A stretch of 64,000 nucleotides of DNA from an uncultured delta proteobacterium (GTDB taxonomy: Bacteria; Desulfobacterota; RBG-13-43-22), in the NCBI GenBank assembly GCA_963711835.1, contig CAVQFQ010000019.1:20134-84133 (forward strand), written 5' to 3'. The stretch's first letter is position 1; each line of letters begins with the position of its first letter. Positions 1 to 64,000 of the stretch are shown here, piece after piece. The position numbers were made by a program, and so were the translations under genes. The notes beneath the pieces were generated by a model. It worked only from the letters and a program-made list of their open reading frames with translations, was not told the origin of the DNA and ran no database searches.

Positions 1-332
1 TTCAGGAACAGTACCTGATCGCCTATGAAGCCGCTGTGCTCAGTGCCTTGGAGGAGGTTGAAAACGCACTCGTGGCCTATGCAAAAGAACAACAACGGAG
101 ACAGTCATTGAGCGAGGCGACAGAAGCGGCCCAAAAGGCGGTAGAGCTGGCACAGCACAAGTACCAGGCAGGTCTGACGGATTTCAGCAATGTCCTAGAT
201 GCGCAGCGTTCGCTCTTGTCCTTCCAGGACCAACTGGCCCAAAGCGACGGGACCGTAACCTCTAACCTGGTCCGTCTATACAAGGCCGTGGGTGGTGGAT
301 GGACTTCCCTGGCCCCCAATGATAACAAATAA
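1..332 (+). CDS. Outer-membrane efflux channel, TolC/NodT family (3' part; gene starts before window)
   Basis: C-terminal OEP motifs 'Y..G..DFSNVLDAQRSL' and 'LYKAVGGGW'; first gene of an efflux operon. Confidence 0.9.
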   Translation, partial: QEQYLIAYEAAVLSALEEVENALVAYAKEQQRRQSLSEATEAAQKAVELAQHKYQAGLTDFSNVLDAQRSLLSFQDQLAQSDGTVTSNLVRLYKAVGGGWTSLAPNDNK

Positions 333-353
333 TTTTTAACATAGAGAGAAGAG

Positions 354-1655
354 ATGAAATCAAAGATTAATCCAGAATCGGATGTTGCTCAAACCTTGGA
401 AATTGATCAATCTTCGGGCCGCCGAAAGGGTCTGAGGCAATGGCTCATTGTGGCCTTCCTAGTGGCAGCCGCTGTGACAACTGTTGTGATCTGATAAGAG
501 AATGGAAAATTCCAATTCGGTGCAGTACAAAACCCAGGAGGCGGTGCGCGGAAATCTGACGGTCATCGTCACGGCCACAGGCACCCTGCAGCCAACCAAT
601 AAGGTCGACGTGGGCAGCGAGTTGTCCGGTATTATCAAGACGGTCGAAGTGGACCACAACGGCAGGGTGAAGGTCGGCCAGGTCCTGGCCAGGCTGGACA
701 CCTCGAAACTCGAGGCCCAGGTAACCCAATCCAGGGCCGCCCTGGAATCAGCAAAGGGCAAGCTCTTGCAGACGCAGGCGACTCTCAAGGAGACCCGCAG
801 CAAACTCGGACAGCTTCAAAAGGTACGGGAACTGAGCAAGAACAAGGTTCCTTCACAGTCTGAGCTCCATGCGGCAGAGGCGGCGTTCGAACGGGCAAGG
901 GCTGATGAAGCCAGCGCCAAGGCTGCGGTCTCCCAGGCCCGGGCCACGCTCGAAGCCAAGGAGACGGACCTGTCCAAAACGGTCATCCGTTCGCCGATCA
1001 ATGGAATCGTTCTCACCCGCAGCGTGGAGCCCGGCCAGACCGTGGCCGCTTCCTTCCAGGCCCCGGTACTCTTCACCCTGGCCGAGGACTTGACCCAGAT
1101 GGAACTGAACGTGGATGTGGACGAAGCCGATGTGGGCAGAGTGCGGGAAGGCCAGAAAGCCACGTTCAGGGTCGATGCCTATCCGAATCGAACTTTCGAG
1201 GCACGGATCACCCAGGCCCGTTATGGTTCGTCAACGACCGTCAGGGGTAGTGACCTACGAAACCGTGCTGAAAGGTCAACAATTCGGATTTGTCCCTGCG
1301 ACCGGGAATGACGGCCACGGCGGACATCACGGTCAAGAAGGTCGAAAACGCCGTCCTGATACCCCAAGCGGCCTGACGGTTTACACCGCCGGTGCAGGAA
1401 AGGAAAAGAAACCTTCCGGCGGGCTCTGGTCGGCTCTCTGCTTCCGCGTCCGCCCAGCCTTCGGCGTCAAAACAAGGCGAGGATGCAACCGCCAGCAAAA
1501 AGCAACAGACGCGTCTGGATCCTTAAAGGACGGGCAAGCCTCTCGCCCTTTCCATCTCCATCGGATCGACCGATGGGACCATGACCGAAGTGACGGCCGG
1601 GGAAATCAAACCGGGATGGCGCTGGTGGTTGATACCGATCAAGGCGGGGCAAATG
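354..1655 (+). pseudogene. MacA-like periplasmic adaptor (membrane fusion protein), broken by a stop near 492 and several frameshifts after ~1245
   Basis: ATG354 gives an N-terminal TM helix; ORF 502-1311 has 'ATGTLQP..VDVGSELSG', 'IRSPINGIV', 'VDEADVG'; the C-terminus ('GVVTYETVL', 'RPGMTATADI') is spread over other frames. Confidence 0.8.
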
Positions 1656-1658
1656 AAC

Positions 1659-2395
1659 ATGAGTAGCCTCCAGGCAAATGGCATCAATCGGAGATCCCTG
1701 ATCGATCTTTCAAGGGGTGTCGAAAGTCTATGGCAGGGCCAGGCGGCCATGGAGGCCTTGCGCGGCATTGATCTTTCGCATCGGGAAGGGGAATTCGTGG
1801 CGATCATGGGGCCGAGCGGTTCGGGCAAGTCCACTTGCATGAACATTCTGGGATGTCTGGATACGCCGACGGCCGGGAACCTATCGATTCAAGGGCATCG
1901 AAGTCGGCAGGCTGATCCGCAACCAGCGGGCGCTGCTGCGTCGCCATTTTACCTTGGATTTGTCTTCCAGGGCTATAACCTGCTGAGCCGCACCTCGGCC
2001 CTGGAAAACGTGGAACTGCCCCTGATCTATCGCGGGAGTCCCCGCCGGCGAACGGCGAGCACGGGCCGTTCAGGCGCTGGAGATTGTGGGTCTTGAACGG
2101 ATGGGAATCCCATACACCCGGCGAACTCTCGGGCGGTCAGCAGCAGCGGGTGGCCATCGCCCGGGCCATCGTCACCAAGCCGGCTGTATTACTGGCCGAC
2201 GAACCCACGGGCAATCTGGATACGGCCCGAAGCCGGGAAATCATGGAAGTGCTAGCTGGCCTTGAACCACAACCAGGGGATTACCATCGTCATGGTCACC
2301 CACGAATCGGATATGGCGGCTTATGCCGGCGCGTACCATCCGTTTTCTGGACGGCCGGGTCGAGTCGGATCGAGCGAAACGGGAGGGCGTCCTGA
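1659..2395 (+). pseudogene. MacB/LolD-type ABC ATPase, frameshifted
   Basis: Walker A GPSGSGKST, '[10 protein letters not shown]', signature [14 protein letters not shown], Walker [12 protein letters not shown], and H-loop MVTHE found in successive frames. Confidence 0.85.
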
Positions 2396-3250
2396 TGCTT
2401 TGGAACACCATTCTTTTGTCCCTGCGTGAAATCAAACGTAATGTCCTGCGCTCGGTTTTGACCATCCTGGGTATTGTCATCGGGGTGGCGGCGGTCATTG
2501 TCATGGTCACCATCGGCGGCGGGGCCACGGTCCAGGTGACCGAGCAGATTGCCAGCCTGGGCAGCAATCATGTTGATGGTCAGCCCGGGAAAACGGATGG
2601 GGCCGGGCCAGTCTTCACGGCCAGCGCCCCTGTTCAAGCTGAAGACGGCGAGGCCATCGGCAGGAATGATCGGCTCGGCGGCGGCTGTGGCCCCCGTCGT
2701 CTTCCCAAGCATCCATGACCGCCATATTCGGCAATGAAAACTGGTCGACCACCGGTCACCGGAACGGACAATCAATTCTTCAAGATGGGGAACCGAGTCA
2801 TCAAAACCGGACGGCCTTTTCAGCGAAAGCGAGCTGCGCGCCGGGGCGGCTGCCTGCATCATAGGAGAGACGGTGCGTAAGAAACTGTTCGGCGGGCAGG
2901 AGCCCCTGGGGGGGAAGATCCGTCTCCAAAAACTTTCCTGTGAGGTGATCGGTCTGCTGGAAGCCAAGGGGCAGAGCTCTATGGGCATGGATCAGGACGA
3001 TCTGGTGGTGATTCCCCTCAGGACACTTATCAAAGGCGTATTTCCGGAAATCAGGACATCGCTCTCATCGGGGTTTCGGTCCGGGAAGGGGTGTCGACGG
3101 ACAAGGTCCAGAGAGGATATCGAACGGTTGATGCGGGAACGGCGTCATATCGCGGCCAACAAGGACGATGATTTCAACGGTCATGGACATGAAAGAGATC
3201 GCCAATATGCTGACCGGAACCACGCGGGTGCTCACGGCCCTGCTGGGGCG
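2395..3250 (+). pseudogene. MacB/FtsX-type ABC permease, frameshifted and 3'-truncated
   Basis: 'RSVLTILGIVIGVAAVIVMVTIGGG', 'GQEPLGGKIRL..VIGLL..KGQS.MG.DQDD'; similarity stops abruptly near 3250, before the last TM helices. Confidence 0.8.
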
Positions 3251-3485
3251 GGGCTCTCCCTCTCTGATCCCGTTTGATAACTTGCAGAAATTCTGGTATA
3301 AGGAAACATTCGACCCGATTAGGGCCTAAACCGGCGATAGGGGTCCATTAAAGGATGTGGTTCGTTGAATAACCTTGGAAAAAACTTTTCTATGCCTGAC
3401 CTTTCTCTATCCGATAGTCAGTCCAGGATCCCGATAAAAAAATGGGCTGTACGGGTGTGACGCTGCCATCTGAGAGGCCGTTTTA

Positions 3486-4091
3486 ATGGGCGGGTTCTTT
3501 ATGCTCAGGCTCGGTCTGGGCTTTATGCGCCGGGTAAGCGGAGGGCAGGGGCGGCTCTTAAAAGCGGTTGGTCCCGGTCTGCTTTTTAGTCTGGTTAGGG
3601 CGGGTAACCGCCATTTCCGGAAGGCCTTTGCCGCCACCCCCTTTTCCAAGCGTTTGCTTTTTCTCCCCCTCTGTCTTCGCCCCCCGGATTGTCAGGCCTT
3701 TCTGGATCCTGGGCTCGGCTACATCTGCCGGGAATATTGTCCGGACTGTGAGCTGGGGAAATTGCGGCGGGATGCACTTGACCTTGGCTACGGCGGGGTC
3801 TATGTGGTACCAAGTTCCCGGATGATCCTTCAGGAAGGGGTCATCCCCAGCGATCAATTCATGTTGGAGAAGGTGAAACAGCATGACCCGACCGCGGTCC
3901 TGGGGGTGACCTGTCTCTGGTATGTCCGCCACCGCCTGCTGGAAAAATATACCCTTGGACGCAACGGGTATACTTCAGGCTCGGGACATCCCCATTCGGT
4001 AGTGCAGGGTGTGCTGCTGGAAAACAGGAACTGCCGGAAGGCCGCGGTGGACTGGGGTTTGGTCCGGGAACGCCTGTACCTCCGGTCGTAA
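3486..4091 (+). CDS. Cys-rich hypothetical protein, DUF116-like putative metal-binding protein
   Basis: 'RLLFLPLCLR..DC.A', 'CREYCPDC.LG', 'VYVVPSS', 'AVLGVTC', 'VQGVLL...C' pattern resembles DUF116. Confidence 0.6.
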   Translation: MGGFFMLRLGLGFMRRVSGGQGRLLKAVGPGLLFSLVRAGNRHFRKAFAATPFSKRLLFLPLCLRPPDCQAFLDPGLGYICREYCPDCELGKLRRDALDLGYGGVYVVPSSRMILQEGVIPSDQFMLEKVKQHDPTAVLGVTCLWYVRHRLLEKYTLGRNGYTSGSGHPHSVVQGVLLENRNCRKAAVDWGLVRERLYLRS

Positions 4092-4098
4092 CAAGGCA

Positions 4099-4148
4099 CC
4101 CTGGACGCCTCGGATCTGCAAGCAACGAAACTTTTCAACCATCGAGGT
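4099..4148 (-). repeat. Partial copy (one end) of MITE-like family 2
   Basis: Reverse complement matches 27430-27479 (ACCTCGATG..AAAAGTTTCG..TTGCAGATCCGAGGCGTCCAGGG). Confidence 0.75.
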
Positions 4149-4152
4149 TACC

Positions 4153-4456
4153 CTTATTAAGGGTCTTACAATAATATTTACCAACAGGGACCGGGGGGTC
4201 TTCTTTTCTGGGGTTGTCCAAAGGGTAACTCATCGCCCTATCCCGGCCCGGACGGCTAAGTAGGTTAGGTGCAGGGCATTCACTCAAGTCCGTTTCGGGC
4301 ATTAGCGTAGGCCTGTCTCTGAATTAGATTCAAATTTTGGCCCGGTAAAGAAGCTTTGGGCTTGAAGGTGGACAACCCAGAAAAGAAGACCCCCCGGTCC
4401 CATTTAATGCAAGCTCCTCAATTTCATGTTAAGACTATGATGAGACCCTTAATAAG
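4153..4456 (-). repeat. Structured dispersed element, family 1, copy A (inner element 4187-4401; outer 14-bp inverted repeat)
   Basis: Terminal IR GGGACCGGGGGGTCTTCTTTTCTGGG(G)TTGTCC; core motifs in reverse orientation (GGGCATTCAC, GTAGGCCT, CGGCCC); outer IR CTTATTAAGGGTCT/AGACCCTTAATAAG. Confidence 0.9.
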
Positions 4457-4482
4457 TCAAAAAAAGGTCTTTCAGGAGCGCT

Positions 4483-4947
4483 ATGTTTTCCATAACCGAA
4501 ATTATTGAACTCGCTGTTCAGATTGAAAAAAACGGGGAAAAATCGTATCGAAGGGCCCAGCAGGCGGCCTCCGATGACGCCTTGAAGGCCATGCTCGGGC
4601 TACTGGCCGAGGAGGAAGGGGACCACCAGCAGTGGTTCAGGGATCTAAAGAACCGGATTATCAGCAAAGCCGTTGATCCCGACCTGGAAGAGATGGCCAG
4701 GGGATTATTTCAAGGCATTCTGGGGGAAAAGGCTTTTGCCCTGGACGAGTTGAATCCGGCTGATCTTTCCGATCTAACGGCCCTGTTGCAGATATCGGCC
4801 GAGTTCGAAAAAGATACGGTTCTTTTTTATGAGATGCTGGAGCCGTTCATAGAAGAGGCTGAGAGCAGGGATCATCTAAAAGCTATTATTGAGGAAGAGA
4901 AAGGCCATATTAGAAGGCTTCAGGAACGCATAAAAAACCTGCCCTGA
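4483..4947 (+). CDS. Ferritin-like/rubrerythrin-family protein
   Basis: 'ELAVQIEKNG..Y', 'LAEEEGDH', 'FEKDTVLFY', 'IIEEEKGH' di-iron ExxH motifs; RBS AGGAG. Confidence 0.9.
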   Translation: MFSITEIIELAVQIEKNGEKSYRRAQQAASDDALKAMLGLLAEEEGDHQQWFRDLKNRIISKAVDPDLEEMARGLFQGILGEKAFALDELNPADLSDLTALLQISAEFEKDTVLFYEMLEPFIEEAESRDHLKAIIEEEKGHIRRLQERIKNLP

Positions 4948-5170
4948 GACCGAAATCCTCCCGCGGGAAAGATCGAGGGGGGTACCCTAAAGAAAAATAG
5001 AGAAAATTATTCTCATAATAAGAAATCCTTTTCCTTTTTGTGGGAAATCGGAAGGCTGAAAAAAACTTTTTTTTTCTTCAAGGAAACCGAAAGACGCCTT
5101 CCTGATAAAATGATCTGAAAATCTTAAGAGTTACAAAGGTTAGGGTCAAGCCCGGCCGTCTATGAGGTTA

Positions 5171-5186
5171 GGGTATAATATTTGCA
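5171..5186 (+). promoter_or_regulatory. Possible sigma54 -24/-12 promoter
   Basis: GGGTATAATATTTGCA has GG-N10-GC spacing. Confidence 0.4.
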
Positions 5187-5232
5187 ATTGTTTTATTGAA
5201 TTAGGTTAAGATCTTCAAAAAAAATCCTTTTC

Positions 5233-5261
5233 TTGACAATCAGGGTTGTATTTTTTATAAA
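5233..5261 (+). promoter_or_regulatory. Sigma70-type promoter upstream of the small ERR/DRR protein
   Basis: TTGACA-17 nt-TATAAA. Confidence 0.65.
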
Positions 5262-5357
5262 GTGGAGAAAGAGGTTTTAAGAAGAGGTATGAGATGAGAG
5301 AGTTAACGCTTCATTCTTACCAACTTACCAAGACGGGGTAGCTAAAGGACATGGCCG

Positions 5358-5606
5358 ATGATGTACTTGAATGGGAAACTCTATAAAAACTTAGGCCCCT
5401 ACCAATTGTTGAAAGACAGCGTTTTTTGGGAGGATTGTATTGTGTACGGCGACTATGTCCTCGAGAAAGTGGCCGAAGGAGAGCGAAGAAAGGCCGATCG
5501 CAGAAAAGTGGGAGGGCAGTGGCAAGGGGGCGATCGTCGGAAATGGGACCGGAGGATCGAATATCAGGCTGCCCAACTAAGGCCGGTAGCCGCTGCCTTA
5601 CTATAA
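5358..5606 (+). CDS. Small hypothetical protein with tandem ERR/DRR (RxxxR) motifs
   Basis: RBS AAAGGA; 'ERRKADRRK...GDRRKWDRR'. Confidence 0.6.
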   Translation: MMYLNGKLYKNLGPYQLLKDSVFWEDCIVYGDYVLEKVAEGERRKADRRKVGGQWQGGDRRKWDRRIEYQAAQLRPVAAALL

Positions 5607-5872
5607 TAAAAGGCCTCTTAGTCCAGAGAACCAGAAACGATGTGTCGCCTCATCATTATCCTCTTGCCGCTTGTTTTTTCCTAACCCGTTACTCTAAAGC
5701 CTGATCACCTGATCCCGGTTTGCCTCAAGGAAGCCCCATTATAAAAAACTACCCCTCCATTGATCAGATTTCCCGACAGGGTAAGCAGAGGGTTCCGGAG
5801 GCGGGGAATCCATCGTCTTCCCCATGCGGTCCAAATCCGACTACCCTAGCCCGATCCGCGCCTGCCCGAATC

Positions 5873-8800
5873 TTAGATCAATTTTTCTATCCTCACGGCG
5901 CAGACTTTCAACTCCGGGATCTTGGCTACCGGATCCAGGGCGGTCTGGGTCAGGGCATTGGCCGCGGCCTCGGCATAGTGGAAGGGAATGAAGATTGTTC
6001 CCCGGGGCGAGCGGTCAGTTATTTTTATCCTGGCTTCTAAAGCCCCCCGCCTGGACAGGACCCGCACCTGTTCCCAGTCCAAAAGTTTCAAGAAAAAGGC
6101 ATCTCCGGGGGAGATTTCGATCAGACATTCCGGGGCCATTTTTTCCAATTCGGGACTCTTCCGGGTCATGGTCCCGGTGTGGTATTGATAGAGCAGACGC
6201 CCGGTGGTCAGCGTCAAAGGGAACTCGGCATCCGTCGGTTCCTGGGGACCTTGGTAGGCAACAGGATGGAACTTTCCTAACCCCCGGCTAAAGCGATCCT
6301 TATGGAGGTAAGTAGTCCCCGGATGATCCAGGGTCGGGCAGGGCCATTGTAGGCCGATCCGGTTGAGGCGGGCATAGGTCATGCCGGCGTAGGAGGGTGT
6401 TACGGTGCGGATCTCTTCAAAAATTTCTTCGGCATTTTTATAAGCCATAGGTAGGCCCATCCGGGCGGCCAAGTCGCTGATGATCTCCCAATCCGGGCGG
6501 GCCTTTCCAAGAGGAGCGATGGCCTGACGGACCCGCTGGACCCTCCGTTCGGTGTTGGTAAAGGTCCCATCCTTCTCGGCAAAAGAAACGCCGGGTAAAA
6601 CGACCTGGGCCAAGCGGGCCGTTTCGGTCAAAAAGATATCCTGAACTACCAGAAAATCCAAGGCCTTCAATGCCTGGAGGACATGGTGGGCATCGGGATC
6701 CGAGAGGACCGGATTCTCTCCAAAAACATATAATCCCCGAACCTCTTTTTTTAAGGCCCCATCAAACATTTCCATCAAGGTCAGGCCGGGCTGATCGGGA
6801 AGATCCCGGACCCCCCAGGCCCTTTCCATTTTTTCCCTGGCCTCCGGATCGCTCACCTTTTGATAGCCCGAAAAAACATCAGGCAGGCCGCCCATATCGC
6901 AGGCCCCCTGGACGTTGTTCTGCCCCCTCAGGGGATTTACTCCGGCCGCCGGGAAGCCTACGTTGCCGCAGAGCATGGCCAGATTGGCCAGGGCCTTGAC
7001 GTTATCGGTCCCGTGGCTGTGCTGGGTAATACCCATGGTGTAGTAAATACCGGCCCGGTCTCCGGCGTACAGGCGGGCAGCTTGGTTCAGATCCTTTTCC
7101 GGGATGCCGCAAATTTTGGAAACGAAATCCGGGGTGAACTGGGCCAGGGATTGCTTCCATTCCTCGAACCCTTCAGTCCTGGACCGGACATATTCCTGGT
7201 CATAAAGGTCCTCATCCAGGATGATTTTCATAAGTCCGTTGGTCCAGGCAATATCTGTTCCCGGACGGGGGTGGAGCCAGAGGGTGGCCAGATCAACCAG
7301 TTCGATTTTTCTGGGATCCACCACAATCAGCTTGGCCCCGTGTTGCTGAACGGCTCGCTTGACGGCCGCCCCGATGATGGGATGGTTTTCAGTGGTATTG
7401 GAGCCGGTAATCAGGAGGACCTTGGCCTGTTCGATCTCGGCTATGGAATTGGTCATGGCCCCACTTCCGAAAGCGGCAGCCAGACCGGCTACCGTGGTGG
7501 AGTGTCAGAGGCGGGCGCAATGGTCTATGTTGTTGGTTTTAAAAACCGCCCGGACCAATTTCTGCATCAGATAGTTTTCTTCATTGGTGGCCCGGGCCGA
7601 GGTCAAGGTCGCCAGGGTATTGGGGCCATAGGTTTCCTGCAGCTTTTGGAAGCGGCCGGCCACCAGATTCAAGGCCTCTTCCCAGGAGGCCTCGCGGAAA
7701 CCATTCCCCTCCCGGATCAGAGGGGTGGTCAGGCGATCCGGGTGTTGGATGAAATCGAATCCAAATCGGCCTTTGACACAGAGATGTCCGAAATTAGGGG
7801 GCACCCGTTCCACCCCATTGACCCGGACAATTTTCTGGCCGGCTTTTTCCAGATAGAGCTGGCAACCTACCCCACAATAGGTGCAGGTGGTCTTGGTCCG
7901 TTCCAGTTGCCAGGGGCCCGGCAGACCCGGCGTCTTTTCAGTTAAGGCCCCGGTGGGACAGTTGGCCAGACAAAGTCCGCAAGAGACGCAGCGTTCGTTG
8001 ATGGTCGCCGAATAGGCCGGAGGCCCGCCTTCGCTTAGGGCCGGCACTTCCGGAAGTTCAAAGGCCTTTTGGATTTGGTAATCCGAACAGCCACGGAGGC
8101 ACCTGCGGCAGGTGATGCACTTGTTCGGGTCGATATGAATGAAGGGATGGTACTCCTTAAGAGGGTGCATCCGCTTCGACCAGACCGGCAGCTTATCGAT
8201 CTCCACTCCGTATTGGACCGAATAAGCCCTTAAACGGCAGTCAAAGAGATCCTGGCAGCCGCAGGAGAGGCAGCGGGAGGCCTCCTGCATGGCTTCTTCG
8301 GCTTTTATGGTGCATTCCACTTCCTCAAAGCTGTTGCGCCTTTTCTCGATCGGGATATGGGGTTGAAGGACCCGGGGTCTTGGGAGAATTCCTTCAAAAT
8401 TGACGGGATCTACTTCAGTCCATTTCCCTTTGCTGATATTGAAAGGTTTTTTCTCCGGATGGATGAATCCCTGGGTCAGAACCTGATGGATGGAAATAGC
8501 CGCTCTCCGACCGTCGGCGATGGCCTGGATAACGGTCTGGGGGCCCCGGAAAAGATCGCCCCCGATAAAAAGATCGGGAATGGAGGTCTGGAGGGTTTGG
8601 GGATCGGCTTTAGGGGTTCCCCATTTAGTCAGGGCCAGATTGATCAATTCCGGATCCTTTTCGAGAAAGGAAAGATCCGCATATTGGCCGATGGCCACTA
8701 CGGCGGTATCGGCTTGTATAACGGTTTCCGACCCGGGGATTGGAAAGGGCCGGGGACGGCCTCCGCTTTCCGATTCACGGAGTTCATTTTGGATATATTC

Positions 8801-9994
8801 CATCCCGGAAAAACGGCCCTCTTGAGAAAGAATCCGGGTGGGAGAAACAAGAAAGTGCATTTTTAGGCCTTCCTGTTCCGCCGCCGCCACTTCTTCGGGA
8901 TGGGCGGTCATTTCATTTGGGGACCGGCGATAGAGCAGGGTCACTTCTTCGGCTCCCAGCCTGAGACAGGTCCTGGCCGCGTCCATGCCGGTATTCCCGT
9001 TACCGATGATCAGGACCCTTTTCCCAATTTCAACAGGATCCTTGGCGGCTATCCGGATAAGCAATTCCAGGGCCGGAATGATGCCGGGCAGGTCTTCACC
9101 GGGAAGCCCCAGGCGGGTGGATTTCCAGCACCCGGTGGCCAATAGGACGGCTTCAAAGCCCTGGCTGCGGAGGCTGCTGAGAGTAATATCGGAGCCGAAG
9201 ACCTGATTGACCCGGACCTCGACTCCCAGGTCCAGGATCTGCTGGATTTCTTTGTCCAAAATGGCGTTGGGTAAACGGTATTCGGGAATGGCATAGCGGA
9301 GCAAGCCCCCCAACTGGGGTTTGGCCTCAAAAATATGGGCGGTATGCCCTTTGAGACGCAGGTAATGGGCGGCTGAAAGGCCTCCGGGTCCTCCGCCGAT
9401 CACGGCGACTTTATGTCCGCTGTCTTTGGCTAACGGAGGTTTGAAAGGAATGTCCTCCAACAGAGCGTAATCGGCCATGAAGCGTTTTAAGGGATTGATG
9501 GCCAGGGGCTGATCTACCCGATGGCGGCGGCAGACCTCTTCGCAGGGATGAGGACAAACCCGGCCGATAACCATGGGAAGAGGATTCCTCTCCTTGATGA
9601 CCTTTAAGGCCTGGCTGAATTCCCCCCGGCTGATATGGGCCAGATAACCCTGGATATCGATCCCGGCCGGGCAGCTCAACTGGCAGGGAGCCAGACAATC
9701 TCCGTAATGTTGTTCCAAAAGGAGTTCCAAAATGGCCCGGCGGGAAGCATGGACCAGAGGGGAGTCGGTCTGGACGACCATCCCTTCCTTTATGGGAGCG
9801 GCGCAGGAGGCGATCAGCCGATCCTCCCCTTCAACCTGAACCACGCAAATGCGGCAGGATTCCTCGGGTTTTAAAAGGGGGTGATGGCAGAAGGTGGGAA
9901 TAAAAATGCCGGCCTCGGTAGCCGCTTCCAGGATGGTTTTTCCGGATGGCGAAGTCACCATTCGTCCATCAATGGACAGGGAAACGTTAGACAT
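5873..9994 (-). CDS. fdhF: Selenocysteine-containing formate dehydrogenase alpha subunit fused with an internal GltD/NfnB-like FAD/NADPH oxidoreductase domain (~1373 aa)
   Basis: ORFs 7505-9994 and 5873-7456 are in frame across TGA 7505-7507, reading '[29 protein letters not shown]'; 2Fe-2S N-terminus, GltD motifs (PCQLSCPA, GRVCPHPCE, GGGPGG, GNGNTG, YRRS), 2x4Fe-4S, CTYCGVGC, 'PLRGQNNVQGACDMG'. Confidence 0.92.
7475..7493 (-). promoter_or_regulatory. Bacterial SECIS hairpin of fdh
   Basis: GGTAGCC-GGTCT-GGCTGCC starts 11 nt after the UGA; same position and similar loop as the E. coli fdhF SECIS. Confidence 0.85.
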
Positions 9995-10064
9995 GGGCGC
10001 TCCTCTTCCTCAATAGGGTTTTCGCGATCAGTAGGTATTACTTTGTGGCATGTAAATTGGATTT

Positions 10065-10093
10065 TTTATAATATGAAAAAGCAATTGAGTCAA
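10065..10093 (-). promoter_or_regulatory. Sigma70-type promoter of fdh
   Basis: TTGACT-17 nt-TATAAA on the minus strand. Confidence 0.55.
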
Positions 10094-10153
10094 TGGCTTT
10101 TCGTGCTCAAAAGCTTTTTGGGCCGAGGCAGGAATTGGAAGGGGTCCGGAATT

Positions 10154-10194
10154 AAAAAGGCCGGATGTCTTTTCGGAAACACCCGGCCTTTTTT
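10154..10194. terminator. Intrinsic, probably bidirectional, terminator after the GcvH-like gene
   Basis: AAAAAGGCCGG..CCGGCCTTTTTT hairpin with A/T tracts on both sides. Confidence 0.8.
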
Positions 10195-10214
10195 AAAAAA
10201 AATAACGGCTAAGC

Positions 10215-11123
10215 TTAGCTGAGAAGGAACTGCCGGACAAAACGGGCCCACTTTTTACCCCGTAAATGGCCGGTAAAATCCTGGCCCGGCATACCCCCGT
10301 CCAGAGCGGTAGACCCTATTTCAGTTTGGATTTGGGAAACTAAGCGGTCTTTTTCATCCACAATCCATTGCTGGGCTTCCTGGCCGAACAGCAGGCTTTT
10401 AAGGTCGTTTTTAAGGGTCAGGGGCTCGACGATAAACAACCAGCCTTCCTCATAAGGTTCTTTATTCACCAGGTCCGGGTGTTTGGCAACCTGAGAATTG
10501 ATATGGGTAATGGTGCCTTCGATAGGGGCCAGGACCGGTACATCCTGTTTTTTTCGTTTGATCCCCAGGCTGGGGGAACCTTGTCCCACTTTCTGCCCCA
10601 CCTTCGGCAGAAGGACTTCCTCAACCTGGCCTACTAATCTCTGGGCAAAATCATCAATCCCTACCCGAACCCGGCCGCCGAATTCGGTCAAGGCCCAACT
10701 GTGGCCGCGATGATAAAAATAATTTTCCGGCTGCTCGAACCCGCCCACCAGAGGGATTTCCTTTAATCTGGGGGAGAGGGTAGGGGGCACCTGATCCTGC
10801 ATCATCTGATCAAAGGAGCATTCCCCGCAGAGAAAGGCATTGGGGCAAATTTTATAACTAATGGCTCCATTCAGCATATAACGGCATTTGCGTTGCGCGG
10901 CCGGCAGGGCCAGAAATTTTTTCATCCATTCCTGGGTCGGCGGTTTATTTTGTTTTACCTGGACCTTACCTGAGGCTTCATCCAGGGCCTTCTTGGCCAT
11001 CCCCTTATCAAAATTGCAGGTCATGCAATTGTAATTGTTGTTGCAGAGCTTATAGGAAACCACACCGGCATCCATCCAGATGCATTTATTTTCAGAAGCC
11101 ATAAAATTCAGTTTTTCTCCCAT
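10215..11123 (-). CDS. GcvH-like protein with two N-terminal Cys-rich repeats; lipoyl-lysine motif not evident
   Basis: 'YHRGHSWA..VRVGIDDFAQRLVG..LPKVG..LAPIEGTI..IN..P.LVN.EPYEEGWLF' preceded by two C-x2-M..C-x5-C-x2-C.FD repeats. Confidence 0.85.
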   Translation of the reverse strand: MGEKLNFMASENKCIWMDAGVVSYKLCNNNYNCMTCNFDKGMAKKALDEASGKVQVKQNKPPTQEWMKKFLALPAAQRKCRYMLNGAISYKICPNAFLCGECSFDQMMQDQVPPTLSPRLKEIPLVGGFEQPENYFYHRGHSWALTEFGGRVRVGIDDFAQRLVGQVEEVLLPKVGQKVGQGSPSLGIKRKKQDVPVLAPIEGTITHINSQVAKHPDLVNKEPYEEGWLFIVEPLTLKNDLKSLLFGQEAQQWIVDEKDRLVSQIQTEIGSTALDGGMPGQDFTGHLRGKKWARFVRQFLLS

Positions 11124-11162
11124 GGTGTCCTCCGGTAAAGGCGTTGTTTTTATGTTAATATA

Positions 11163-11178
11163 AGCAAGTTGAATGCCA
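11163..11178 (-). promoter_or_regulatory. Sigma54 -24/-12 promoter of the GcvH-like gene
   Basis: TGGCATTCAACTTGCT, near-consensus TGGCAC-N5-TTGCW, 40 nt upstream of the ATG. Confidence 0.8.
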
Positions 11179-11261
11179 GAAAAAGATAATATTTTAATTA
11201 CATGAATTTATTATAAAAAATAGAGGCAAAGCCATTCCTGTTTTTTTGGGGGATGGACGGC

Positions 11262-11368
11262 TGTTGATAATATTTACACAGGCAGTAGGGTAATTTAAGA
11301 TAACTGATTGATAATATGTAATTTATTAATATGATGAGATATTAAACAATATGTTTAAAAATTATACA
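11262..11368. promoter_or_regulatory. Two candidate enhancer (bEBP) sites, TGT-N11-ACA
   Basis: TGTTGATAATATTTACA (11262-11278) and TGTTTAAAAATTATACA (11352-11368) in an AT-rich region 85-190 nt upstream of the sigma54 promoter. Confidence 0.5.
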
Positions 11369-11474
11369 GCCATTTGACTCAAAAAACTCTCTTGACCTCT
11401 AAAGAAATCCATATATAAATAAAACCATCATGCCTTTAATGTCCGTATGGTGGGATGGATTAGGGAACTAGGGG

Positions 11475-12182
11475 GTGCTTATGAAATTCAGAGAGGCGTT
11501 GGTTTTGTCATTGGGAATGGTTGTGGCCGCTATGATCTTCGGTTTCTTTTTTTATGAAAGCCGGGACAGCGGTAAAACCGTTAAAATTGTGGGAACGGGG
11601 ACCAGGGGTTTTAATTCCGACATCATAAAGTGGCGCCTGGCCATAGGCCGCTATGCCTCGCCTACGGAAGTCACCAGCGGTTATGTCAAGGTAGCCAAAG
11701 ATGTCCAAGCCCTGTCTGAAGACCTGATAAAGAAGGGGCTGGCTAAAGAGGAAATGATCATCCAGTCCGTCCTTACCCAACCGAGCTACGGCAACAGCGG
11801 TAATGTTACCGGCTATACCATTCAGCAGGGCATAACCCTTACCTCCCGGGATATGTCCGCCGTTGAGAAGCTGGCTTTTAATCCGGGAGAAATAGTGCGG
11901 GAAAGCATGATCCTTCTGAATTCCAACGTGGAATATTATTTTTCAGACCTGGGCGGGATCAAGAAGGAATTGATTGCTGCTGCCGTTAAAGATGCCAGGG
12001 CCAGGGCCGAGGTGATTGCGAAGAATTCCGGAACCCGGATAAAAGGGATCCAGTCGGCCCGGGTTGGGGTTTTCCAAATTACCGAGCCCTATTCGGCTGA
12101 AGTCACCGATACCGGCATCTATAATGTGAACACCAAAAGGAAAGATGTTACGGTGACGGTTCATGCCGTCTTTAATTTATAA
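11475..12182 (+). CDS. SIMPL (DUF541) domain protein
   Basis: N-terminal TM helix, 'V.G.G..SD', 'A.KDARARAE.IA...G', 'GVFQIT', 'K.V.V.V...F'. Confidence 0.85.
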   Translation: MLMKFREALVLSLGMVVAAMIFGFFFYESRDSGKTVKIVGTGTRGFNSDIIKWRLAIGRYASPTEVTSGYVKVAKDVQALSEDLIKKGLAKEEMIIQSVLTQPSYGNSGNVTGYTIQQGITLTSRDMSAVEKLAFNPGEIVRESMILLNSNVEYYFSDLGGIKKELIAAAVKDARARAEVIAKNSGTRIKGIQSARVGVFQITEPYSAEVTDTGIYNVNTKRKDVTVTVHAVFNL

Positions 12183-12183
12183 A

Positions 12184-12927
12184 TCAGGTCCTCGGTTCGT
12201 TGCCCTTCGCCCGGCTTATTAAGGCTTGCTGAATCTGTTCCTGCATGGTCCTGATCAAGGCGGCCGGGTCTCCGGCCTGGCGGATGGGACGGCCCACAAC
12301 GACATGATCGGCACCGTCAAAAAAGGCCGAGTGGATATCCACTACCCTCTTTTGATCATCGACCGGACGATTTTTAACCGGCCGCACCCCGGGAATAACC
12401 ACGAAAAAACGGGATCCGAGTTCCCGTCTGAGCTTGAGGGCCTCCAGGCCGGATGAAACCACCCCGTCGCAGCCCAGCTCCAGCGCCCGCCGGGCCCGGG
12501 AGAGAACCAGCTCTTCGGGATTGCACTGGAACCCCAAAGAGTCCAGGTCGCCCTGGTCCAGGCTGGTCAGAACAGTCACCGCCAGTATTTTTACCTCCTT
12601 TTTGACCTGGGCTGCGGCTTTCAGGATGGCATCGTTGCCGTGGACGGTGGTGTAGGTGATCCCCCGGCCGGTGACTTGTTTGACCGCCGAAGAAACGGTC
12701 TGAGGGACATCAAAAAATTTCAAATCCAGCATGACCTCCAGGTCCCGGCGGATGATCCAATCAATAAGGTCCCAGCCCGCTCCCAAAAAAAGCTGCAAGC
12801 CCACTTTGAAAAATTTTATTCCTCCCTCCAACTTTTCCACCCACTCCCGGGCCTCGGAGGCGGTGGCCACATCTAGGGCGAAGATGATGCGCTTGTCTAA
12901 TGGTATTTTTTTTTCGGCGGTTTCCAT
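12184..12927 (-). CDS. pyrF: Orotidine-5'-phosphate decarboxylase
   Basis: IIFALDV, FKVGLQL, LDLKFFDVPQTV, AVTVLTSLD, PGVRP, DDQKR, VVGRPI. Confidence 0.95.
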   Translation of the reverse strand: METAEKKIPLDKRIIFALDVATASEAREWVEKLEGGIKFFKVGLQLFLGAGWDLIDWIIRRDLEVMLDLKFFDVPQTVSSAVKQVTGRGITYTTVHGNDAILKAAAQVKKEVKILAVTVLTSLDQGDLDSLGFQCNPEELVLSRARRALELGCDGVVSSGLEALKLRRELGSRFFVVIPGVRPVKNRPVDDQKRVVDIHSAFFDGADHVVVGRPIRQAGDPAALIRTMQEQIQQALISRAKGNEPRT

Positions 12928-13125
12928 GCGTTTTCCTTTTAGTATTTTCCGATATCAGGTGGTAGAGGCCGGGGTAGAAGTCTATCAAATGAAACCGGGA
13001 AAGTCGAATTTAAAAGGACCGGGGATATTTTCGACCTTTAGCAAGATCAGTATCTCTGCTATACTCAAACAATGGCCTACCGCCCCGATTTCAGGCCTGA
13101 AAAAGGAGAAGCAAGGGCGATCGTT

Positions 13126-16238
<3,113 letters not shown>

Positions 16239-16257
16239 GATAAGTTAAGCCAATTTT

Positions 16258-16554
16258 ATGGAGAGGGTGTCTGTGGATAAGATCTCGGCCAGGGTAATTA
16301 TTCAGGGCTGGGTACAGGGTGTTTACTTCCGGGCCTTTACCCGGGATCAGGCCATCGCGCTGGGTCTTTCCGGGTGGGTCAGGAACCGGAGGGACGGCAC
16401 GGTGGAGGCTTATTTTGAAGGGGAAGTCGGACAGGTAAAGAAATTGGTGGCTTGGTGTCACCAGGGGTCGCCCCGGGCCAGGGTGGAAAAGGTGGAGGTG
16501 ACCTTTGGGAATTACCAGGGCGGGTTTGATGGTTTTGAGGTTCGAACCGGTTGA
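16258..16554 (+). CDS. acyP: Acylphosphatase
   Basis: 'G.VQGVYFR', 'GWVRNRRDGTVE', 'GSPRARV'. Confidence 0.93.
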   Translation: MERVSVDKISARVIIQGWVQGVYFRAFTRDQAIALGLSGWVRNRRDGTVEAYFEGEVGQVKKLVAWCHQGSPRARVEKVEVTFGNYQGGFDGFEVRTG

Positions 16555-16721
16555 ATTCCAGCCCTCTTCCTCCTCCTTTGCCTTTAGCCTAATTGGGTGA
16601 CCCTGAAATTTACTTCCATCCCAATTTCAAATATTTACTTGACTTGAATTTTCATTTTTAGTATATAAAAGGTTTAAACCCCATTATTAACTTAATAATT
16701 TACTTGGTAGACAGATTTTAA

Positions 16722-18644
16722 GTGGAAGAAATTCATATACAATTTCCCGATAAGGCCTCTTTGACCTTCCCAAAGGGGATACCGGCTATTGAAGCCTTAA
16801 AGGTTTGGAGCCGAAAGCCCCTGAACGGCATGGTGGCCGCCCGTTTTGAGGGAAAGTTGATTGATTTGCCGGCAGAATTGATGCGAGACGGGGAATTAAG
16901 GCCCCTTTTTGACCAAGAGCCCGAGGCACTGGAAATTTTACGCCATTCCTCGGCTCATTTGATGGCCCAGGCGGTTAAGGAATTATTTCCGGAGGTTCAA
17001 ATAGCCATCGGTCCGGCTATTGAACAGGGATTTTATTATGATTTTGCCAAGAAGGAACCCTTTACGCCGGAGGACCTCCCCCGCATTGAAGAACGCATGG
17101 CCTCCCTGAGCCGGCAAAAGATACCGATGGTCCGGGAGGAGCTTCCCCATCAAAAAGCGATTGACCTTTTTGCCTCTCAAGGGGAGTCCTTTAAGGTCGC
17201 CTTATTACAGGATTTGAAGGACCCGACGGTTTCTCTGTACCGCCAGGGAAATTTTACCGACTTATGCCGGGGGCCGCACCTGGCCTCTACAGAGCCTATT
17301 CGTTTTTTTAAGCTGACCCAGGTGGCCGGGGCTTACTGGCGGGGTGATGAACGCAATCCCATGCTGCAACGGATTTACGGAACGGCTTTCTTTGAAAAGA
17401 AGGCCCTGGAAGATCATCTGCATCGTCTGGAAGAAGCTAGGCGCCGGGATCACCGCCGCCTGGGCAAGGACCTGGATCTTTTCAGTATTCATGATGAAGT
17501 GGGCCCCGGGCTGGTTATCTATCACCCCAAGGGGGCCTTGCTCCGAACCATCCTAGAGGATTTCGAGAAAAAGGAGCATTTGAAACGCGGCTATGAAATC
17601 GTCATAGGCCCTCAGCTTTTGCGGGCCGACCTTTGGAAAAAATCAGGCCACTACGAAAATTACCGCGAGCTCATGTACTTCACCGAGATCGACGGGCAAA
17701 GCTATGGAATCAAGCCCATGAATTGCCTGGCCCATATGATCATTTATAAATCGAAGATCCGCAGTTACCGGGACCTTCCCAAACGCTATTTCGAACTGGG
17801 AACAGTTCACCGACATGAAAAATCCGGGGTGCTCCATGGCCTGATGCGGGTTCGCCAGTTTACCCAGGATGATGCCCATATTATCTGCACCCCCGATCAG
17901 CTTCAGGATGAAATCCGGGGGGTCCTGGATTTTGTGGCCTATGTCATGAAGATTTTTGATTTCGCCTTTGAAGTGGAGATCAGCACCCGTCCGGCAAAAT
18001 CGATCGGAAGCGATGAGGACTGGGAAAGGGCCACTCAGGCCTTGAGCCAGGCTTTGGAGGCCAACGGCTTGTCTTTTTCCATCTCTGAAGGCGAGGGGGC
18101 CTTTTACGGACCCAAAATCGATATCAAGCTAAAGGATGCCCTGGATCGGCGCTGGCAGTGCGCCACTATCCAATGCGACTTTACCCTGCCGGAACGTTTT
18201 GATTTGCATTACATCGGACCGGATGGAGAGCGCCACCGGCCGGTCATGATCCATCGGGTCATTTTGGGGGCCTTGGAGCGGTTCTTGGGCGTTCTGATTG
18301 AACATTATGCCGGGGCTTTCCCTACCTGGCTGGCGCCGGTGCAGGCCATCGTCCTTTCCGTAACGGATCGGACACTGACCTACTGCCGGGGAGTCCACCA
18401 GGCCCTGATTCAGGCCGGGATCCGGGCCGATCTGGATATTCGAAATGAGAAGTTGGGGCTGAAGGTGCGGGAGGCCCAATTACAGAAAATTCCCTATATG
18501 ATCGTCATCGGGGACAAGGAAGAAGAACAGCAACGGATCAGTCCAAGAACGCGAACCGGGGAAAATCTGGGTTTATGGACCCTTCCTCAATTTATAGATC
18601 GGGTCCGGGAGGAATCCCTTCCGGGGAAACCTGCTGAACCGTAA
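16722..18644 (+). CDS. thrS: Threonine--tRNA ligase
   Basis: TGS domain, '[11 protein letters not shown]', 'DLCRGPH', 'KPMNC', 'GAFYGPKID'. Confidence 0.97.
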
Positions 18645-18690
18645 GGCCTTATTTTAATTTCCTTTGAGGGAACAATTCCATATTTAGGAG

Positions 18691-19206
18691 GTGGTGGGCA
18701 TAGCTAAATCGGTTAATGTGAATGAGGAGATCAGAGCCTCATCGGTCAGGGTCATTGCAGAAGACAGCCAGCAACTGGGGATCTTCACCGTGTCGCAGGC
18801 CCTGAACTTGGCCAGGGAAAAGGGACTGGATCTGGTTGAGGTGGCTCCACAACTGGATCCGCCGGTCTGTCGTATCATGGATTATGGAAAGTTCAGGTAT
18901 CAGCAAACCAAAAAAGTCCATGAAGGCAAAAAACGACGGACCATCATTCAGATCAAAGAAGTCAAGCTCCGACCTAAGACAGAGGAGCATGACTTTCAAT
19001 TCAAACTGCGAAACATAAGAAAATTTTTAGAGAAAAAAAACAAGACCAAAGTATCGCTGATGTTCCGGGGACGGGAGATCCAATATCACGAGACCGCCAG
19101 GGGCATTTTAAACCGCATTGCTGAAGAAACCAAAGATTTGGCCCTGGTGGAGCAGGCACCCAAGTTGGAGGGCCGGAATATGACCATGGTCTTGGGCCCC
19201 AAATAA
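18691..19206 (+). CDS. infC: Translation initiation factor IF-3 (start codon uncertain, possibly non-ATG)
   Basis: 'LDLVEVAP...PPVCRIMDYGKF', 'KEVKLRP', 'FRGRE'. Confidence 0.95.
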   Translation: MVGIAKSVNVNEEIRASSVRVIAEDSQQLGIFTVSQALNLAREKGLDLVEVAPQLDPPVCRIMDYGKFRYQQTKKVHEGKKRRTIIQIKEVKLRPKTEEHDFQFKLRNIRKFLEKKNKTKVSLMFRGREIQYHETARGILNRIAEETKDLALVEQAPKLEGRNMTMVLGPK

Positions 19207-19364
19207 ACCGCCAACCCAGAGTGTAAGGTGCGACATTTCAAATCCGGAGGGACAACGGTTTTGTCCCTGATCTGCTTTGGATCGGGAGATTCGAATTTTG
19301 GACGGCCATTATCCGATTTTCCGATTTCCGAATGGAGGAAGACGTATTCAAGGAGAGTGCTGTT

Positions 19365-19562
19365 ATGCCCAAAATGAAAACCAAGCGAGGGGCTGCCAAG
19401 CGGTTCAAGACCACAGGCAATGGAAAGATTATTCGATCCAAGGCCTTTGGCAGCCATATCCTGACCAGTAAAACGACCAAGAGAAAACGCAGCCTGAGAA
19501 AGTCCGCCGTGGTGGACCCGGCCAATGCCCGGGGCCTCAGGCGGATGATGCCCTACGGTTAA
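19365..19562 (+). CDS. rpmI: 50S ribosomal protein L35
   Basis: [18 protein letters not shown]; RBS AGGAG. Confidence 0.97.
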
Positions 19563-19571
19563 GAATGCAAT

Positions 19572-19712
19572 TAGGTCTCATCCGGAAAAGGTGTTTCCAG
19601 GGGAGAGCTATCAGCGATCAGCAATAAATTTTAAAAAATGGGTTAAGCTGACTGCTATTTGCTGACGGCTGAACGCTCCATCCGGAAATCAGAGATTTCC
19701 GGATGGATACTA
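19572..19712. mobile_element. MITE-like element (family 3) between rpmI and rplT
   Basis: Imperfect TIRs TAGGTCTCATCCGGAAA / TTTCCGGATGGATACTA enclosing TCAGC/GCTGA heptamer repeats. Confidence 0.6.
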
Positions 19713-19733
19713 TAAGGATTGAGGTGAGTTAAG

Positions 19734-20090
19734 ATGCCAAGAGTAAAAAGGGGCTTCAAGGCCCGTCAACGAAGAAATAAGATCCTGAAATTAGCCAAAG
19801 GCTATCGGGGCGCCCGAAGCCGCCTGTTTAAGACAGCCACTGAAGCGGTGGATCGGTCCCTCAAATACGCCTACCGGGACCGGCGGGTTCGAAAAAGAGA
19901 GTTCCGCGGCTTATGGATTGTGCGCATCAGCGCGGCCGCCAAACAGAACGGCCTTTCCTACAGTCGCCTGATGGGAGCTTTTAATAAAGGCCAGATCGGT
20001 TTGGACCGAAAAGTACTGTCGGAAATGGCGGTCCGAGACCCGGAACGATTCAGCCAACTGGTCCGGCTGACCACCCAGCCTCAGGTTTGA
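19734..20090 (+). CDS. rplT: 50S ribosomal protein L20
   Basis: MPRVKRG..KLAKGYRG..YAYRDRR..FR.LWI.RI. Confidence 0.97.
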   Translation: MPRVKRGFKARQRRNKILKLAKGYRGARSRLFKTATEAVDRSLKYAYRDRRVRKREFRGLWIVRISAAAKQNGLSYSRLMGAFNKGQIGLDRKVLSEMAVRDPERFSQLVRLTTQPQV

Positions 20091-20138
20091 TTCCCCAAAA
20101 GGATCCCGGGTAAATAGAAATCCATCCCTAAAGCCGCG

Positions 20139-21146
20139 ATGTTATCTCTACTAAAATCCCTGGAAAGCCATGTTAGAGAAGAGCTGGAGAAAATCTCCTC
20201 CCTGAAAGAATTGGAGGCCTTGCAGGTCCAGGTCTTGGGGCGGAAGGGGAAGTTAACCGAATGGTTGAGGCAGTTGGGGAGCCTTGCTCCGGAAGAACGG
20301 CCGGCCGTAGGCCAGGAGGCCAATCGGATTAAGGGAATCCTGGAAGCCCTTTTTCAACAAACCAAGGCTTTGTTCGCCGTGCTCGATAAAAAGGCCCAAT
20401 CCGGATTTGATTGGACCCTGCCCGGCCGAAGGCATTTCAGGGGGAAACAACATCCTATAAGCCAGACCCTGGACGAAATTTGCCAAATCTTTTCCCGGCT
20501 TAACTTCGACCTGGTTGAAGGACCGGAGGTCGAATTGGATTATTACAATTTTGAAGCCTTGAATATCCCACCCGACCACCCGGCCCGTGATATGCAGGAC
20601 ACCTTTTATATAACCGATACCATCCTGCTGCGGACCCAGACTTCTCCCATGCAGATCCGGGTGATGGAGAAGGTCGCTCCCCCGCTCCGGGTCATCGCCC
20701 CGGGAAAGGTGTATCGACGGGATTCCGACATTTCCCACTCTCCCATGTTTCATCAGGTGGAGGGGTTCATGGTGGGCGATACGGTCAGCTTCGGAGATTT
20801 GAAAGGGGTTTTGAGTTACTTTGTCCACCAGATGTACGGGGAAAATACGCCACTGCGCTTCCGGCCTAGCTTCTTTCCTTTTACGGAACCCAGTGCCGAA
20901 GTGGATATCGGCTGCGTGATTTGCCGGGGCTCAGGCTGCCGGTTGTGCTCTCAAACAGGCTGGCTGGAAATCCTCGGAGCCGGAATGATTGATCCCGAAG
21001 TTTACCGGAGGGTCGGATACGATCCCGACCGGGTAACCGGTTTTGCCTTCGGCATGGGAGTAGAACGGATTGCCATGCTGCGCTACGGGATCGATGATAT
21101 CCGCCTTTTTTACGAAAATGATCAGCGGTTCTTAAAGCAATTCTAA
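20139..21146 (+). CDS. pheS: Phenylalanine--tRNA ligase alpha subunit
   Basis: '[11 protein letters not shown]', '[12 protein letters not shown]', '[13 protein letters not shown]'. Confidence 0.97.
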
Positions 21147-21154
21147 GTTAAAAA

Positions 21155-21246
21155 AGGGTCCAAAGGGCCGAGGATTCAAGGGTTCCAGTGAAAGGGCGGA
21201 TGGAAAAGGGGCTTGAGCCCCCGAACCCTTGAATCCGTGAACCCCG
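21155..21246. repeat. Palindromic cluster of 8-mer repeats (AGGRTYCR ... YGRAYCC)
   Basis: agggtcca/aggattca/agggttcc followed by cgaaccc/tgaatcc/tgaaccc; a similar cluster lies at 37357-37446. Confidence 0.6.
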
Positions 21247-21254
21247 AGTTTATT

Positions 21255-23669
21255 ATGAAAGTTACCATAAACTGGCTTAATGACTACGTGGATCTGACCG
21301 GCCTCTCCGTGGAGAAGATCGCCGAGGCCCTGACCATGGCCGGGCTGGAAGTGGAGGCCGTCCAGTCTATCGGCAAGGAACTGGCCGCTCTAATCGTCGG
21401 AGAGATCCGGGAGGTGGAAAAGCACCCGGAAGCCGATCGCCTCTCTCTCTGTAAGGTGTCCACCGGCCGGGAAATTCTGGAGGTCGTTTGCGGGGCCCCT
21501 AATGTCCGGCCCGGGGTTTTGATCCCGCTGGCTTTACCGGGGACGGTTTTGCCGGGAGGGATGGAAGTCAAAAAGGCCGTCATCCGAAATCGTCCCTCAG
21601 CCGGGATGCTTTGTTCTGAAAAGGAATTGGGATTATCGGAGGACCATTCCGGAATCATGATCCTCCCGGAGGGCTTGCCTCTGGGGCAACCCCTGAGTGG
21701 GGCTTTGGGGCTGGAAGATTGCCTCCTTGAAATCAACGTGACCCCCAACCGAGCCGACTGTCTATCTTTGATCGGCATCGCCCGGGAGCTCTCCGCTCTC
21801 TTTGACCGGCCTTTAAGGCTTCCCGCTCCGGCTGCCGGTCCGGAAGGGGAGGCTATCCGAGGGGAAACCTCGGTCACCCTTCTCGATCCCCAGTTTTGTC
21901 CCCGTTATGCGGCCCGTCTCGTCAAAGAGGTTACGATCGGCCCTGCCCCCTTTTGGTTGCGGCAGCGTTTGAATTCGATAGGTCTCCGAAGCATCAACAA
22001 TGTAGTGGATATCACCAATTTTGTCCTGATGGAATACGGGCAACCGCTTCATGCCTTTGACTGGGAGACCCTGGAGGAAAGGCGCATTGTGGTTCGGCGG
22101 GCCGAACCCGGGGAGAGCCTGGTGACGCTGGATGGAGTGAAAAGAGATCTTTCTACGGAGATGCTGGTCATCGCCGACGGCCGGAAAGGGGTGGCTCTGG
22201 CAGGAATCATGGGAGGACAGGAGACTGAAATTCAACCCCGGACCCGGTCCATCCTGATTGAGAGCGCTTTCTTTGAGCCGCGCACTATACGCAAAACAGC
22301 CAAAAGGCTTTCTCTATCCACCGAAGCTTCGGTTCGCTTCGAACGCGGAGTGGATATAGAGGGAGTCCTTCCGGCCCTTCATCGAGCCGCCCGGTTGATC
22401 CAGGAACTGGCCGGAGGGGAAGTGGTTGGAGGCTGGATTGATGCCTACCCCCAGCCTCAGGGTAGTCAAACCATTTACCTGGATCCGGTCAAAACCGGTC
22501 GATTTTTAGGGATTGAAGTTTCGGCCGGGGAGGTTCTCGAAATCAGCCGCAGGTTGGGGTTAAGCGCCGTCCTTGAGGGTGAAAATCGGATCAAGGTAAA
22601 TCCGCCCTCTTTTCGAAGGGATCTGACCAGACCGGTTGATCTGGTTGAGGAGATGGCCCGGCTCATCGGGTATGATAAAATTCCGGCTACTCTACCTGAA
22701 ATGACCTCGGTGGCCCAAAAGGAGCCTGAGCCTTTGCTCCTGCGGAGGCGGATAAAGGAAATCATGGCCGGCCGGTGCTTCGATGAAATTATCACCTACA
22801 GCTTTATTTCGGATAAGGCCTCTTCCCTCGTCCCAACCTCCCGGCCCGAGGCTGAGCCCTCCCTGGTGAGAATCAGCAACCCCATTTCGGAAGACCAAGC
22901 GGTCATGCGCAGCAGTCTGGTACCCGGCCTGCTGATGACCATGGCCAAAAACTGGTCCCAGCGGAACTTGAACCTGCGCCTTTTTGAAATAGGGAAGGTT
23001 TTTATCCCCCTGAATTCGAATTCCCTGCCCCTGGAAGTGACCCGTTTCTGCGCCCTTTGGACCGGAAGGCGGTTTCCGGAAATCCATCATTACCAGGATG
23101 CCGGGGTTGACTTTTATGATTTGAAAGGGGTGGTTGAAGAATTATCGGAAGCCTTAAGGATTCAGGATGTTTCCTTCCGGGCTGGGGACCCTCCCCTTTA
23201 TTTCAGGCCCGACCGTTATGTCCGGATCTTTTCCGATGAGGAGGCCTTGGGAGAGATGGGGGAAATATCGGTTCAGGCCCAAACCCACTTTGATCTGAAG
23301 GAGCCGGCTTTCCTCTTTGATTTGAACCTGGATCTTCTTCTGCCTAAAATAGGGGAAGGGGTTTTTTTTAGACCCTGGCCCAGGTTCCCCGAAGTGACCC
23401 GGGATATGGCTTTGATCCTCGACGATCAGGTGCTCTGGAGAGACATTCAAGAGGAAATCCGGTCTTTAAAGGAAGTCTTGATAGAGGACATCGAACTCTT
23501 TGATCTGTACTACGGCAAACCCATTCCGGAGGGGAAAAAAAATTTAGGAGTCCGGATCCATTACCGGTCTCTTGAAAAAACCCTTTCAGATGAGCAGGTC
23601 AATGCCGTTCATGAAAAAGTATTAAAACAGGTTCTTGAAAAATTTGGGGCAACCTTGCGGGAGAAATAG
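21255..23669 (+). CDS. pheT: Phenylalanine--tRNA ligase beta subunit
   Basis: 'VVCGAPN', 'TPNRADCLS', 'INNVVDITN', 'RFERGVD', FDX-ACB C-terminal domain. Confidence 0.97.
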
Positions 23670-23670
23670 T

Positions 23671-24045
23671 ATGAGTCCAGAGATCATTCCCAATAAGCAG
23701 TATTTTAAAATCGGGGAAGTGAGTACGCTCAGCCAACTGGAACCCTATGTCCTGCGCTACTGGGAGACCGAATTTAAGATGATTCGCCCGGTCCGTTTTG
23801 GTTCCAACCAGCGCATGTACCGCCGCAAGGACGTCGAAACCATCCTGGAAATAAAAAAGTTATTGTACCAGGAGGGGTTTACCATAGCCGGAGCCAGAAA
23901 GAAATTGCTCCAGGGCCATAAGGAGGAGAAAGGAAAGGAAAAGGTGAAAGAAAAAGAGATTGCGGCTAAGCCCGGAGATCTGGAATTGGTCTTAAAGGAA
24001 ATAAAAGAGGACCTGACCGAATTAGCCCATTTTCTAAATAAATAA
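23671..24045 (+). CDS. MerR-family regulator (pheT-linked type)
   Basis: '[13 protein letters not shown]....[12 protein letters not shown]', '[15 protein letters not shown]'. Confidence 0.9.
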
Positions 24046-24124
24046 TTCCCGGTTGCCTTCTCCCCCCGGCCACGTCCATCTCGAACCTTTCCTGCCCCAA
24101 CCCTTTTTTTTAATCCTTTGGTGT

Positions 24125-24425
24125 CGTTCAAAAGTTGTGGCATTATATTTCTGATACCCGATGGAAAGGGACCGGGGGTCTTGATTTCAAGGATTGTCCG
24201 CCAAAACGCTGGCAACCCTGAACCCGGGCAGGAAGTTTGTAAGTGGGTTTAAAAACAGGCCTACACCAAAGCGATTTATCGGCTTAGGTGAATGCCCGGC
24301 TCTTAACCAACTTAGAAATTCGGGCCGGGTTGGGGCTACGGATTACCTTTGCGGACAATCCTTGAAATCAAGACCCCCGGTCCCTAAGTCAGACGATAAT
24401 ACGCCAGTGCCATAACTTTTGAACG
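24125..24425 (+). repeat. Structured dispersed element, family 1, copy B (inner element 24167-24385)
   Basis: Perfect 35-bp IR 24167-24201/24351-24385; outer IR CGTTCAAAAGTTGTGGCA/TGCCATAACTTTTGAACG; all core motifs present. Confidence 0.93.
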
Positions 24426-24489
24426 TTATTAATCCGTTAAGGAAGTGGTACTTAGCCAGACCTTTTAACGGCCTTTCCTGATTTATGAT

Positions 24490-26157
24490 ATGGAGCTTCG
24501 AGCCTTAAAAGATCTTATGGATGTCTTGCCCCACCAGGTCGGGGTTTATCTGATGAAGGATCAGCACGACCGGATTCTTTATGTCGGAAAGGCCAAAGAC
24601 CTGAAAAAAAGGGTCCTTTCCTATCTGAAGGCGGAACGTCCCAAGGTCTCTTCTCTTTTGGAACGGGTGGAAAAACTGGATTTTCTTCTCACCGCGAATG
24701 AAAAAGAGGCCCTGATCCTTGAGAGTAATCTCATCAAAAAGCATCTCCCCCGCTACAATGTTGTCCTGAGAGACGACAAACAATATCCCTCCCTGCGGGT
24801 GAGTCTGGATGAGGCCTTCCCCAGGCTGCAGATGGTCCGCCGGATCAAGAAGGACAAGGCCTTTTATTTCGGTCCGTTTTCTTCAGCCCGGAAAATGAAG
24901 GAAACCACGACCTACCTTCAAAAAATATTTCCTCTCCGGTTATGCCGTCAAAAAGAAATTCCCCAACGTTCCCGGCCCTGCCTCTACTACCAGACCGGTA
25001 AATGCCCGGCTCCCTGTCATGGGAAAATCCAACCCGAGGAATACCGCCGGCGGGTCAAAGAAATCATCTGGTTTTTTGAAGGCCGGAATCAAGAACTGTT
25101 AAAAAACCTCAAGAGGCAAATGAAAGAGGCTTCGGCGGAATGGGCCTTTGAAAAGGCGGCCCTTTTGCGGGACCGTATCCGGGCTATCTCCGAAACCTTA
25201 AAGGAGCAGAAGATCGTTTCCCCCCGATTTATTGATGTGGACGTCATCGCCCTCTTCCAGGAAGGGGAGTCGATCCGGGCCGGCATACTATTCGTCCGAC
25301 TGGGTTCGGTGACGGGTTTAAGCCGTTTCCGGTTTAAAGACTTGAACCTTTCTCCTTCCGAGGTGCTGACCGGGCTGATTCAACAATACTATCGGGGAGG
25401 GAAATATATTCCGCCGCGGATTCTGATGCCCTTTCCGATTGAAGATCGATCCCTCCTGGAGGAGGTCCTTTCGGATCTGAAAGGGCAGAAGGTCACCTTA
25501 ATGGTCCCGGTTCGGGGGGAGGGACGGCGCTGGATGGCCATGGCCGAGGAAAATATTCGCTTGGTCCAGGAGAATAAGGAACCCTCCCAGGACTATGTCG
25601 AGAAGGTAGCCAAGCCCTTGCAAAGCCGATTGGGCTTAAAACGCCTTCCCTATTCCGTTGGGGCCTTGGATATCTCCAATATTCAAGGAGAGTCGGCAGT
25701 CGGATCGTGGGTGGTCTTTAAACAGGGCCACTCGGACAAATCCGGTTACCGTCGCTTCAGGATTCGGTCTGGCGACCAACCCAATGATTATGCTATGATG
25801 GAAGAAGTGATCGCACGGTTGTTCCGGAGGGAAGCTCCTTGGCCGGACTTGGTGCTGATAGACGGAGGCAAGGGACAACTCAATATTTTGACTACATTCA
25901 TCGGCCGGTTGCCTGAGGATCAGAGACCCGATGCGCTGGCCCTGGCCAAAAAAACCTTTTTACCCGAGGGCGGCAAGGACGGCATTTACCTCCCGAATCG
26001 GAAAAATCCACTGCGCCTGTCTTCCGATTCTCCCCTGCTGCATTATCTGGAAAAGGTCCGAGATGAGGCCCATCGATTTGCCCTGAGTTACCATCATAAA
26101 CTCCGGGAAAAAAGGCTTCGGCCTGAAAAACAAAAGGCCTCGCCTCGGGTCGACTGA
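24490..26157 (+). CDS. uvrC: Excinuclease ABC subunit C (no C-terminal HhH pair visible)
   Basis: GIY-YIG 'GVYLM..LYVGKAKDL.KRV', 'DISN', 'PDLVLIDGGKGQL', 'RDEAHRFA'. Confidence 0.93.
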   Translation: MELRALKDLMDVLPHQVGVYLMKDQHDRILYVGKAKDLKKRVLSYLKAERPKVSSLLERVEKLDFLLTANEKEALILESNLIKKHLPRYNVVLRDDKQYPSLRVSLDEAFPRLQMVRRIKKDKAFYFGPFSSARKMKETTTYLQKIFPLRLCRQKEIPQRSRPCLYYQTGKCPAPCHGKIQPEEYRRRVKEIIWFFEGRNQELLKNLKRQMKEASAEWAFEKAALLRDRIRAISETLKEQKIVSPRFIDVDVIALFQEGESIRAGILFVRLGSVTGLSRFRFKDLNLSPSEVLTGLIQQYYRGGKYIPPRILMPFPIEDRSLLEEVLSDLKGQKVTLMVPVRGEGRRWMAMAEENIRLVQENKEPSQDYVEKVAKPLQSRLGLKRLPYSVGALDISNIQGESAVGSWVVFKQGHSDKSGYRRFRIRSGDQPNDYAMMEEVIARLFRREAPWPDLVLIDGGKGQLNILTTFIGRLPEDQRPDALALAKKTFLPEGGKDGIYLPNRKNPLRLSSDSPLLHYLEKVRDEAHRFALSYHHKLREKRLRPEKQKASPRVD

Positions 26158-26303
26158 TCCTATTTTGAATGTTGACAGCCCTCAAATTTATCACTAAGAT
26201 TAAATAATTAAGCGCGTCCGGAAAAGATGTTTTTGGATAGTTGCTGTCAGCGCCCCGCTTTCAGCCCTACCCCTGGTCGCGGGCAGTTATTTGGAGGCTT
26301 TTC

Positions 26304-26633
26304 ATGTTTGGTATCGGTATGCCGGAATTCTTGTTGATTCTGGTGGTAGCCCTGGTGGTCCTGGGGCCAAAAAAATTGCCTGAACTGGCTCGTTCCATAG
26401 GCCGGGGACTGGCTGAATTCAAAAAGTCAGCCGAAGGTCTAAAGCAAAATTTCAATCTTGATGAAGACTTAAAGGATGTCCAAAAGGATCTAAAAGATGT
26501 GGTGGATCCCCAATCCTACCTGGGGCTTTCCGACCCCACGCCTGCCCCATCCGAAGCAAGCGAGCCGGAGACCGACACGGCTTCCCCCTCCGACAAACCC
26601 GATCTCTCTTCTCTGAAAACCTCTGATGTCTGA
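26304..26633 (+). CDS. tatB: Twin-arginine translocase TatB (TatA/B family)
   Basis: MFGIGMPE..LVVLGPKKLPE; RBS GGAGG; directly upstream of tatC. Confidence 0.85.
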   Translation: MFGIGMPEFLLILVVALVVLGPKKLPELARSIGRGLAEFKKSAEGLKQNFNLDEDLKDVQKDLKDVVDPQSYLGLSDPTPAPSEASEPETDTASPSDKPDLSSLKTSDV

Positions 26634-27375
26634 AGTAAAGATGCCCTTTACCGCTCACCTGGCGGAACTCAGGAAGCGGTTGATCATTTCTTTTACGGCT
26701 GTGGGCATAGGCTTTGCCCTGGCCTACGGTTTTTCCGCGCAACTTTTTGAGTGGCTGGTAAGCCCCCTGATCGGGGTCCTGCCTCCCGGGGACAAACTGG
26801 TTTTTACGGCCCTGCCGGAAGCCTTTTTCATTTACCTCAAAGTAAGCCTGATCGCCGGCATTGTCTTGGCTTCTCCTGTTATTTTCCATCAACTCTGGAT
26901 GTTCATCGCCCCGGGTTTATATCATAAGGAGAAGCGTTTTGTCCTGCCTTTTGTCATTATCTCCTCTCTCCTTTTTATCGGAGGGGCCTTGTTCGGTTAT
27001 TACGTGGTTTTTCCGGTGGGCTTCCGCTTCCTGGTCGGGTTTTCAACGGAAAATATCCGGGCCTTGCCTTCTTTACAGATGTATCTGTCCTTTTGCCTGA
27101 AATTACTGTTGGGTTTCGGGTTGGTTTTTGAATTCCCGGTCTTGGCTTACTTTTTGGGACGGATCGGCATTCTCAATTCCACAATGATGGCCAAAAACCG
27201 CCGGATCGCCATCCTGCTTATTTTTATCATAGCGGCGGTCGTCACTCCGCCCGATGTGGTTTCCCAGATTCTTCTGGCCATTCCCCTTTATTTATTGTAC
27301 GAAGTGAGCATCCTGATCGTTAAATTTACCGGCAAGAAAAAAAAGGAAGAAGAAACGGAGGATGAAAAAACCTAA
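26626..27375 (+). CDS. tatC: Twin-arginine translocase TatC
   Basis: 'HLAELRKRL', 'W.FIAPGLY..E', 'FGLVFEFP', 'TPPD..SQ'. Confidence 0.96.
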   Translation: MSEVKMPFTAHLAELRKRLIISFTAVGIGFALAYGFSAQLFEWLVSPLIGVLPPGDKLVFTALPEAFFIYLKVSLIAGIVLASPVIFHQLWMFIAPGLYHKEKRFVLPFVIISSLLFIGGALFGYYVVFPVGFRFLVGFSTENIRALPSLQMYLSFCLKLLLGFGLVFEFPVLAYFLGRIGILNSTMMAKNRRIAILLIFIIAAVVTPPDVVSQILLAIPLYLLYEVSILIVKFTGKKKKEEETEDEKT

Positions 27376-27429
27376 TTCCGGCTTCACCCTTTTTTAAGGC
27401 AAGGCGGCAACCTGATCCTGAAGACCTTT

Positions 27430-27686
27430 ACCTCGATGTTGCAAAAGTTTCGGAAGTTGCAGATCCGAGGCGTCCAGGGCGAAGCTGTATATGCATACCG
27501 CGAGCCCTGGACAACAAAGGAGATGCGGCTTCCCAGACTTTCCCGAAGGGTAAAAATTGATCGATACTTTTTAGGCTGCTAAACCTCACCTGGGGTGAAT
27601 TTTAGTCTCAACTCTAAAATCGTTAGAACGCACTGTTTAATTGATGAAAAACCCTTTATCGATCAATTTTTATGCAACTTCGAGGT
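27430..27686. mobile_element. MITE-like element (family 2), ~257 bp
   Basis: 17-bp TIRs ACCTCGATGTTGCAAAA / TTATGCAACTTCGAGGT; ends recur at 4099-4148 and 29561-29579. Confidence 0.7.
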
Positions 27687-27705
27687 TTATTAAGGAGAGA
27701 CAGCC

Positions 27706-28161
27706 ATGGCTAAATCCAATTTACGTGCGGTCCTGTTTTCCTTGGTGCTCGCAGTGGTCATTTTTAACCCGGTACCGGTATCGGGGGCGGACTGGAAGTT
27801 TTGTACGGAAAATGCTTTTTTAAAGGTCTATTATGACGGCGAAAGCCTCGCTCGTTTTCCCGAGGATTTCGTAAAAATATGGGTCAAATACGGAGCCAAA
27901 GGGAAGAAGGGGATTGATTTCTGGATCCACCTTCGGAAGCTGGATAAGCTTCCCACCGAGGGGTATAAACATTTTGCCTACCATGTGGCCTTGTATGAAA
28001 TCAGTTGCCAGGGAAAGGAGTATCAGCGCATCTCCGGTATTGATTACGACCGGGAGAAGCGCATGTTGAATTCCTTCCCTCCCTCGCCCTGGGAACCGAT
28101 TTTCCCCGAATCCATGCTGGAGGCCTTGTATAAAAGCGCCTGCCTTAACTTAAAAAAGTAA
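27706..28161 (+). CDS. Secreted hypothetical protein (surface-adhesin E-like)
   Basis: Signal peptide ending VSG-ADW; 'VKIWVK', 'YEISC', 'W.PI.P.S..E.LY...C'. Confidence 0.6.
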   Translation: MAKSNLRAVLFSLVLAVVIFNPVPVSGADWKFCTENAFLKVYYDGESLARFPEDFVKIWVKYGAKGKKGIDFWIHLRKLDKLPTEGYKHFAYHVALYEISCQGKEYQRISGIDYDREKRMLNSFPPSPWEPIFPESMLEALYKSACLNLKK

Positions 28162-28819
28162 AGGCCTGCCCATCGAAATGCCCGAAAATGGCCGGGGGTT
28201 TTATGGCCCTTACGGTCCCTGAGGGGATGCCGGGCAGGTAAAGGTTTTTTTGAATTTCCTCTCCCCAGGCCCGGTAGCCGGCGCTATTTAAGTGCAGCCC
28301 GTCAGAAGTGAAAGAAGCGTTTAATTGATTATGGGATGACAGACGCTTGTTTAAATCAAGAAAAGGAAGTTTCTGCTCTCGGGCATAACGACGCAGTTTA
28401 TGGTTCAAATTTGCGACGGTTTCGTTCCTCTGATCATCACCGGCCAGGAAAAGAGTGGATTGGATGACCGGTTTGATCCGGTGGGCGAGGAGCCCCTGGA
28501 TGATACGCCGGTAGTTTGAAAAGACCGCCGCCGCCTCCCGACCTTTCAACATATCGTTAATCCCGATCATGACCAAAGCCATTTGAGGCTTGAGCCGATA
28601 TATTTCCTCCATCCTTTCCAGGACATCATTAGTGGTGTCACCGGCCCTTCCTTTATTGGCCACGTCCTTGCGATTGAGCAGGATCGGCCAATCCCCCCAG
28701 GCCGTTAGGGAATCCCCGATCATAACGAGAGTCGTATTTTCGGAATCCGCTTTTCCGCAGGCCAAAAAAAGGAAGAAAAAAAGAAGCGTGAAGGCGGTTC
28801 GGTTTTTTGCTAAGCTCAT
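28145..28819 (-). CDS. SGNH/GDSL-family hydrolase, probable lipoprotein
   Basis: Lipobox LFLAC; GDSLT, G.ND and DGLH blocks. Confidence 0.9.
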   Translation of the reverse strand: MSLAKNRTAFTLLFFFLFLACGKADSENTTLVMIGDSLTAWGDWPILLNRKDVANKGRAGDTTNDVLERMEEIYRLKPQMALVMIGINDMLKGREAAAVFSNYRRIIQGLLAHRIKPVIQSTLFLAGDDQRNETVANLNHKLRRYAREQKLPFLDLNKRLSSHNQLNASFTSDGLHLNSAGYRAWGEEIQKNLYLPGIPSGTVRAIKPPAIFGHFDGQAFTFLS

Positions 28820-28946
28820 CTTCCCATAAACCTTGTCATCAGGTAAAATAATTTGGATTGAACCCCAATAGTAGCCAAAGGTTTTTTTGAAAGAAACCTT
28901 TTTCTTTGTTGAGTATTAAAGTCGGATGAAAGGGAAGGGAAAAGAT

Positions 28947-29561
28947 ATGGGAAAGATGATTGAAGATCCGGAAGGGTATTTCAGACAATTTATTCCCTCT
29001 CGTGACGAAATTCTCCTGACCCTGGAAGAGGAAGCGGAGAGAGAGAAGATACCCATCATCGGGCCGGTTATGGGGCAACTCCTGACTATCTTAGTGCGGG
29101 CGGTCAAGGCTCGAAAGGTTCTGGAATTGGGCACGGCCATCGGATACTCGGCGATTTACCTGGCCCGCGGCTTTGGTTCCTTTGAAGGCCGATTGATTTC
29201 GTTGGAAAAGGATCCCGATCTGGCCGAGAGGGCCCGTTGCAACCTTAAAAAGGCCGGGATTGAAAAAGGAGTCGAGATCAGGGTAGGGGAGGCCCTCCGA
29301 CTTATGGCGTCCCTGGAAGATGACTTTGATTTTATTTTTATGGACATCGACAAAGAGGGCTATCTAAGCCTCCTGCCGGAGTGCCGCCGTTTGCTCCGGG
29401 CCGGCGGCCTTCTGGTGACGGACAATGTGGCTTTTACGGCCTCCCAAGAATTTAATCAGGAAATCTTTTGTCAGAGTCAGTGGCAGACCCTGCATCTGCT
29501 GTCGTTTCTGCCCGGCCATTCCCCGGAACGGGATGGCTGGTCTCTGGCCCTGCGCCTCTAA
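28947..29561 (+). CDS. SAM-dependent O-methyltransferase (YrrM/caffeoyl-CoA type)
   Basis: 'VLELGTAIGYSA', 'FDFIFMDIDK', 'GGLLVTDNV'. Confidence 0.9.
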   Translation: MGKMIEDPEGYFRQFIPSRDEILLTLEEEAEREKIPIIGPVMGQLLTILVRAVKARKVLELGTAIGYSAIYLARGFGSFEGRLISLEKDPDLAERARCNLKKAGIEKGVEIRVGEALRLMASLEDDFDFIFMDIDKEGYLSLLPECRRLLRAGGLLVTDNVAFTASQEFNQEIFCQSQWQTLHLLSFLPGHSPERDGWSLALRL

Positions 29562-29597
29562 CCTCGAAGTTGCATAAAACCGGTAAAAGGTTTGAAT

Positions 29598-29631
29598 AAA
29601 AAACCCCGGCCCTTTTGAAGGACCGGGGTTT
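29598..29631. terminator. Intrinsic terminator between the converging O-methyltransferase and dnaK
   Basis: AAAAAACCCCGG..CCGGGGTTT hairpin. Confidence 0.75.
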
Positions 29632-29651
29632 GAAAGGTCAGGGTTGGGTTG

Positions 29652-31565
29652 TTATTTTACTTCTTCAAAATCCGCATCCACTACGTCGTCGTCGGGTTTG
29701 CGGCCGCCGGAGGGGCCGGCCCCTTCCTGAGTACCGGCACCGGGACCGCCCGCCTGCTGGGATGCCTGGGAATATATTTTTTCCGCCAGCTTGTGGGAGG
29801 TGCCGGTCAGTTCCTCGGTGAGCCGTTTGATCTCATCGGCGTCGTTTCCCTCCATGGCCTTCTTTAGACGTTCGACCGCCGAATCGATATCGGACTTAAG
29901 GGTGCCCTCAACCTTGTCGCCCAGGTCCTTTACCGTCTTTTCCGTAGTATAGATTAGGGTGTCGGCATGGTTGCGGGCCTCGGCCAGTTCCTTCTTCTTC
30001 CGATCTTCCTCGGCATGCATTTCAGCGTCTTTGACCAGCCGCTTGATCTCCTCCTCATTCAGCCCGCTGGAAGCGGTGATCTTGATGGACTGTTCCTTCC
30101 CGGTCCCCAGGTCCTTGGCCGAGACGTGAACAATGCCGTTGGCATCGATATCAAAGGTGACCTCGATCTGAGGCATGCCCCGGGGGGCGGGAGGAATGCC
30201 CGTCAGTTCAAAACGTCCCAGGGTTTTGTTGTCGCCGGCCATCTCCCGTTCTCCCTGAAGCACATGGATCGAAACGGCCGGCTGGTTATCGCCTGCCGTG
30301 GAAAAGGTCTGGCTTTTTCGCGTCGGGATAGTGGTGTTTTTCTCAATCAATTTGGTGAAAACTCCGCCCAGGGTTTCGATTCCAAGAGACAGAGGGGTCA
30401 CATCCAGCAGCAGGACATCTTTGACCTCCCCCTTCAAAACCCCGGCTTGAATGGCCGCGCCGATGGCCACCACCTCATCCGGGTTGACTCCTTTATGGGG
30501 TTCCTTGCCGAAAAGATCCCGAACCTTTTGCTGGACCTTGGGCATACGGGTCATGCCGCCCACCAAGATGACTTCATTGATCTGATCGGGAACCAACCCG
30601 GAGTCTTTTAAGGCGGTCCGACAGGGACCTTCAACCTTGTTGATCAACTCCTCCACCAACATTTCCAGCTTGGCCCGGGTCAGCTTGATATTCAAATGTT
30701 TGGGGCCGCTGGCATCGGCGGTGATGAAGGGCAGGTTGATGTCCGTTTCCATGGAGGTGGAAAGTTCCATCTTGGCCTTTTCGGCAGCCTCCTTCAGACG
30801 CTGGAGGGCCATCTTGTCGTTCCTCAAATCAATCCCCTGATCCTTGCGGAATTCAGCGGCTAAATATTCGATGACCCTCAGATCGAAATCTTCTCCTCCC
30901 AGGTGGGTGTCCCCATTGGTCGATTTGACTTCAAAGACGCCCTCCCCAATCTCAAGGATGGAGATATCGAAGGTACCGCCGCCCAAGTCAAAGACGGCTA
31001 TCTTTTCGTCCTTCTTTTTGTCCAGGCCGTAAGCCAGGGCAGCGGCCGTAGGTTCATTGATAATCCGCAGGACGTTCAATCCGGAAACCCGGCCGGCATC
31101 TTTGGTGGCCTGGCGCTGGCTGTCGTTAAAATAGGCCGGTACGGTAACCACCGCGTCGGTCACTTTTTCCCCCAGATACTCTTCGGCGGTCTGTTTCATC
31201 TTAGTCAAGACCATGGCCGATATCTCCGCCGGGCTGTATTCCTTGCCCCGGATTTCTATATGGGCATCCCCGTTAGGGGCTTTGACTATCTTATAAGGTA
31301 AAATTTTTATGTCATCCTGGACTTCACGGGAATCAAATTTCCTCCCGATCAGTCTTTTGACGGCATATACCGTGTGGGTCGGGTTGGTGATAGCCTGCCG
31401 TTTGGCCACCTGGCCGACCAACCGTTCATTGTTTTCGGTAACGGATACCACGGAAGGGGTGGTACGGCTTCCTTCCACGTTGGCGATTACTTTTGGGTCT
31501 CCTCCCTCCATGATGGCTACACAGGAGTTGGTAGTACCCAGGTCAATTCCAATGATCTTACTCAT
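29652..31565 (-). CDS. dnaK: Chaperone DnaK
   Basis: [25 protein letters not shown]; C-terminal DADFEEVK. Confidence 0.98.
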
Positions 31566-31611
31566 TTTCTCCTCCTTTATCTATTCAGCAAATGGTAGTC
31601 GAAGCCGGGGC

Positions 31612-32199
31612 TTAAGCCGTTCCGGCTTCGGATTCTTCTTCAGCAGTTAACTCGGGACTTTTGGAAACCACGACCATGGCCGGCCGCACCAGACGGTTGT
31701 GCAACTGGTAACCCCTCTGGATTTGCGTCAGAACCAGGCCGGGCGGCTGATCGGCATCCTGTTGAACCATAACGGCTTCATGCAGATTGGGATCAAATTC
31801 AGCGCCCTGGGCCTCAATCGGTTTGACTCCGAATTTTTCCAGGACGCTCAGAAACCCTTTATAAGTCAATTCGACTCCTTCCAGCAGGGTTTTGATATCT
31901 TCCGTTTCGCGTCCGTGATCGATGGCCCGATCCAGGTTGTCCAAAACCGGGATCAAGTCTTTTACTAAACTTTCATTGGCAAATTTGCCGGTCTCAATTT
32001 TTTCCTTTTCGGCCCTCTTCTTGAAATTTTCGAATTCGGCCGAGACCCTCAGGTATTTATCATAATTTTCCCCGGCTTCTTTAACTTTTTCCTGAAGCCG
32101 GGCTTCCGAGTCTTCTTCTTTGGCTTTATTGGGATGGTCTTCCTTCGGCCTGACTTCCTCAGGCTGGTCCGAATCATCCCTGATCTTAATTTTGTTCAA
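31612..32199 (-). CDS. grpE: Nucleotide exchange factor GrpE
   Basis: 'AEFENFKKR', 'FDPNLHEAV', 'GY.L..RLVRPAMV.V'. Confidence 0.95.
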   Translation of the reverse strand: MNKIKIRDDSDQPEEVRPKEDHPNKAKEEDSEARLQEKVKEAGENYDKYLRVSAEFENFKKRAEKEKIETGKFANESLVKDLIPVLDNLDRAIDHGRETEDIKTLLEGVELTYKGFLSVLEKFGVKPIEAQGAEFDPNLHEAVMVQQDADQPPGLVLTQIQRGYQLHNRLVRPAMVVVSKSPELTAEEESEAGTA

Positions 32200-32250
32200 C
32201 CTTTTCTCCTTTGCTGGCCCGGATCCCGGCGCTGCCCGTTGGCTGCAAGG

Positions 32251-33288
32251 TTAAATCTTTTTTTCCAGGATCTGGCTGACCAGCTTAGCCGTATAATCCA
32301 CGATCGGGATGACCCGGTCGTAGTTCATTCGGGTGGGCCCGATGACGCCCAGGGTTCCGATGGGATAATTTTCTTTGGTATAAGAGGCCGTAATCACACT
32401 GCAGCCCCCCATTTCACTGATCTGGGTCTCGGATCCGATAAAGATCTGAATCCCGATGGCACGGATACTTTTTTCCAGCAGCCGGACCAGGATGCTTTTT
32501 TCTTCAAAGGCCTTGAAGAGATCTCTCAAGGTTTCCATCCGGCTGAATTCCGGGTATTGCATCAGGTTGGTCTGGCCTTCGATATAGACCTCGCCCTCGA
32601 CCTCATCTCCCAGGGCCTGGTTGGATATTTTTAAGGCCTTGGAAAGCAAGGTGTCGAACTGGATCTTGTCCTTTTTCATTTCTTCCAGGATTTTTAGTTT
32701 GACTTGATCCAGAGTCAGGTTGCTGAGCAGTTCATTCAGGTATTGGGTCAAATGGTCCAACTCGTTCTGAGAAAGACTTTCCTCGATCTCGATCAGTTTA
32801 TTTTGCACCAATCCGGCCTGGGTAACCAGGACGACCAGGAGCAGGGCATCCCGTAACATGATAAATTCGATATGCTTAAAAATGGTCGCGGAAGATTTCG
32901 GTTTGGAAACCACGGCCGCCTGTTCGGTAATGACCGCCAGCATCTTCGAGGTGGTTTTCAGCAACTCGTCAACCTCCTGACCGCTGTCCTTCAGGTAGCC
33001 TTGGATCCTCCTCTTTTCAACCTCGGCCAGGGGGCGGAGTTCCAGGATTGAGTTTACATAGAAACGCAATCCGGTCTCAGTCGGGACCCTTCCGGCCGAG
33101 ATGTGGGGCTGGCTGATCAGACCCATATCCTCCAGGTCGGCCATGATGTTTCGAATGGTGGCCGGGCTGAGACGCAAATGGCTCTTTTTGGAAACGGACC
33201 GCGACCCCACCGGTTCGGCGGTTTCTATGTAATCTTGAATGATGGCGTCCAGTATGGACCGCCCTCTTTCATTCAGTACGATGGCCAT
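32251..33288 (-). CDS. hrcA: Heat-inducible transcription repressor HrcA
   Basis: 'EPVGSR', 'SPATIRN.MADLE', 'SAGRVPT', 'GVIGPTRM.Y'. Confidence 0.96.
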   Translation of the reverse strand: MAIVLNERGRSILDAIIQDYIETAEPVGSRSVSKKSHLRLSPATIRNIMADLEDMGLISQPHISAGRVPTETGLRFYVNSILELRPLAEVEKRRIQGYLKDSGQEVDELLKTTSKMLAVITEQAAVVSKPKSSATIFKHIEFIMLRDALLLVVLVTQAGLVQNKLIEIEESLSQNELDHLTQYLNELLSNLTLDQVKLKILEEMKKDKIQFDTLLSKALKISNQALGDEVEGEVYIEGQTNLMQYPEFSRMETLRDLFKAFEEKSILVRLLEKSIRAIGIQIFIGSETQISEMGGCSVITASYTKENYPIGTLGVIGPTRMNYDRVIPIVDYTAKLVSQILEKKI

Positions 33289-33332
33289 ATTAAATCACGT
33301 GTCCTTGGCGTTTCTGCCAAAAAGTTATGCTA

Positions 33333-33361
33333 AATCTAATTATAATAGGCATCTTTGTCAA
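33333..33361 (-). promoter_or_regulatory. Sigma70-type promoter of hrcA-grpE-dnaK
   Basis: TTGACA-17 nt-TAGATT on the minus strand. Confidence 0.65.
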
Positions 33362-33455
33362 GCCTTAAGGCCTTTATTCCGGCCTGCTCAAAAGAAGGCT
33401 GGTAAAAAAGGAACTCCATGGTATAATTGAAAAAAATCAAAGGGGAGTCTTGCCC

Positions 33456-34466
33456 ATGAAAGATCTCGACCTGGCCTGTCCCTCTGGAAAAAAAGACCCT
33501 CCCGAGAAGGCAGCGGATGAGTGCCGGCATCCCTCCCTCTACCGGGAGGAGCTTCCCGGAATCGTTGCCGAGCTGGTTGAAAGCTGTCAGGACCCGGAAA
33601 CCTTCCACCATCTGAACCTGGTGGGCCTCCCGTCCCGTCAAGCGGTCATAGAGATTGTGGAACGGCTCAAAAAGGTCCTTTTCCCAGGATACTTTGGCGA
33701 AAACGAGGTGGATGGATATAATTTGACCTACCAGATCGGGAATGAAATCAACGCCCTTTTTGAACTTTTTTCAAGGCAGATAACTTTGAGCATCCGCCAT
33801 GAATGCCGGCGCTATCAGCAGGTCTGCACCTTGTGTCAGGATAGGGGGCAGCAGGAAGCCATCCATTTTCTTGAACAATTGCCGGGACTTCGAAAAATTC
33901 TGGCCGATGATGTTCGGGCCGCCCTGCAGGGTGATCCAGCGGCCAAGAGCTTTGATGAAATTATCTTTAGCTATCCGAGCATCCTGGCTATTCTGACTTA
34001 TAGGGCGGCCCATGAACTTTTTCACCAGGAAGTGCCCTTGATTCCCAGGATGATGACAGAATATGCCCATAATATCACCGGAATCGATATCCATCCCGGG
34101 GCCCACATCGGCCGTCATTTCTTTATTGATCATGGCACCGGAGTAGTGATAGGGGAGACTTGCATCATCGGGGATCATGTGCGTCTCTATCAGGGGGTAA
34201 CCCTGGGGGCCTTAAGCTTGCCCATGGAAGAAAAGGGAGACCTTCTGAGAACCATGAGGCGTCATCCCACCCTTGAGGATCGGGTGACCATTTACGCCGG
34301 GGCTACGATCCTGGGCGGGGATACCGTTATAGGGGCCGGATCCGTTATCGGGGGAAATGTCTGGCTGACCCGGTCAGTTCCTCCCGGAACCACGGTCATG
34401 ATCGAAACTCCTAAACTTCGCTATAAAGAGGAACATAAGGAAGTGACGAGTACGAGTAAAATGTGA
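33456..34466 (+). CDS. cysE: Serine O-acetyltransferase (EpsC/long type)
   Basis: 'GDPAA.S..E....YP', 'TGIDIHPGA.IG..FFIDHGTGVVIGET', 'YQGVTLGA', 'RHPT'. Confidence 0.92.
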   Translation: MKDLDLACPSGKKDPPEKAADECRHPSLYREELPGIVAELVESCQDPETFHHLNLVGLPSRQAVIEIVERLKKVLFPGYFGENEVDGYNLTYQIGNEINALFELFSRQITLSIRHECRRYQQVCTLCQDRGQQEAIHFLEQLPGLRKILADDVRAALQGDPAAKSFDEIIFSYPSILAILTYRAAHELFHQEVPLIPRMMTEYAHNITGIDIHPGAHIGRHFFIDHGTGVVIGETCIIGDHVRLYQGVTLGALSLPMEEKGDLLRTMRRHPTLEDRVTIYAGATILGGDTVIGAGSVIGGNVWLTRSVPPGTTVMIETPKLRYKEEHKEVTSTSKM

Positions 34467-34565
34467 CGAGTGACGGGTGCCGGGGGAGATGGGCGATGGC
34501 TGACAAATTCTATGGATCCAGAAATCCAGTATCCAGTATCCAGTATCCGGCATCCGGTACCGAGT
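34443..34565. repeat. Heptamer tandem repeats (GTGACGR; ATCCAGT/ATCCGGY)
   Basis: atccagt x3 plus atccggc and atccggt at 34524-34559; gtgacga repeats overlapping the end of cysE. Confidence 0.7.
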
Positions 34566-35964
34566 GACAAATATGATCAGTTCAACTTTCTTTAAATCCC
34601 TGATCCAGGATGCGGTCTATGAACTGGAAAAGGTTTTCCCTTATGCCTCCGGGCTGGCCTTGGAAACCTGGGGGGAGCGGCTGACCGTCCAGACCAGACA
34701 ACAACAGGCCGAACCCCTGGATCCGTTCCGGGGCCTGGTCCTGACGGCCTTCAATGGCCGCAGCTTTCTGGAGACTGCCTCTCATAATCCAACCCCGGAA
34801 GGTCTCCAGGAGGCGGTAAAAAAACTCCAGGACCTAGGGAAAGACCGGGGGGTCTTCTATAACGGCCCGCCGGTCGATCCGGGGCCTAAAATGGAAAAGG
34901 ATTTTTTCGTTCCCATTGAAAAATACCCTGAAGCCATACCTCTTCAGGAAAAGATCCAGGCCTGCCGGGATATCAAGGACCGGCTCCACGACCAAGATAA
35001 GCGGATTGTCCAGGCTACCTGCCAGTATGCGCATGTCCGGAACAGGGAACTGTTCATCAACAGGAATAAGGTCCTTTTCCAGGATTTGCGGCGGACCCAG
35101 ATGGTGGCCATGATTGTAATGAGGGAAAAAGATCAGTCCGTGACCCTGCACACCGGCCAGGCCCTTCAGGGAGGCTATGAAAAGGCCTTTATCCCGGAAA
35201 CTAAACTGGCTCAACTGGTCAGGGATTGCGAAAAATTGCTTTTCGCCCCCCGTCTCCGCCCCGGGTATTATGAGTGCATTTTCTCCCCGGATTTTTCAGG
35301 GATCTTTGCCCATGAGGCCTTCGGCCATGGCATGGAAACCGACATGTTTTTAAAAAAACGGGCCAGAGGTGAGGACTATCTGGGCAGGGCAGTGGCTTCC
35401 GAATTGGTCGATATGTTTGACTCCCCGGCCTTGCCGGGTCAGGCCGCTTCCTTCTATTTTGACCACGAAGGTGAACCGGCCAAAGAGACCCAGATTATTA
35501 AGAAGGGTATCCTGAAAAGGGGGCTGACCGATCTCAATTCGGCCCTGCGGCTGGGCTTGCCGCGTTCGGCCAACGGCCGCCGGGAATCTTTTGAACGAAA
35601 GGTCTATGCCCGGATGACCAATACCTATTTCGGGCCGGGAGAACAGACCTTGGATGAAATGCTGGCCTCCACCAACCAGGGTTTTTTCCTGGATCATCCC
35701 TCCAATGGAATGGAAGATCCTAAGGGCTGGGGAATCCAACTGGAAGGCTATTATGCCGAGGAGATCCGGGAAGGAAATTTGACCGGAAACATCTTCAGCC
35801 CGGTCATCATCACCGGATATGTCCCGGATCTGCTCCGGTCCATCTCCATGGTTGGAAATACCCTGGAGATCAGTGGTCTGGGGATGTGCGGTAAAGGGCA
35901 CAAGGAATGGGTCAAGGTGACCGACGGGGGGCCTTATCTGAAGCTTCGGGCCAGACTGGCCTAA
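34564..35964 (+). CDS. tldD: TldD-family metalloprotease
   Basis: HEAFGH zinc motif, 'ANGRRES', 'RMTNTY', 'CGK'. Confidence 0.9.
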   Translation: MTNMISSTFFKSLIQDAVYELEKVFPYASGLALETWGERLTVQTRQQQAEPLDPFRGLVLTAFNGRSFLETASHNPTPEGLQEAVKKLQDLGKDRGVFYNGPPVDPGPKMEKDFFVPIEKYPEAIPLQEKIQACRDIKDRLHDQDKRIVQATCQYAHVRNRELFINRNKVLFQDLRRTQMVAMIVMREKDQSVTLHTGQALQGGYEKAFIPETKLAQLVRDCEKLLFAPRLRPGYYECIFSPDFSGIFAHEAFGHGMETDMFLKKRARGEDYLGRAVASELVDMFDSPALPGQAASFYFDHEGEPAKETQIIKKGILKRGLTDLNSALRLGLPRSANGRRESFERKVYARMTNTYFGPGEQTLDEMLASTNQGFFLDHPSNGMEDPKGWGIQLEGYYAEEIREGNLTGNIFSPVIITGYVPDLLRSISMVGNTLEISGLGMCGKGHKEWVKVTDGGPYLKLRARLA

Positions 35965-36045
35965 ACCCGCCAAGCGGTCTGCGGTGATAGCCGGCAAAAA
36001 CCTTTTCCGACTTGTTCGGGGTGGAGGGGTCTGCAGGGAAGGATC

Positions 36046-37341
36046 ATGGATATCAAACAAATTCGGAAAGAAATAGAAAAGCTAACCGGCTTGTCGGCCT
36101 GGGAGATTCGCCGGCATCGGAAAAAAAGCCTTCAGCGGTATTTGATCTTCGACCAAATGGAAGCCCAACGGCAGGTGGAAACCGAAAAATTCGGGGTGAG
36201 TCTTTATACGATTCGCAATCAAGAGGGCTTAAAGGTACTCGGGGAATCTTCTCTGGTCCTATCGGAAGGAGATGATATTCGTGAACGGATCCGTACGGCC
36301 TTTGAGATGGCCGGACTGATTGCCAACCCTGTTTTTGCCCTTCCGGGAAAAGGGCTGATCTATGAAGAGGTCGGGATCCGGGACCCGGACCTGAGAGACC
36401 ATCCCTTATCCTATCTGGATCAAATCCAGGAGGACCTGGTTGCCGCTCCCCTGCCGGGGGTAAAAAGAAGCTCGGCCGAGATCTATATTGAAGAAAAGGA
36501 ATTTTTTCTAGTAAATTCCAACGGCCTGGAAAGGGGCGAGACTTCTTCCGAGATCCTGGTGGAATTTGTTCTACTGGCCGAAAAAGGGGCGCTCTTAGAG
36601 GGGGAAAGCCAGGCCACCCGACGGGCCCGATTCTATAAGGATCTCCATCTGACCGAAACCCTGGAAGACTATGCCCGCTTTGCCCGGGAAGCCCAGAAGG
36701 CCGGCCTTCCGAAAAGCGGGACGTATCCGGTGGTTTTTTCCGGAGAGGCCCTGGATACCTTGTTCAACTTTTTTGTCCTGCAGAGCTCAGGACCGGCCGG
36801 TTTTCAAAACTGGTCCCAGTTTCATTTGGAGCAAGCGGTTATTCAAGAGATAACCGGAGAGCCCTTGACCTTGTTCAGCAACCCGGCTTTTTCCTGGGGA
36901 TTAAGGAGCCGGTCTCTTGACGAGAACGGGCTGCCCTTGCAGCGGGTTGAGGTTATTCGGGAGAATATCTTTAAGAAGAGGATGAATAACAAACGGTATG
37001 CGGATTATCTTCAGGAACAACCTACCGGAGACTTCTCCAATATCGAGGTAAAAAGCGGGGCTCAATCGGAAGGGGCCCTGCTGTCAGGGTCCCCTTGTTA
37101 TTATCTGTTCCGGTTTTCCACCTTTGAACCGAATCCCATTACCGGGGCCTTCTCCGGAGAGATCCGGACCGGGTATTTGATCCGGGATGGTCAGCGACAG
37201 CCGGTTAAAGGCGGTTCTGTTTCCGGACGCATGCAGGAAGCCTTCCGGAGGGCCTTTTTTTCTAAAGAGAGCACCCAAAGGGAAGCCTATTTCGGCCCGG
37301 CCGCGGTGCGGATTGAGAAGTTAGAAATAGCGGGGGAATGA
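36046..37341 (+). CDS. PmbA/TldE-like partner subunit
   Basis: Follows tldD; 'DENG.P', 'TGAFSGEIR.GY..G...PVKGGSVSG'; no HExxH motif. Confidence 0.8.
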   Translation: MDIKQIRKEIEKLTGLSAWEIRRHRKKSLQRYLIFDQMEAQRQVETEKFGVSLYTIRNQEGLKVLGESSLVLSEGDDIRERIRTAFEMAGLIANPVFALPGKGLIYEEVGIRDPDLRDHPLSYLDQIQEDLVAAPLPGVKRSSAEIYIEEKEFFLVNSNGLERGETSSEILVEFVLLAEKGALLEGESQATRRARFYKDLHLTETLEDYARFAREAQKAGLPKSGTYPVVFSGEALDTLFNFFVLQSSGPAGFQNWSQFHLEQAVIQEITGEPLTLFSNPAFSWGLRSRSLDENGLPLQRVEVIRENIFKKRMNNKRYADYLQEQPTGDFSNIEVKSGAQSEGALLSGSPCYYLFRFSTFEPNPITGAFSGEIRTGYLIRDGQRQPVKGGSVSGRMQEAFRRAFFSKESTQREAYFGPAAVRIEKLEIAGE

Positions 37342-37489
37342 AAAAATATGTGTTAAAGGGGTCAAGGATCAAGGGGTCGAGGGTTCGAGTGAAAAACACT
37401 AAAAAGTAAAATGGCCTTTCCTGGAACCCTGGAATCCCCGGTCCCTGTTGGTCACTATTATTTTCAAACTGTTAATAAAGGGAGGCAGC

Positions 37490-37972
37490 ATGGAATTACT
37501 TATTCAAAAACTGGAAATTCCGGAGGGGGCCAATGTTATTTTCGGCCAGTCGCATTTTGTCAAAACCGTAGAAGACCTGTACGAGATCCTGGTCGGATCC
37601 GTGCCGGGAATAAAGTTTGGGCTGGCCTTCAGCGAGGCCTCCGGACATTGCCATATCCGAAGCGTCGGGAATGATCCGGATCTGGAGGCGGCCGCTATTC
37701 GGAATACCCAAAACCTTCAAGCCGGCCATACCTTCAATATCCTGATGAGGCAGGGCTTTCCCATCAATGTGCTCAATGCCGTCAAGAATTGCCAGGAAGT
37801 CTGTACGATATTCTGCGCCACGGCCAACCCTGTGGAAGTCATCCTGGCCCGGACCGAACAGGGCTGCGGGGTCTTAGGGGTCATTGACGGATCATCCCCC
37901 AAGGGTCTGGAAGGGGAGGAGGGCAAGGCTTGGCGGAAGGATCTCCTGCGAAAATTCGGTTATAAGCTTTAA
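37490..37972 (+). CDS. Adenosine-specific kinase/DUF355 family protein
   Basis: 'NVIFGQSHFVKTVEDL', 'AFSEASG', 'CATANP', 'GVIDG', 'R..L..FGYK'. Confidence 0.9.
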   Translation: MELLIQKLEIPEGANVIFGQSHFVKTVEDLYEILVGSVPGIKFGLAFSEASGHCHIRSVGNDPDLEAAAIRNTQNLQAGHTFNILMRQGFPINVLNAVKNCQEVCTIFCATANPVEVILARTEQGCGVLGVIDGSSPKGLEGEEGKAWRKDLLRKFGYKL

Positions 37973-37982
37973 AGGGGGAAGT

Positions 37983-38327
37983 ATGGTCAGGTCTCGACTC
38001 TGGCTGCAGTGTGCGGCCATGCACGACCCGGTTTCGCCGGTTTTAGTGCAACCGGCCATTATCGGTTGGGAGGCGAAAAAACGATCCATCAGTTTGACCA
38101 TCGAGAGGCCCTTTAAAGGAGAGGAACTTCTGATGCGCATGAAGGGCTGGGTGACCGCGGATCCCAAGGAGGTCCTGGGCCTGATTAAACCGGAAGGATT
38201 TTTAAAGGTCTATGATCAAGGCCAACTGGTGGTGGAAGCGGATTCCGAAAACCTGTTGGATCAGATCCAACAGCGATTGGCGGCCCGTTTCGGGGATCGG
38301 GTTTTTTTAGAGCCGATGCCCGATTGA
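37983..38327 (+). CDS. Hypothetical protein
   Basis: RBS GGGGA, operonic position and plausible composition; no motif recognised. Confidence 0.7.
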   Translation: MVRSRLWLQCAAMHDPVSPVLVQPAIIGWEAKKRSISLTIERPFKGEELLMRMKGWVTADPKEVLGLIKPEGFLKVYDQGQLVVEADSENLLDQIQQRLAARFGDRVFLEPMPD

Positions 38328-38346
38328 TTTTGGAGATTTAAATTAA

Positions 38347-39255
38347 ATGGTTCATCCGGAAGAACGAAGATTAGTGGTGCCGGCCTTTCTCAGAAAAGGA
38401 GATACCATCGGGATCATTACACCGGCCAGTCCCTATGACTCAGGACTCTTGATGGAGGGTCAAAAGATCTTGAGGCATTGGGGATTTCAGGTCCGCTTAG
38501 GCAGGGCGGGATTCCGTAAGAAACATTACCTGGCCGGGAGCGACAGGGAACGGGCGGAGGAACTGACCGAGTTTTTCCTTGACCCGGAGATCAAGGCCGT
38601 CATCTGCTCCCGGGGGGGGTACGGGACCCTGAGGCTCCTGGAGCACTTGGATTTTAAAAGACTGGCCCAGGCCCCCAAGATTTTCATGGGCTTCAGCGAT
38701 ATTACGGTCTTGCTGCTGGCCTTCTGGCAGAAAACCCGGCTGATGACCTTTCATGGCCCGATGGTCACCACGCTGAAGCGTGTCAAAACCCCGGTCTTAA
38801 ACCGGGTCAGGGAGACCTTGGAAGGTAATTTTCAGGTCACGATTCAACTCCCTCAGCGGGGCTGCCTTCATCCGGGCCAAGGAAGCGGCTTTCTTTTAGG
38901 CGGGAATCTCACTCTCTTGACCCATTTGATCGGGACCCCTTTCGAACCGCAGTGGGATCAGGCCGTCCTATTTCTTGAAGATGAAGGCGAAGACCTTTAT
39001 CGTTTGGACCGTCTCTTCATGCACCTGCGTTTAAGCGGTGTTTTAGGTAGAATCTCCGCGCTGCTCTTGGGCCGGTTTGTGCCCGAGGAACGGAAATCCC
39101 AATTCCTGAAGATGATCAGGGAAGTCCTGGGCGATCCGGATATCCCGGTCTGGAGCGGTATGCCTGTCGGCCATGGCGATCAGAATATCCCCTTGCCCAT
39201 AGGTGCTCCGGCCTTTTTTGACGGGGAAGCCGGTCTCCTTACCATTCCATTGTAG
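38347..39255 (+). CDS. LD-carboxypeptidase (peptidase S66)
   Basis: 'RGGYG', 'GFSDIT', 'HGPM', 'GGNL', 'FLED', 'GHG'. Confidence 0.92.
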   Translation: MVHPEERRLVVPAFLRKGDTIGIITPASPYDSGLLMEGQKILRHWGFQVRLGRAGFRKKHYLAGSDRERAEELTEFFLDPEIKAVICSRGGYGTLRLLEHLDFKRLAQAPKIFMGFSDITVLLLAFWQKTRLMTFHGPMVTTLKRVKTPVLNRVRETLEGNFQVTIQLPQRGCLHPGQGSGFLLGGNLTLLTHLIGTPFEPQWDQAVLFLEDEGEDLYRLDRLFMHLRLSGVLGRISALLLGRFVPEERKSQFLKMIREVLGDPDIPVWSGMPVGHGDQNIPLPIGAPAFFDGEAGLLTIPL

Positions 39256-39261
39256 TCCCGC

Positions 39262-40368
39262 ATGTCCTTTTCCCCAAAAATTGACGAACTCATGAAGCAG
39301 GGGGTGGTGGAAGGGGTTTTCCCCGGCGCGGTTATATTGGCGGCTCTGGGCGAAAAGATCCTGATCCATCAGGCCTATGGGTATGCCGTCCTGAATCCTC
39401 AAAAAGAACCGGCGCATCTTTCCACGGTCTATGACCTGGCTTCACTGACCAAACCCCTGGCCACCAGCTTGGCCGTTATGGCCCTGATCCAGGAAGGGAA
39501 ATTAAGGCTGGATCAAACCCTGTCTTCTCTGGGGCAAGGATTTATTTTTCCCGGGAAGGAAGCTATCACCGTCCGTCAACTCCTGGCTCATTCCTCAGGA
39601 TTCCCGGCCTACCGGCCCTATTACATCCCTTATTCTCCGGAACAAACCATTGACAAAGGCCGATTGAGAAGCCAGGTCGGCCAGGAAGCCCTGAGTTACC
39701 CGCCGGGTTGCGGAACCCTTTATAGCGATTTGGGATTTATTATCCTGGAAGGGATCATCGAGGAACTTTCCGGACAAGATTTGGACCTCTGGACCCGGGA
39801 GAACCTCTATAAACCCTTGGGCCTGGCCCGGTTAGGCTTTCGACCCAGGATGGGGGCGGTGGCGGTCGAATCGGAAGCCTATGCGGCTACAGAATATTGT
39901 TCCTGGCGAAAGAAAATTATTCGGGGTGAGGTTCATGATGAAAACAGCTTTGTCGTCGGGGGGATTTCCGGGCAGGCCGGACTTTTCGGCCGGGCCATAG
40001 ACGTCTTTCACATCCTGAGGAGCTTGAAAAAGGTCTATGACGACCCCACAGACTCCGGGTTGTTTGAGGGACCTTTAGTCCGGGCTTTCTGGCAAAAACA
40101 GGAAGAACCGCTTGGAACGACCAGGGCCCTGGGTTTCGATACTCCGGCCGAGCGGGAATCCAGTGCCGGTCGTTATTTTTCACGCCGAAGCATCGGACAT
40201 CTGGGATTTACCGGGACCTCTTTCTGGCTGGATTTGGAGACGGATCTGATGGTGGTCCTGTTATCCAATCGCATCCATCCCTCCCGGACCAATGAAAAGA
40301 TCAAACTCTTCCGTCCTCTGATCCATGATCTTATTTTTACTGAAGTTTTTCAGCGTGAAAAACTTTGA
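39262..40368 (+). CDS. Serine hydrolase, beta-lactamase class C-like
   Basis: 'DLASLTK' (SxxK), 'YSDLGF', 'VHDEN', 'GHLGFTGTS'. Confidence 0.9.
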   Translation: MSFSPKIDELMKQGVVEGVFPGAVILAALGEKILIHQAYGYAVLNPQKEPAHLSTVYDLASLTKPLATSLAVMALIQEGKLRLDQTLSSLGQGFIFPGKEAITVRQLLAHSSGFPAYRPYYIPYSPEQTIDKGRLRSQVGQEALSYPPGCGTLYSDLGFIILEGIIEELSGQDLDLWTRENLYKPLGLARLGFRPRMGAVAVESEAYAATEYCSWRKKIIRGEVHDENSFVVGGISGQAGLFGRAIDVFHILRSLKKVYDDPTDSGLFEGPLVRAFWQKQEEPLGTTRALGFDTPAERESSAGRYFSRRSIGHLGFTGTSFWLDLETDLMVVLLSNRIHPSRTNEKIKLFRPLIHDLIFTEVFQREKL

Positions 40369-40513
40369 CTTCCTTTTCTCTTTACGATATTAATAATAAT
40401 TTTTAGCCGTAAGGTCCTACAGAAGGGTTCTGACGATTTCGCTGGACCCTGGTTATATACCCAGCCGGACAGAGGATGAAGCAGGAGTTCATTAACTCAC
40501 GGAGGTTAAGGAC

Positions 40514-41689
40514 ATGGAAGAATTCAGGCGCATGACCCGCCTTCCCCCCTATGTTTTTGCGACGGTCAATGCCTTAAAAATGGATCTTCGCCGCCAGGGA
40601 GAGGACGTGGTGGATCTGGGTATGGGAAATCCGGACCTGGGTACTCCCAAACATATTGTGGACAAACTGCGCGAGGCGGCCCTAAAATCTCCTAACCATC
40701 GCTATTCGGCCTCCCGGGGGATCACCCGGCTTCGATCCGCCATCTCCGATTGGTACCGGCGGCGCTTCCAGGTGGAATTGGATCCGGAATCAGAAACCAT
40801 CGTAACCATAGGGGCCAAGGAAGGCATCTCCCATCTGGTTTTGGCCACCACCAGCCCGGGGGATGTGGTTTTTGCTCCAAATCCCACCTACCCGATCCAT
40901 CCTTTTTCGGTTATCATCGCCGGCGGGGATTTGAGGAGTATTCCCTTGAGCCAGGATCGCGATTTTTTTGAGGACCTGCTCATTGCGACCAAACAGACCT
41001 GGCCCAGCCCCAAGATGCTGATCATTTCTTTTCCCCACAACCCGACGACCATGGTCGTTGATCTGGGATTCTTTAAAAAAATCGTTGAGTTTGCCAGGGA
41101 ACATACCATGATAGTTATTCATGATTTTGCCTATGCCGACCTGGTTTTTGACGGCTATAAAGCACCCAGTTTTCTACAGATTCCCGGGGCTAAAGAGGTT
41201 GGGGTGGAATTGTTTTCCCTTTCAAAAAGCTACAGCATGGCCGGCTGGCGGGTGGGGTTCGCCGTGGGCAATCCCCAATTGATTCACGCCCTGACCCGGA
41301 TTAAGAGCTATCTGGATTACGGGGTCTTTCAGCCGATCCAGATTGCCTCCATTATTGCCCTGAACGGACCCCAGGAGTGCGTTCAGGATATCGTTGATAC
41401 CTACAAGGAAAGAAGAGATACCCTGATCAGAGGGCTGAATAGGATAGGCTGGAAGGTCGAAAAACCCAAGGGCACCATGTTTGTCTGGGCCAAGATTCCC
41501 GAGCCTTTCCGGAAGATGGGATCAGTTGAATTTTCCAAGTTTCTGATCCGGGAAGGGAAGGTGGCCGTTTCCCCGGGGCGGGGGTTTGGGGAGTACGGCG
41601 ATGAGCATGTCCGGTTTGCTTTAGTGGAGAACTCCCATCGCATTAAGCAGGCCGTCCGCGGGATCAAAAAAGCTTTGAGCAAAGGCTGA
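40514..41689 (+). CDS. alaC: PLP-dependent aminotransferase class I/II, AlaC type
   Basis: 'LPPYVF', 'DLGMGNPD', 'PHNPT', '[14 protein letters not shown]', 'KSYLDYG.FQPIQ'. Confidence 0.88.
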
Positions 41690-41720
41690 TCCGCAGGATC
41701 GGGCTGACTGAGAGGCCGAT

Positions 41721-43031
41721 ATGAAAGAGATACAGGTAGGTTTGATTGGGTTGGGGACGGTCGGGACCGGGGTGGCCAAGATCCTTTTCGAAAAGGCGGA
41801 ACACCTGCAGGCCATGGTCGGCCTTCCCCTGCGCTTAAAAAAAATCGCCGACCTTGATCTTGAGAAGGACCGGGGCCTGCCGATCCCCCAGGGAATACTG
41901 ACCGACCGGGCCCAGGCTATTTTGGACGACCCGGATATCTCCATTGTAATCGAATTGATCGGAGGTCTGGAGCCGGCCGGGGCCTTTATCTTAGCGGCCC
42001 TGAAAAAAGGGAAACATGTGGTGACGGCCAACAAGGCCCTGCTGGCCCAAAAAGGGGACGAAATTTTTGAAGAGGCTGTTAGGAGCCGGGCCGATGTCGG
42101 CTTTGAAGCCAGCGTCTGCGGGGGCATACCGGTTATTCTGGCCTTGAAGCAGGGACTCGTGGCCAACGAAATCGAATCCATCCACGGCATTGTCAACGGC
42201 ACATCCAATTATATTCTGACCCAGATGACCGAGGCCGGCCTGCCTTATGAAGAGGCCTTAAAGGAAGCCCAGGCCAAGGGTTATGCCGAGGCGGATCCAA
42301 CCCTGGATGTTGAAGGATGGGACACCTTCCACAAGTTGGCCATACTGATGCACCTGGCCTATGGTGCTCCCTTGGGGAAAGAGCCTATCTTCGTCGAGGG
42401 CATCACCGGCATTACTCCATTGGATATCACCTATGCCCGGGAATTCGGCTATCGCATCAAACTGCTGGCCGTTTGCCGCCAGGACGGCAATTTCCTGGAA
42501 GCCAGGGTCCATCCGGCCATGATTCCATCCGGCCATATGCTGGCCAATGTTCAGGGGGCTTACAATGCCCTTTATATCCACGGGGACTCGGCGGGGGATA
42601 TCTTGCTCTACGGCCAAGGGGCCGGGATGATGCCTACCGCCAGTGCCGTAGTCAGTGACCTGGTCGAGATTGGTCGCAACCTGGCCAACGGGATCGCCCG
42701 GAGGATCCCTCCGGCTTTGTCGGCCCGGGGATTTCAGAAAAAGGGCCTGGCCCTGAAGCCTTTTTCTGAGGTGGTGGCCCGGTATTATATTCGGTTTTCC
42801 GCTTTGGATAGTCCCGGCGTTCTCTCTTCGATTTCCGGCATCTTGGGCTCCCATCGCATCAGTATTGCCTCGGTCATTCAAAAAGGCCGGGGAATAAGCA
42901 GTTCGGTTCCCATTGTTATGATGAGCCACGAGGCCAAAGAGTCGGATGTCCAGGAAGCCATCAAAGAAATCGACCGGCTGCCGGTCATTACCAGCCGAAC
43001 CGTCATTATTCGGGTGGAAGCGCCGGAATAA
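41721..43031 (+). CDS. hom: Homoserine dehydrogenase with ACT domain
   Basis: GLGTVG, 'VVTANKA', 'EASVCGGIP', 'NGTSNYIL', 'GYAEADPT.DV.G'. Confidence 0.95.
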   Translation: MKEIQVGLIGLGTVGTGVAKILFEKAEHLQAMVGLPLRLKKIADLDLEKDRGLPIPQGILTDRAQAILDDPDISIVIELIGGLEPAGAFILAALKKGKHVVTANKALLAQKGDEIFEEAVRSRADVGFEASVCGGIPVILALKQGLVANEIESIHGIVNGTSNYILTQMTEAGLPYEEALKEAQAKGYAEADPTLDVEGWDTFHKLAILMHLAYGAPLGKEPIFVEGITGITPLDITYAREFGYRIKLLAVCRQDGNFLEARVHPAMIPSGHMLANVQGAYNALYIHGDSAGDILLYGQGAGMMPTASAVVSDLVEIGRNLANGIARRIPPALSARGFQKKGLALKPFSEVVARYYIRFSALDSPGVLSSISGILGSHRISIASVIQKGRGISSSVPIVMMSHEAKESDVQEAIKEIDRLPVITSRTVIIRVEAPE

Positions 43032-43046
43032 AAAATCAGGGCTGAC

Positions 43047-44276
43047 ATGGCGCGAAAATATATCATTCTGGTTGGAGATGGGATGGGGGATTATCCCCAG
43101 GAAGCCCTGGGAGGGAAGACGCCTTTGGAAGCGGCTTACACGCCGCATATGGACGCCATTGCCTCAAAGGGGATTATGGGCTGGGTGCAGACTATTCCGC
43201 CCGAGTGCGAACCGGGCAGCGACATTGCCAATCTCTCCATCTTGGGTTATGACCCTCTCCAGTATCACCGGGGCCGGGCCCCCTTTGAGGCCCTCAGTAT
43301 GGGCCTCTCTTTGAAAGACCATGAGGTGGCTTTCCGCTGCAATCTGGTTTTTCTGGATCATTCGGAGAAAGGGCCCATTACCATGGGCTCTTACAGTGCC
43401 GGCCATATTTCGACGGAAGAGGCTAAGTCCATCATCACGGATTTGAACGTCTTTTTCCAGGGAGGCCCGGTATCTTTTTACCCGGGTGTCGGTTATCGCC
43501 ATATTGTCATCTGGGAAGGAGCGGATCCGGCCATTAAGACCCTGCCGCCCCACGACCTGACCGGCCAGAAGGTTACCGAGTATCTTCAGGCCGAAGGACC
43601 CCTGGCTCCTGTGGTTACGCTTATGCGCCGGTCCTGGCCTTTTCTAAAGGACCACCCCATCAATAAGGCCAGGAAAGAAAGGGGACTTCTCCCGGCCAAT
43701 TCGATCTGGTTGTGGGGGCAGGGCTGCCGTCCCAGGATGCCTCTGTTCCCGGACCGCTTCGGCATCCGGGGAGGCATGATCTCGGCCGTGGATTTGTTAA
43801 AAGGGTTGGGCCTGGCAGCCGGGTTGGAATCCTTGCCGGTTCCGGGGATAACCGGTTACCTGGATACCAATTATAAGGGGAAGGCTGAAAAAGCCCTGGA
43901 GGCCCTTCAGGAAAAGGACCTGGTTTTTCTTCATGTCGAGGCCCCGGACGAAGCTTCCCATGAGGGGAGTCTGGAGAAAAAATTAAAAGCCATTGAGGAC
44001 TTCGACCGGGAAGTGGTGGGGCCTGTGCTGGAAGGGCTTTCTCAGGGGGGACCTTTTTCCCTGCTGGTCCTGACCGATCATTTCACTCCCCTGGAGGTGA
44101 TGACCCATACCAGGGAGCCGGCTCCTCTGGGTCTGCTCAGGTCGGAAGACGAGAAAAATCCAAAAATGAACAGGGGCTATTCGGAAAGATCCGCTTTGGA
44201 AGGGGAGGCCGCCTTTCCCAAAGGGGACGATCTGATGCCCTGGTTTATACAAAGAGGCCTGAGGCCCAAGGCTTAA
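43047..44276 (+). CDS. apgM: Cofactor-independent phosphoglycerate mutase family (ApgM/proposed homoserine kinase type)
   Basis: 'GDGMGD', 'TPLE.A', 'PGSDIAN', 'HVEAPDEASH', 'DH.TP'. Confidence 0.88.
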   Translation: MARKYIILVGDGMGDYPQEALGGKTPLEAAYTPHMDAIASKGIMGWVQTIPPECEPGSDIANLSILGYDPLQYHRGRAPFEALSMGLSLKDHEVAFRCNLVFLDHSEKGPITMGSYSAGHISTEEAKSIITDLNVFFQGGPVSFYPGVGYRHIVIWEGADPAIKTLPPHDLTGQKVTEYLQAEGPLAPVVTLMRRSWPFLKDHPINKARKERGLLPANSIWLWGQGCRPRMPLFPDRFGIRGGMISAVDLLKGLGLAAGLESLPVPGITGYLDTNYKGKAEKALEALQEKDLVFLHVEAPDEASHEGSLEKKLKAIEDFDREVVGPVLEGLSQGGPFSLLVLTDHFTPLEVMTHTREPAPLGLLRSEDEKNPKMNRGYSERSALEGEAAFPKGDDLMPWFIQRGLRPKA

Positions 44277-44307
44277 GGTTCAAGGGAAAACAAGGACGAA
44301 CTTCTCT

Positions 44308-44709
44308 ATGAAATATTTTACCACTACCTATCGGGTTATTTACGGCGACGTCGATTCCATGAAAGTGGCCTACTATGCCAATTATTTACGCTGGTTTGAA
44401 ATCGGCCGGACGGAGCTGATCCGCGATTTGGGATTGCCCTATGCCGAGATAGAAGCCAGGGGATACCTGCTGCCGGTCACCGAAGCCTACTGCAAATATG
44501 TCAAATCGGCCCATTATGATGAAAAGCTGCTGATCCAGACCGGGGTCAAATTCGTCCGCAAGGTTTCGATGCGTTTTGATTACCGGATCCTGAATCAGGA
44601 AAACGAGCTGCTGGTAGAGGGCCACACGGTGCATGCCTGTCTGGATAAAGAAGGCAAATTTGCCCGGCTCCCGGAACCCCTCTTTGATCTGTTAAATAAA
44701 TGGGATTGA
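44308..44709 (+). CDS. YbgC/FadM-family acyl-CoA thioesterase
   Basis: 'RV.YGDVD.M.V.YYANYLRWFE.GR'. Confidence 0.9.
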   Translation: MKYFTTTYRVIYGDVDSMKVAYYANYLRWFEIGRTELIRDLGLPYAEIEARGYLLPVTEAYCKYVKSAHYDEKLLIQTGVKFVRKVSMRFDYRILNQENELLVEGHTVHACLDKEGKFARLPEPLFDLLNKWD

Positions 44710-44793
44710 AATTCCGGATTACGGTTCCGGCGTATTGCGCTTGACATTTATAGGGAATAGTGAAAAAAATTTTATGAGTAATGCCATTCATCG

Positions 44794-45112
44794 GTATCGT
44801 TCAAAAGTTGTGGCATTATATTTTTGATACACGATAGAAGGGGACCGGGGGTCTTGATTTCAAGGTTGTCCACCATAAACTCCTCACCTTGAAATCCCGC
44901 TTTTAGCGGGGCTGGAAGGGTGACGGTAATGCCTTAAGCAGGCCTTCACCAAAGCTGTTTGTCCGGTTGGGTGAATGCCCGGCTCTAAACCACCCTTAGA
45001 AATCAGGGCCGGATTGGTGGGAAGGATCACCCTTTGGACAAGCCTTGAAATCAAGACCCCCGGTCCCCCAGTCAGGAAATAATGCGCCAATGCCAAAATT
45101 TTTTAACGATAC
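44794..45112 (+). repeat. Structured dispersed element, family 1, copy C (inner element 44840-45068)
   Basis: IR GGGGACCGGGGGTCTTGATTTCAAGG/CCTTGAAATCAAGACCCCCGGTCCCC; outer IR GTATCGTTCAAAAG../..TTTTAACGATAC; core motifs present. Confidence 0.92.
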
Positions 45113-45138
45113 TCATTCATTAGGATAAGGAATAAAAC

Positions 45139-47733
45139 ATGCTTAAAAAAATTCGCTGGAAATTTACTCTGATTGCCGTGCTGGTGGCCGTATCCATCCT
45201 TTTTATTATCCCCTCCCTGACTAAAAATTTTCCTTCCTGGTGGAAACCGATTCTGCCCTCGGAAGGCATGCGTTTGGGTCTGGATTTGCAGGGCGGGATG
45301 CACCTGATCCTGAAGGTGGATTTAATCAAGGCTACCCGCAACCATCTGGAACTGGTCCAGCAGGATTTACGGGAAACCCTGAGGAAAAAGCAGGTCCCGG
45401 CCAGCCGGGGAGAGGTTGCCGGAGACAACCGGCTCAGTTTTCTGATCCCCAACGCCGACCACTTGGCCCAGGTTCAAAAAACCATTAAGGAAGAATTCCC
45501 CAGCTTAACTCTCATCGCCACCCTGCCCAAACAGGAAGGGGTGCAGCTGGATATTGCTCTCAAGGAAAAAGAGATCAAGTCCATTACTGAGAATGCCCTT
45601 TCCCAGAGCCTGGAAATCATCCGCAACCGGATTGATCAGTTCGGGGTTACCGAGCCGACGATTGTGCGGCAGGGATCGGATGAGATCGTGGTTCAGTTGC
45701 CCGGGGTCAAGGATCCCCAAAGGGCCATGGATCTTATCGGCCGGACCGCCCAGTTGGAATTTAAACTGGTGGATGCCGAGACCAAACTGGACCTGGCCGG
45801 CCTCATCGAACAGGCCGTTAGCAGCGGCAAGCTTAAAAGTGAATACGGCCATGCCGACCTGAACCTGGCTCTGAAAGATGCGCTCCCGCTGGAAAGGGAA
45901 ATCTTTATTCGAAAAGAGGTCAACCGGGAAACCGGCCGGGTCAGCCGGGTGCCGGTCTTGCTCTTTACCAAGACGTTGATGACCGGCGATGCCATCAAGA
46001 CCGCCCAGGTTCAGATCGGAGGAAATTTTAACGAGCCCTATGTCAGCGTGACGCTGAATACCCATGGCAGCCGGGTTTTCGACCAGGTCACCCGGGACAA
46101 TGTGGGCCGCCAGTTAGCCATTGTTCTGGATCAGGTGGTCCAATCGGCGCCGGTAATCCAGGAAAGGATATCCGGCGGCCAGGCCCAGATTACCGGCTCC
46201 TTCAGCATGGAAGAGGCCACCGATCTGGCTATCGTCCTGCGGGCCGGGGCCTTGCCGGCTCCGGTGCACATCGTTCAAAATGTAACTGTAGGCCCGTCTC
46301 TGGGGCTGGATTCCATCAACAAAGGTTTCCTGTCGGGTCTGGTGGGGACGGCCCTGGTCGTCTTGTTCATGATGTATTACTACCGTTTTTCCGGCCTGGT
46401 GGCCAACCTGGCCCTGTTCTTAAATGTGATTTTTATGATGGCTGCTTTGGGAATATTCCGGGCCACCCTGACCCTGCCCGGGATTGCCGGGATCATCCTC
46501 TCCATCGGAATGGCGGTGGATTCAAACGTCCTGATCTTTGAACGGATGCGGGAGGAATTCCATGCCGGAAAGCCGGTCAAGTCCGGGGTGGACGGCGGTT
46601 ATGACAAGGCTTTCTGGACCATCATCGATTCCCATGTTACAACTCTGATCACGGCCTTCGCCCTCTTTCTCTTCGGCTCGGGGCCAATTAAGGGCTTTGC
46701 CGTGACCTTGAGTATCGGCGTGATCTTTAACCTTTTCACCGCCCTTTTTTGCACCAGGGTGGTTTATGATTATCTCAGCGTCAAGCGGCGTCTCAAGGCC
46801 CTGCGCTTCGTGGAATTTATCAAGAAATCCCAAATCGATTTTATCGGCCTGAGGAAATACGCTTTTATCCTGTCCGGGATCCTGGTCCTGATCGGGATTA
46901 TCGCCTTTGTTCAGATCAATCGGGGCGAGGCCAACCTGGGAGTGGATTTTTCCGGAGGGACCATGGTCCAGTTCAAGGCCGCTCAATCCTTCCGGCTGGA
47001 TAAAGTCCGCATGGCTTTAGTCCAAAGGGGTTTTAAGGATGCCGAACTGCAGCAGGTGGCCAATGAAAATATTCTGATTGTGCGGACCAAGAAAGCTGAA
47101 CAGTCGGTCGGCAAGGAGGCCGAGGCCATCGGCAAGGCCCTGCAGGAGGACTTCCCGGAACTCAAATTCGCCATGGAGAGCAAGGCCGAGATCGGGGCCT
47201 CGGTCAGCAGCGCCTTAAAGAAGGCGGCCCTGATCGCCATTGCCATTTCCCTGGCGGGGATCATCATCTACCTGGGCTGGCGATTTGAACTGCGCTTCGG
47301 GGTGGCGGCCGCCATCGCCACCTTTCATGATGTCCTGGCCGTATTGGGGATCTTCTATCTGCTGGACAAGGAAATCACCCTGCTCATCATCACCGCTTTA
47401 TTAACCCTGGCCGGGTATTCCCTGACCGATACCGTAGTGGTCTTTGACCGTATCCGGGAAACCATGGGCCGCGGCGGCAAAAGGACCTTCGGGGAGATCA
47501 TCAACATCAGCATCAACGAAGTCCTTTCGCGGACCATCATTACTTCCCTGACCGTCTTCCTGGTGGTCCTGGCCCTCTTCTTCCTGGGCGGGGTGGTCAT
47601 CCATGATTTTGCCCTGGCCCTGCTCCTGGGGGTGGTGATCGGCACCTATTCCTCCATCTTTGTGGCTTCTCCTATTGTCTTTCACTGGCCGGGAAAGAAA
47701 CAGAGAGGGAAGAGGGGAAGAAGCAAGAAATAA
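45139..47733 (+). CDS. secDF: Protein translocase SecDF fusion
   Basis: 'LGLDLQGG', 'RIDQFGV.EP', 'GMAVDSNVLIFER', 'GVDFSGG', 'GYSL.DTVVVFDRIRE'. Confidence 0.96.
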   Translation: MLKKIRWKFTLIAVLVAVSILFIIPSLTKNFPSWWKPILPSEGMRLGLDLQGGMHLILKVDLIKATRNHLELVQQDLRETLRKKQVPASRGEVAGDNRLSFLIPNADHLAQVQKTIKEEFPSLTLIATLPKQEGVQLDIALKEKEIKSITENALSQSLEIIRNRIDQFGVTEPTIVRQGSDEIVVQLPGVKDPQRAMDLIGRTAQLEFKLVDAETKLDLAGLIEQAVSSGKLKSEYGHADLNLALKDALPLEREIFIRKEVNRETGRVSRVPVLLFTKTLMTGDAIKTAQVQIGGNFNEPYVSVTLNTHGSRVFDQVTRDNVGRQLAIVLDQVVQSAPVIQERISGGQAQITGSFSMEEATDLAIVLRAGALPAPVHIVQNVTVGPSLGLDSINKGFLSGLVGTALVVLFMMYYYRFSGLVANLALFLNVIFMMAALGIFRATLTLPGIAGIILSIGMAVDSNVLIFERMREEFHAGKPVKSGVDGGYDKAFWTIIDSHVTTLITAFALFLFGSGPIKGFAVTLSIGVIFNLFTALFCTRVVYDYLSVKRRLKALRFVEFIKKSQIDFIGLRKYAFILSGILVLIGIIAFVQINRGEANLGVDFSGGTMVQFKAAQSFRLDKVRMALVQRGFKDAELQQVANENILIVRTKKAEQSVGKEAEAIGKALQEDFPELKFAMESKAEIGASVSSALKKAALIAIAISLAGIIIYLGWRFELRFGVAAAIATFHDVLAVLGIFYLLDKEITLLIITALLTLAGYSLTDTVVVFDRIRETMGRGGKRTFGEIINISINEVLSRTIITSLTVFLVVLALFFLGGVVIHDFALALLLGVVIGTYSSIFVASPIVFHWPGKKQRGKRGRSKK

Positions 47734-47757
47734 AGAATTAGGATAAACAAAGGCATT

Positions 47758-47968
47758 ATCGGAAATTCGAAATCCGAAACAAATCCTAATGATCAAAACT
47801 CAAAATTCAAAACGTTTGGTTTTGATAATTGAAATTTGAAAATTTGTGCTTGTTTCGGATTTCATGCTTCGAATTTCGAGTTTAAGAAACAGGGGAGGTT
47901 GACTACATTTTCTAACTCGGCATCCGGCATCAGACACCAAGCATCGGATATCCCCGTCACTTGTCACA
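47758..47968. repeat. Heptamer-repeat palindromic tract (TTCGAAA/TTTCGRA, GCATCCG) between converging secDF and cytochrome b
   Basis: attcgaaatccgaaacaaa...gtttcggatttc..ttcgaatttcga. Confidence 0.6.
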
Positions 47969-47970
47969 CA

Positions 47971-48609
47971 CTAAAGCGGTTTTCCCGCCAAGCCGTCCTT
48001 TCTCACCCTCCAGAAATGATAAAAAATCAACAGGATCATCAGCCCGGGCAGGATCAGGCAGTGGAAGAGGTAAAAACGGATAGCCGTCAGGGCGCCTATC
48101 TCCGGACCACCCACTAATAAAATATAGAGAGGCTTGCCCAACAAGGGGATTTCACGAACCAGTTGGGTGGCCACCTGCAGGGCGGCAAAGGTATCGGCAT
48201 CCCAACGCAGTACATAGCCGGTAAAATCAATCAACAGGGTTAACAGGAAGAGACAAAGACCCACCCACCAGTTGAGCTGCCGCGGGGGCCGGTAGGCCCG
48301 GTAATAAAAGACCCGGATCATGTGGAGCATAAGGGCCAGGACCATAAGTTGACCGGACCAGTAGTGAAAAGTGCGCAGGAAGCCCCCGTAGGGAACCAGA
48401 TAGGTGATCCGGGTGATGCTGGGATAGGCCCGGTCCTGAACAGGCAGATAATAAAAAGCCAATAGAATGCCGCTTAAAATCAGCAGGAAAAAAAGAAAGA
48501 AAGTGGATCCTCCCAAACAGAAGGTGTAGCTGAAGCGGATGCTCTCTGGCGGGAGCTTCAAAGGATGCAGGTGCTTCCAGAAGCTGTCTTCGAGGTATCC
48601 TTTTTTCAT
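47971..48609 (-). CDS. Cytochrome b N-terminal subunit (b6/PetB-like, ExtP-like)
   Basis: Four heme-b histidines ('H.W...M....HM.RV', 'FH....P.......H') and heme-ci motif FCLGG. Confidence 0.9.
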   Translation of the reverse strand: MKKGYLEDSFWKHLHPLKLPPESIRFSYTFCLGGSTFFLFFLLILSGILLAFYYLPVQDRAYPSITRITYLVPYGGFLRTFHYWSGQLMVLALMLHMIRVFYYRAYRPPRQLNWWVGLCLFLLTLLIDFTGYVLRWDADTFAALQVATQLVREIPLLGKPLYILLVGGPEIGALTAIRFYLFHCLILPGLMILLIFYHFWRVRKDGLAGKPL

Positions 48610-49079
48610 AAATTAACCCGAAAAGCCTGATCCACTATTCGGCCGGTATCGGCCCAGAGCGTTTTTTTCCCGTCCAGCCAAAGGAAGGGCCGGGAGAGGG
48701 GACGCGTTGCCGGTCCCTTGGTCGGGAAACCCTGGAGGTCGAAGCGGCTGCCGTGACAGGGGCAGATCAATAGCTTGCTGGTTTGATCCAGCGCCGGCCG
48801 GCAGCCTAGATGGGTGCAGATGTTGGAAAGGGCATACCAGCCTCGTTCATCTTGAATCAACCAGAGGCCCTGTGCAAAATGCCAAGGGGTTTTTGATTGG
48901 GCCAGGGCTTGGGAACCGATTACCGGAAATTTGGCGGGCCTGTCCGGCATGGCCGGAGAAAAAAGAAAGGAAACCCCCTGCTTCAATAGGAGATAAACCG
49001 ATCCCGCCCCGGCCAGCAGGCCCAGCGTTAAAAAGATCCTTCGGGAAAATCGGGAATCAAAGGGGGGAAGAAATCTCAA
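48606..49079 (-). CDS. Rieske [2Fe-2S] protein with Tat signal
   Basis: SRRIFL; CTHLGC and CPCHGSRFD. Confidence 0.92.
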   Translation of the reverse strand: MRFLPPFDSRFSRRIFLTLGLLAGAGSVYLLLKQGVSFLFSPAMPDRPAKFPVIGSQALAQSKTPWHFAQGLWLIQDERGWYALSNICTHLGCRPALDQTSKLLICPCHGSRFDLQGFPTKGPATRPLSRPFLWLDGKKTLWADTGRIVDQAFRVNL

Positions 49080-49273
49080 AGTTGACTCTGTTCAGAATTT
49101 CTTTTTTTAGGTATAATTTCCTTAAAAGTAAATCCCGGCTCTGCCGGAGGAATCCCTGAGGTTGACAAATCTCCCTCAATCCCCCTTCCCAAAGGGGAAA
49201 GTTTCCCCTCCCTTTGAAAAAGGCAGGTCGGGAAGGATTTACAAGGCCTTTTGTTTTTTTAAAATATTATTCC

Positions 49274-49651
49274 ATGGAAAACAAGGAAGAAAGAATAACC
49301 CGCGATCAGCTCCTGTTCAAGGAATTCATCGCCCTTCTGGTTTTATTGTTTTTCTGCTGCTGGCTGGCGGTCTGGGTTCCCGCCCCTTTGTCCCAGCCGG
49401 GAGGAGAGATGCTACCTCCCGGGGTGACGGTTCAGGCCCCCTGGATCTTCGCCGGCCTGCAGACCTTGCTGCTCTATTTCCATCCCCTTGTGGCAGGTCT
49501 TGTCTTTCCCCTGGTCGTACTCCTCTTCCTGGTCCTATTGCCCCTGGAGGCCAAAACCCGACTCCACCCCGCCCTGACGCGAATTCTTTTCGCCCTCCTC
49601 CTACTGGGAGGAATCGCCCTTACCCTTTATGGTCTTTTTCGAATAAAATGA
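49274..49651 (+). CDS. Cytochrome b C-terminal subunit-IV-like membrane protein (ExtQ-like)
   Basis: Three TM helices, 'PAPL', 'APWIF.GLQ.LL' at the PEWY-equivalent position. Confidence 0.75.
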   Translation: MENKEERITRDQLLFKEFIALLVLLFFCCWLAVWVPAPLSQPGGEMLPPGVTVQAPWIFAGLQTLLLYFHPLVAGLVFPLVVLLFLVLLPLEAKTRLHPALTRILFALLLLGGIALTLYGLFRIK

Positions 49652-49659
49652 TCGGAATA

Positions 49660-49979
49660 GTCCCAAAGTTACGTGAATCTCAAACCGATGGGGTCGCTTC
49701 TTAAAATATTAAAACACCCCAAAGGGCTTCAGAGGCCTTGATTCCAAGGATTGTCCGCCAAAACGCCAGCCGCCTGAACCCGGGCAGGAAGTTCATAATG
49801 GGGTTTAGAAACAGGCCAACACCAAAGCTATTTATCGTCTTGGGTGAATGCCCGGCTCCCAACCAACTTAGAAATTAGGGCCGGGTTGGGGCTACGGATT
49901 ACCTTTTGGACAACCTTGAAATCAAGACCCCCGAAGCCCTCTATGAATGGATAGCTTAAAAATCACGTAACGTTGGGAC
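49660..49979 (+). repeat. Structured dispersed element, family 1, copy D (inner element 49723-49940)
   Basis: IR AGGGCTTC..TTGTCC/GGACAA..GAAGCCCT; outer IR GTCCCAAAGTTACGTGA/TCACGTAACGTTGGGAC; interior very similar to copy B. Confidence 0.92.
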
Positions 49980-50016
49980 AAACTCAAATGATCGGGTATT
50001 TGTTTTTTTGACTGGC

Positions 50017-51933
50017 TCAATCTACCGCCCGGTACAAGCCCTTTTCCATAAAGTACTTTGTTGCATATCCTTTATAATTATTTGATTTATTTAGTAATAA
50101 TCTTAATTCGCTTTTATTGTAGGGGCGGGCGCCCGGGCGGGTTTGGGTCTGCAGGGGCCTTCCATCCAAATCAACCAGGGCCTCCCATTCAAAATCAATA
50201 GAAAGGCCGTCTTTCTTGGGCTGGGTCAAGGGGACGGAAAAGCGAAGAAGGTTCTTTTTATTTCCTGCGGGTAGACGGTTTCCCAGTCCAAGGGCCCGGG
50301 GATTTTCGTGACAGCCCTCACAACGCAGCGTTTCCCTTCTGATAGTATGGGGGGCGTAGGGATTGAATCCCAAACCGGGTTTCCCATCCCTGGTTCTGGG
50401 AATGAGGCTGTCTAAGCGCACCTTTCCTCTCTCATCCACATGACTGATGACAAATTGATTAAGGGGCCTGAAGACGCTGGTTTTCCCCCGCTCGTTAAGG
50501 CCGAAGATGGGGGATTCAAAACGACGGTAACTGTACCCGCCATACCAAATGCCAGGCTTGACCGAGCCATCAAGGTAATCCCGGGCCGCAGGAGGGGTCC
50601 ACTGCTCGCTTTTTAAGGGCAGGTTTTGGCGCAGCAGGGCTTGTACCTGAGGATCGTTCTGAATCCAAAGAGGAGCCCACTTTTCATAATCAGCCCGGTC
50701 CTCCCGGATCAGGTGGAAGCCGAAATCCTGATAGGACCAGAGGGCGTGGCAGCTATGGCACTCCATGTTGCTGATATGTTCAGGGATGCGGTGGGAGACT
50801 GGAAAGGGTTTCTGGGAGAGTTGTGGGATGCGATGTTTTCTGCCGTCCAGTTTGGAATAAAGAAAAATTTTTCCAGCTTCTTTCCTGATATGTTTTAATG
50901 GATTACCGGCAGAATCTAAAATCACTTCTATAGTGTTAGGGACTTTAATCCTCTCTGTTCGGGGACCTTTCCGGGGTGTCCCGTGGCAGTCCCGGCAGCG
51001 GATGGTTACCTGCTCCGGGGCATGAGAAACCAATTTCCCGCTGCCCATGGCATCCCGGGAGCCATGACAGTCAATACAACCCAGGCCCTTTTCGAAATGG
51101 ACATCGGCCGTCAAGTTCCTGGGATCGAATCCGTGAATTAAAGAAGCCTGCTCCCCGTCCTTTGAAAAAAAGCGGTAACTTTCCTCATAGTCCCGTTCCG
51201 CCAGACCCACAAAGTCCATGCCCACCCGGTGCCCATTGTGGCAGGTCAAACACTGTTGGGTGGGGATGGCCCGGGTAAGGCCGTGCTGAAGGGGGAAGCC
51301 CCTTTTTTGTTTTCCCGGATTTCCCTTGATCTGGTCCATCCAGCCGGCCATAGCTTGATCCTTGCTCCGGCTGAGGCCGTCAGGCCCATAGGGCATATGG
51401 CAGGCGGCGCAGCCCTCGGCCCGCCAGTCCCCATAGCGGCCTTCCCCGGTGGTTTGGAGATGGCAGCGCAGACAGCGGCGCCGTAAAAGATCATCCACCA
51501 GTTGTCCGGTCTGGCCATAGCGGGGCAGGCCCGGATAAGGATCTATCGAGCGGTTCAGGTACTGGAGATTCGGTTTTTCCTGAGCGCCCCAGAGATAACG
51601 GGTCTGATTGATTTCACCGGCTGAGGTGGCCATGATGGATCGGGTAACCCGGGCCACTTGGGCCTCATGGCAGGGCAGGCAGCGGATCGAAGCCTGATTT
51701 AAGGCCGAAGGGTTGGCCACCAGGCCCTGGTGGGCCTGGTCCTTTTCCTTTTCATCGGGTTTCCCCTGGTGACAGCGCCGGCAGGGAAAGGTGTGATTCG
51801 GTCCGGGCGATTCAATGCCCTGATGGCAGGACAGGCAGCCTTCTTTGGTCGGCCGGGCCTGGTCAGCCGCACCTCCCATGAGGCCGAGGAGGCTGATCAT
51901 CATTAATCCAGACAACAGAAAAGGCCTGGTCAT
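50017..51933 (-). CDS. Periplasmic multiheme cytochrome c (10 CxxCH), ExtO/ExtM-like
   Basis: Signal peptide; 10 CxxCH motifs counted; paralog of the neighbouring gene ('DVHFEKGLGCIDCH', 'I.C.DCHG'). Confidence 0.9.
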   Translation of the reverse strand: MTRPFLLSGLMMISLLGLMGGAADQARPTKEGCLSCHQGIESPGPNHTFPCRRCHQGKPDEKEKDQAHQGLVANPSALNQASIRCLPCHEAQVARVTRSIMATSAGEINQTRYLWGAQEKPNLQYLNRSIDPYPGLPRYGQTGQLVDDLLRRRCLRCHLQTTGEGRYGDWRAEGCAACHMPYGPDGLSRSKDQAMAGWMDQIKGNPGKQKRGFPLQHGLTRAIPTQQCLTCHNGHRVGMDFVGLAERDYEESYRFFSKDGEQASLIHGFDPRNLTADVHFEKGLGCIDCHGSRDAMGSGKLVSHAPEQVTIRCRDCHGTPRKGPRTERIKVPNTIEVILDSAGNPLKHIRKEAGKIFLYSKLDGRKHRIPQLSQKPFPVSHRIPEHISNMECHSCHALWSYQDFGFHLIREDRADYEKWAPLWIQNDPQVQALLRQNLPLKSEQWTPPAARDYLDGSVKPGIWYGGYSYRRFESPIFGLNERGKTSVFRPLNQFVISHVDERGKVRLDSLIPRTRDGKPGLGFNPYAPHTIRRETLRCEGCHENPRALGLGNRLPAGNKKNLLRFSVPLTQPKKDGLSIDFEWEALVDLDGRPLQTQTRPGARPYNKSELRLLLNKSNNYKGYATKYFMEKGLYRAVD

Positions 51934-54026
51934 CGGGGAAGCCCTTTCAAAAAACGGTTGACGATCTGGAGATGCTTGGGGCTGCGGTCAAGGATCAGGC
52001 TTTTTTCAAAGTTCCGGTAAATGGGATCCTGATAGGAATCATGGCAGGGCAGGCAGGGCGTCAGGCGAAGGATTCGATTCAGTTCCGCCTCATTGAAAGG
52101 GCGCGCATCCGGACGTGAGGCGGATTGAAGGGGCCGGCCCTCGGGGGTGCTTAAGGACTCCCAGGAATAAGGAAAAACCTGTTCACCTTTATGAGGGGAA
52201 AGGTGCCTATCGGCAAAGCGACTTTTTCCTGAAATCAGTAGCCCGCTGCCCAAACCCAGCAATTTAGGATTTCCGTGGCAGTCCTGGCAGGGGCGGACTT
52301 CTTTCCGGGTGGAGTGGGGATTGATGGGACCGGCCACTATTCCGGTAAAGCCAGTCCGCTGGTGCACGGCCCGATCCCATCCCGGGAGGGGCTGGTTCCG
52401 GGCATCAAGCAGGGTTACCAAGACCTGACATCCCGGCATAAAGGGGGAGACCCGGCCCCGCTGATTGATGCCCAGGGGCGGGTCTTCAAAACGGTAATAA
52501 TCGCGGGTCTCCTGCCAGCGGCCGGGGGATTGGACCCGGGCCTGGGCATCCAATTGGTTCTCCCCGTTCTTGCGATAGTCGTGACAGCCGTAACACTGGG
52601 GGGCCCAGCGGGAGTGGCAGGAGAAGCACTCCATCCGATCGGAGCCATGCCCGGGAAACCGATGCGCTCCCGGCTGTCGGGTAATGATCTTAAGCGGATG
52701 CCGGCGGCCGTCCACCTTGCTATAGAGCACCCACCCGGGGGATTCCTTCCGGATATTAACCAGGGTATGGCCTCCGGAGGATCGAAGCAGTTCATCCCCC
52801 ACCTTCAAGGGCGGGGCCTTTCCAAAGGCCGAAGCCCATAGGGCGGGGTCTTCTTCGGACTGGATCCGATAGGTTTTCGGAGCTTCCTTTTCGGTTCCAT
52901 GACAATCGCGGCAACGGATCTTCACTTGTTGAAACATACGGGAATAAATTCGGCCGTCCCCCATAATTTCTCCGGCCGTATGACAGTCGATGCAGTGCAT
53001 CCCTTTTTCAAAGTGGATATCCGGGGTCAGATGCTGGACGAACCGGCCGCCGCTTAAACGGTTGGGATTCATCCGGCCTTGTTGATAAGGAGTTCCGTAC
53101 TGATCCGATTCCATCAGGCCGCTGAAGGTCAGGCCGATCCGGCCGCTGCGGTTATGGCAACGCAGGCATTGGGCCGTAGGGATGGCTGCCGTGAGGTGAT
53201 GTCTTTTTCCATAACCCTCTTTGGTTCGGGACAGGGCGCGGTCCCGTCCTTCATAGGTGCCGGTCTCGTTCCGCGCCACATGGCAGGAGGAACAACCGCC
53301 GCCGTGGGCGCCTGGTCCGGATGGCCTTTCGTTATTCAGGTGGCAGCGGGAACAGAACTTTCGCCACTGATCATCGGCGACCTGGCCGGAAACGGTCAGG
53401 GTGTTTCCCCGTTCATCCCGGCTGATGACGGCGCCGCTTCCATCTTTGGGCAGGCTCAGGTGATTAAAAAAAGGAATGGTCTTTAGATCCTTATCGGGGC
53501 CCTGAATGCCAACGGAACCGTAAAGGGCCTCAGGGGTGAGTTGGGCGCCCCAGGTATAGCGCAAGCCGGCAATGACGCCGGCCATTGTGGCCATCAGACT
53601 TCGGGGAGAGGTCTGAGCCGGATTTTTTTCCACCTGGCTATGCCCGGCATGGCAGAGGGTTCCGTCCGGCGCCCTTCGGCCGCAGGTTTTATGAATGACT
53701 CGAAAGTCCGACGGATTCCTTCCGCCCCACAACCCTTGATGGGCCAGGTCTTTGTCCAGGGCCAGGCCGTTTCCGCCATGACAGATGGTGCAGCCGAAAC
53801 TTTGAACAGGATGAGAGCCGGAGATTTCTTCAAGACCGAAATGGCAGGTCAGGCAACGCTCCCGGATATTCCATTGGGCCAGGTAAACTTCTTTGACTTT
53901 CAGGTCATGATGGGAGGATTTCTGGATCCTTTTCCATTCCCGATTGGCTTCCTGATGCCGGATGCCAAGCAGGGTGGCCAGGAGAATCACGGTGGCTGCA
54001 AAAAAGAGAAAGGGCTTTTTCTGCAT
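51930..54026 (-). CDS. Membrane-anchored multiheme cytochrome c (11 CxxCH plus one C-x9-CH), ExtM-like
   Basis: N-terminal TM helix; 11 CxxCH motifs counted; CGRRAPDGTLCH aligns with heme 3 of the paralog. Confidence 0.9.
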   Translation of the reverse strand: MQKKPFLFFAATVILLATLLGIRHQEANREWKRIQKSSHHDLKVKEVYLAQWNIRERCLTCHFGLEEISGSHPVQSFGCTICHGGNGLALDKDLAHQGLWGGRNPSDFRVIHKTCGRRAPDGTLCHAGHSQVEKNPAQTSPRSLMATMAGVIAGLRYTWGAQLTPEALYGSVGIQGPDKDLKTIPFFNHLSLPKDGSGAVISRDERGNTLTVSGQVADDQWRKFCSRCHLNNERPSGPGAHGGGCSSCHVARNETGTYEGRDRALSRTKEGYGKRHHLTAAIPTAQCLRCHNRSGRIGLTFSGLMESDQYGTPYQQGRMNPNRLSGGRFVQHLTPDIHFEKGMHCIDCHTAGEIMGDGRIYSRMFQQVKIRCRDCHGTEKEAPKTYRIQSEEDPALWASAFGKAPPLKVGDELLRSSGGHTLVNIRKESPGWVLYSKVDGRRHPLKIITRQPGAHRFPGHGSDRMECFSCHSRWAPQCYGCHDYRKNGENQLDAQARVQSPGRWQETRDYYRFEDPPLGINQRGRVSPFMPGCQVLVTLLDARNQPLPGWDRAVHQRTGFTGIVAGPINPHSTRKEVRPCQDCHGNPKLLGLGSGLLISGKSRFADRHLSPHKGEQVFPYSWESLSTPEGRPLQSASRPDARPFNEAELNRILRLTPCLPCHDSYQDPIYRNFEKSLILDRSPKHLQIVNRFLKGLPR

Positions 54027-54130
54027 GGATAGGCATTGTAATTTGAAATGGGAGTATTGTCAAAGCCTCAAGAAATGATTATTGTAATAAAATAGATTTT
54101 TTATCAAAAAAGGAGAATCGGAGGAAATTG

Positions 54131-55288
54131 ATGAGTGAGACGAAGTCATTCGATTTTGAACAAGGACCCATTCGTCCCCCCAGTGAGGCCCGGAGCTTAT
54201 TGCTGCGGGTGACCCGGAATTGTTCCTGGAACAAGTGCCTCTTTTGCCCGGTCTATAAAGGCCAGACCTTTTCCCGGCGGAGCACGGAAGAGATCAAAGG
54301 AGACATCCGGACTATAAAAAATATCATCGAGGATCTAAAAGGGATTTCCTGGAAATTGGGACGCAGCGGTCAAATCGATGATGCCGTCATAACCGAAGTG
54401 TTCCAGCAACCTTCTTACAGCCAGGCCTACCGGAATGTGGCCGCCTGGATGTATTATAAGGAATACAATGTCTTTCTTCAGGACGGCAACAATCTGGTCC
54501 TTCCAACGGCCGAGTTGGTCGCGATTCTCGAATTTCTGCGCCGTGAAATTCCTCAGGTACGGCGCATCACCTCCTATGCCCGGGCCAAGACCGCCGGGCG
54601 GAAAACGGTGGCGGAATTGACCGCCATCCGGAAAGCGGGTTTGGATCGGATCCATATCGGTTTGGAAAGCGGTTCGGATGCCGTTTTGAAGCTGATGCAG
54701 AAAGGGGTAACCGCCGCCGAGCATATCGAGGCCGGCCAAAAAGTGAAACAGGCCGGCATGGCCCTGTCCGAATATGTCATGCCGGGACTGGGGGGAAAGA
54801 CCTTGTGGCAGGACCATGCCCTGGAAACGGCCCGGGTCTTAAATGCCGTGAATCCTGATTTTATCCGTCTCCGATCCTTGCGGGTTCCCCCCCGGGTGCC
54901 CCTGCATCAATGGGTGCAGGACGGCCGTTTTGTGCTGTTAAACGATGATGAAACCGTTGAGGAAATCCGCTTGATGGTAGATCATCTGGAGGGCATTACC
55001 AGCACCCTGACCTCCGACCATATCATGAACCTTCTGGAAGATGTCAGCGGGACCCTGCCTCAGGACATGGGCCGTATCCTGGCCGCTCTGGATGCCTACC
55101 TGAATCTTTCTCCGGAAGAAAAATTGATCTATCGCTTCGGCCGTCGCGGCGGCGCCTACCGTTCGGTGCAGGACATGAAAGACCTGGTCTTGCGGCGAAA
55201 AATTAAAAAAGCGATTGAAGAAGTCCGGCAGACCTATCCCCAAGGAGTCGAGTCGTTTATCACGGAATTGGTAGATCAATATATTTAG
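54131..55288 (+). CDS. Radical SAM protein
   Basis: 'IRPPSEA.SLLLRVTRNCSWNKCLFC..YK', 'HIGLESGSD', 'MPGLGG', 'SDH..N'. Confidence 0.9.
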   Translation: MSETKSFDFEQGPIRPPSEARSLLLRVTRNCSWNKCLFCPVYKGQTFSRRSTEEIKGDIRTIKNIIEDLKGISWKLGRSGQIDDAVITEVFQQPSYSQAYRNVAAWMYYKEYNVFLQDGNNLVLPTAELVAILEFLRREIPQVRRITSYARAKTAGRKTVAELTAIRKAGLDRIHIGLESGSDAVLKLMQKGVTAAEHIEAGQKVKQAGMALSEYVMPGLGGKTLWQDHALETARVLNAVNPDFIRLRSLRVPPRVPLHQWVQDGRFVLLNDDETVEEIRLMVDHLEGITSTLTSDHIMNLLEDVSGTLPQDMGRILAALDAYLNLSPEEKLIYRFGRRGGAYRSVQDMKDLVLRRKIKKAIEEVRQTYPQGVESFITELVDQYI

Positions 55289-55337
55289 TGGCTTATACAG
55301 CCTATTTTAAGAATGTATCTCTATCTTTCCAATATCA

Positions 55338-55555
55338 GGTATAGGGGGGTCTTATTTTTTTAAGTTATCCACCCCAAAGCCATAAACTTCTTTGCCGGGC
55401 CAAACTGCGAACCCTATTTTATCAGCAAGCCTACACCCAAGCTGGAAATAAGCTTTGGTGAATGCCCTACCTAACGTAAACTTAATTATTCGGGCCGAAT
55501 TAGGGGCTCTTCGTCACCCTTTGGACAACTTAAAAAAATAAGACCCCCCTACACC
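55338..55555 (+). repeat. Structured dispersed element, family 1, copy E
   Basis: 33-bp IR GGTATAGGGGGGTCTTATTTTTTTAAGTTATCC/GGACAACTTAAAAAAATAAGACCCCCCTACACC; core motifs present; interior closest to copy A. Confidence 0.9.
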
Positions 55556-55652
55556 ATACTGCAGCATTTCCCCACTGCTTAACGATTTCATTTTGACATT
55601 TGATGTTTCCGGAAGTACGATGAAACAAAAAAACAGGACAGGAGGAAAAGCC

Positions 55653-56303
55653 ATGAAGAAAGACAATCGAAAATCCTATCTACAAACCTGGCTGCGTTTC
55701 CTTGCAGGAAAGAAAGAAATGGATTTCAAGGAAGCCAGCCAAGCCCTGGAAAAAAAATTTAAAATGCATTATTCTTCCGGAACTTTGAAACGCTACGCCC
55801 TGACCCTGATGGGAAACCTTTATGGGAACGACTATCTCATCGGAAAAAAGGGCAAAGGATACAACGCCGGCCCTTTAACCATTGCCAAGGAGATTACCTA
55901 TCCGGTCTTGGACAAATGCCTCACCCGAAATTTCAGCAAGATCAAATTCCAGGAAGGAGATCTCCGGCTTGAACCCAAAAAGAAACCGGCGCCGGCCGGG
56001 AAAAAAGTCCTGAAGAAAAAGGCAGCACCCGGTGTAAAAAAAGTCAGGACCAAGAAAACTTCCGGGAAGGTCCCCCCAAAACCGCCCGCTAAAACCAAAA
56101 AGAAACCCCCGCGGAAGCGTGAGTTGATTCGCATGGGCCAGGGCCACTATCTTTATGCCCAGGAATTGAACCAGCAATTGGCCGAACTGGAAAACCGCAT
56201 TGCCTCCTACGAACGCATTTTTGACAATTTGAGAAGCATCTTCAGCCGAGAATTTCATGAAATGGAAGAATGGCTGGATGAATTTTTTAATGCCGGACGA
56301 TAA
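55653..56303 (+). CDS. Hypothetical basic protein with Lys/Pro/Ala-rich linker and C-terminal coiled coil
   Basis: RBS GGAGG; 'KKKPAPAGKKVLKKKAAPGVKK'. Confidence 0.75.
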   Translation: MKKDNRKSYLQTWLRFLAGKKEMDFKEASQALEKKFKMHYSSGTLKRYALTLMGNLYGNDYLIGKKGKGYNAGPLTIAKEITYPVLDKCLTRNFSKIKFQEGDLRLEPKKKPAPAGKKVLKKKAAPGVKKVRTKKTSGKVPPKPPAKTKKKPPRKRELIRMGQGHYLYAQELNQQLAELENRIASYERIFDNLRSIFSREFHEMEEWLDEFFNAGR

Positions 56304-56309
56304 GGTCTT

Positions 56310-56810
56310 ATGGTTACACCGGCGACTATGCGTGAAAAGGCCATGGACCTGTTCGACCGCAATTTTTATTGAGCTCAGGCCGTCCTGGCCGTGGGCCTGG
56401 AAATGATTGGGGAGGAGGAAAGGGATACCGCGGTGCGGGCCATGGCCGGCTTAACCGGCGGTTGTTATCGGGGAGAATTTTGCGGGGCCATGGCCGGTGC
56501 AGTGCAGGTTGTCGGCTGCCTGTTCGGACGGGCCGATTTGGATGACCTGGAAGACGGGCGTCTGACCAACACCATCCGGATCGTGTACGACCGCTTGAAA
56601 ACGATAGCCGTTGAAAAATACGGGGATACCAGTTGCCGGACCATCTCAGCCTGCGACTGGTATAACCCGGAAGATGTCAAGGCCAGGCGTCTGGACGGGC
56701 GTCGTGACGAGTGCACCCGCTTTGTGGGTGAATGCGCCAGGGTAGTTGGCGAGGTGCTCCTGGAAGTGGTGGGGGAGGAGGAGTTGAAGATTCTACAAGG
56801 AGAATCCTGA
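56310..56810 (+). CDS. C_GCAxxG_C_C-family redox protein with selenocysteine at codon 21
   Basis: ATG56310 reads MVTPATMREKAMDLFDRNFY-U(TGA 56370-72)-AQAVL, in frame with ORF 56391; motifs CGAMAG, C and C; hairpin CAGGCC..GGCCTG just after the UGA. Confidence 0.85.
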
Positions 56811-56987
56811 CGATAAACCGTAACGGATACCAGATGTCCCCCCTCCCCCTTTGTCAAAGGGGGAGGGGGGAGTTTTAATCTGGCATCGGGTATCTGTTAT
56901 CCGTCATCAGCTCTTATCCTCTTTCCCCTTACCAGGGCCGCTTCAATAATCCGACGGAGTTTTCGGGAATTCACGGGCCAAGGGGAT

Positions 56988-58205
56988 CTATGAGGATAAA
57001 ACCTGAAAATTTTCCGGCGAGGTGGTTAAGGCCGACAAGCCTTCCGGGGTGAGCTGGTAGGTGTTTTCCAGCCCTACCAGCCCATGTTCCGGCAGCATGA
57101 TTTTCGGTTCCAGGGCCAAGACCATTCCGGCCTCCAAAGGCCAATCAAATTTCTGGCCGATAATAGGCAGTTCGTCCAGATCCAGACCCAGCCCGTGGCC
57201 GATATAAGAGGCCCGCTTTGGGCCGCTGCCCATAAAGGTCCGGCCGTATCCCAATTGTTCAGCTTCCTCGACAGCCCACCAATAAAGCTGGTCGCAGGCT
57301 ACCCCCGGCTGGGCCTTGAGTTCAATGGACCTCAGGATTCGGCGGATGGCGGCAAAGGCCTCGGCAACCGCTTGAGCCGGCGGGCCGATGGAAAACATCC
57401 GGGTCTGATCGGCGATGTAGCCGTTAAAACAGCCGCAATAATCAATGCTGATGGGTTCGTGGGACCGAAGCAATTTCAGGCCCGACCCCTGGCTGAAGGC
57501 CGGGCTGATACCCAGTCCGCCCGAAGGGGCGTCCAGATAAGAGGCCTGGGCTCCTTCCGGTCCGGAAAGTACATGCCCATAATACACTTCCTGGTTAAAG
57601 CCCCGGGTGCGGATTAAACCCTGGTGGCCTTCCTTGCGCAGGAAGGACTCGAGGACCCCGGCCAGCTCGATTTCCGTCATTCCCGGACCTATCAGCCGGG
57701 GAACCGCGGCCGTCATTTTCTTGACCATTTCGGCGGCCTTTTTCATGTTTTCGATTTCCCAGGGAGACTTAAACATCCGGCACTTGCGGATCAGGGTCGA
57801 GGCATCCGAGACTTTGGTCTTTTTAAAGAGGTTTTTAAATTGGAGAAAGGTGTTGGCCGGCAAGACGTCCATTTCCAGACCCAGGGTCTGGGGTTGACTT
57901 ATCCCTTCATCGGCCAGATGGGAGGGTATCTCTTTTAAATGGGAGAGTTCCTTGATTTTCGCCAAGGAGGATTCTTCCAAGGCCCGTTCCAAATTTTTCC
58001 GGACCATCAGGAGGGGTTCTTCTTCTGCAGGGAGGTAGAGATATCCCGGCTGCAAGGTTCCGGAAAAATAGAAAAGATCCACATTCTGGCAAAGCAGGAC
58101 CCCGTCCAGCCCTTCCTGGGTCATCAATTCCTGCAGGCAGCGGAGGCGGTTCTCGATTTCAAAAGAGGGCACGAATAAATGGGAAGCCTGATAGGTGATC
58201 TTCAT
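56988..58205 (-). CDS. Xaa-Pro peptidase family (M24B)
   Basis: 'R..KS.WEI', 'D....GYIADQTR', 'GHGLGL', 'ALEPK', 'GLENT'. Confidence 0.9.
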   Translation of the reverse strand: MKITYQASHLFVPSFEIENRLRCLQELMTQEGLDGVLLCQNVDLFYFSGTLQPGYLYLPAEEEPLLMVRKNLERALEESSLAKIKELSHLKEIPSHLADEGISQPQTLGLEMDVLPANTFLQFKNLFKKTKVSDASTLIRKCRMFKSPWEIENMKKAAEMVKKMTAAVPRLIGPGMTEIELAGVLESFLRKEGHQGLIRTRGFNQEVYYGHVLSGPEGAQASYLDAPSGGLGISPAFSQGSGLKLLRSHEPISIDYCGCFNGYIADQTRMFSIGPPAQAVAEAFAAIRRILRSIELKAQPGVACDQLYWWAVEEAEQLGYGRTFMGSGPKRASYIGHGLGLDLDELPIIGQKFDWPLEAGMVLALEPKIMLPEHGLVGLENTYQLTPEGLSALTTSPENFQVLSS

Positions 58206-58364
58206 GGCCTAAATTATGATCCGGGAAGGTGCGCTTGTCAATCCAATTGACAGGCTGGACGCGTTCCATTATTTTGTTCTTCAAGCGGCTCGGGAGAATG
58301 CGCTTTCTTCAGGACAGGGCTGGTCCCCTGGCATAAAAATTTTTTAAAAAAGAGGTTTAAGGCT

Positions 58365-59018
58365 ATGAAACTTCAATTTATTGAGGCCCGGGATCTGCCG
58401 GATGCCTGGTTCCAGTGCGTTTATGAAATCCTCGATCGCGGCCAGGAATATGTCATTGACCGGGGAAGCTGCGCCGGGCAGAAGCGCTTGGAATTCGACT
58501 ATATTACGGTCCGGATCAAATTTCCGGGGACCCGGCCCTTGATTCCCGATATCCCTCCTGCACTGGGAATTCCCAATCCTGTTGCGGAGGGCTATGTGGA
58601 ACAATATCTGCCTTATCTGATGACCGCCGCCAAACAGCCCAATGAGGATTATACCTATGGCCAGTATCTGGAGCCCCAGATCCGGGAAGTGATCCGCATG
58701 TACCGGGAAGAAGGCTACGGCACCAATCAGGCCTTTATGACCGTGGGCGATCCCCAAACCATCTTTCTCAATGACCCTCCCTGCCTGCGGGGTATCGACA
58801 CCCGCATCCGCGACGGCCGTCTGCATTTTTTTGTCTATTTCCGGTCCTGGGATTTATGGAACGGCTTCCCGGCCAATCTGGCGGCCATCCAGATGCTCAA
58901 GGAGTACATGGCTGCCGAAATCGGGGTAGGGGAGGGCGAGATCATCGCCGCCAGCAAAGGTCTGCATCTATACGATTACGTCTGGGAACTGGCCAAACTG
59001 CGGGCCTTAAAAAAGTAA
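58365..59018 (+). CDS. thyA: Thymidylate synthase, short (archaeal-like) ThyA form
   Basis: YTYG, PPC catalytic motif, 'FRSWD....PAN', 'LHLY'. Confidence 0.85.
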   Translation: MKLQFIEARDLPDAWFQCVYEILDRGQEYVIDRGSCAGQKRLEFDYITVRIKFPGTRPLIPDIPPALGIPNPVAEGYVEQYLPYLMTAAKQPNEDYTYGQYLEPQIREVIRMYREEGYGTNQAFMTVGDPQTIFLNDPPCLRGIDTRIRDGRLHFFVYFRSWDLWNGFPANLAAIQMLKEYMAAEIGVGEGEIIAASKGLHLYDYVWELAKLRALKK

Positions 59019-59051
59019 GGCAGAAATACCGACTGCGCAGGTATTTCTGCC
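59019..59051. terminator. Hairpin after thyA (duplicated at ~59873-59905)
   Basis: GGCAGAAATACC..GGTATTTCTGCC. Confidence 0.65.
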
Positions 59052-59056
59052 AAGAA

Positions 59057-59350
59057 TCATGGATGACGGGTTATGGCAATGATGGTGATGGCCTTCGGAC
59101 CAGGGCCGTAATACCAGAAGATCCGATAGGCGGCTGAGGTAGATTGTTCGGCGCAGGCTTCGAATACCTTCTGGCCGTTAGGTCCTTTTAAACTTGTATA
59201 TTCATGGGTTTTAAGGCCTTGATGTCTGGGATTGGCAGCCAGAAATTGCAAGGTCTTTTTTACAGCCTTGAACCTTTTTTCGAGACTTCGGTCACCTCTG
59301 AGTTTGTGAAGTTGATCTTTGGCCTGATCGGTAAGAAAGATTTCAAACAA
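59057..59350 (-). CDS. RelE/ParE-like toxin
   Basis: 97 aa, basic; 'L..NPRH.GL.TH', 'AYRIFW.Y', 'ITII.IT.HP'; downstream of a small partner gene. Confidence 0.75.
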   Translation of the reverse strand: MFEIFLTDQAKDQLHKLRGDRSLEKRFKAVKKTLQFLAANPRHQGLKTHEYTSLKGPNGQKVFEACAEQSTSAAYRIFWYYGPGPKAITIIAITRHP

Positions 59351-59359
59351 CGGCTGATC

Positions 59360-59641
59360 CTATAGTTCATCAGGGTTTATCTTTGAGATTTTGCCTTCTT
59401 TGGCCTCTTTTAATCCTTGAAGGACGCTTTTTAAGGCCGTTTTGTTTTGAAACAACCAAAATTCAGAGGCCGGAATTTCTACCACAGGCTTTAGCAAGAC
59501 CTCCCCTCGGTCATTTTGATAGATCCTTATTCTTTTGGAGCCTTTGATAAGTTCACCCAGGGTAACTCGGTTTCGTTCATCGACGGTGCGGGTGCCTATT
59601 TCAAGGAACTCGTCCTCGATTTTTAAGGTGTTTCTTTGCAT
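59360..59641 (-). CDS. AbrB/MraZ-like antitoxin
   Basis: 'VDERNRVTL', 'G.VLLKP..IP.SE.WL', 'GL.EA.EGK'; RBS GGAGG. Confidence 0.7.
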   Translation of the reverse strand: MQRNTLKIEDEFLEIGTRTVDERNRVTLGELIKGSKRIRIYQNDRGEVLLKPVVEIPASEFWLFQNKTALKSVLQGLKEAKEGKISKINPDEL

Positions 59642-59726
59642 GATCAGACCTCCGATTTTAGGGACAGTTTACCCCGAATCCCTTAATGGGTCAATGGGAA
59701 ATTTTGGCTTGAAACTTTTACATTCG

Positions 59727-59908
59727 GGCCAATCTGGCGGCTATTCAAATTCTCAAGGAATATGGCGGCCGAAATCGGGGTAGGGGAGGGCGAGATCATC
59801 GCCGCCAGCAAAGGCCTGCATTTGTACGATTATGTCTGGGAACTAGCCAAACTGCGGGCCTTAAAAAAGTGAGGCAGAAATACCGACTGAGCCGGCATTT
59901 CTGCCAAG
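59727..59908 (+). repeat. Diverged direct duplicate of the thyA 3' end plus its hairpin (58871-59054)
   Basis: 182 vs 184 bp colinear; mostly third-position changes and one 2-bp deletion. Confidence 0.93.
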
Positions 59909-59942
59909 TTATTTGAATAAGTTGGCAACGTTTCATAAATCC

Positions 59943-59978
59943 TTGACATAATGGTACTATGATGCTATGGTATCATTA
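59943..59978 (+). promoter_or_regulatory. Promoter/operator of the RHH-PIN toxin-antitoxin pair
   Basis: TTGACA-17 nt-TATGGT overlapped by IR TAATGGTAC..GTATCATTA. Confidence 0.6.
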
Positions 59979-60000
59979 AGTAACTGAATGGAGGTTCATT

Positions 60001-60252
60001 ATGGCTGCAATGATAGCAACAAATATACGGCTTCCCGAAGATCTTTTGAAGGCCCTTAAGTACAGAGCAATCGAGGAGAAAAAGAGCGTGAATCAGATTA
60101 TCCGCGAAGCGATCGAGATGTCTCTTGCTGCCGCTCCCCAGCCGGAAGAACGCGAAATGGACCCTTTTGAAGACATGATCGGAATCGCAAGATCAGGCAT
60201 CAAGGATGCGTCTTCTAAGCATGACCGCTACCTCTACGGGACAAAACGATGA
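60001..60252 (+). CDS. Ribbon-helix-helix (CopG-like) antitoxin
   Basis: 'TNIRLPEDL.KALK..A.....SVNQIIREAI', C-terminal 'D.S..HD.YLYG'. Confidence 0.85.
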   Translation: MAAMIATNIRLPEDLLKALKYRAIEEKKSVNQIIREAIEMSLAAAPQPEEREMDPFEDMIGIARSGIKDASSKHDRYLYGTKR

Positions 60253-60657
60253 AGTTGTTTGTAGACACGGGGGCATTTATAGCGCTCACAGATGCAGATG
60301 ACGAAAACCACAAAGCTGCTGTCTGCCTTTTACAGAAATGCAAAGGAAAAGGGGACGCGGTTTGTCACCACAAACTTCGTTGTCTGCGAGACGATGAATT
60401 ACCTCAGGGCAAGGATTTCACATCATATCGCTGTTCTTTTCCGGGAGAACCTGAAGAAGAGCGGCTTCATTGAAATTGTCACAGTTACCCCTTCTATTGA
60501 GGACGCGGCTTTTACTATTTTCAAACGATACACTGACAAGGATTTCAGTTTTACCGACTGCACGAGCTTTTCCATCATGAGGTCTCTTAAACTGAAAAAG
60601 GCCTTTGCCTTTGACAAACATTTTGAGCAATTTGAAGGCATCAGCCGCCTGCCCTGA
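60249..60657 (+). pseudogene. PIN-domain (VapC-like) toxin with a frameshift near 60320
   Basis: 'LFVDTGAFIAL...D.NH' then, in another frame, 'TTNFV..E', 'SFTDCTSF', 'FAFD.HF'. Confidence 0.85.
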
Positions 60658-60790
60658 ATTTCGCCTAAATAGAAATCAGTAATTCAACGTAATTAACGAC
60701 ATCCCTTTCGACCTCCCCCAGGAAGAATCAGCATGAAGACCTAAGCCGTTGGCAACAGCAGAGTTATTTTAAAAAGGGCAACGGCCTCTG

Positions 60791-61033
60791 TTTCCAGCTA
60801 AAGAGCGGGGGCAACAAGAGGAGGAGGTCCTGGCCCGTTTATGCACCAAAGGACGGATCAACCTGGAGAAACTGTGCTCGGGGAGCCGCCGGCCTCAGGT
60901 TTCTGCCCTGCGCTCCACCGCCGCCAGTCAACTGGTGGAGTTTCATGGGGTTTTCCTGGCCGAGGCAGCCCGGCATTTGTGGGTGACCACTTCGGCCATA
61001 TCCAAGATGCTTCAAGTTGTGAGGAAAAAATAG
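60791..61033 (+). pseudogene. C-terminal HTH remnant of a Y1 (RAYT-like) transposase
   Basis: Own translation: ..LCSGSRRPQVSALRS..LVEFHGVFLAEAARHLWVTTSAISKML*; resembles the DnaA-C-like tail of Y1 transposases. Confidence 0.6.
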
Positions 61034-61046
61034 TAATAATCCAACA

Positions 61047-61426
61047 GGTAAACCCCCGGCTTTGCCGGGGGACTCCGAAAGGTTTGACCGTGTGAGGCAA
61101 TAGGAATAAAAACCTCCGAAGTTGGCAGTATCAAGTGTTGTGGGGTATATCAAGGGCAAGAGCGCAATATCGATAGCCCGAACTTTTATGGGAAGGAAGA
61201 GGAATTTTGCTGGGGAGAGTTTTTGGGCGCGGGGATTCTTTGTGTCCACGGTGGGGATAGATGAGGATTCCGTCAGGAAATATATTCGTGATCAAGAGAA
61301 AGAAGATGAGCGTCTGGATCAACTCCAACTTCCCTATAAAGGACCGTCCCCTTCAGGGGACTCATGAAAAGGCCCCCTTGGGGGGCTAACAAAAATAAGC
61401 CCCCGGCTTTGCCGGGGGTCATTTAA
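61047..61426 (+). mobile_element. tnpA: Internally deleted IS200/IS605-family element (only the 3' half of tnpA remains)
   Basis: Identical subterminal hairpins CCCCCGGCTTTGCCGGGGG at both ends; 'VS.VVGYIKGKSA..FWARG.FVSTVG..Y...Q' present, HUH half missing. Confidence 0.88.
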
Positions 61427-61763
61427 CCCAACTAATTCAAGAACGCCCCATAAATTAAAATTAAAAAGTAGCTTGTTTCCTTTCCTCCATGATCTTGTGA
61501 AAAGTGTAGACCTGACACTGAAGATTCCTATTCGTCCTTTAAAATCTCTGCCTCGGGCGGGATGCCGGATACTGATAACGCTGAGATTTAAAGTTCGCGA
61601 TTAGTGAGCACTAGGGAAACCAGAAACAGCAAGCCTACCGCTTAGTTGTGCAGGAGAGGTGCGTCCTAAAAAAGACTAAAATCGCAACTGGTTAAATTCA
61701 TTATTTTTCTTTTGATGATACTTTTTCCCTTGACAGGATGATTATAGGATGTCCCCTTTTCCA

Positions 61764-61933
61764 CGGAGGCTTGCAGTGGTAAAAGCCCGCAGGGAGTTAT
61801 CACAAGCGGGGGTGCAGTTTTGGGATTTTCAGGGGCGGAGATCGCCTGGTATCTTGGAGTAACGAATTTCTGCGTTACGCGGGCGGTTTCGACGAGGAGG
61901 AGGTTGTCCGAATTGAAGGAACGTTATGGTTGA
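61764..61933 (+). pseudogene. Second C-terminal HTH remnant of a Y1 (RAYT-like) transposase, frameshifted
   Basis: Own translation: RRLAVVKARRELSQ../LGFSGAEIAWYLGVTNFCVTRAVS..*. Confidence 0.55.
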
Positions 61934-62028
61934 GTAAATGAGCATTAGTTAAGCACATTCTGCACGAACATCCCCTTTTCAGGGTGTTATCATTTCAAGA
62001 GCGCCTCCGTTCCCCTCAGATATCCCCC

Positions 62029-62261
62029 TTGTGTTCAACTAGTTCCGGCGCAAAAATAGTGCATTCATCAATCAAAGTCGAATGTTCGTCGCTTGCGTTC
62101 TATTACGATCCGCTCCATCATTTTTCCCGTAGTAGAGTTGTACACATAATCCCTGGATGTTTGTACGTTGCCGCTGAGACCAGAATTCCTCCGTAATATT
62201 TTGTTGTGTTCAACTAGTTCCGGCGCAAAAATAGTGCATTCATCAATCAAAGGCGAATGTT
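62029..62261. repeat. 58-bp direct repeat (62029-62086 and 62204-62261, one mismatch)
   Basis: TTGTGTTCAACTAGTTCCGGCGCAAAAATAGTGCATTCATCAATCAAAG(T/G)CGAATGTT. Confidence 0.9.
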
Positions 62262-62300
62262 TGTCCGCGTAATCTTGGAAAGCCTCCTTTACAAATGATT

Positions 62301-64000
62301 TTACAGGGGAGCTTGTTGCGACGAAATAAAAAAACCCCGGCACAGGGTGAATCCAACGACATAGCCCAGGCCAGGTTCAAAATAACGTTCGTAAAAATTT
62401 GGGTTACCTACCCATTTCCAATCACGCCAATCGATTTTTGGCGGTTTACTCATCGCATAATCCACTCCTATACCTGCCGTCTGCGTACTAATCCCAAATA
62501 TTAGGTCACCCGCCGTCATCTCATTTTTTAATACCTTCAAGACTGTTTTTCCTCCAAATTTTACGACAAACCCTGATCCTCCCAAAATCCCTTTTGTCAT
62601 TTCTCCTAAGAAATCCAATGGAACGTTTCTATTCTCTGACAACCCTAACGGATCTTTGAAATTGATGGGATTATTACTAACATAGCTATACTTTCTTTCG
62701 TTTAAAGGATCGGAGGATAGAAACCGCCCAGTGCGTAGGTTCATAATACCGATTTCGATAATAGTAGAGGCCTGATTCTGGATCATACTGCCTGCCAGTA
62801 TAAGTGAAGGGATTGGGGATGGTCTCAGTTTTGGAAAGGATATTCCCAAAGGAATCGTAGCTGTATGTGTTTACAGTAGTACCGGAACTATCCGTAAGAG
62901 TAACCACATTCCCCAGTTCATCCTGGTGGTAAAAATAGAAATTGGTGCCACGGCGCTGGAAGATCAGTCTATCAAGACCCTCATAGGCGTAGGTTGCCTG
63001 GCAGACACCGTTTCCGTCATACTCTTCGACGATATTTGGTCCGCTGTAAAGGTATTTCGTTACGACTCCATTGACATTCTTCTTGATGCGCCTTCCAAAA
63101 GGATCGTAGGTGTACTCGGCCCAGGTGGTATCAGGAAAATCAATCCTTATGAGCTGATCCTCGGCATCCCAGGTGTAGGTGGTAGTCCCGGGGGCATCTG
63201 TCTTCGATGTCACATTGCCGTTATCGTCATACGTGAAGGTCGCCCCATTTGCGGACTGGAGCCTGTTCGCGGCATCATAGGTATAACTAATTCCGCCTGC
63301 TGAGGTCAGGCGGTTGCCTTCACTATCATAGGTAAACGTTTCCGAAGCTGAGGCAGGATGAACAGCCTCAATAACTGATAAAGGGAGTCATAATTGAACT
63401 GATGGGTCCCTATTTTGTCGGTCTTAGTGAGGATGTTACTGACATGATCATAGGTATATGACAAGTTTTGTATTCCGAGTCCATCTGTTATCGTGAGCAG
63501 GTTGCTGATGTCGTTATAGGTATATGTCGTGGTTGGCAGGTTGCGAAGTCTCCTGGAAATCAAACGGCTGAGGTTGTCATATTGATATTGCTGAACACCC
63601 GGTAGATAGCTACCGTTATGAAAGTCATATATGCTCGTCGGTCTTCGCATTCTATCAAAAGAGTACTGCATGAGCGTATCAGGAAGAGATAGAGATGAAA
63701 ACCCCGTTGTACGTTGAGAGGTAAGTGTATCACAGCAGCTCTTCCAATCGTAAGAAACAGTTCCCTGGGTGCTGGTAACAGATGTTGTCACAAGCCCGTT
63801 TAACCCCCGAACTCTATAATCGAAGCTTATTGTGTCATCAGGATTGCTGATCTGCTTCAGGTATCCCAGCTTATCATAGGCATAGTTGGTGGTCTTGCTC
63901 CCAACCGCTTTCTGGGTCATTCGATTAAGGGCATCATAGGTTAATGTTGTAGTTTGCCCTTTGTAGTCAGTCACAGACGTTATGTTTCCATTTGCGTCAT
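62301..64000 (-). pseudogene. Rhs/YD-repeat protein 3' part (core plus C-terminal tip), frameshifts near 63370 and 62740; gene starts beyond window
   Basis: YD repeats, 'YDPFGRR', 'YTGRQYDPESGLYYYRNRYY', 'GRFLSSDP', 'NNPINFKDPLGL'. Confidence 0.9.

Follow-up and report, generated by a model that had tools for sequence, protein, structure and literature searches.

The five dispersed repeats followed up here belong to a new, unusually modular, MITE-like family. We think that each is probably a copy of a high-copy, non-coding foldback repeat of MITE type, which has its own terminal inverted repeats, carries 8-bp target duplications in two of its shell types, is likely to be moved in trans by a transposase, and has a centre that likely serves the element and is not a host RNA. 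The window is a stretch of 64,000 nt of contig CAVQFQ010000019.1 (contig coordinate minus 20133 gives the window position), from the assembly of an uncultured delta proteobacterium (GCA_963711835.1; 3.9 Mb, 89% complete). All five inner copies that the initial annotation had claimed are present at the coordinates it gave, but the ends that it assigned to them do not bound the mobile unit: each sits within a longer foldback shell, and only the inner ~200 bp of units of 296-332 bp had been seen.

Copy A, on the minus strand, occupies 4157-4452 as a whole unit of 296 bp in a shell of type T3, with ends (TTAAGGGTCT.. and ..GAGACCCTTAA) that were read directly and TA on either side, at 4155-4156 and 4453-4454. 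Its inner core and closing stem (GGGGGGTCTTCTTTTCTGGG.. and ..CCCAGAAAAGAAGACCCCCC) lie at 4187-4401, and the covariance model matches the core at 4192-4396 with 206 bits. The other four copies are on the plus strand. Copy B (24120-24430, contig 44253-44563; inner core 24167-24385) has a T1 shell, is 311 bp long with the ends GGTGTCGTTCAAAA.. and ..TTTTGAACGTTATT, and lies between the two halves of an 8-bp target duplication, AATCCTTT at 24112-24119 and AATCCGTT at 24431-24438. A T1 shell also encloses copy C (44793-45113, 321 bp), whose target duplication reads CATTCATC at 44785-44792 and CATTCATT at 45114-45121, and whose inner core, at 44840-45068, is enlarged at the CCGGG motif by a small additional hairpin (CCCGCTTTTAGCGGG). 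Copy D (49654-49985; inner core 49723-49940) is a T2-shell unit of 332 bp with the ends GGAATAGTCCCAAAGTTACGTGA.. and ..TCACGTAACGTTGGGACAAACTC, flanked by a perfect 8-bp duplication, AAATGATC, at 49646-49653 and 49986-49993. Copy E has a degenerate T4 shell, and its whole unit, at about 55285-55606, has approximate ends that were placed by eye against T4 copies; its inner core and closing stem (GGGGGGTCTTATTTTTTTAAG.. and ..CTTAAAAAAATAAGACCCCCC) are at 55338-55555. The five inner copies align over 252 columns with a mean column identity of 73%.

Across the genome there are at least four shell types, which differ in their ends and flanks and have the same core at their centre of symmetry. The terminal inverted repeats are GGTATCGTTCAAAAGTT in T1, GGGATAGTCCCAAAGTTACGTGAT or GAGTTTGTCCC.. 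in T2 (a further T2 end sequence is GGGATAGTCCCAAAGTT) and TTAAGGGTCTCA in T3, while the ends of T4 have no clear inverted relation. The units are flanked by target duplications. At least seven of the eight letters match in 26 of 33 T1 copies (14 of them perfect) and in 32 of 47 T2 copies (22 perfect), and the duplications appear at one offset only, with every other offset giving none. The duplicated sequences are AT-rich. Less secure than for these 8-bp duplications is the definition of the T3 flanks (TA or TTAA; 22 pairs genome-wide, with the dinucleotide flank present on both sides in 16 of the 22 at the best offset) and of the T4 flanks (CTAA-like). The initial annotation had set the repeats apart from ordinary MITEs on the grounds that their ends vary and their middle is fixed, but that contrast was drawn from ends that are not the true ones. 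The mobile unit ends in the shell inverted repeats, which stay conserved within each shell family and come with 8-bp target duplications, like those of ordinary MITEs. One element has been interrupted by a 2.1-kb insertion; this is an IS unrelated to it, bounded by ends of its own and a 9-bp duplication.

The expectation that five copies in the window would mean many more elsewhere was borne out, as an nhmmer profile built from the five matched 146 loci across the 3.9-Mb assembly (105 full length and 41 not), far more than chance would give. When relatives were scanned with a covariance model, one of the checks that had been proposed, 19 of 21 genomes from the order proved to contain the element; five of these have ~100 or more scored matches, and copy number among related genomes runs from 0 to >100. 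The same model found nothing in 146 genomes that represent 74 other families of the phylum. The family fills one bacterial order, and its elements account for nearly 1% of these genomes. Plasmid and phage collections gave no match. A single pattern match in viral contigs was not confirmed by the model, and of 48 pattern matches in the genome collection two (Anaerolineae and Thermomonas) were not confirmed by the profile, with ~3 chance matches expected by our own estimate.

Comparison of empty with filled sites, also proposed at the outset, showed that copy C is absent from related strains in three sediment metagenomes. Contigs from runs X1, X2 and X4 join position 44790 to 45135 across 8 letters of other sequence and extend 56-255 nt on either side, and the fourth of the four DNA runs, X3, has a matching loose end. 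Copy C is therefore an insertion polymorphism between strains. At the locus of copy E, one X3 contig joins 55323 to 55558, i.e., the core is missing. In practical terms, the elements break metagenome assemblies and mark strain-level differences in this uncultured sediment lineage.

The modularity of the family is evident from the way in which cores and shells are combined. Cores have moved between shells and occur in both orientations. Core cluster 2 is found in 30 T2-bearing elements and in 8 T1 shells, and T1 shells as a group carry three core clusters; the core of copy B itself falls in sequence among those of T2 shells, apart from other T1 cores, and so suggests an exchange of modules. When core orientation was scored by eye relative to the shell, it was split about 23 to 8 in T2 and about 7 to 7 in T4, and at least three T3 and at least two T1 elements have flipped cores. 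Cores have also been lost, often, by symmetric central deletion, and shells without a core still spread: core-less shells retain G5..C5 or partial remnants of the stem, and three T2 shells of 120-121 bp share one common deletion junction yet lie at different loci with their own duplications.

What, then, is the centre of these elements? The initial annotation described an invariant core with ordered motifs. The ordered conserved motifs are real, but the conservation is in blocks and the core is not invariant: 99 copies from the genome have a mean pairwise identity of 72%, with a minimum of 52%. Even the most distant genera retain four GC-rich motifs (CCGGGCC, CAGGCC, GCCCTGC and GGGCCGG), and the conserved blocks, which are asymmetric, are kept across four genera. 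Changes from the subfamily consensus amount to 3.4% in interior columns conserved between subfamilies versus 8.4% in variable ones; for singleton changes the figures are 1.18% versus 1.72% (p 0.019), a slight deficit that could reflect some constraint on individual copies. No protein-coding content was apparent: the only candidate frame, the small ORF GTG AAT GCC.., is not conserved, having a stop in copy C, and 1-nt indels occur between copies, in agreement with the earlier view that there is no credible ORF. By eye, an IHF-site motif does not fit the core, and sigma-54 or sigma-70 promoter motifs in shells and stem have unsuitable spacing.

The core is closed by an inverted repeat of 29-35 bp that, as first described, differs between copies while its pairing is retained. 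RNAalifold on the five copies found compensatory changes in 25 of 66 pairs, and in a set of 77 distinct copies, drawn from several genomes, pairing reaches 98.5% and 97.1% in the two helices of the closing stem, with 21 of 25 pairs changed on both sides. A raw excess of G.U in the stem (103 versus 55) was gone once shared ancestry was allowed for, leaving the rare mismatches equally divided between G.U (20) and A.C (19). Inside the closing stem RNAalifold returned no consensus helix except an invariant GGCC/GGCC. One interior hairpin, H3, does have support (z -2.6), and in 33 of 40 diverse copies it is the plus strand that gives the better fold; among 95 unique segments the bias is 66 to 29 in favour of the core's plus strand, with G.U pairs numbering 106 versus 47, which fits a single-stranded, strand-specific form, either RNA or single-stranded DNA. 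Covariation in H3 is weak, with changes that are mostly one-sided or leave the pair unpaired (in the 77 copies, helix 3 is 86% paired, two of its four pairs having changes on both sides, and pairing in helix 4 is 70.5%). A second interior hairpin, proposed upstream of CAGGCC, has no signal (z -0.1). In a mutual-information scan of the genome copies, subfamily structure dominated the signal.

If we assume that the elements are MITE-type units, then a mechanism can be proposed in which the T1 and T2 shells would be moved by a DDE-type enzyme making 8-bp staggered cuts, and the closing stem of 19-33 bp, which the families share, would be the recombination substrate by which cores are swapped and flipped. 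The long palindrome may extrude in vivo as a DNA hairpin, and the conserved asymmetric blocks of the core may form a cis-acting site that is read by a protein as DNA or single-stranded DNA, a reading that would favour spread or retention of the element. One observation goes beyond this scheme: the same core lies exactly at the symmetry centre of unrelated shells, which simple recombination does not explain.

That observation, made in at least four shells with different ends, would suit an alternative that we nevertheless regard as unlikely, namely that the inner ~200-bp unit (core plus closing stem) is a separate non-autonomous element of the REPIN kind, mobilised as single-stranded DNA by an HUH/Y1 enzyme, that lands in hairpin tips without a target duplication and so came to occupy the centres of several unrelated palindromic MITEs and to travel with them. 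The flanks of the core are inverted and not direct, so that the core has no duplication of its own, and a single-stranded substrate would suit both the conserved irregularities of the hairpin and the preference of H3 for the plus strand. Moreover, RAYT-like Y1 genes are present in all five genomes tested (12, 7, 8, 18 and 13 matches), and one Y1 protein scores 52.6 bits against Pfam Y1_Tnp, although the 67.8 bits of the same protein against the NCBIfam model for REP-associated tyrosine transposases are below that model's cut-off of 80. The genomic arrangement, however, speaks against this alternative. No core was found alone without a shell, and every core-less shell has stem remnants, so that no pristine shell was seen. 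The 12 Y1 matches are not near elements (median distance to the nearest 18.7 kb, versus 10.4 kb for random points), and Y1 genes are flanked by different inverted repeats of their own, starting GGGGACGT.., while the one documented exchange, that of T2-type cores into T1 shells, needs only recombination in the common 19-nt segment of the stem.

Somewhat less probable still is that the core is a structured non-coding RNA, a gene or a cis-acting element, that the host retains, the MITE shells serving merely to carry it. The asymmetric blocks retained across genera, the slight rarity of singleton changes within them and the strand preference of H3 would all suit such an RNA, as would the folding of the whole unit, which for copy D, folded as RNA, gives a single rod-like hairpin of -120.2 kcal/mol (z -4.96 versus shuffles). 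Against such an RNA, the interior has no consensus helix, the pair changes of H3 are mostly one-sided or unpaired, the hairpin signal upstream of CAGGCC is absent, and the rare stem mismatches lack the G.U preponderance over A.C. Furthermore, orientation relative to both flanking genes is unbiased, since among 116 loci 35 are co-directional and 36 antisense (29 are divergent and 16 convergent), the core is flipped within its shells, and deletion or truncation is as frequent as the 41 of 146 loci that are not full length imply. The element is contained in contigs of two metatranscriptome runs, but its depth, taken relative to that of the flanks, is much the same in RNA-library as in DNA contigs, and such contigs show neither strand, ends nor level. 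The earlier impression that this is not a known Rfam family was upheld: nothing reached the gathering score over the window, copy B had no match even with E allowed up to 10, and another 18 copies gave weak sub-threshold matches only (generic hairpin matches, of miRNA-precursor type, to one palindromised copy, and isolated matches of lncRNA or snoRNA models to three more). An origin from tRNA or tmRNA was also considered, and none was found in 16 loci. Thus the RNA, ribozyme and guide readings first put forward have little support, given the orientation counts, the RNAalifold result and the flipped cores; a host RNA gene is poorly supported, and the centre of the element is likely not one. Of the initial readings, that of a substrate for an enzyme acting in trans may still hold.

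A broader version of these ideas would make the ~200-bp centre an independent passenger, either a hairpin-tip-seeking, REPIN-like single-stranded-DNA element or a structured RNA, that is read by one of the many RAYT-like Y1 proteins and has colonised the symmetry centres of at least three mechanistically unrelated MITE families and ridden them through the entire order, which we consider improbable. Very unlikely, finally, is that the core is a domesticated DNA site of use to the host at many loci, e.g., one for a nucleoid, insulator or recombination protein specific to this order. In its favour, the element persists order-wide at tens to >100 copies, conserves blocks of primary sequence including the four GC-rich motifs, and is over-represented between divergent genes (29 of 116 loci versus 450 of 3251 background intervals). 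Against it, copy number varies down to zero among related genomes, strains differ in which sites are occupied, copies are frequently deleted or truncated, and no protein was identified as a candidate to bind the core; divergent intergenic regions are, moreover, longer and AT-rich, which fits target preference.

To return to the MITE-type unit that we favour, its likely movement in trans would require a transposase. The initial annotation saw none nearby, and we likewise found none that matches. Genes for an IS6-type transposase (Pfam DDE_Tnp_IS240) are in 0 of 21 genomes, in a search to which control genomes responded; an IS1 transposase over the cut-off is in 0 of the same number, an IS256 transposase in 0 of five, and an ISL3 transposase in 0 of one. 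Genes of three other types were found, none of them flanked by shell ends: IS4/5 (five of five genomes), IS1595 (four of five, this one excepted) and IS630 (two of five). Orphan shell ends, which might have been IS ends, proved to be truncated half elements, and assembly repeats of 450 bp or more were no IS elements but strain-duplicate contigs and the genes for EF-Tu, an ATPase and an acyl-CoA dehydrogenase. A metagenome scan with the T2 end gave 11 loci, six of them complete MITEs and five cut by a contig end or internally deleted, with none longer. A parent IS with matching ends was accordingly not found in the 89%-complete assembly, its relatives or the 11 metagenome loci; multi-copy IS elements are often missing from such incomplete assemblies.

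Covarying stems together with a fixed core can arise in DNA palindromes without an RNA gene, which calls for caution in screens for structured RNAs. Also, if something specific does read the core, the >100 natural variants per genome, in 19 genomes, offer material from which its recognition could be defined.

Among known systems, the IS6/IS26 group also makes an 8-bp duplication and has the TIR consensus GGTTCTGTTGCAAA, with MITEBth2 and MITEHarch3 listed among its MITEs (PMC6807381). In our own comparison the T1 ends (GGTATCGTTCAAAA) agree with that consensus at 9 of 14 positions and the T2 ends (GGGATAGTCCCAAA) at 8 of 14, with G1, G2 and G7 in both; however, the consensus G10 is not kept and, as noted, the 21 genomes have no transposase of this type. 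As GGnnnTG ends occur in IS1 too (PMC6807381), the resemblance, which is one of end sequences, could be generic.

REPIN-RAYT systems consist of REPs of 20-40 bp, REPINs that are REP doublets, and RAYTs that are typically single-copy and flanked by their own REPs (PMC3116915, PMC3337134, PMC5581495, bioRxiv 10.1101/2021.07.10.451892). They resemble the present family in being high-copy, palindromic, hairpin-forming, non-coding repeats with long vertical persistence in a lineage, and Y1 transposase relatives occur in the same genomes here. They differ in that our units are ~300 bp long with 8-bp duplications, and in that the RAYT-like genes here are many, do not adjoin the elements and have other repeats as flanks.

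The closest likeness is to bacterial MITEs, which are non-autonomous, IS-derived elements that are small, non-coding, mostly intergenic and multi-copy, with terminal inverted repeats, target duplications, folding into long hairpins and dependence on a transposase in trans (PMC10969869, PMC3184786, PMC11602168). All of these traits but the IS origin are shared, the dependence in trans being likely for the present family. By contrast with those MITEs, no parent IS was found here, the family extends across a whole order (19 of 21 genomes), and one ~200-bp centre is common to shells with different ends and flanks, among which it has been swapped and flipped. The family would be a clear case of a modular bacterial repeat, in which a single centre is shared, exchanged and inverted among shells of different transposition chemistry.

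The elements are best read as a family of composite foldback MITEs, in which a conserved core of about 200 bp with its closing stem sits between the outer foldback arms of a shell. Direct reading placed the five inner copies where the initial annotation had put them (copy A, 4187-4401, minus strand; B, 24167-24385; C, 44840-45068; D, 49723-49940; E, 55338-55555); they align over 252 columns with a mean column identity of 73%. The closing inverted repeat of 29-35 bp that it described, varying in sequence while keeping its pairing, was borne out by compensatory changes at 25 of 66 predicted pairs. Its expectation of many more copies also held: an nhmmer profile built from the five copies gave 297 matches in the 3.9-Mb assembly (28 contigs, completeness 89%, contamination 6.4%), falling into 146 loci (105 full length, 12 split, 29 partial), a few of them counted twice because strain-duplicate contigs were binned together. 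These contigs, which are strain variants in one bin, duplicate each other in part at 91-99% identity (C27/C17, in which C27 copies part of C17, C20/C15, C24/C5, C1/C21, C23/C21 and C9/C11). The 12 split loci carry about 50 nt inserted near profile position 170 (C17:171969-172244, C22:34852-35128 and 10 others); in loci from other MAGs (L052, L073, L080, L089, L090), about 95-190 nt are inserted at the tip of H3, the single interior hairpin of the core.

The family is spread across its order, here one family with four genera: a covariance model of 206 positions and 34 pairs found it in 19 of 21 genomes, with at least about 100 scored matches in each of five, where no more than 116 candidates were scored in any genome. 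In a phylum sample 5 of 151 genomes were positive, all in the same family, and none of the 146 genomes from 74 other families of the phylum had the element. When 185,579 species genomes were scanned with an exact core pattern, 48 stretches matched. A MAG labelled Pseudomonadota accounted for 34 of these, Deltaproteobacteria bacterium RBG_13_43_22 for 6, a groundwater Deltaproteobacteria MAG for 5 and a Thermodesulfobacteriota MAG for 1; the profile gave no confirmation for the remaining 2 (Anaerolineae, Thermomonas). Plasmid and phage collections had no match, and the model did not confirm the single viral sequence that matched the pattern.

Aligning the copies with their flanks showed that similarity extends well past the points taken by the initial annotation as the ends of the unit. 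There are at least four outer shell types: T1 (copies B and C) ends in GGTATCGTTCAAAAGTT, T2 (copy D) in GGGATAGTCCCAAAGTTACGTGAT or GAGTTTGTCCC.., T3 (copy A) in TTAAGGGTCTCA, and T4 (copy E) asymmetrically in CTAACCAAAGAT.. and ..AAGAATCTAA; a fifth type, CTTCGCCCTTTTGGG, was found in two other genera. In a blind scan of offsets for direct repeats, T1 and T2 each showed a single sharp signal, an 8-bp duplication directly outside the shell ends, identical at seven or more of eight positions in 26 of 33 T1 copies (14 at all eight) and 32 of 47 T2 copies (22 at all eight), with zero copies reaching that identity at any other offset. The duplicated 8-mers are AT-rich. The whole unit of copy B is thus 24120-24430, between AATCCTTT and AATCCGTT, that of copy C 44793-45113, between CATTCATC and CATTCATT, and that of copy D 49654-49985, flanked by AATGATC with a preceding A on both sides (AAATGATC twice). 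Copy A spans 4157-4452 with TA on either side; in T3 flanks generally the TA lies in a TTATTAA context, the dinucleotide being repeated in 16 of 22 pairs at the best offset. T4 flanks (34 units) are CTAA-like, with ends not clearly inverted. Given these differing flanks, more than one type of transposon end seems to be represented among the shells, a reading that is firm for the 8-bp class and weaker for T3 and T4.

The insertion of copy C is polymorphic between strains. Contigs from three of four sediment DNA metagenome runs (X1, X2 and X4), which differ from the window by about 3%, join 44790 to 45135 with eight other letters between and fit over 56-255 nt on each side; copy C and its duplication are therefore missing from related strains. 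The fourth run, X3, has the same loose end there. The empty site expected of a mobile element is thus found in three of four runs, although not letter-perfect, since the short intergenic stretch at this site also varies between strains. In one X3 contig 55323 is joined to 55558, which leaves out the core of copy E, and in further sediment contigs the two arms of the copy C stem are linked on opposite strands, a pattern that inverted cores elsewhere would produce. Another palindromic repeat, rich in AT (..AAATTCGAAATCCGAAACAA....TTGTTTCGGATTTCATGCTTCGAATTTCGAG), lies at 47763-47880; its summed depth in the four runs is 46-492 vs about 15 nearby, and contigs join there on opposite strands.

The core is shared and exchanged between shells. 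When the interiors of 99 copies were clustered and their shells then typed, core cluster 2 comprised 30 T2-bearing and 8 T1 shells, copy B among the latter, and three core clusters (3, 8 and 20 copies) occurred within T1 shells; T3 and T4 shells largely retain core clusters of their own. Recombination inside the stem would be enough to explain the T1/T2 exchange, because the outermost 19 nt of the stem (GGGGGTCTTGATTTCAAGG) are common to both families. Cores also occur in both orientations relative to asymmetric shell arms (by eye, about 23 vs 8 in T2 and 7 vs 7 in T4, with at least three flipped in T3 and two in T1), and stem recombination may have caused this flipping as well as the swapping. 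Shells without a core are known in all four types; as every one retains a stem remnant (G5..C5 or a shortened palindrome), they are symmetric central deletions and not pristine targets, and hairpin extrusion may have produced them. Three T2 shells of 120-121 bp share a deletion junction at different loci, each with its own duplication, so T2 movement does not require the core; core-less T2 forms are few compared with core-bearing copies. In more than 10 half elements the sequence breaks off at the stem's G-run, in many cases shortly before a gene start: one shell arm runs to the G-run, with unrelated DNA directly after (C4:124939, C5:147397, C17:213072 and C6:49833 among them), and a start codon often follows 6-30 nt beyond, which puts the G-run at the position of a ribosome-binding site. 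At C10:53705-55868 a 2.1-kb insertion sequence with ends AGAGATTTTAAAGG and a 9-bp duplication GCTTTTAGC, encoding a 451-aa DDE_Tnp_1-type ORF and a 219-aa ORF, lies inside an extra small hairpin of a C-type core.

What, then, moves these units? T1 and T2 were probably moved by a DDE-type enzyme supplied in trans. IS6-type transposases were absent from all 21 genomes, IS1 passed the cut-off in none of the 21, ISL3 was absent from the one genome searched and IS256 from five; IS1595 was found in four of five genomes (not this assembly), IS4/5-type in five of five and IS630 in two of five, and no fetched IS transposase locus carried the shell ends. Nor did the longer, CDS-bearing copies envisaged at the outset appear: T2 ends are numerous in just two genomes, this one with 105 matches and a relative with 29, and in every case they form MITE-sized pairs or lie at a contig end; of the 11 metagenome loci with an exact T2 end, six are whole MITEs and five are pieces truncated at a contig end or internally deleted. 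The IS6/IS26 family is described as having the consensus end GGTTCTGTTGCAAA and 8-bp duplications (PMC6807381); T1 ends match it at 9 and T2 ends at 8 of 14 positions, G1, G2 and G7 included, a resemblance we treat as a lead and not a placement.

A bolder reading makes the core itself a passenger that seeks hairpin tips, possibly read by a Y1 (IS200-like) enzyme. It stays alive because the core lies exactly at the symmetry centre of different shell types, a placement that stem recombination leaves unexplained. Y1 domains gave 7-18 matches in each of five genomes tested, among them this one with 12, where the proteins, of about 330 aa, resemble REP-associated tyrosine transposases (RAYTs; Pfam Y1_Tnp, 52.6 bits; NCBIfam RAYT model, 67.8 bits, below its cut-off of 80). 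Their genes are not near the elements (median 18.7 kb vs 10.4 kb for random points), and the intact ones are each bracketed by an inverted repeat of their own, about 25 nt long and starting GGGGACGT. The genome has about 35 such ends in scattered positions, among them a short palindromic derivative without a gene at C5:130589. RAYT-like paralogs lie at C12:141793-142119 and 10 other places and at L163:883-1863 (minus strand), and the window, with its match at 61113-61295 (plus strand), contains an 85-aa fragment. RAYTs are described as usually single-copy (PMC5581495), unlike the many paralogs here.

Most of the evidence speaks against the core acting as a folded RNA, as first proposed. The closing stem does covary and H3 is strand-asymmetric; gene orientation shows no bias, and beyond a weak H3 signal no covariation was seen in the interior. 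On a rough map of 3279 ORFs (82% coding), the 116 loci with neighbours on both sides were 35 co-directional, 36 antisense, 29 divergent and 16 convergent relative to the core strand, vs 1220, 1122, 450 and 459 background intervals; eight element midpoints fell inside ORFs. In 77 distinct model-aligned copies the stem helices were 98.5% and 97.1% paired, with two-sided changes at 21 of 25 pairs and all controls far below, and H3 (CACC..GGTG) was 86% and 70.5% paired, its changes mostly one-sided. Beyond the closing stem, RNAalifold on 41 diverse copies from several genomes returned just a two-pair hairpin and an invariant GGCC/GGCC. Raw stem mismatches were G.U 103 vs A.C 55, an excess rejected as an RNA signal because it is due to a few shared positions (rare events, 20 vs 19), and a second hairpin upstream of CAGGCC gave no signal (z -0.1). 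In favour of a folded form, H3 is more stable than its shuffles (z -2.6), and its strand asymmetry is real: stability is higher on the plus strand in 33 of 40 diverse copies and 66 vs 29 of 95 unique segments, with 106 G.U pairs vs 47 on the minus strand; DNA parameters give the same trend, and part is owed to one position, a constant G opposite A, C or U. The element is present in contigs of two metatranscriptome runs, where its summed depth against the flanks (about 210 vs 11; 114 vs 0-7) resembles that in DNA runs (177 vs 6.5; 249 vs 15), the data being contigs that give neither strand nor level. Rfam found no family at gathering score in the window, in agreement with the annotation, no match to copy B at E up to 10, and only weak sub-threshold matches in 18 further copies (generic miRNA-precursor hairpins on one palindromised copy, individual lncRNA or snoRNA models on three others); ARAGORN found no tRNA-like gene in 16 loci.

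The whole copy D unit folds into a single hairpin shaped like a rod (-120.2 kcal/mol, z -4.96). Around H3, the four GC-rich motifs with the strongest conservation (CCGGGCC, CAGGCC, GCCCTGC and GGGCCGG) make up two imperfect inverted pairs, and because of this the core reads, from its sequence, as a long palindrome's tip, degenerate and asymmetric. Even the most distant genera retain these motifs. In locus L104 (C25:33940-34460, positions 209-304) H3 is now a perfect palindrome of 30 nt (-22.6 kcal/mol) with weak Rfam miRNA-precursor matches, which fits arm-to-arm copying at the DNA level. Departures from subfamily consensus amount to 3.4% (170/5063) in interior columns conserved between subfamilies and 8.4% (616/7337) in variable ones; singleton substitutions in gap-free columns are 1.18% (57/4843) vs 1.72% (112/6515; p 0.019). 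Conservation thus acts mostly on lineages that spread, and at most a weak constraint can be seen on individual resident copies. The conserved blocks may have a cis-acting role, read by a protein.

We did not meet the element in the general MITE and REPIN literature, searched by topic. The units lack the features that define REP/REPIN-RAYT systems or any Rfam family; apart from a parent IS, which our searches did not find, they have the defining features of MITEs.
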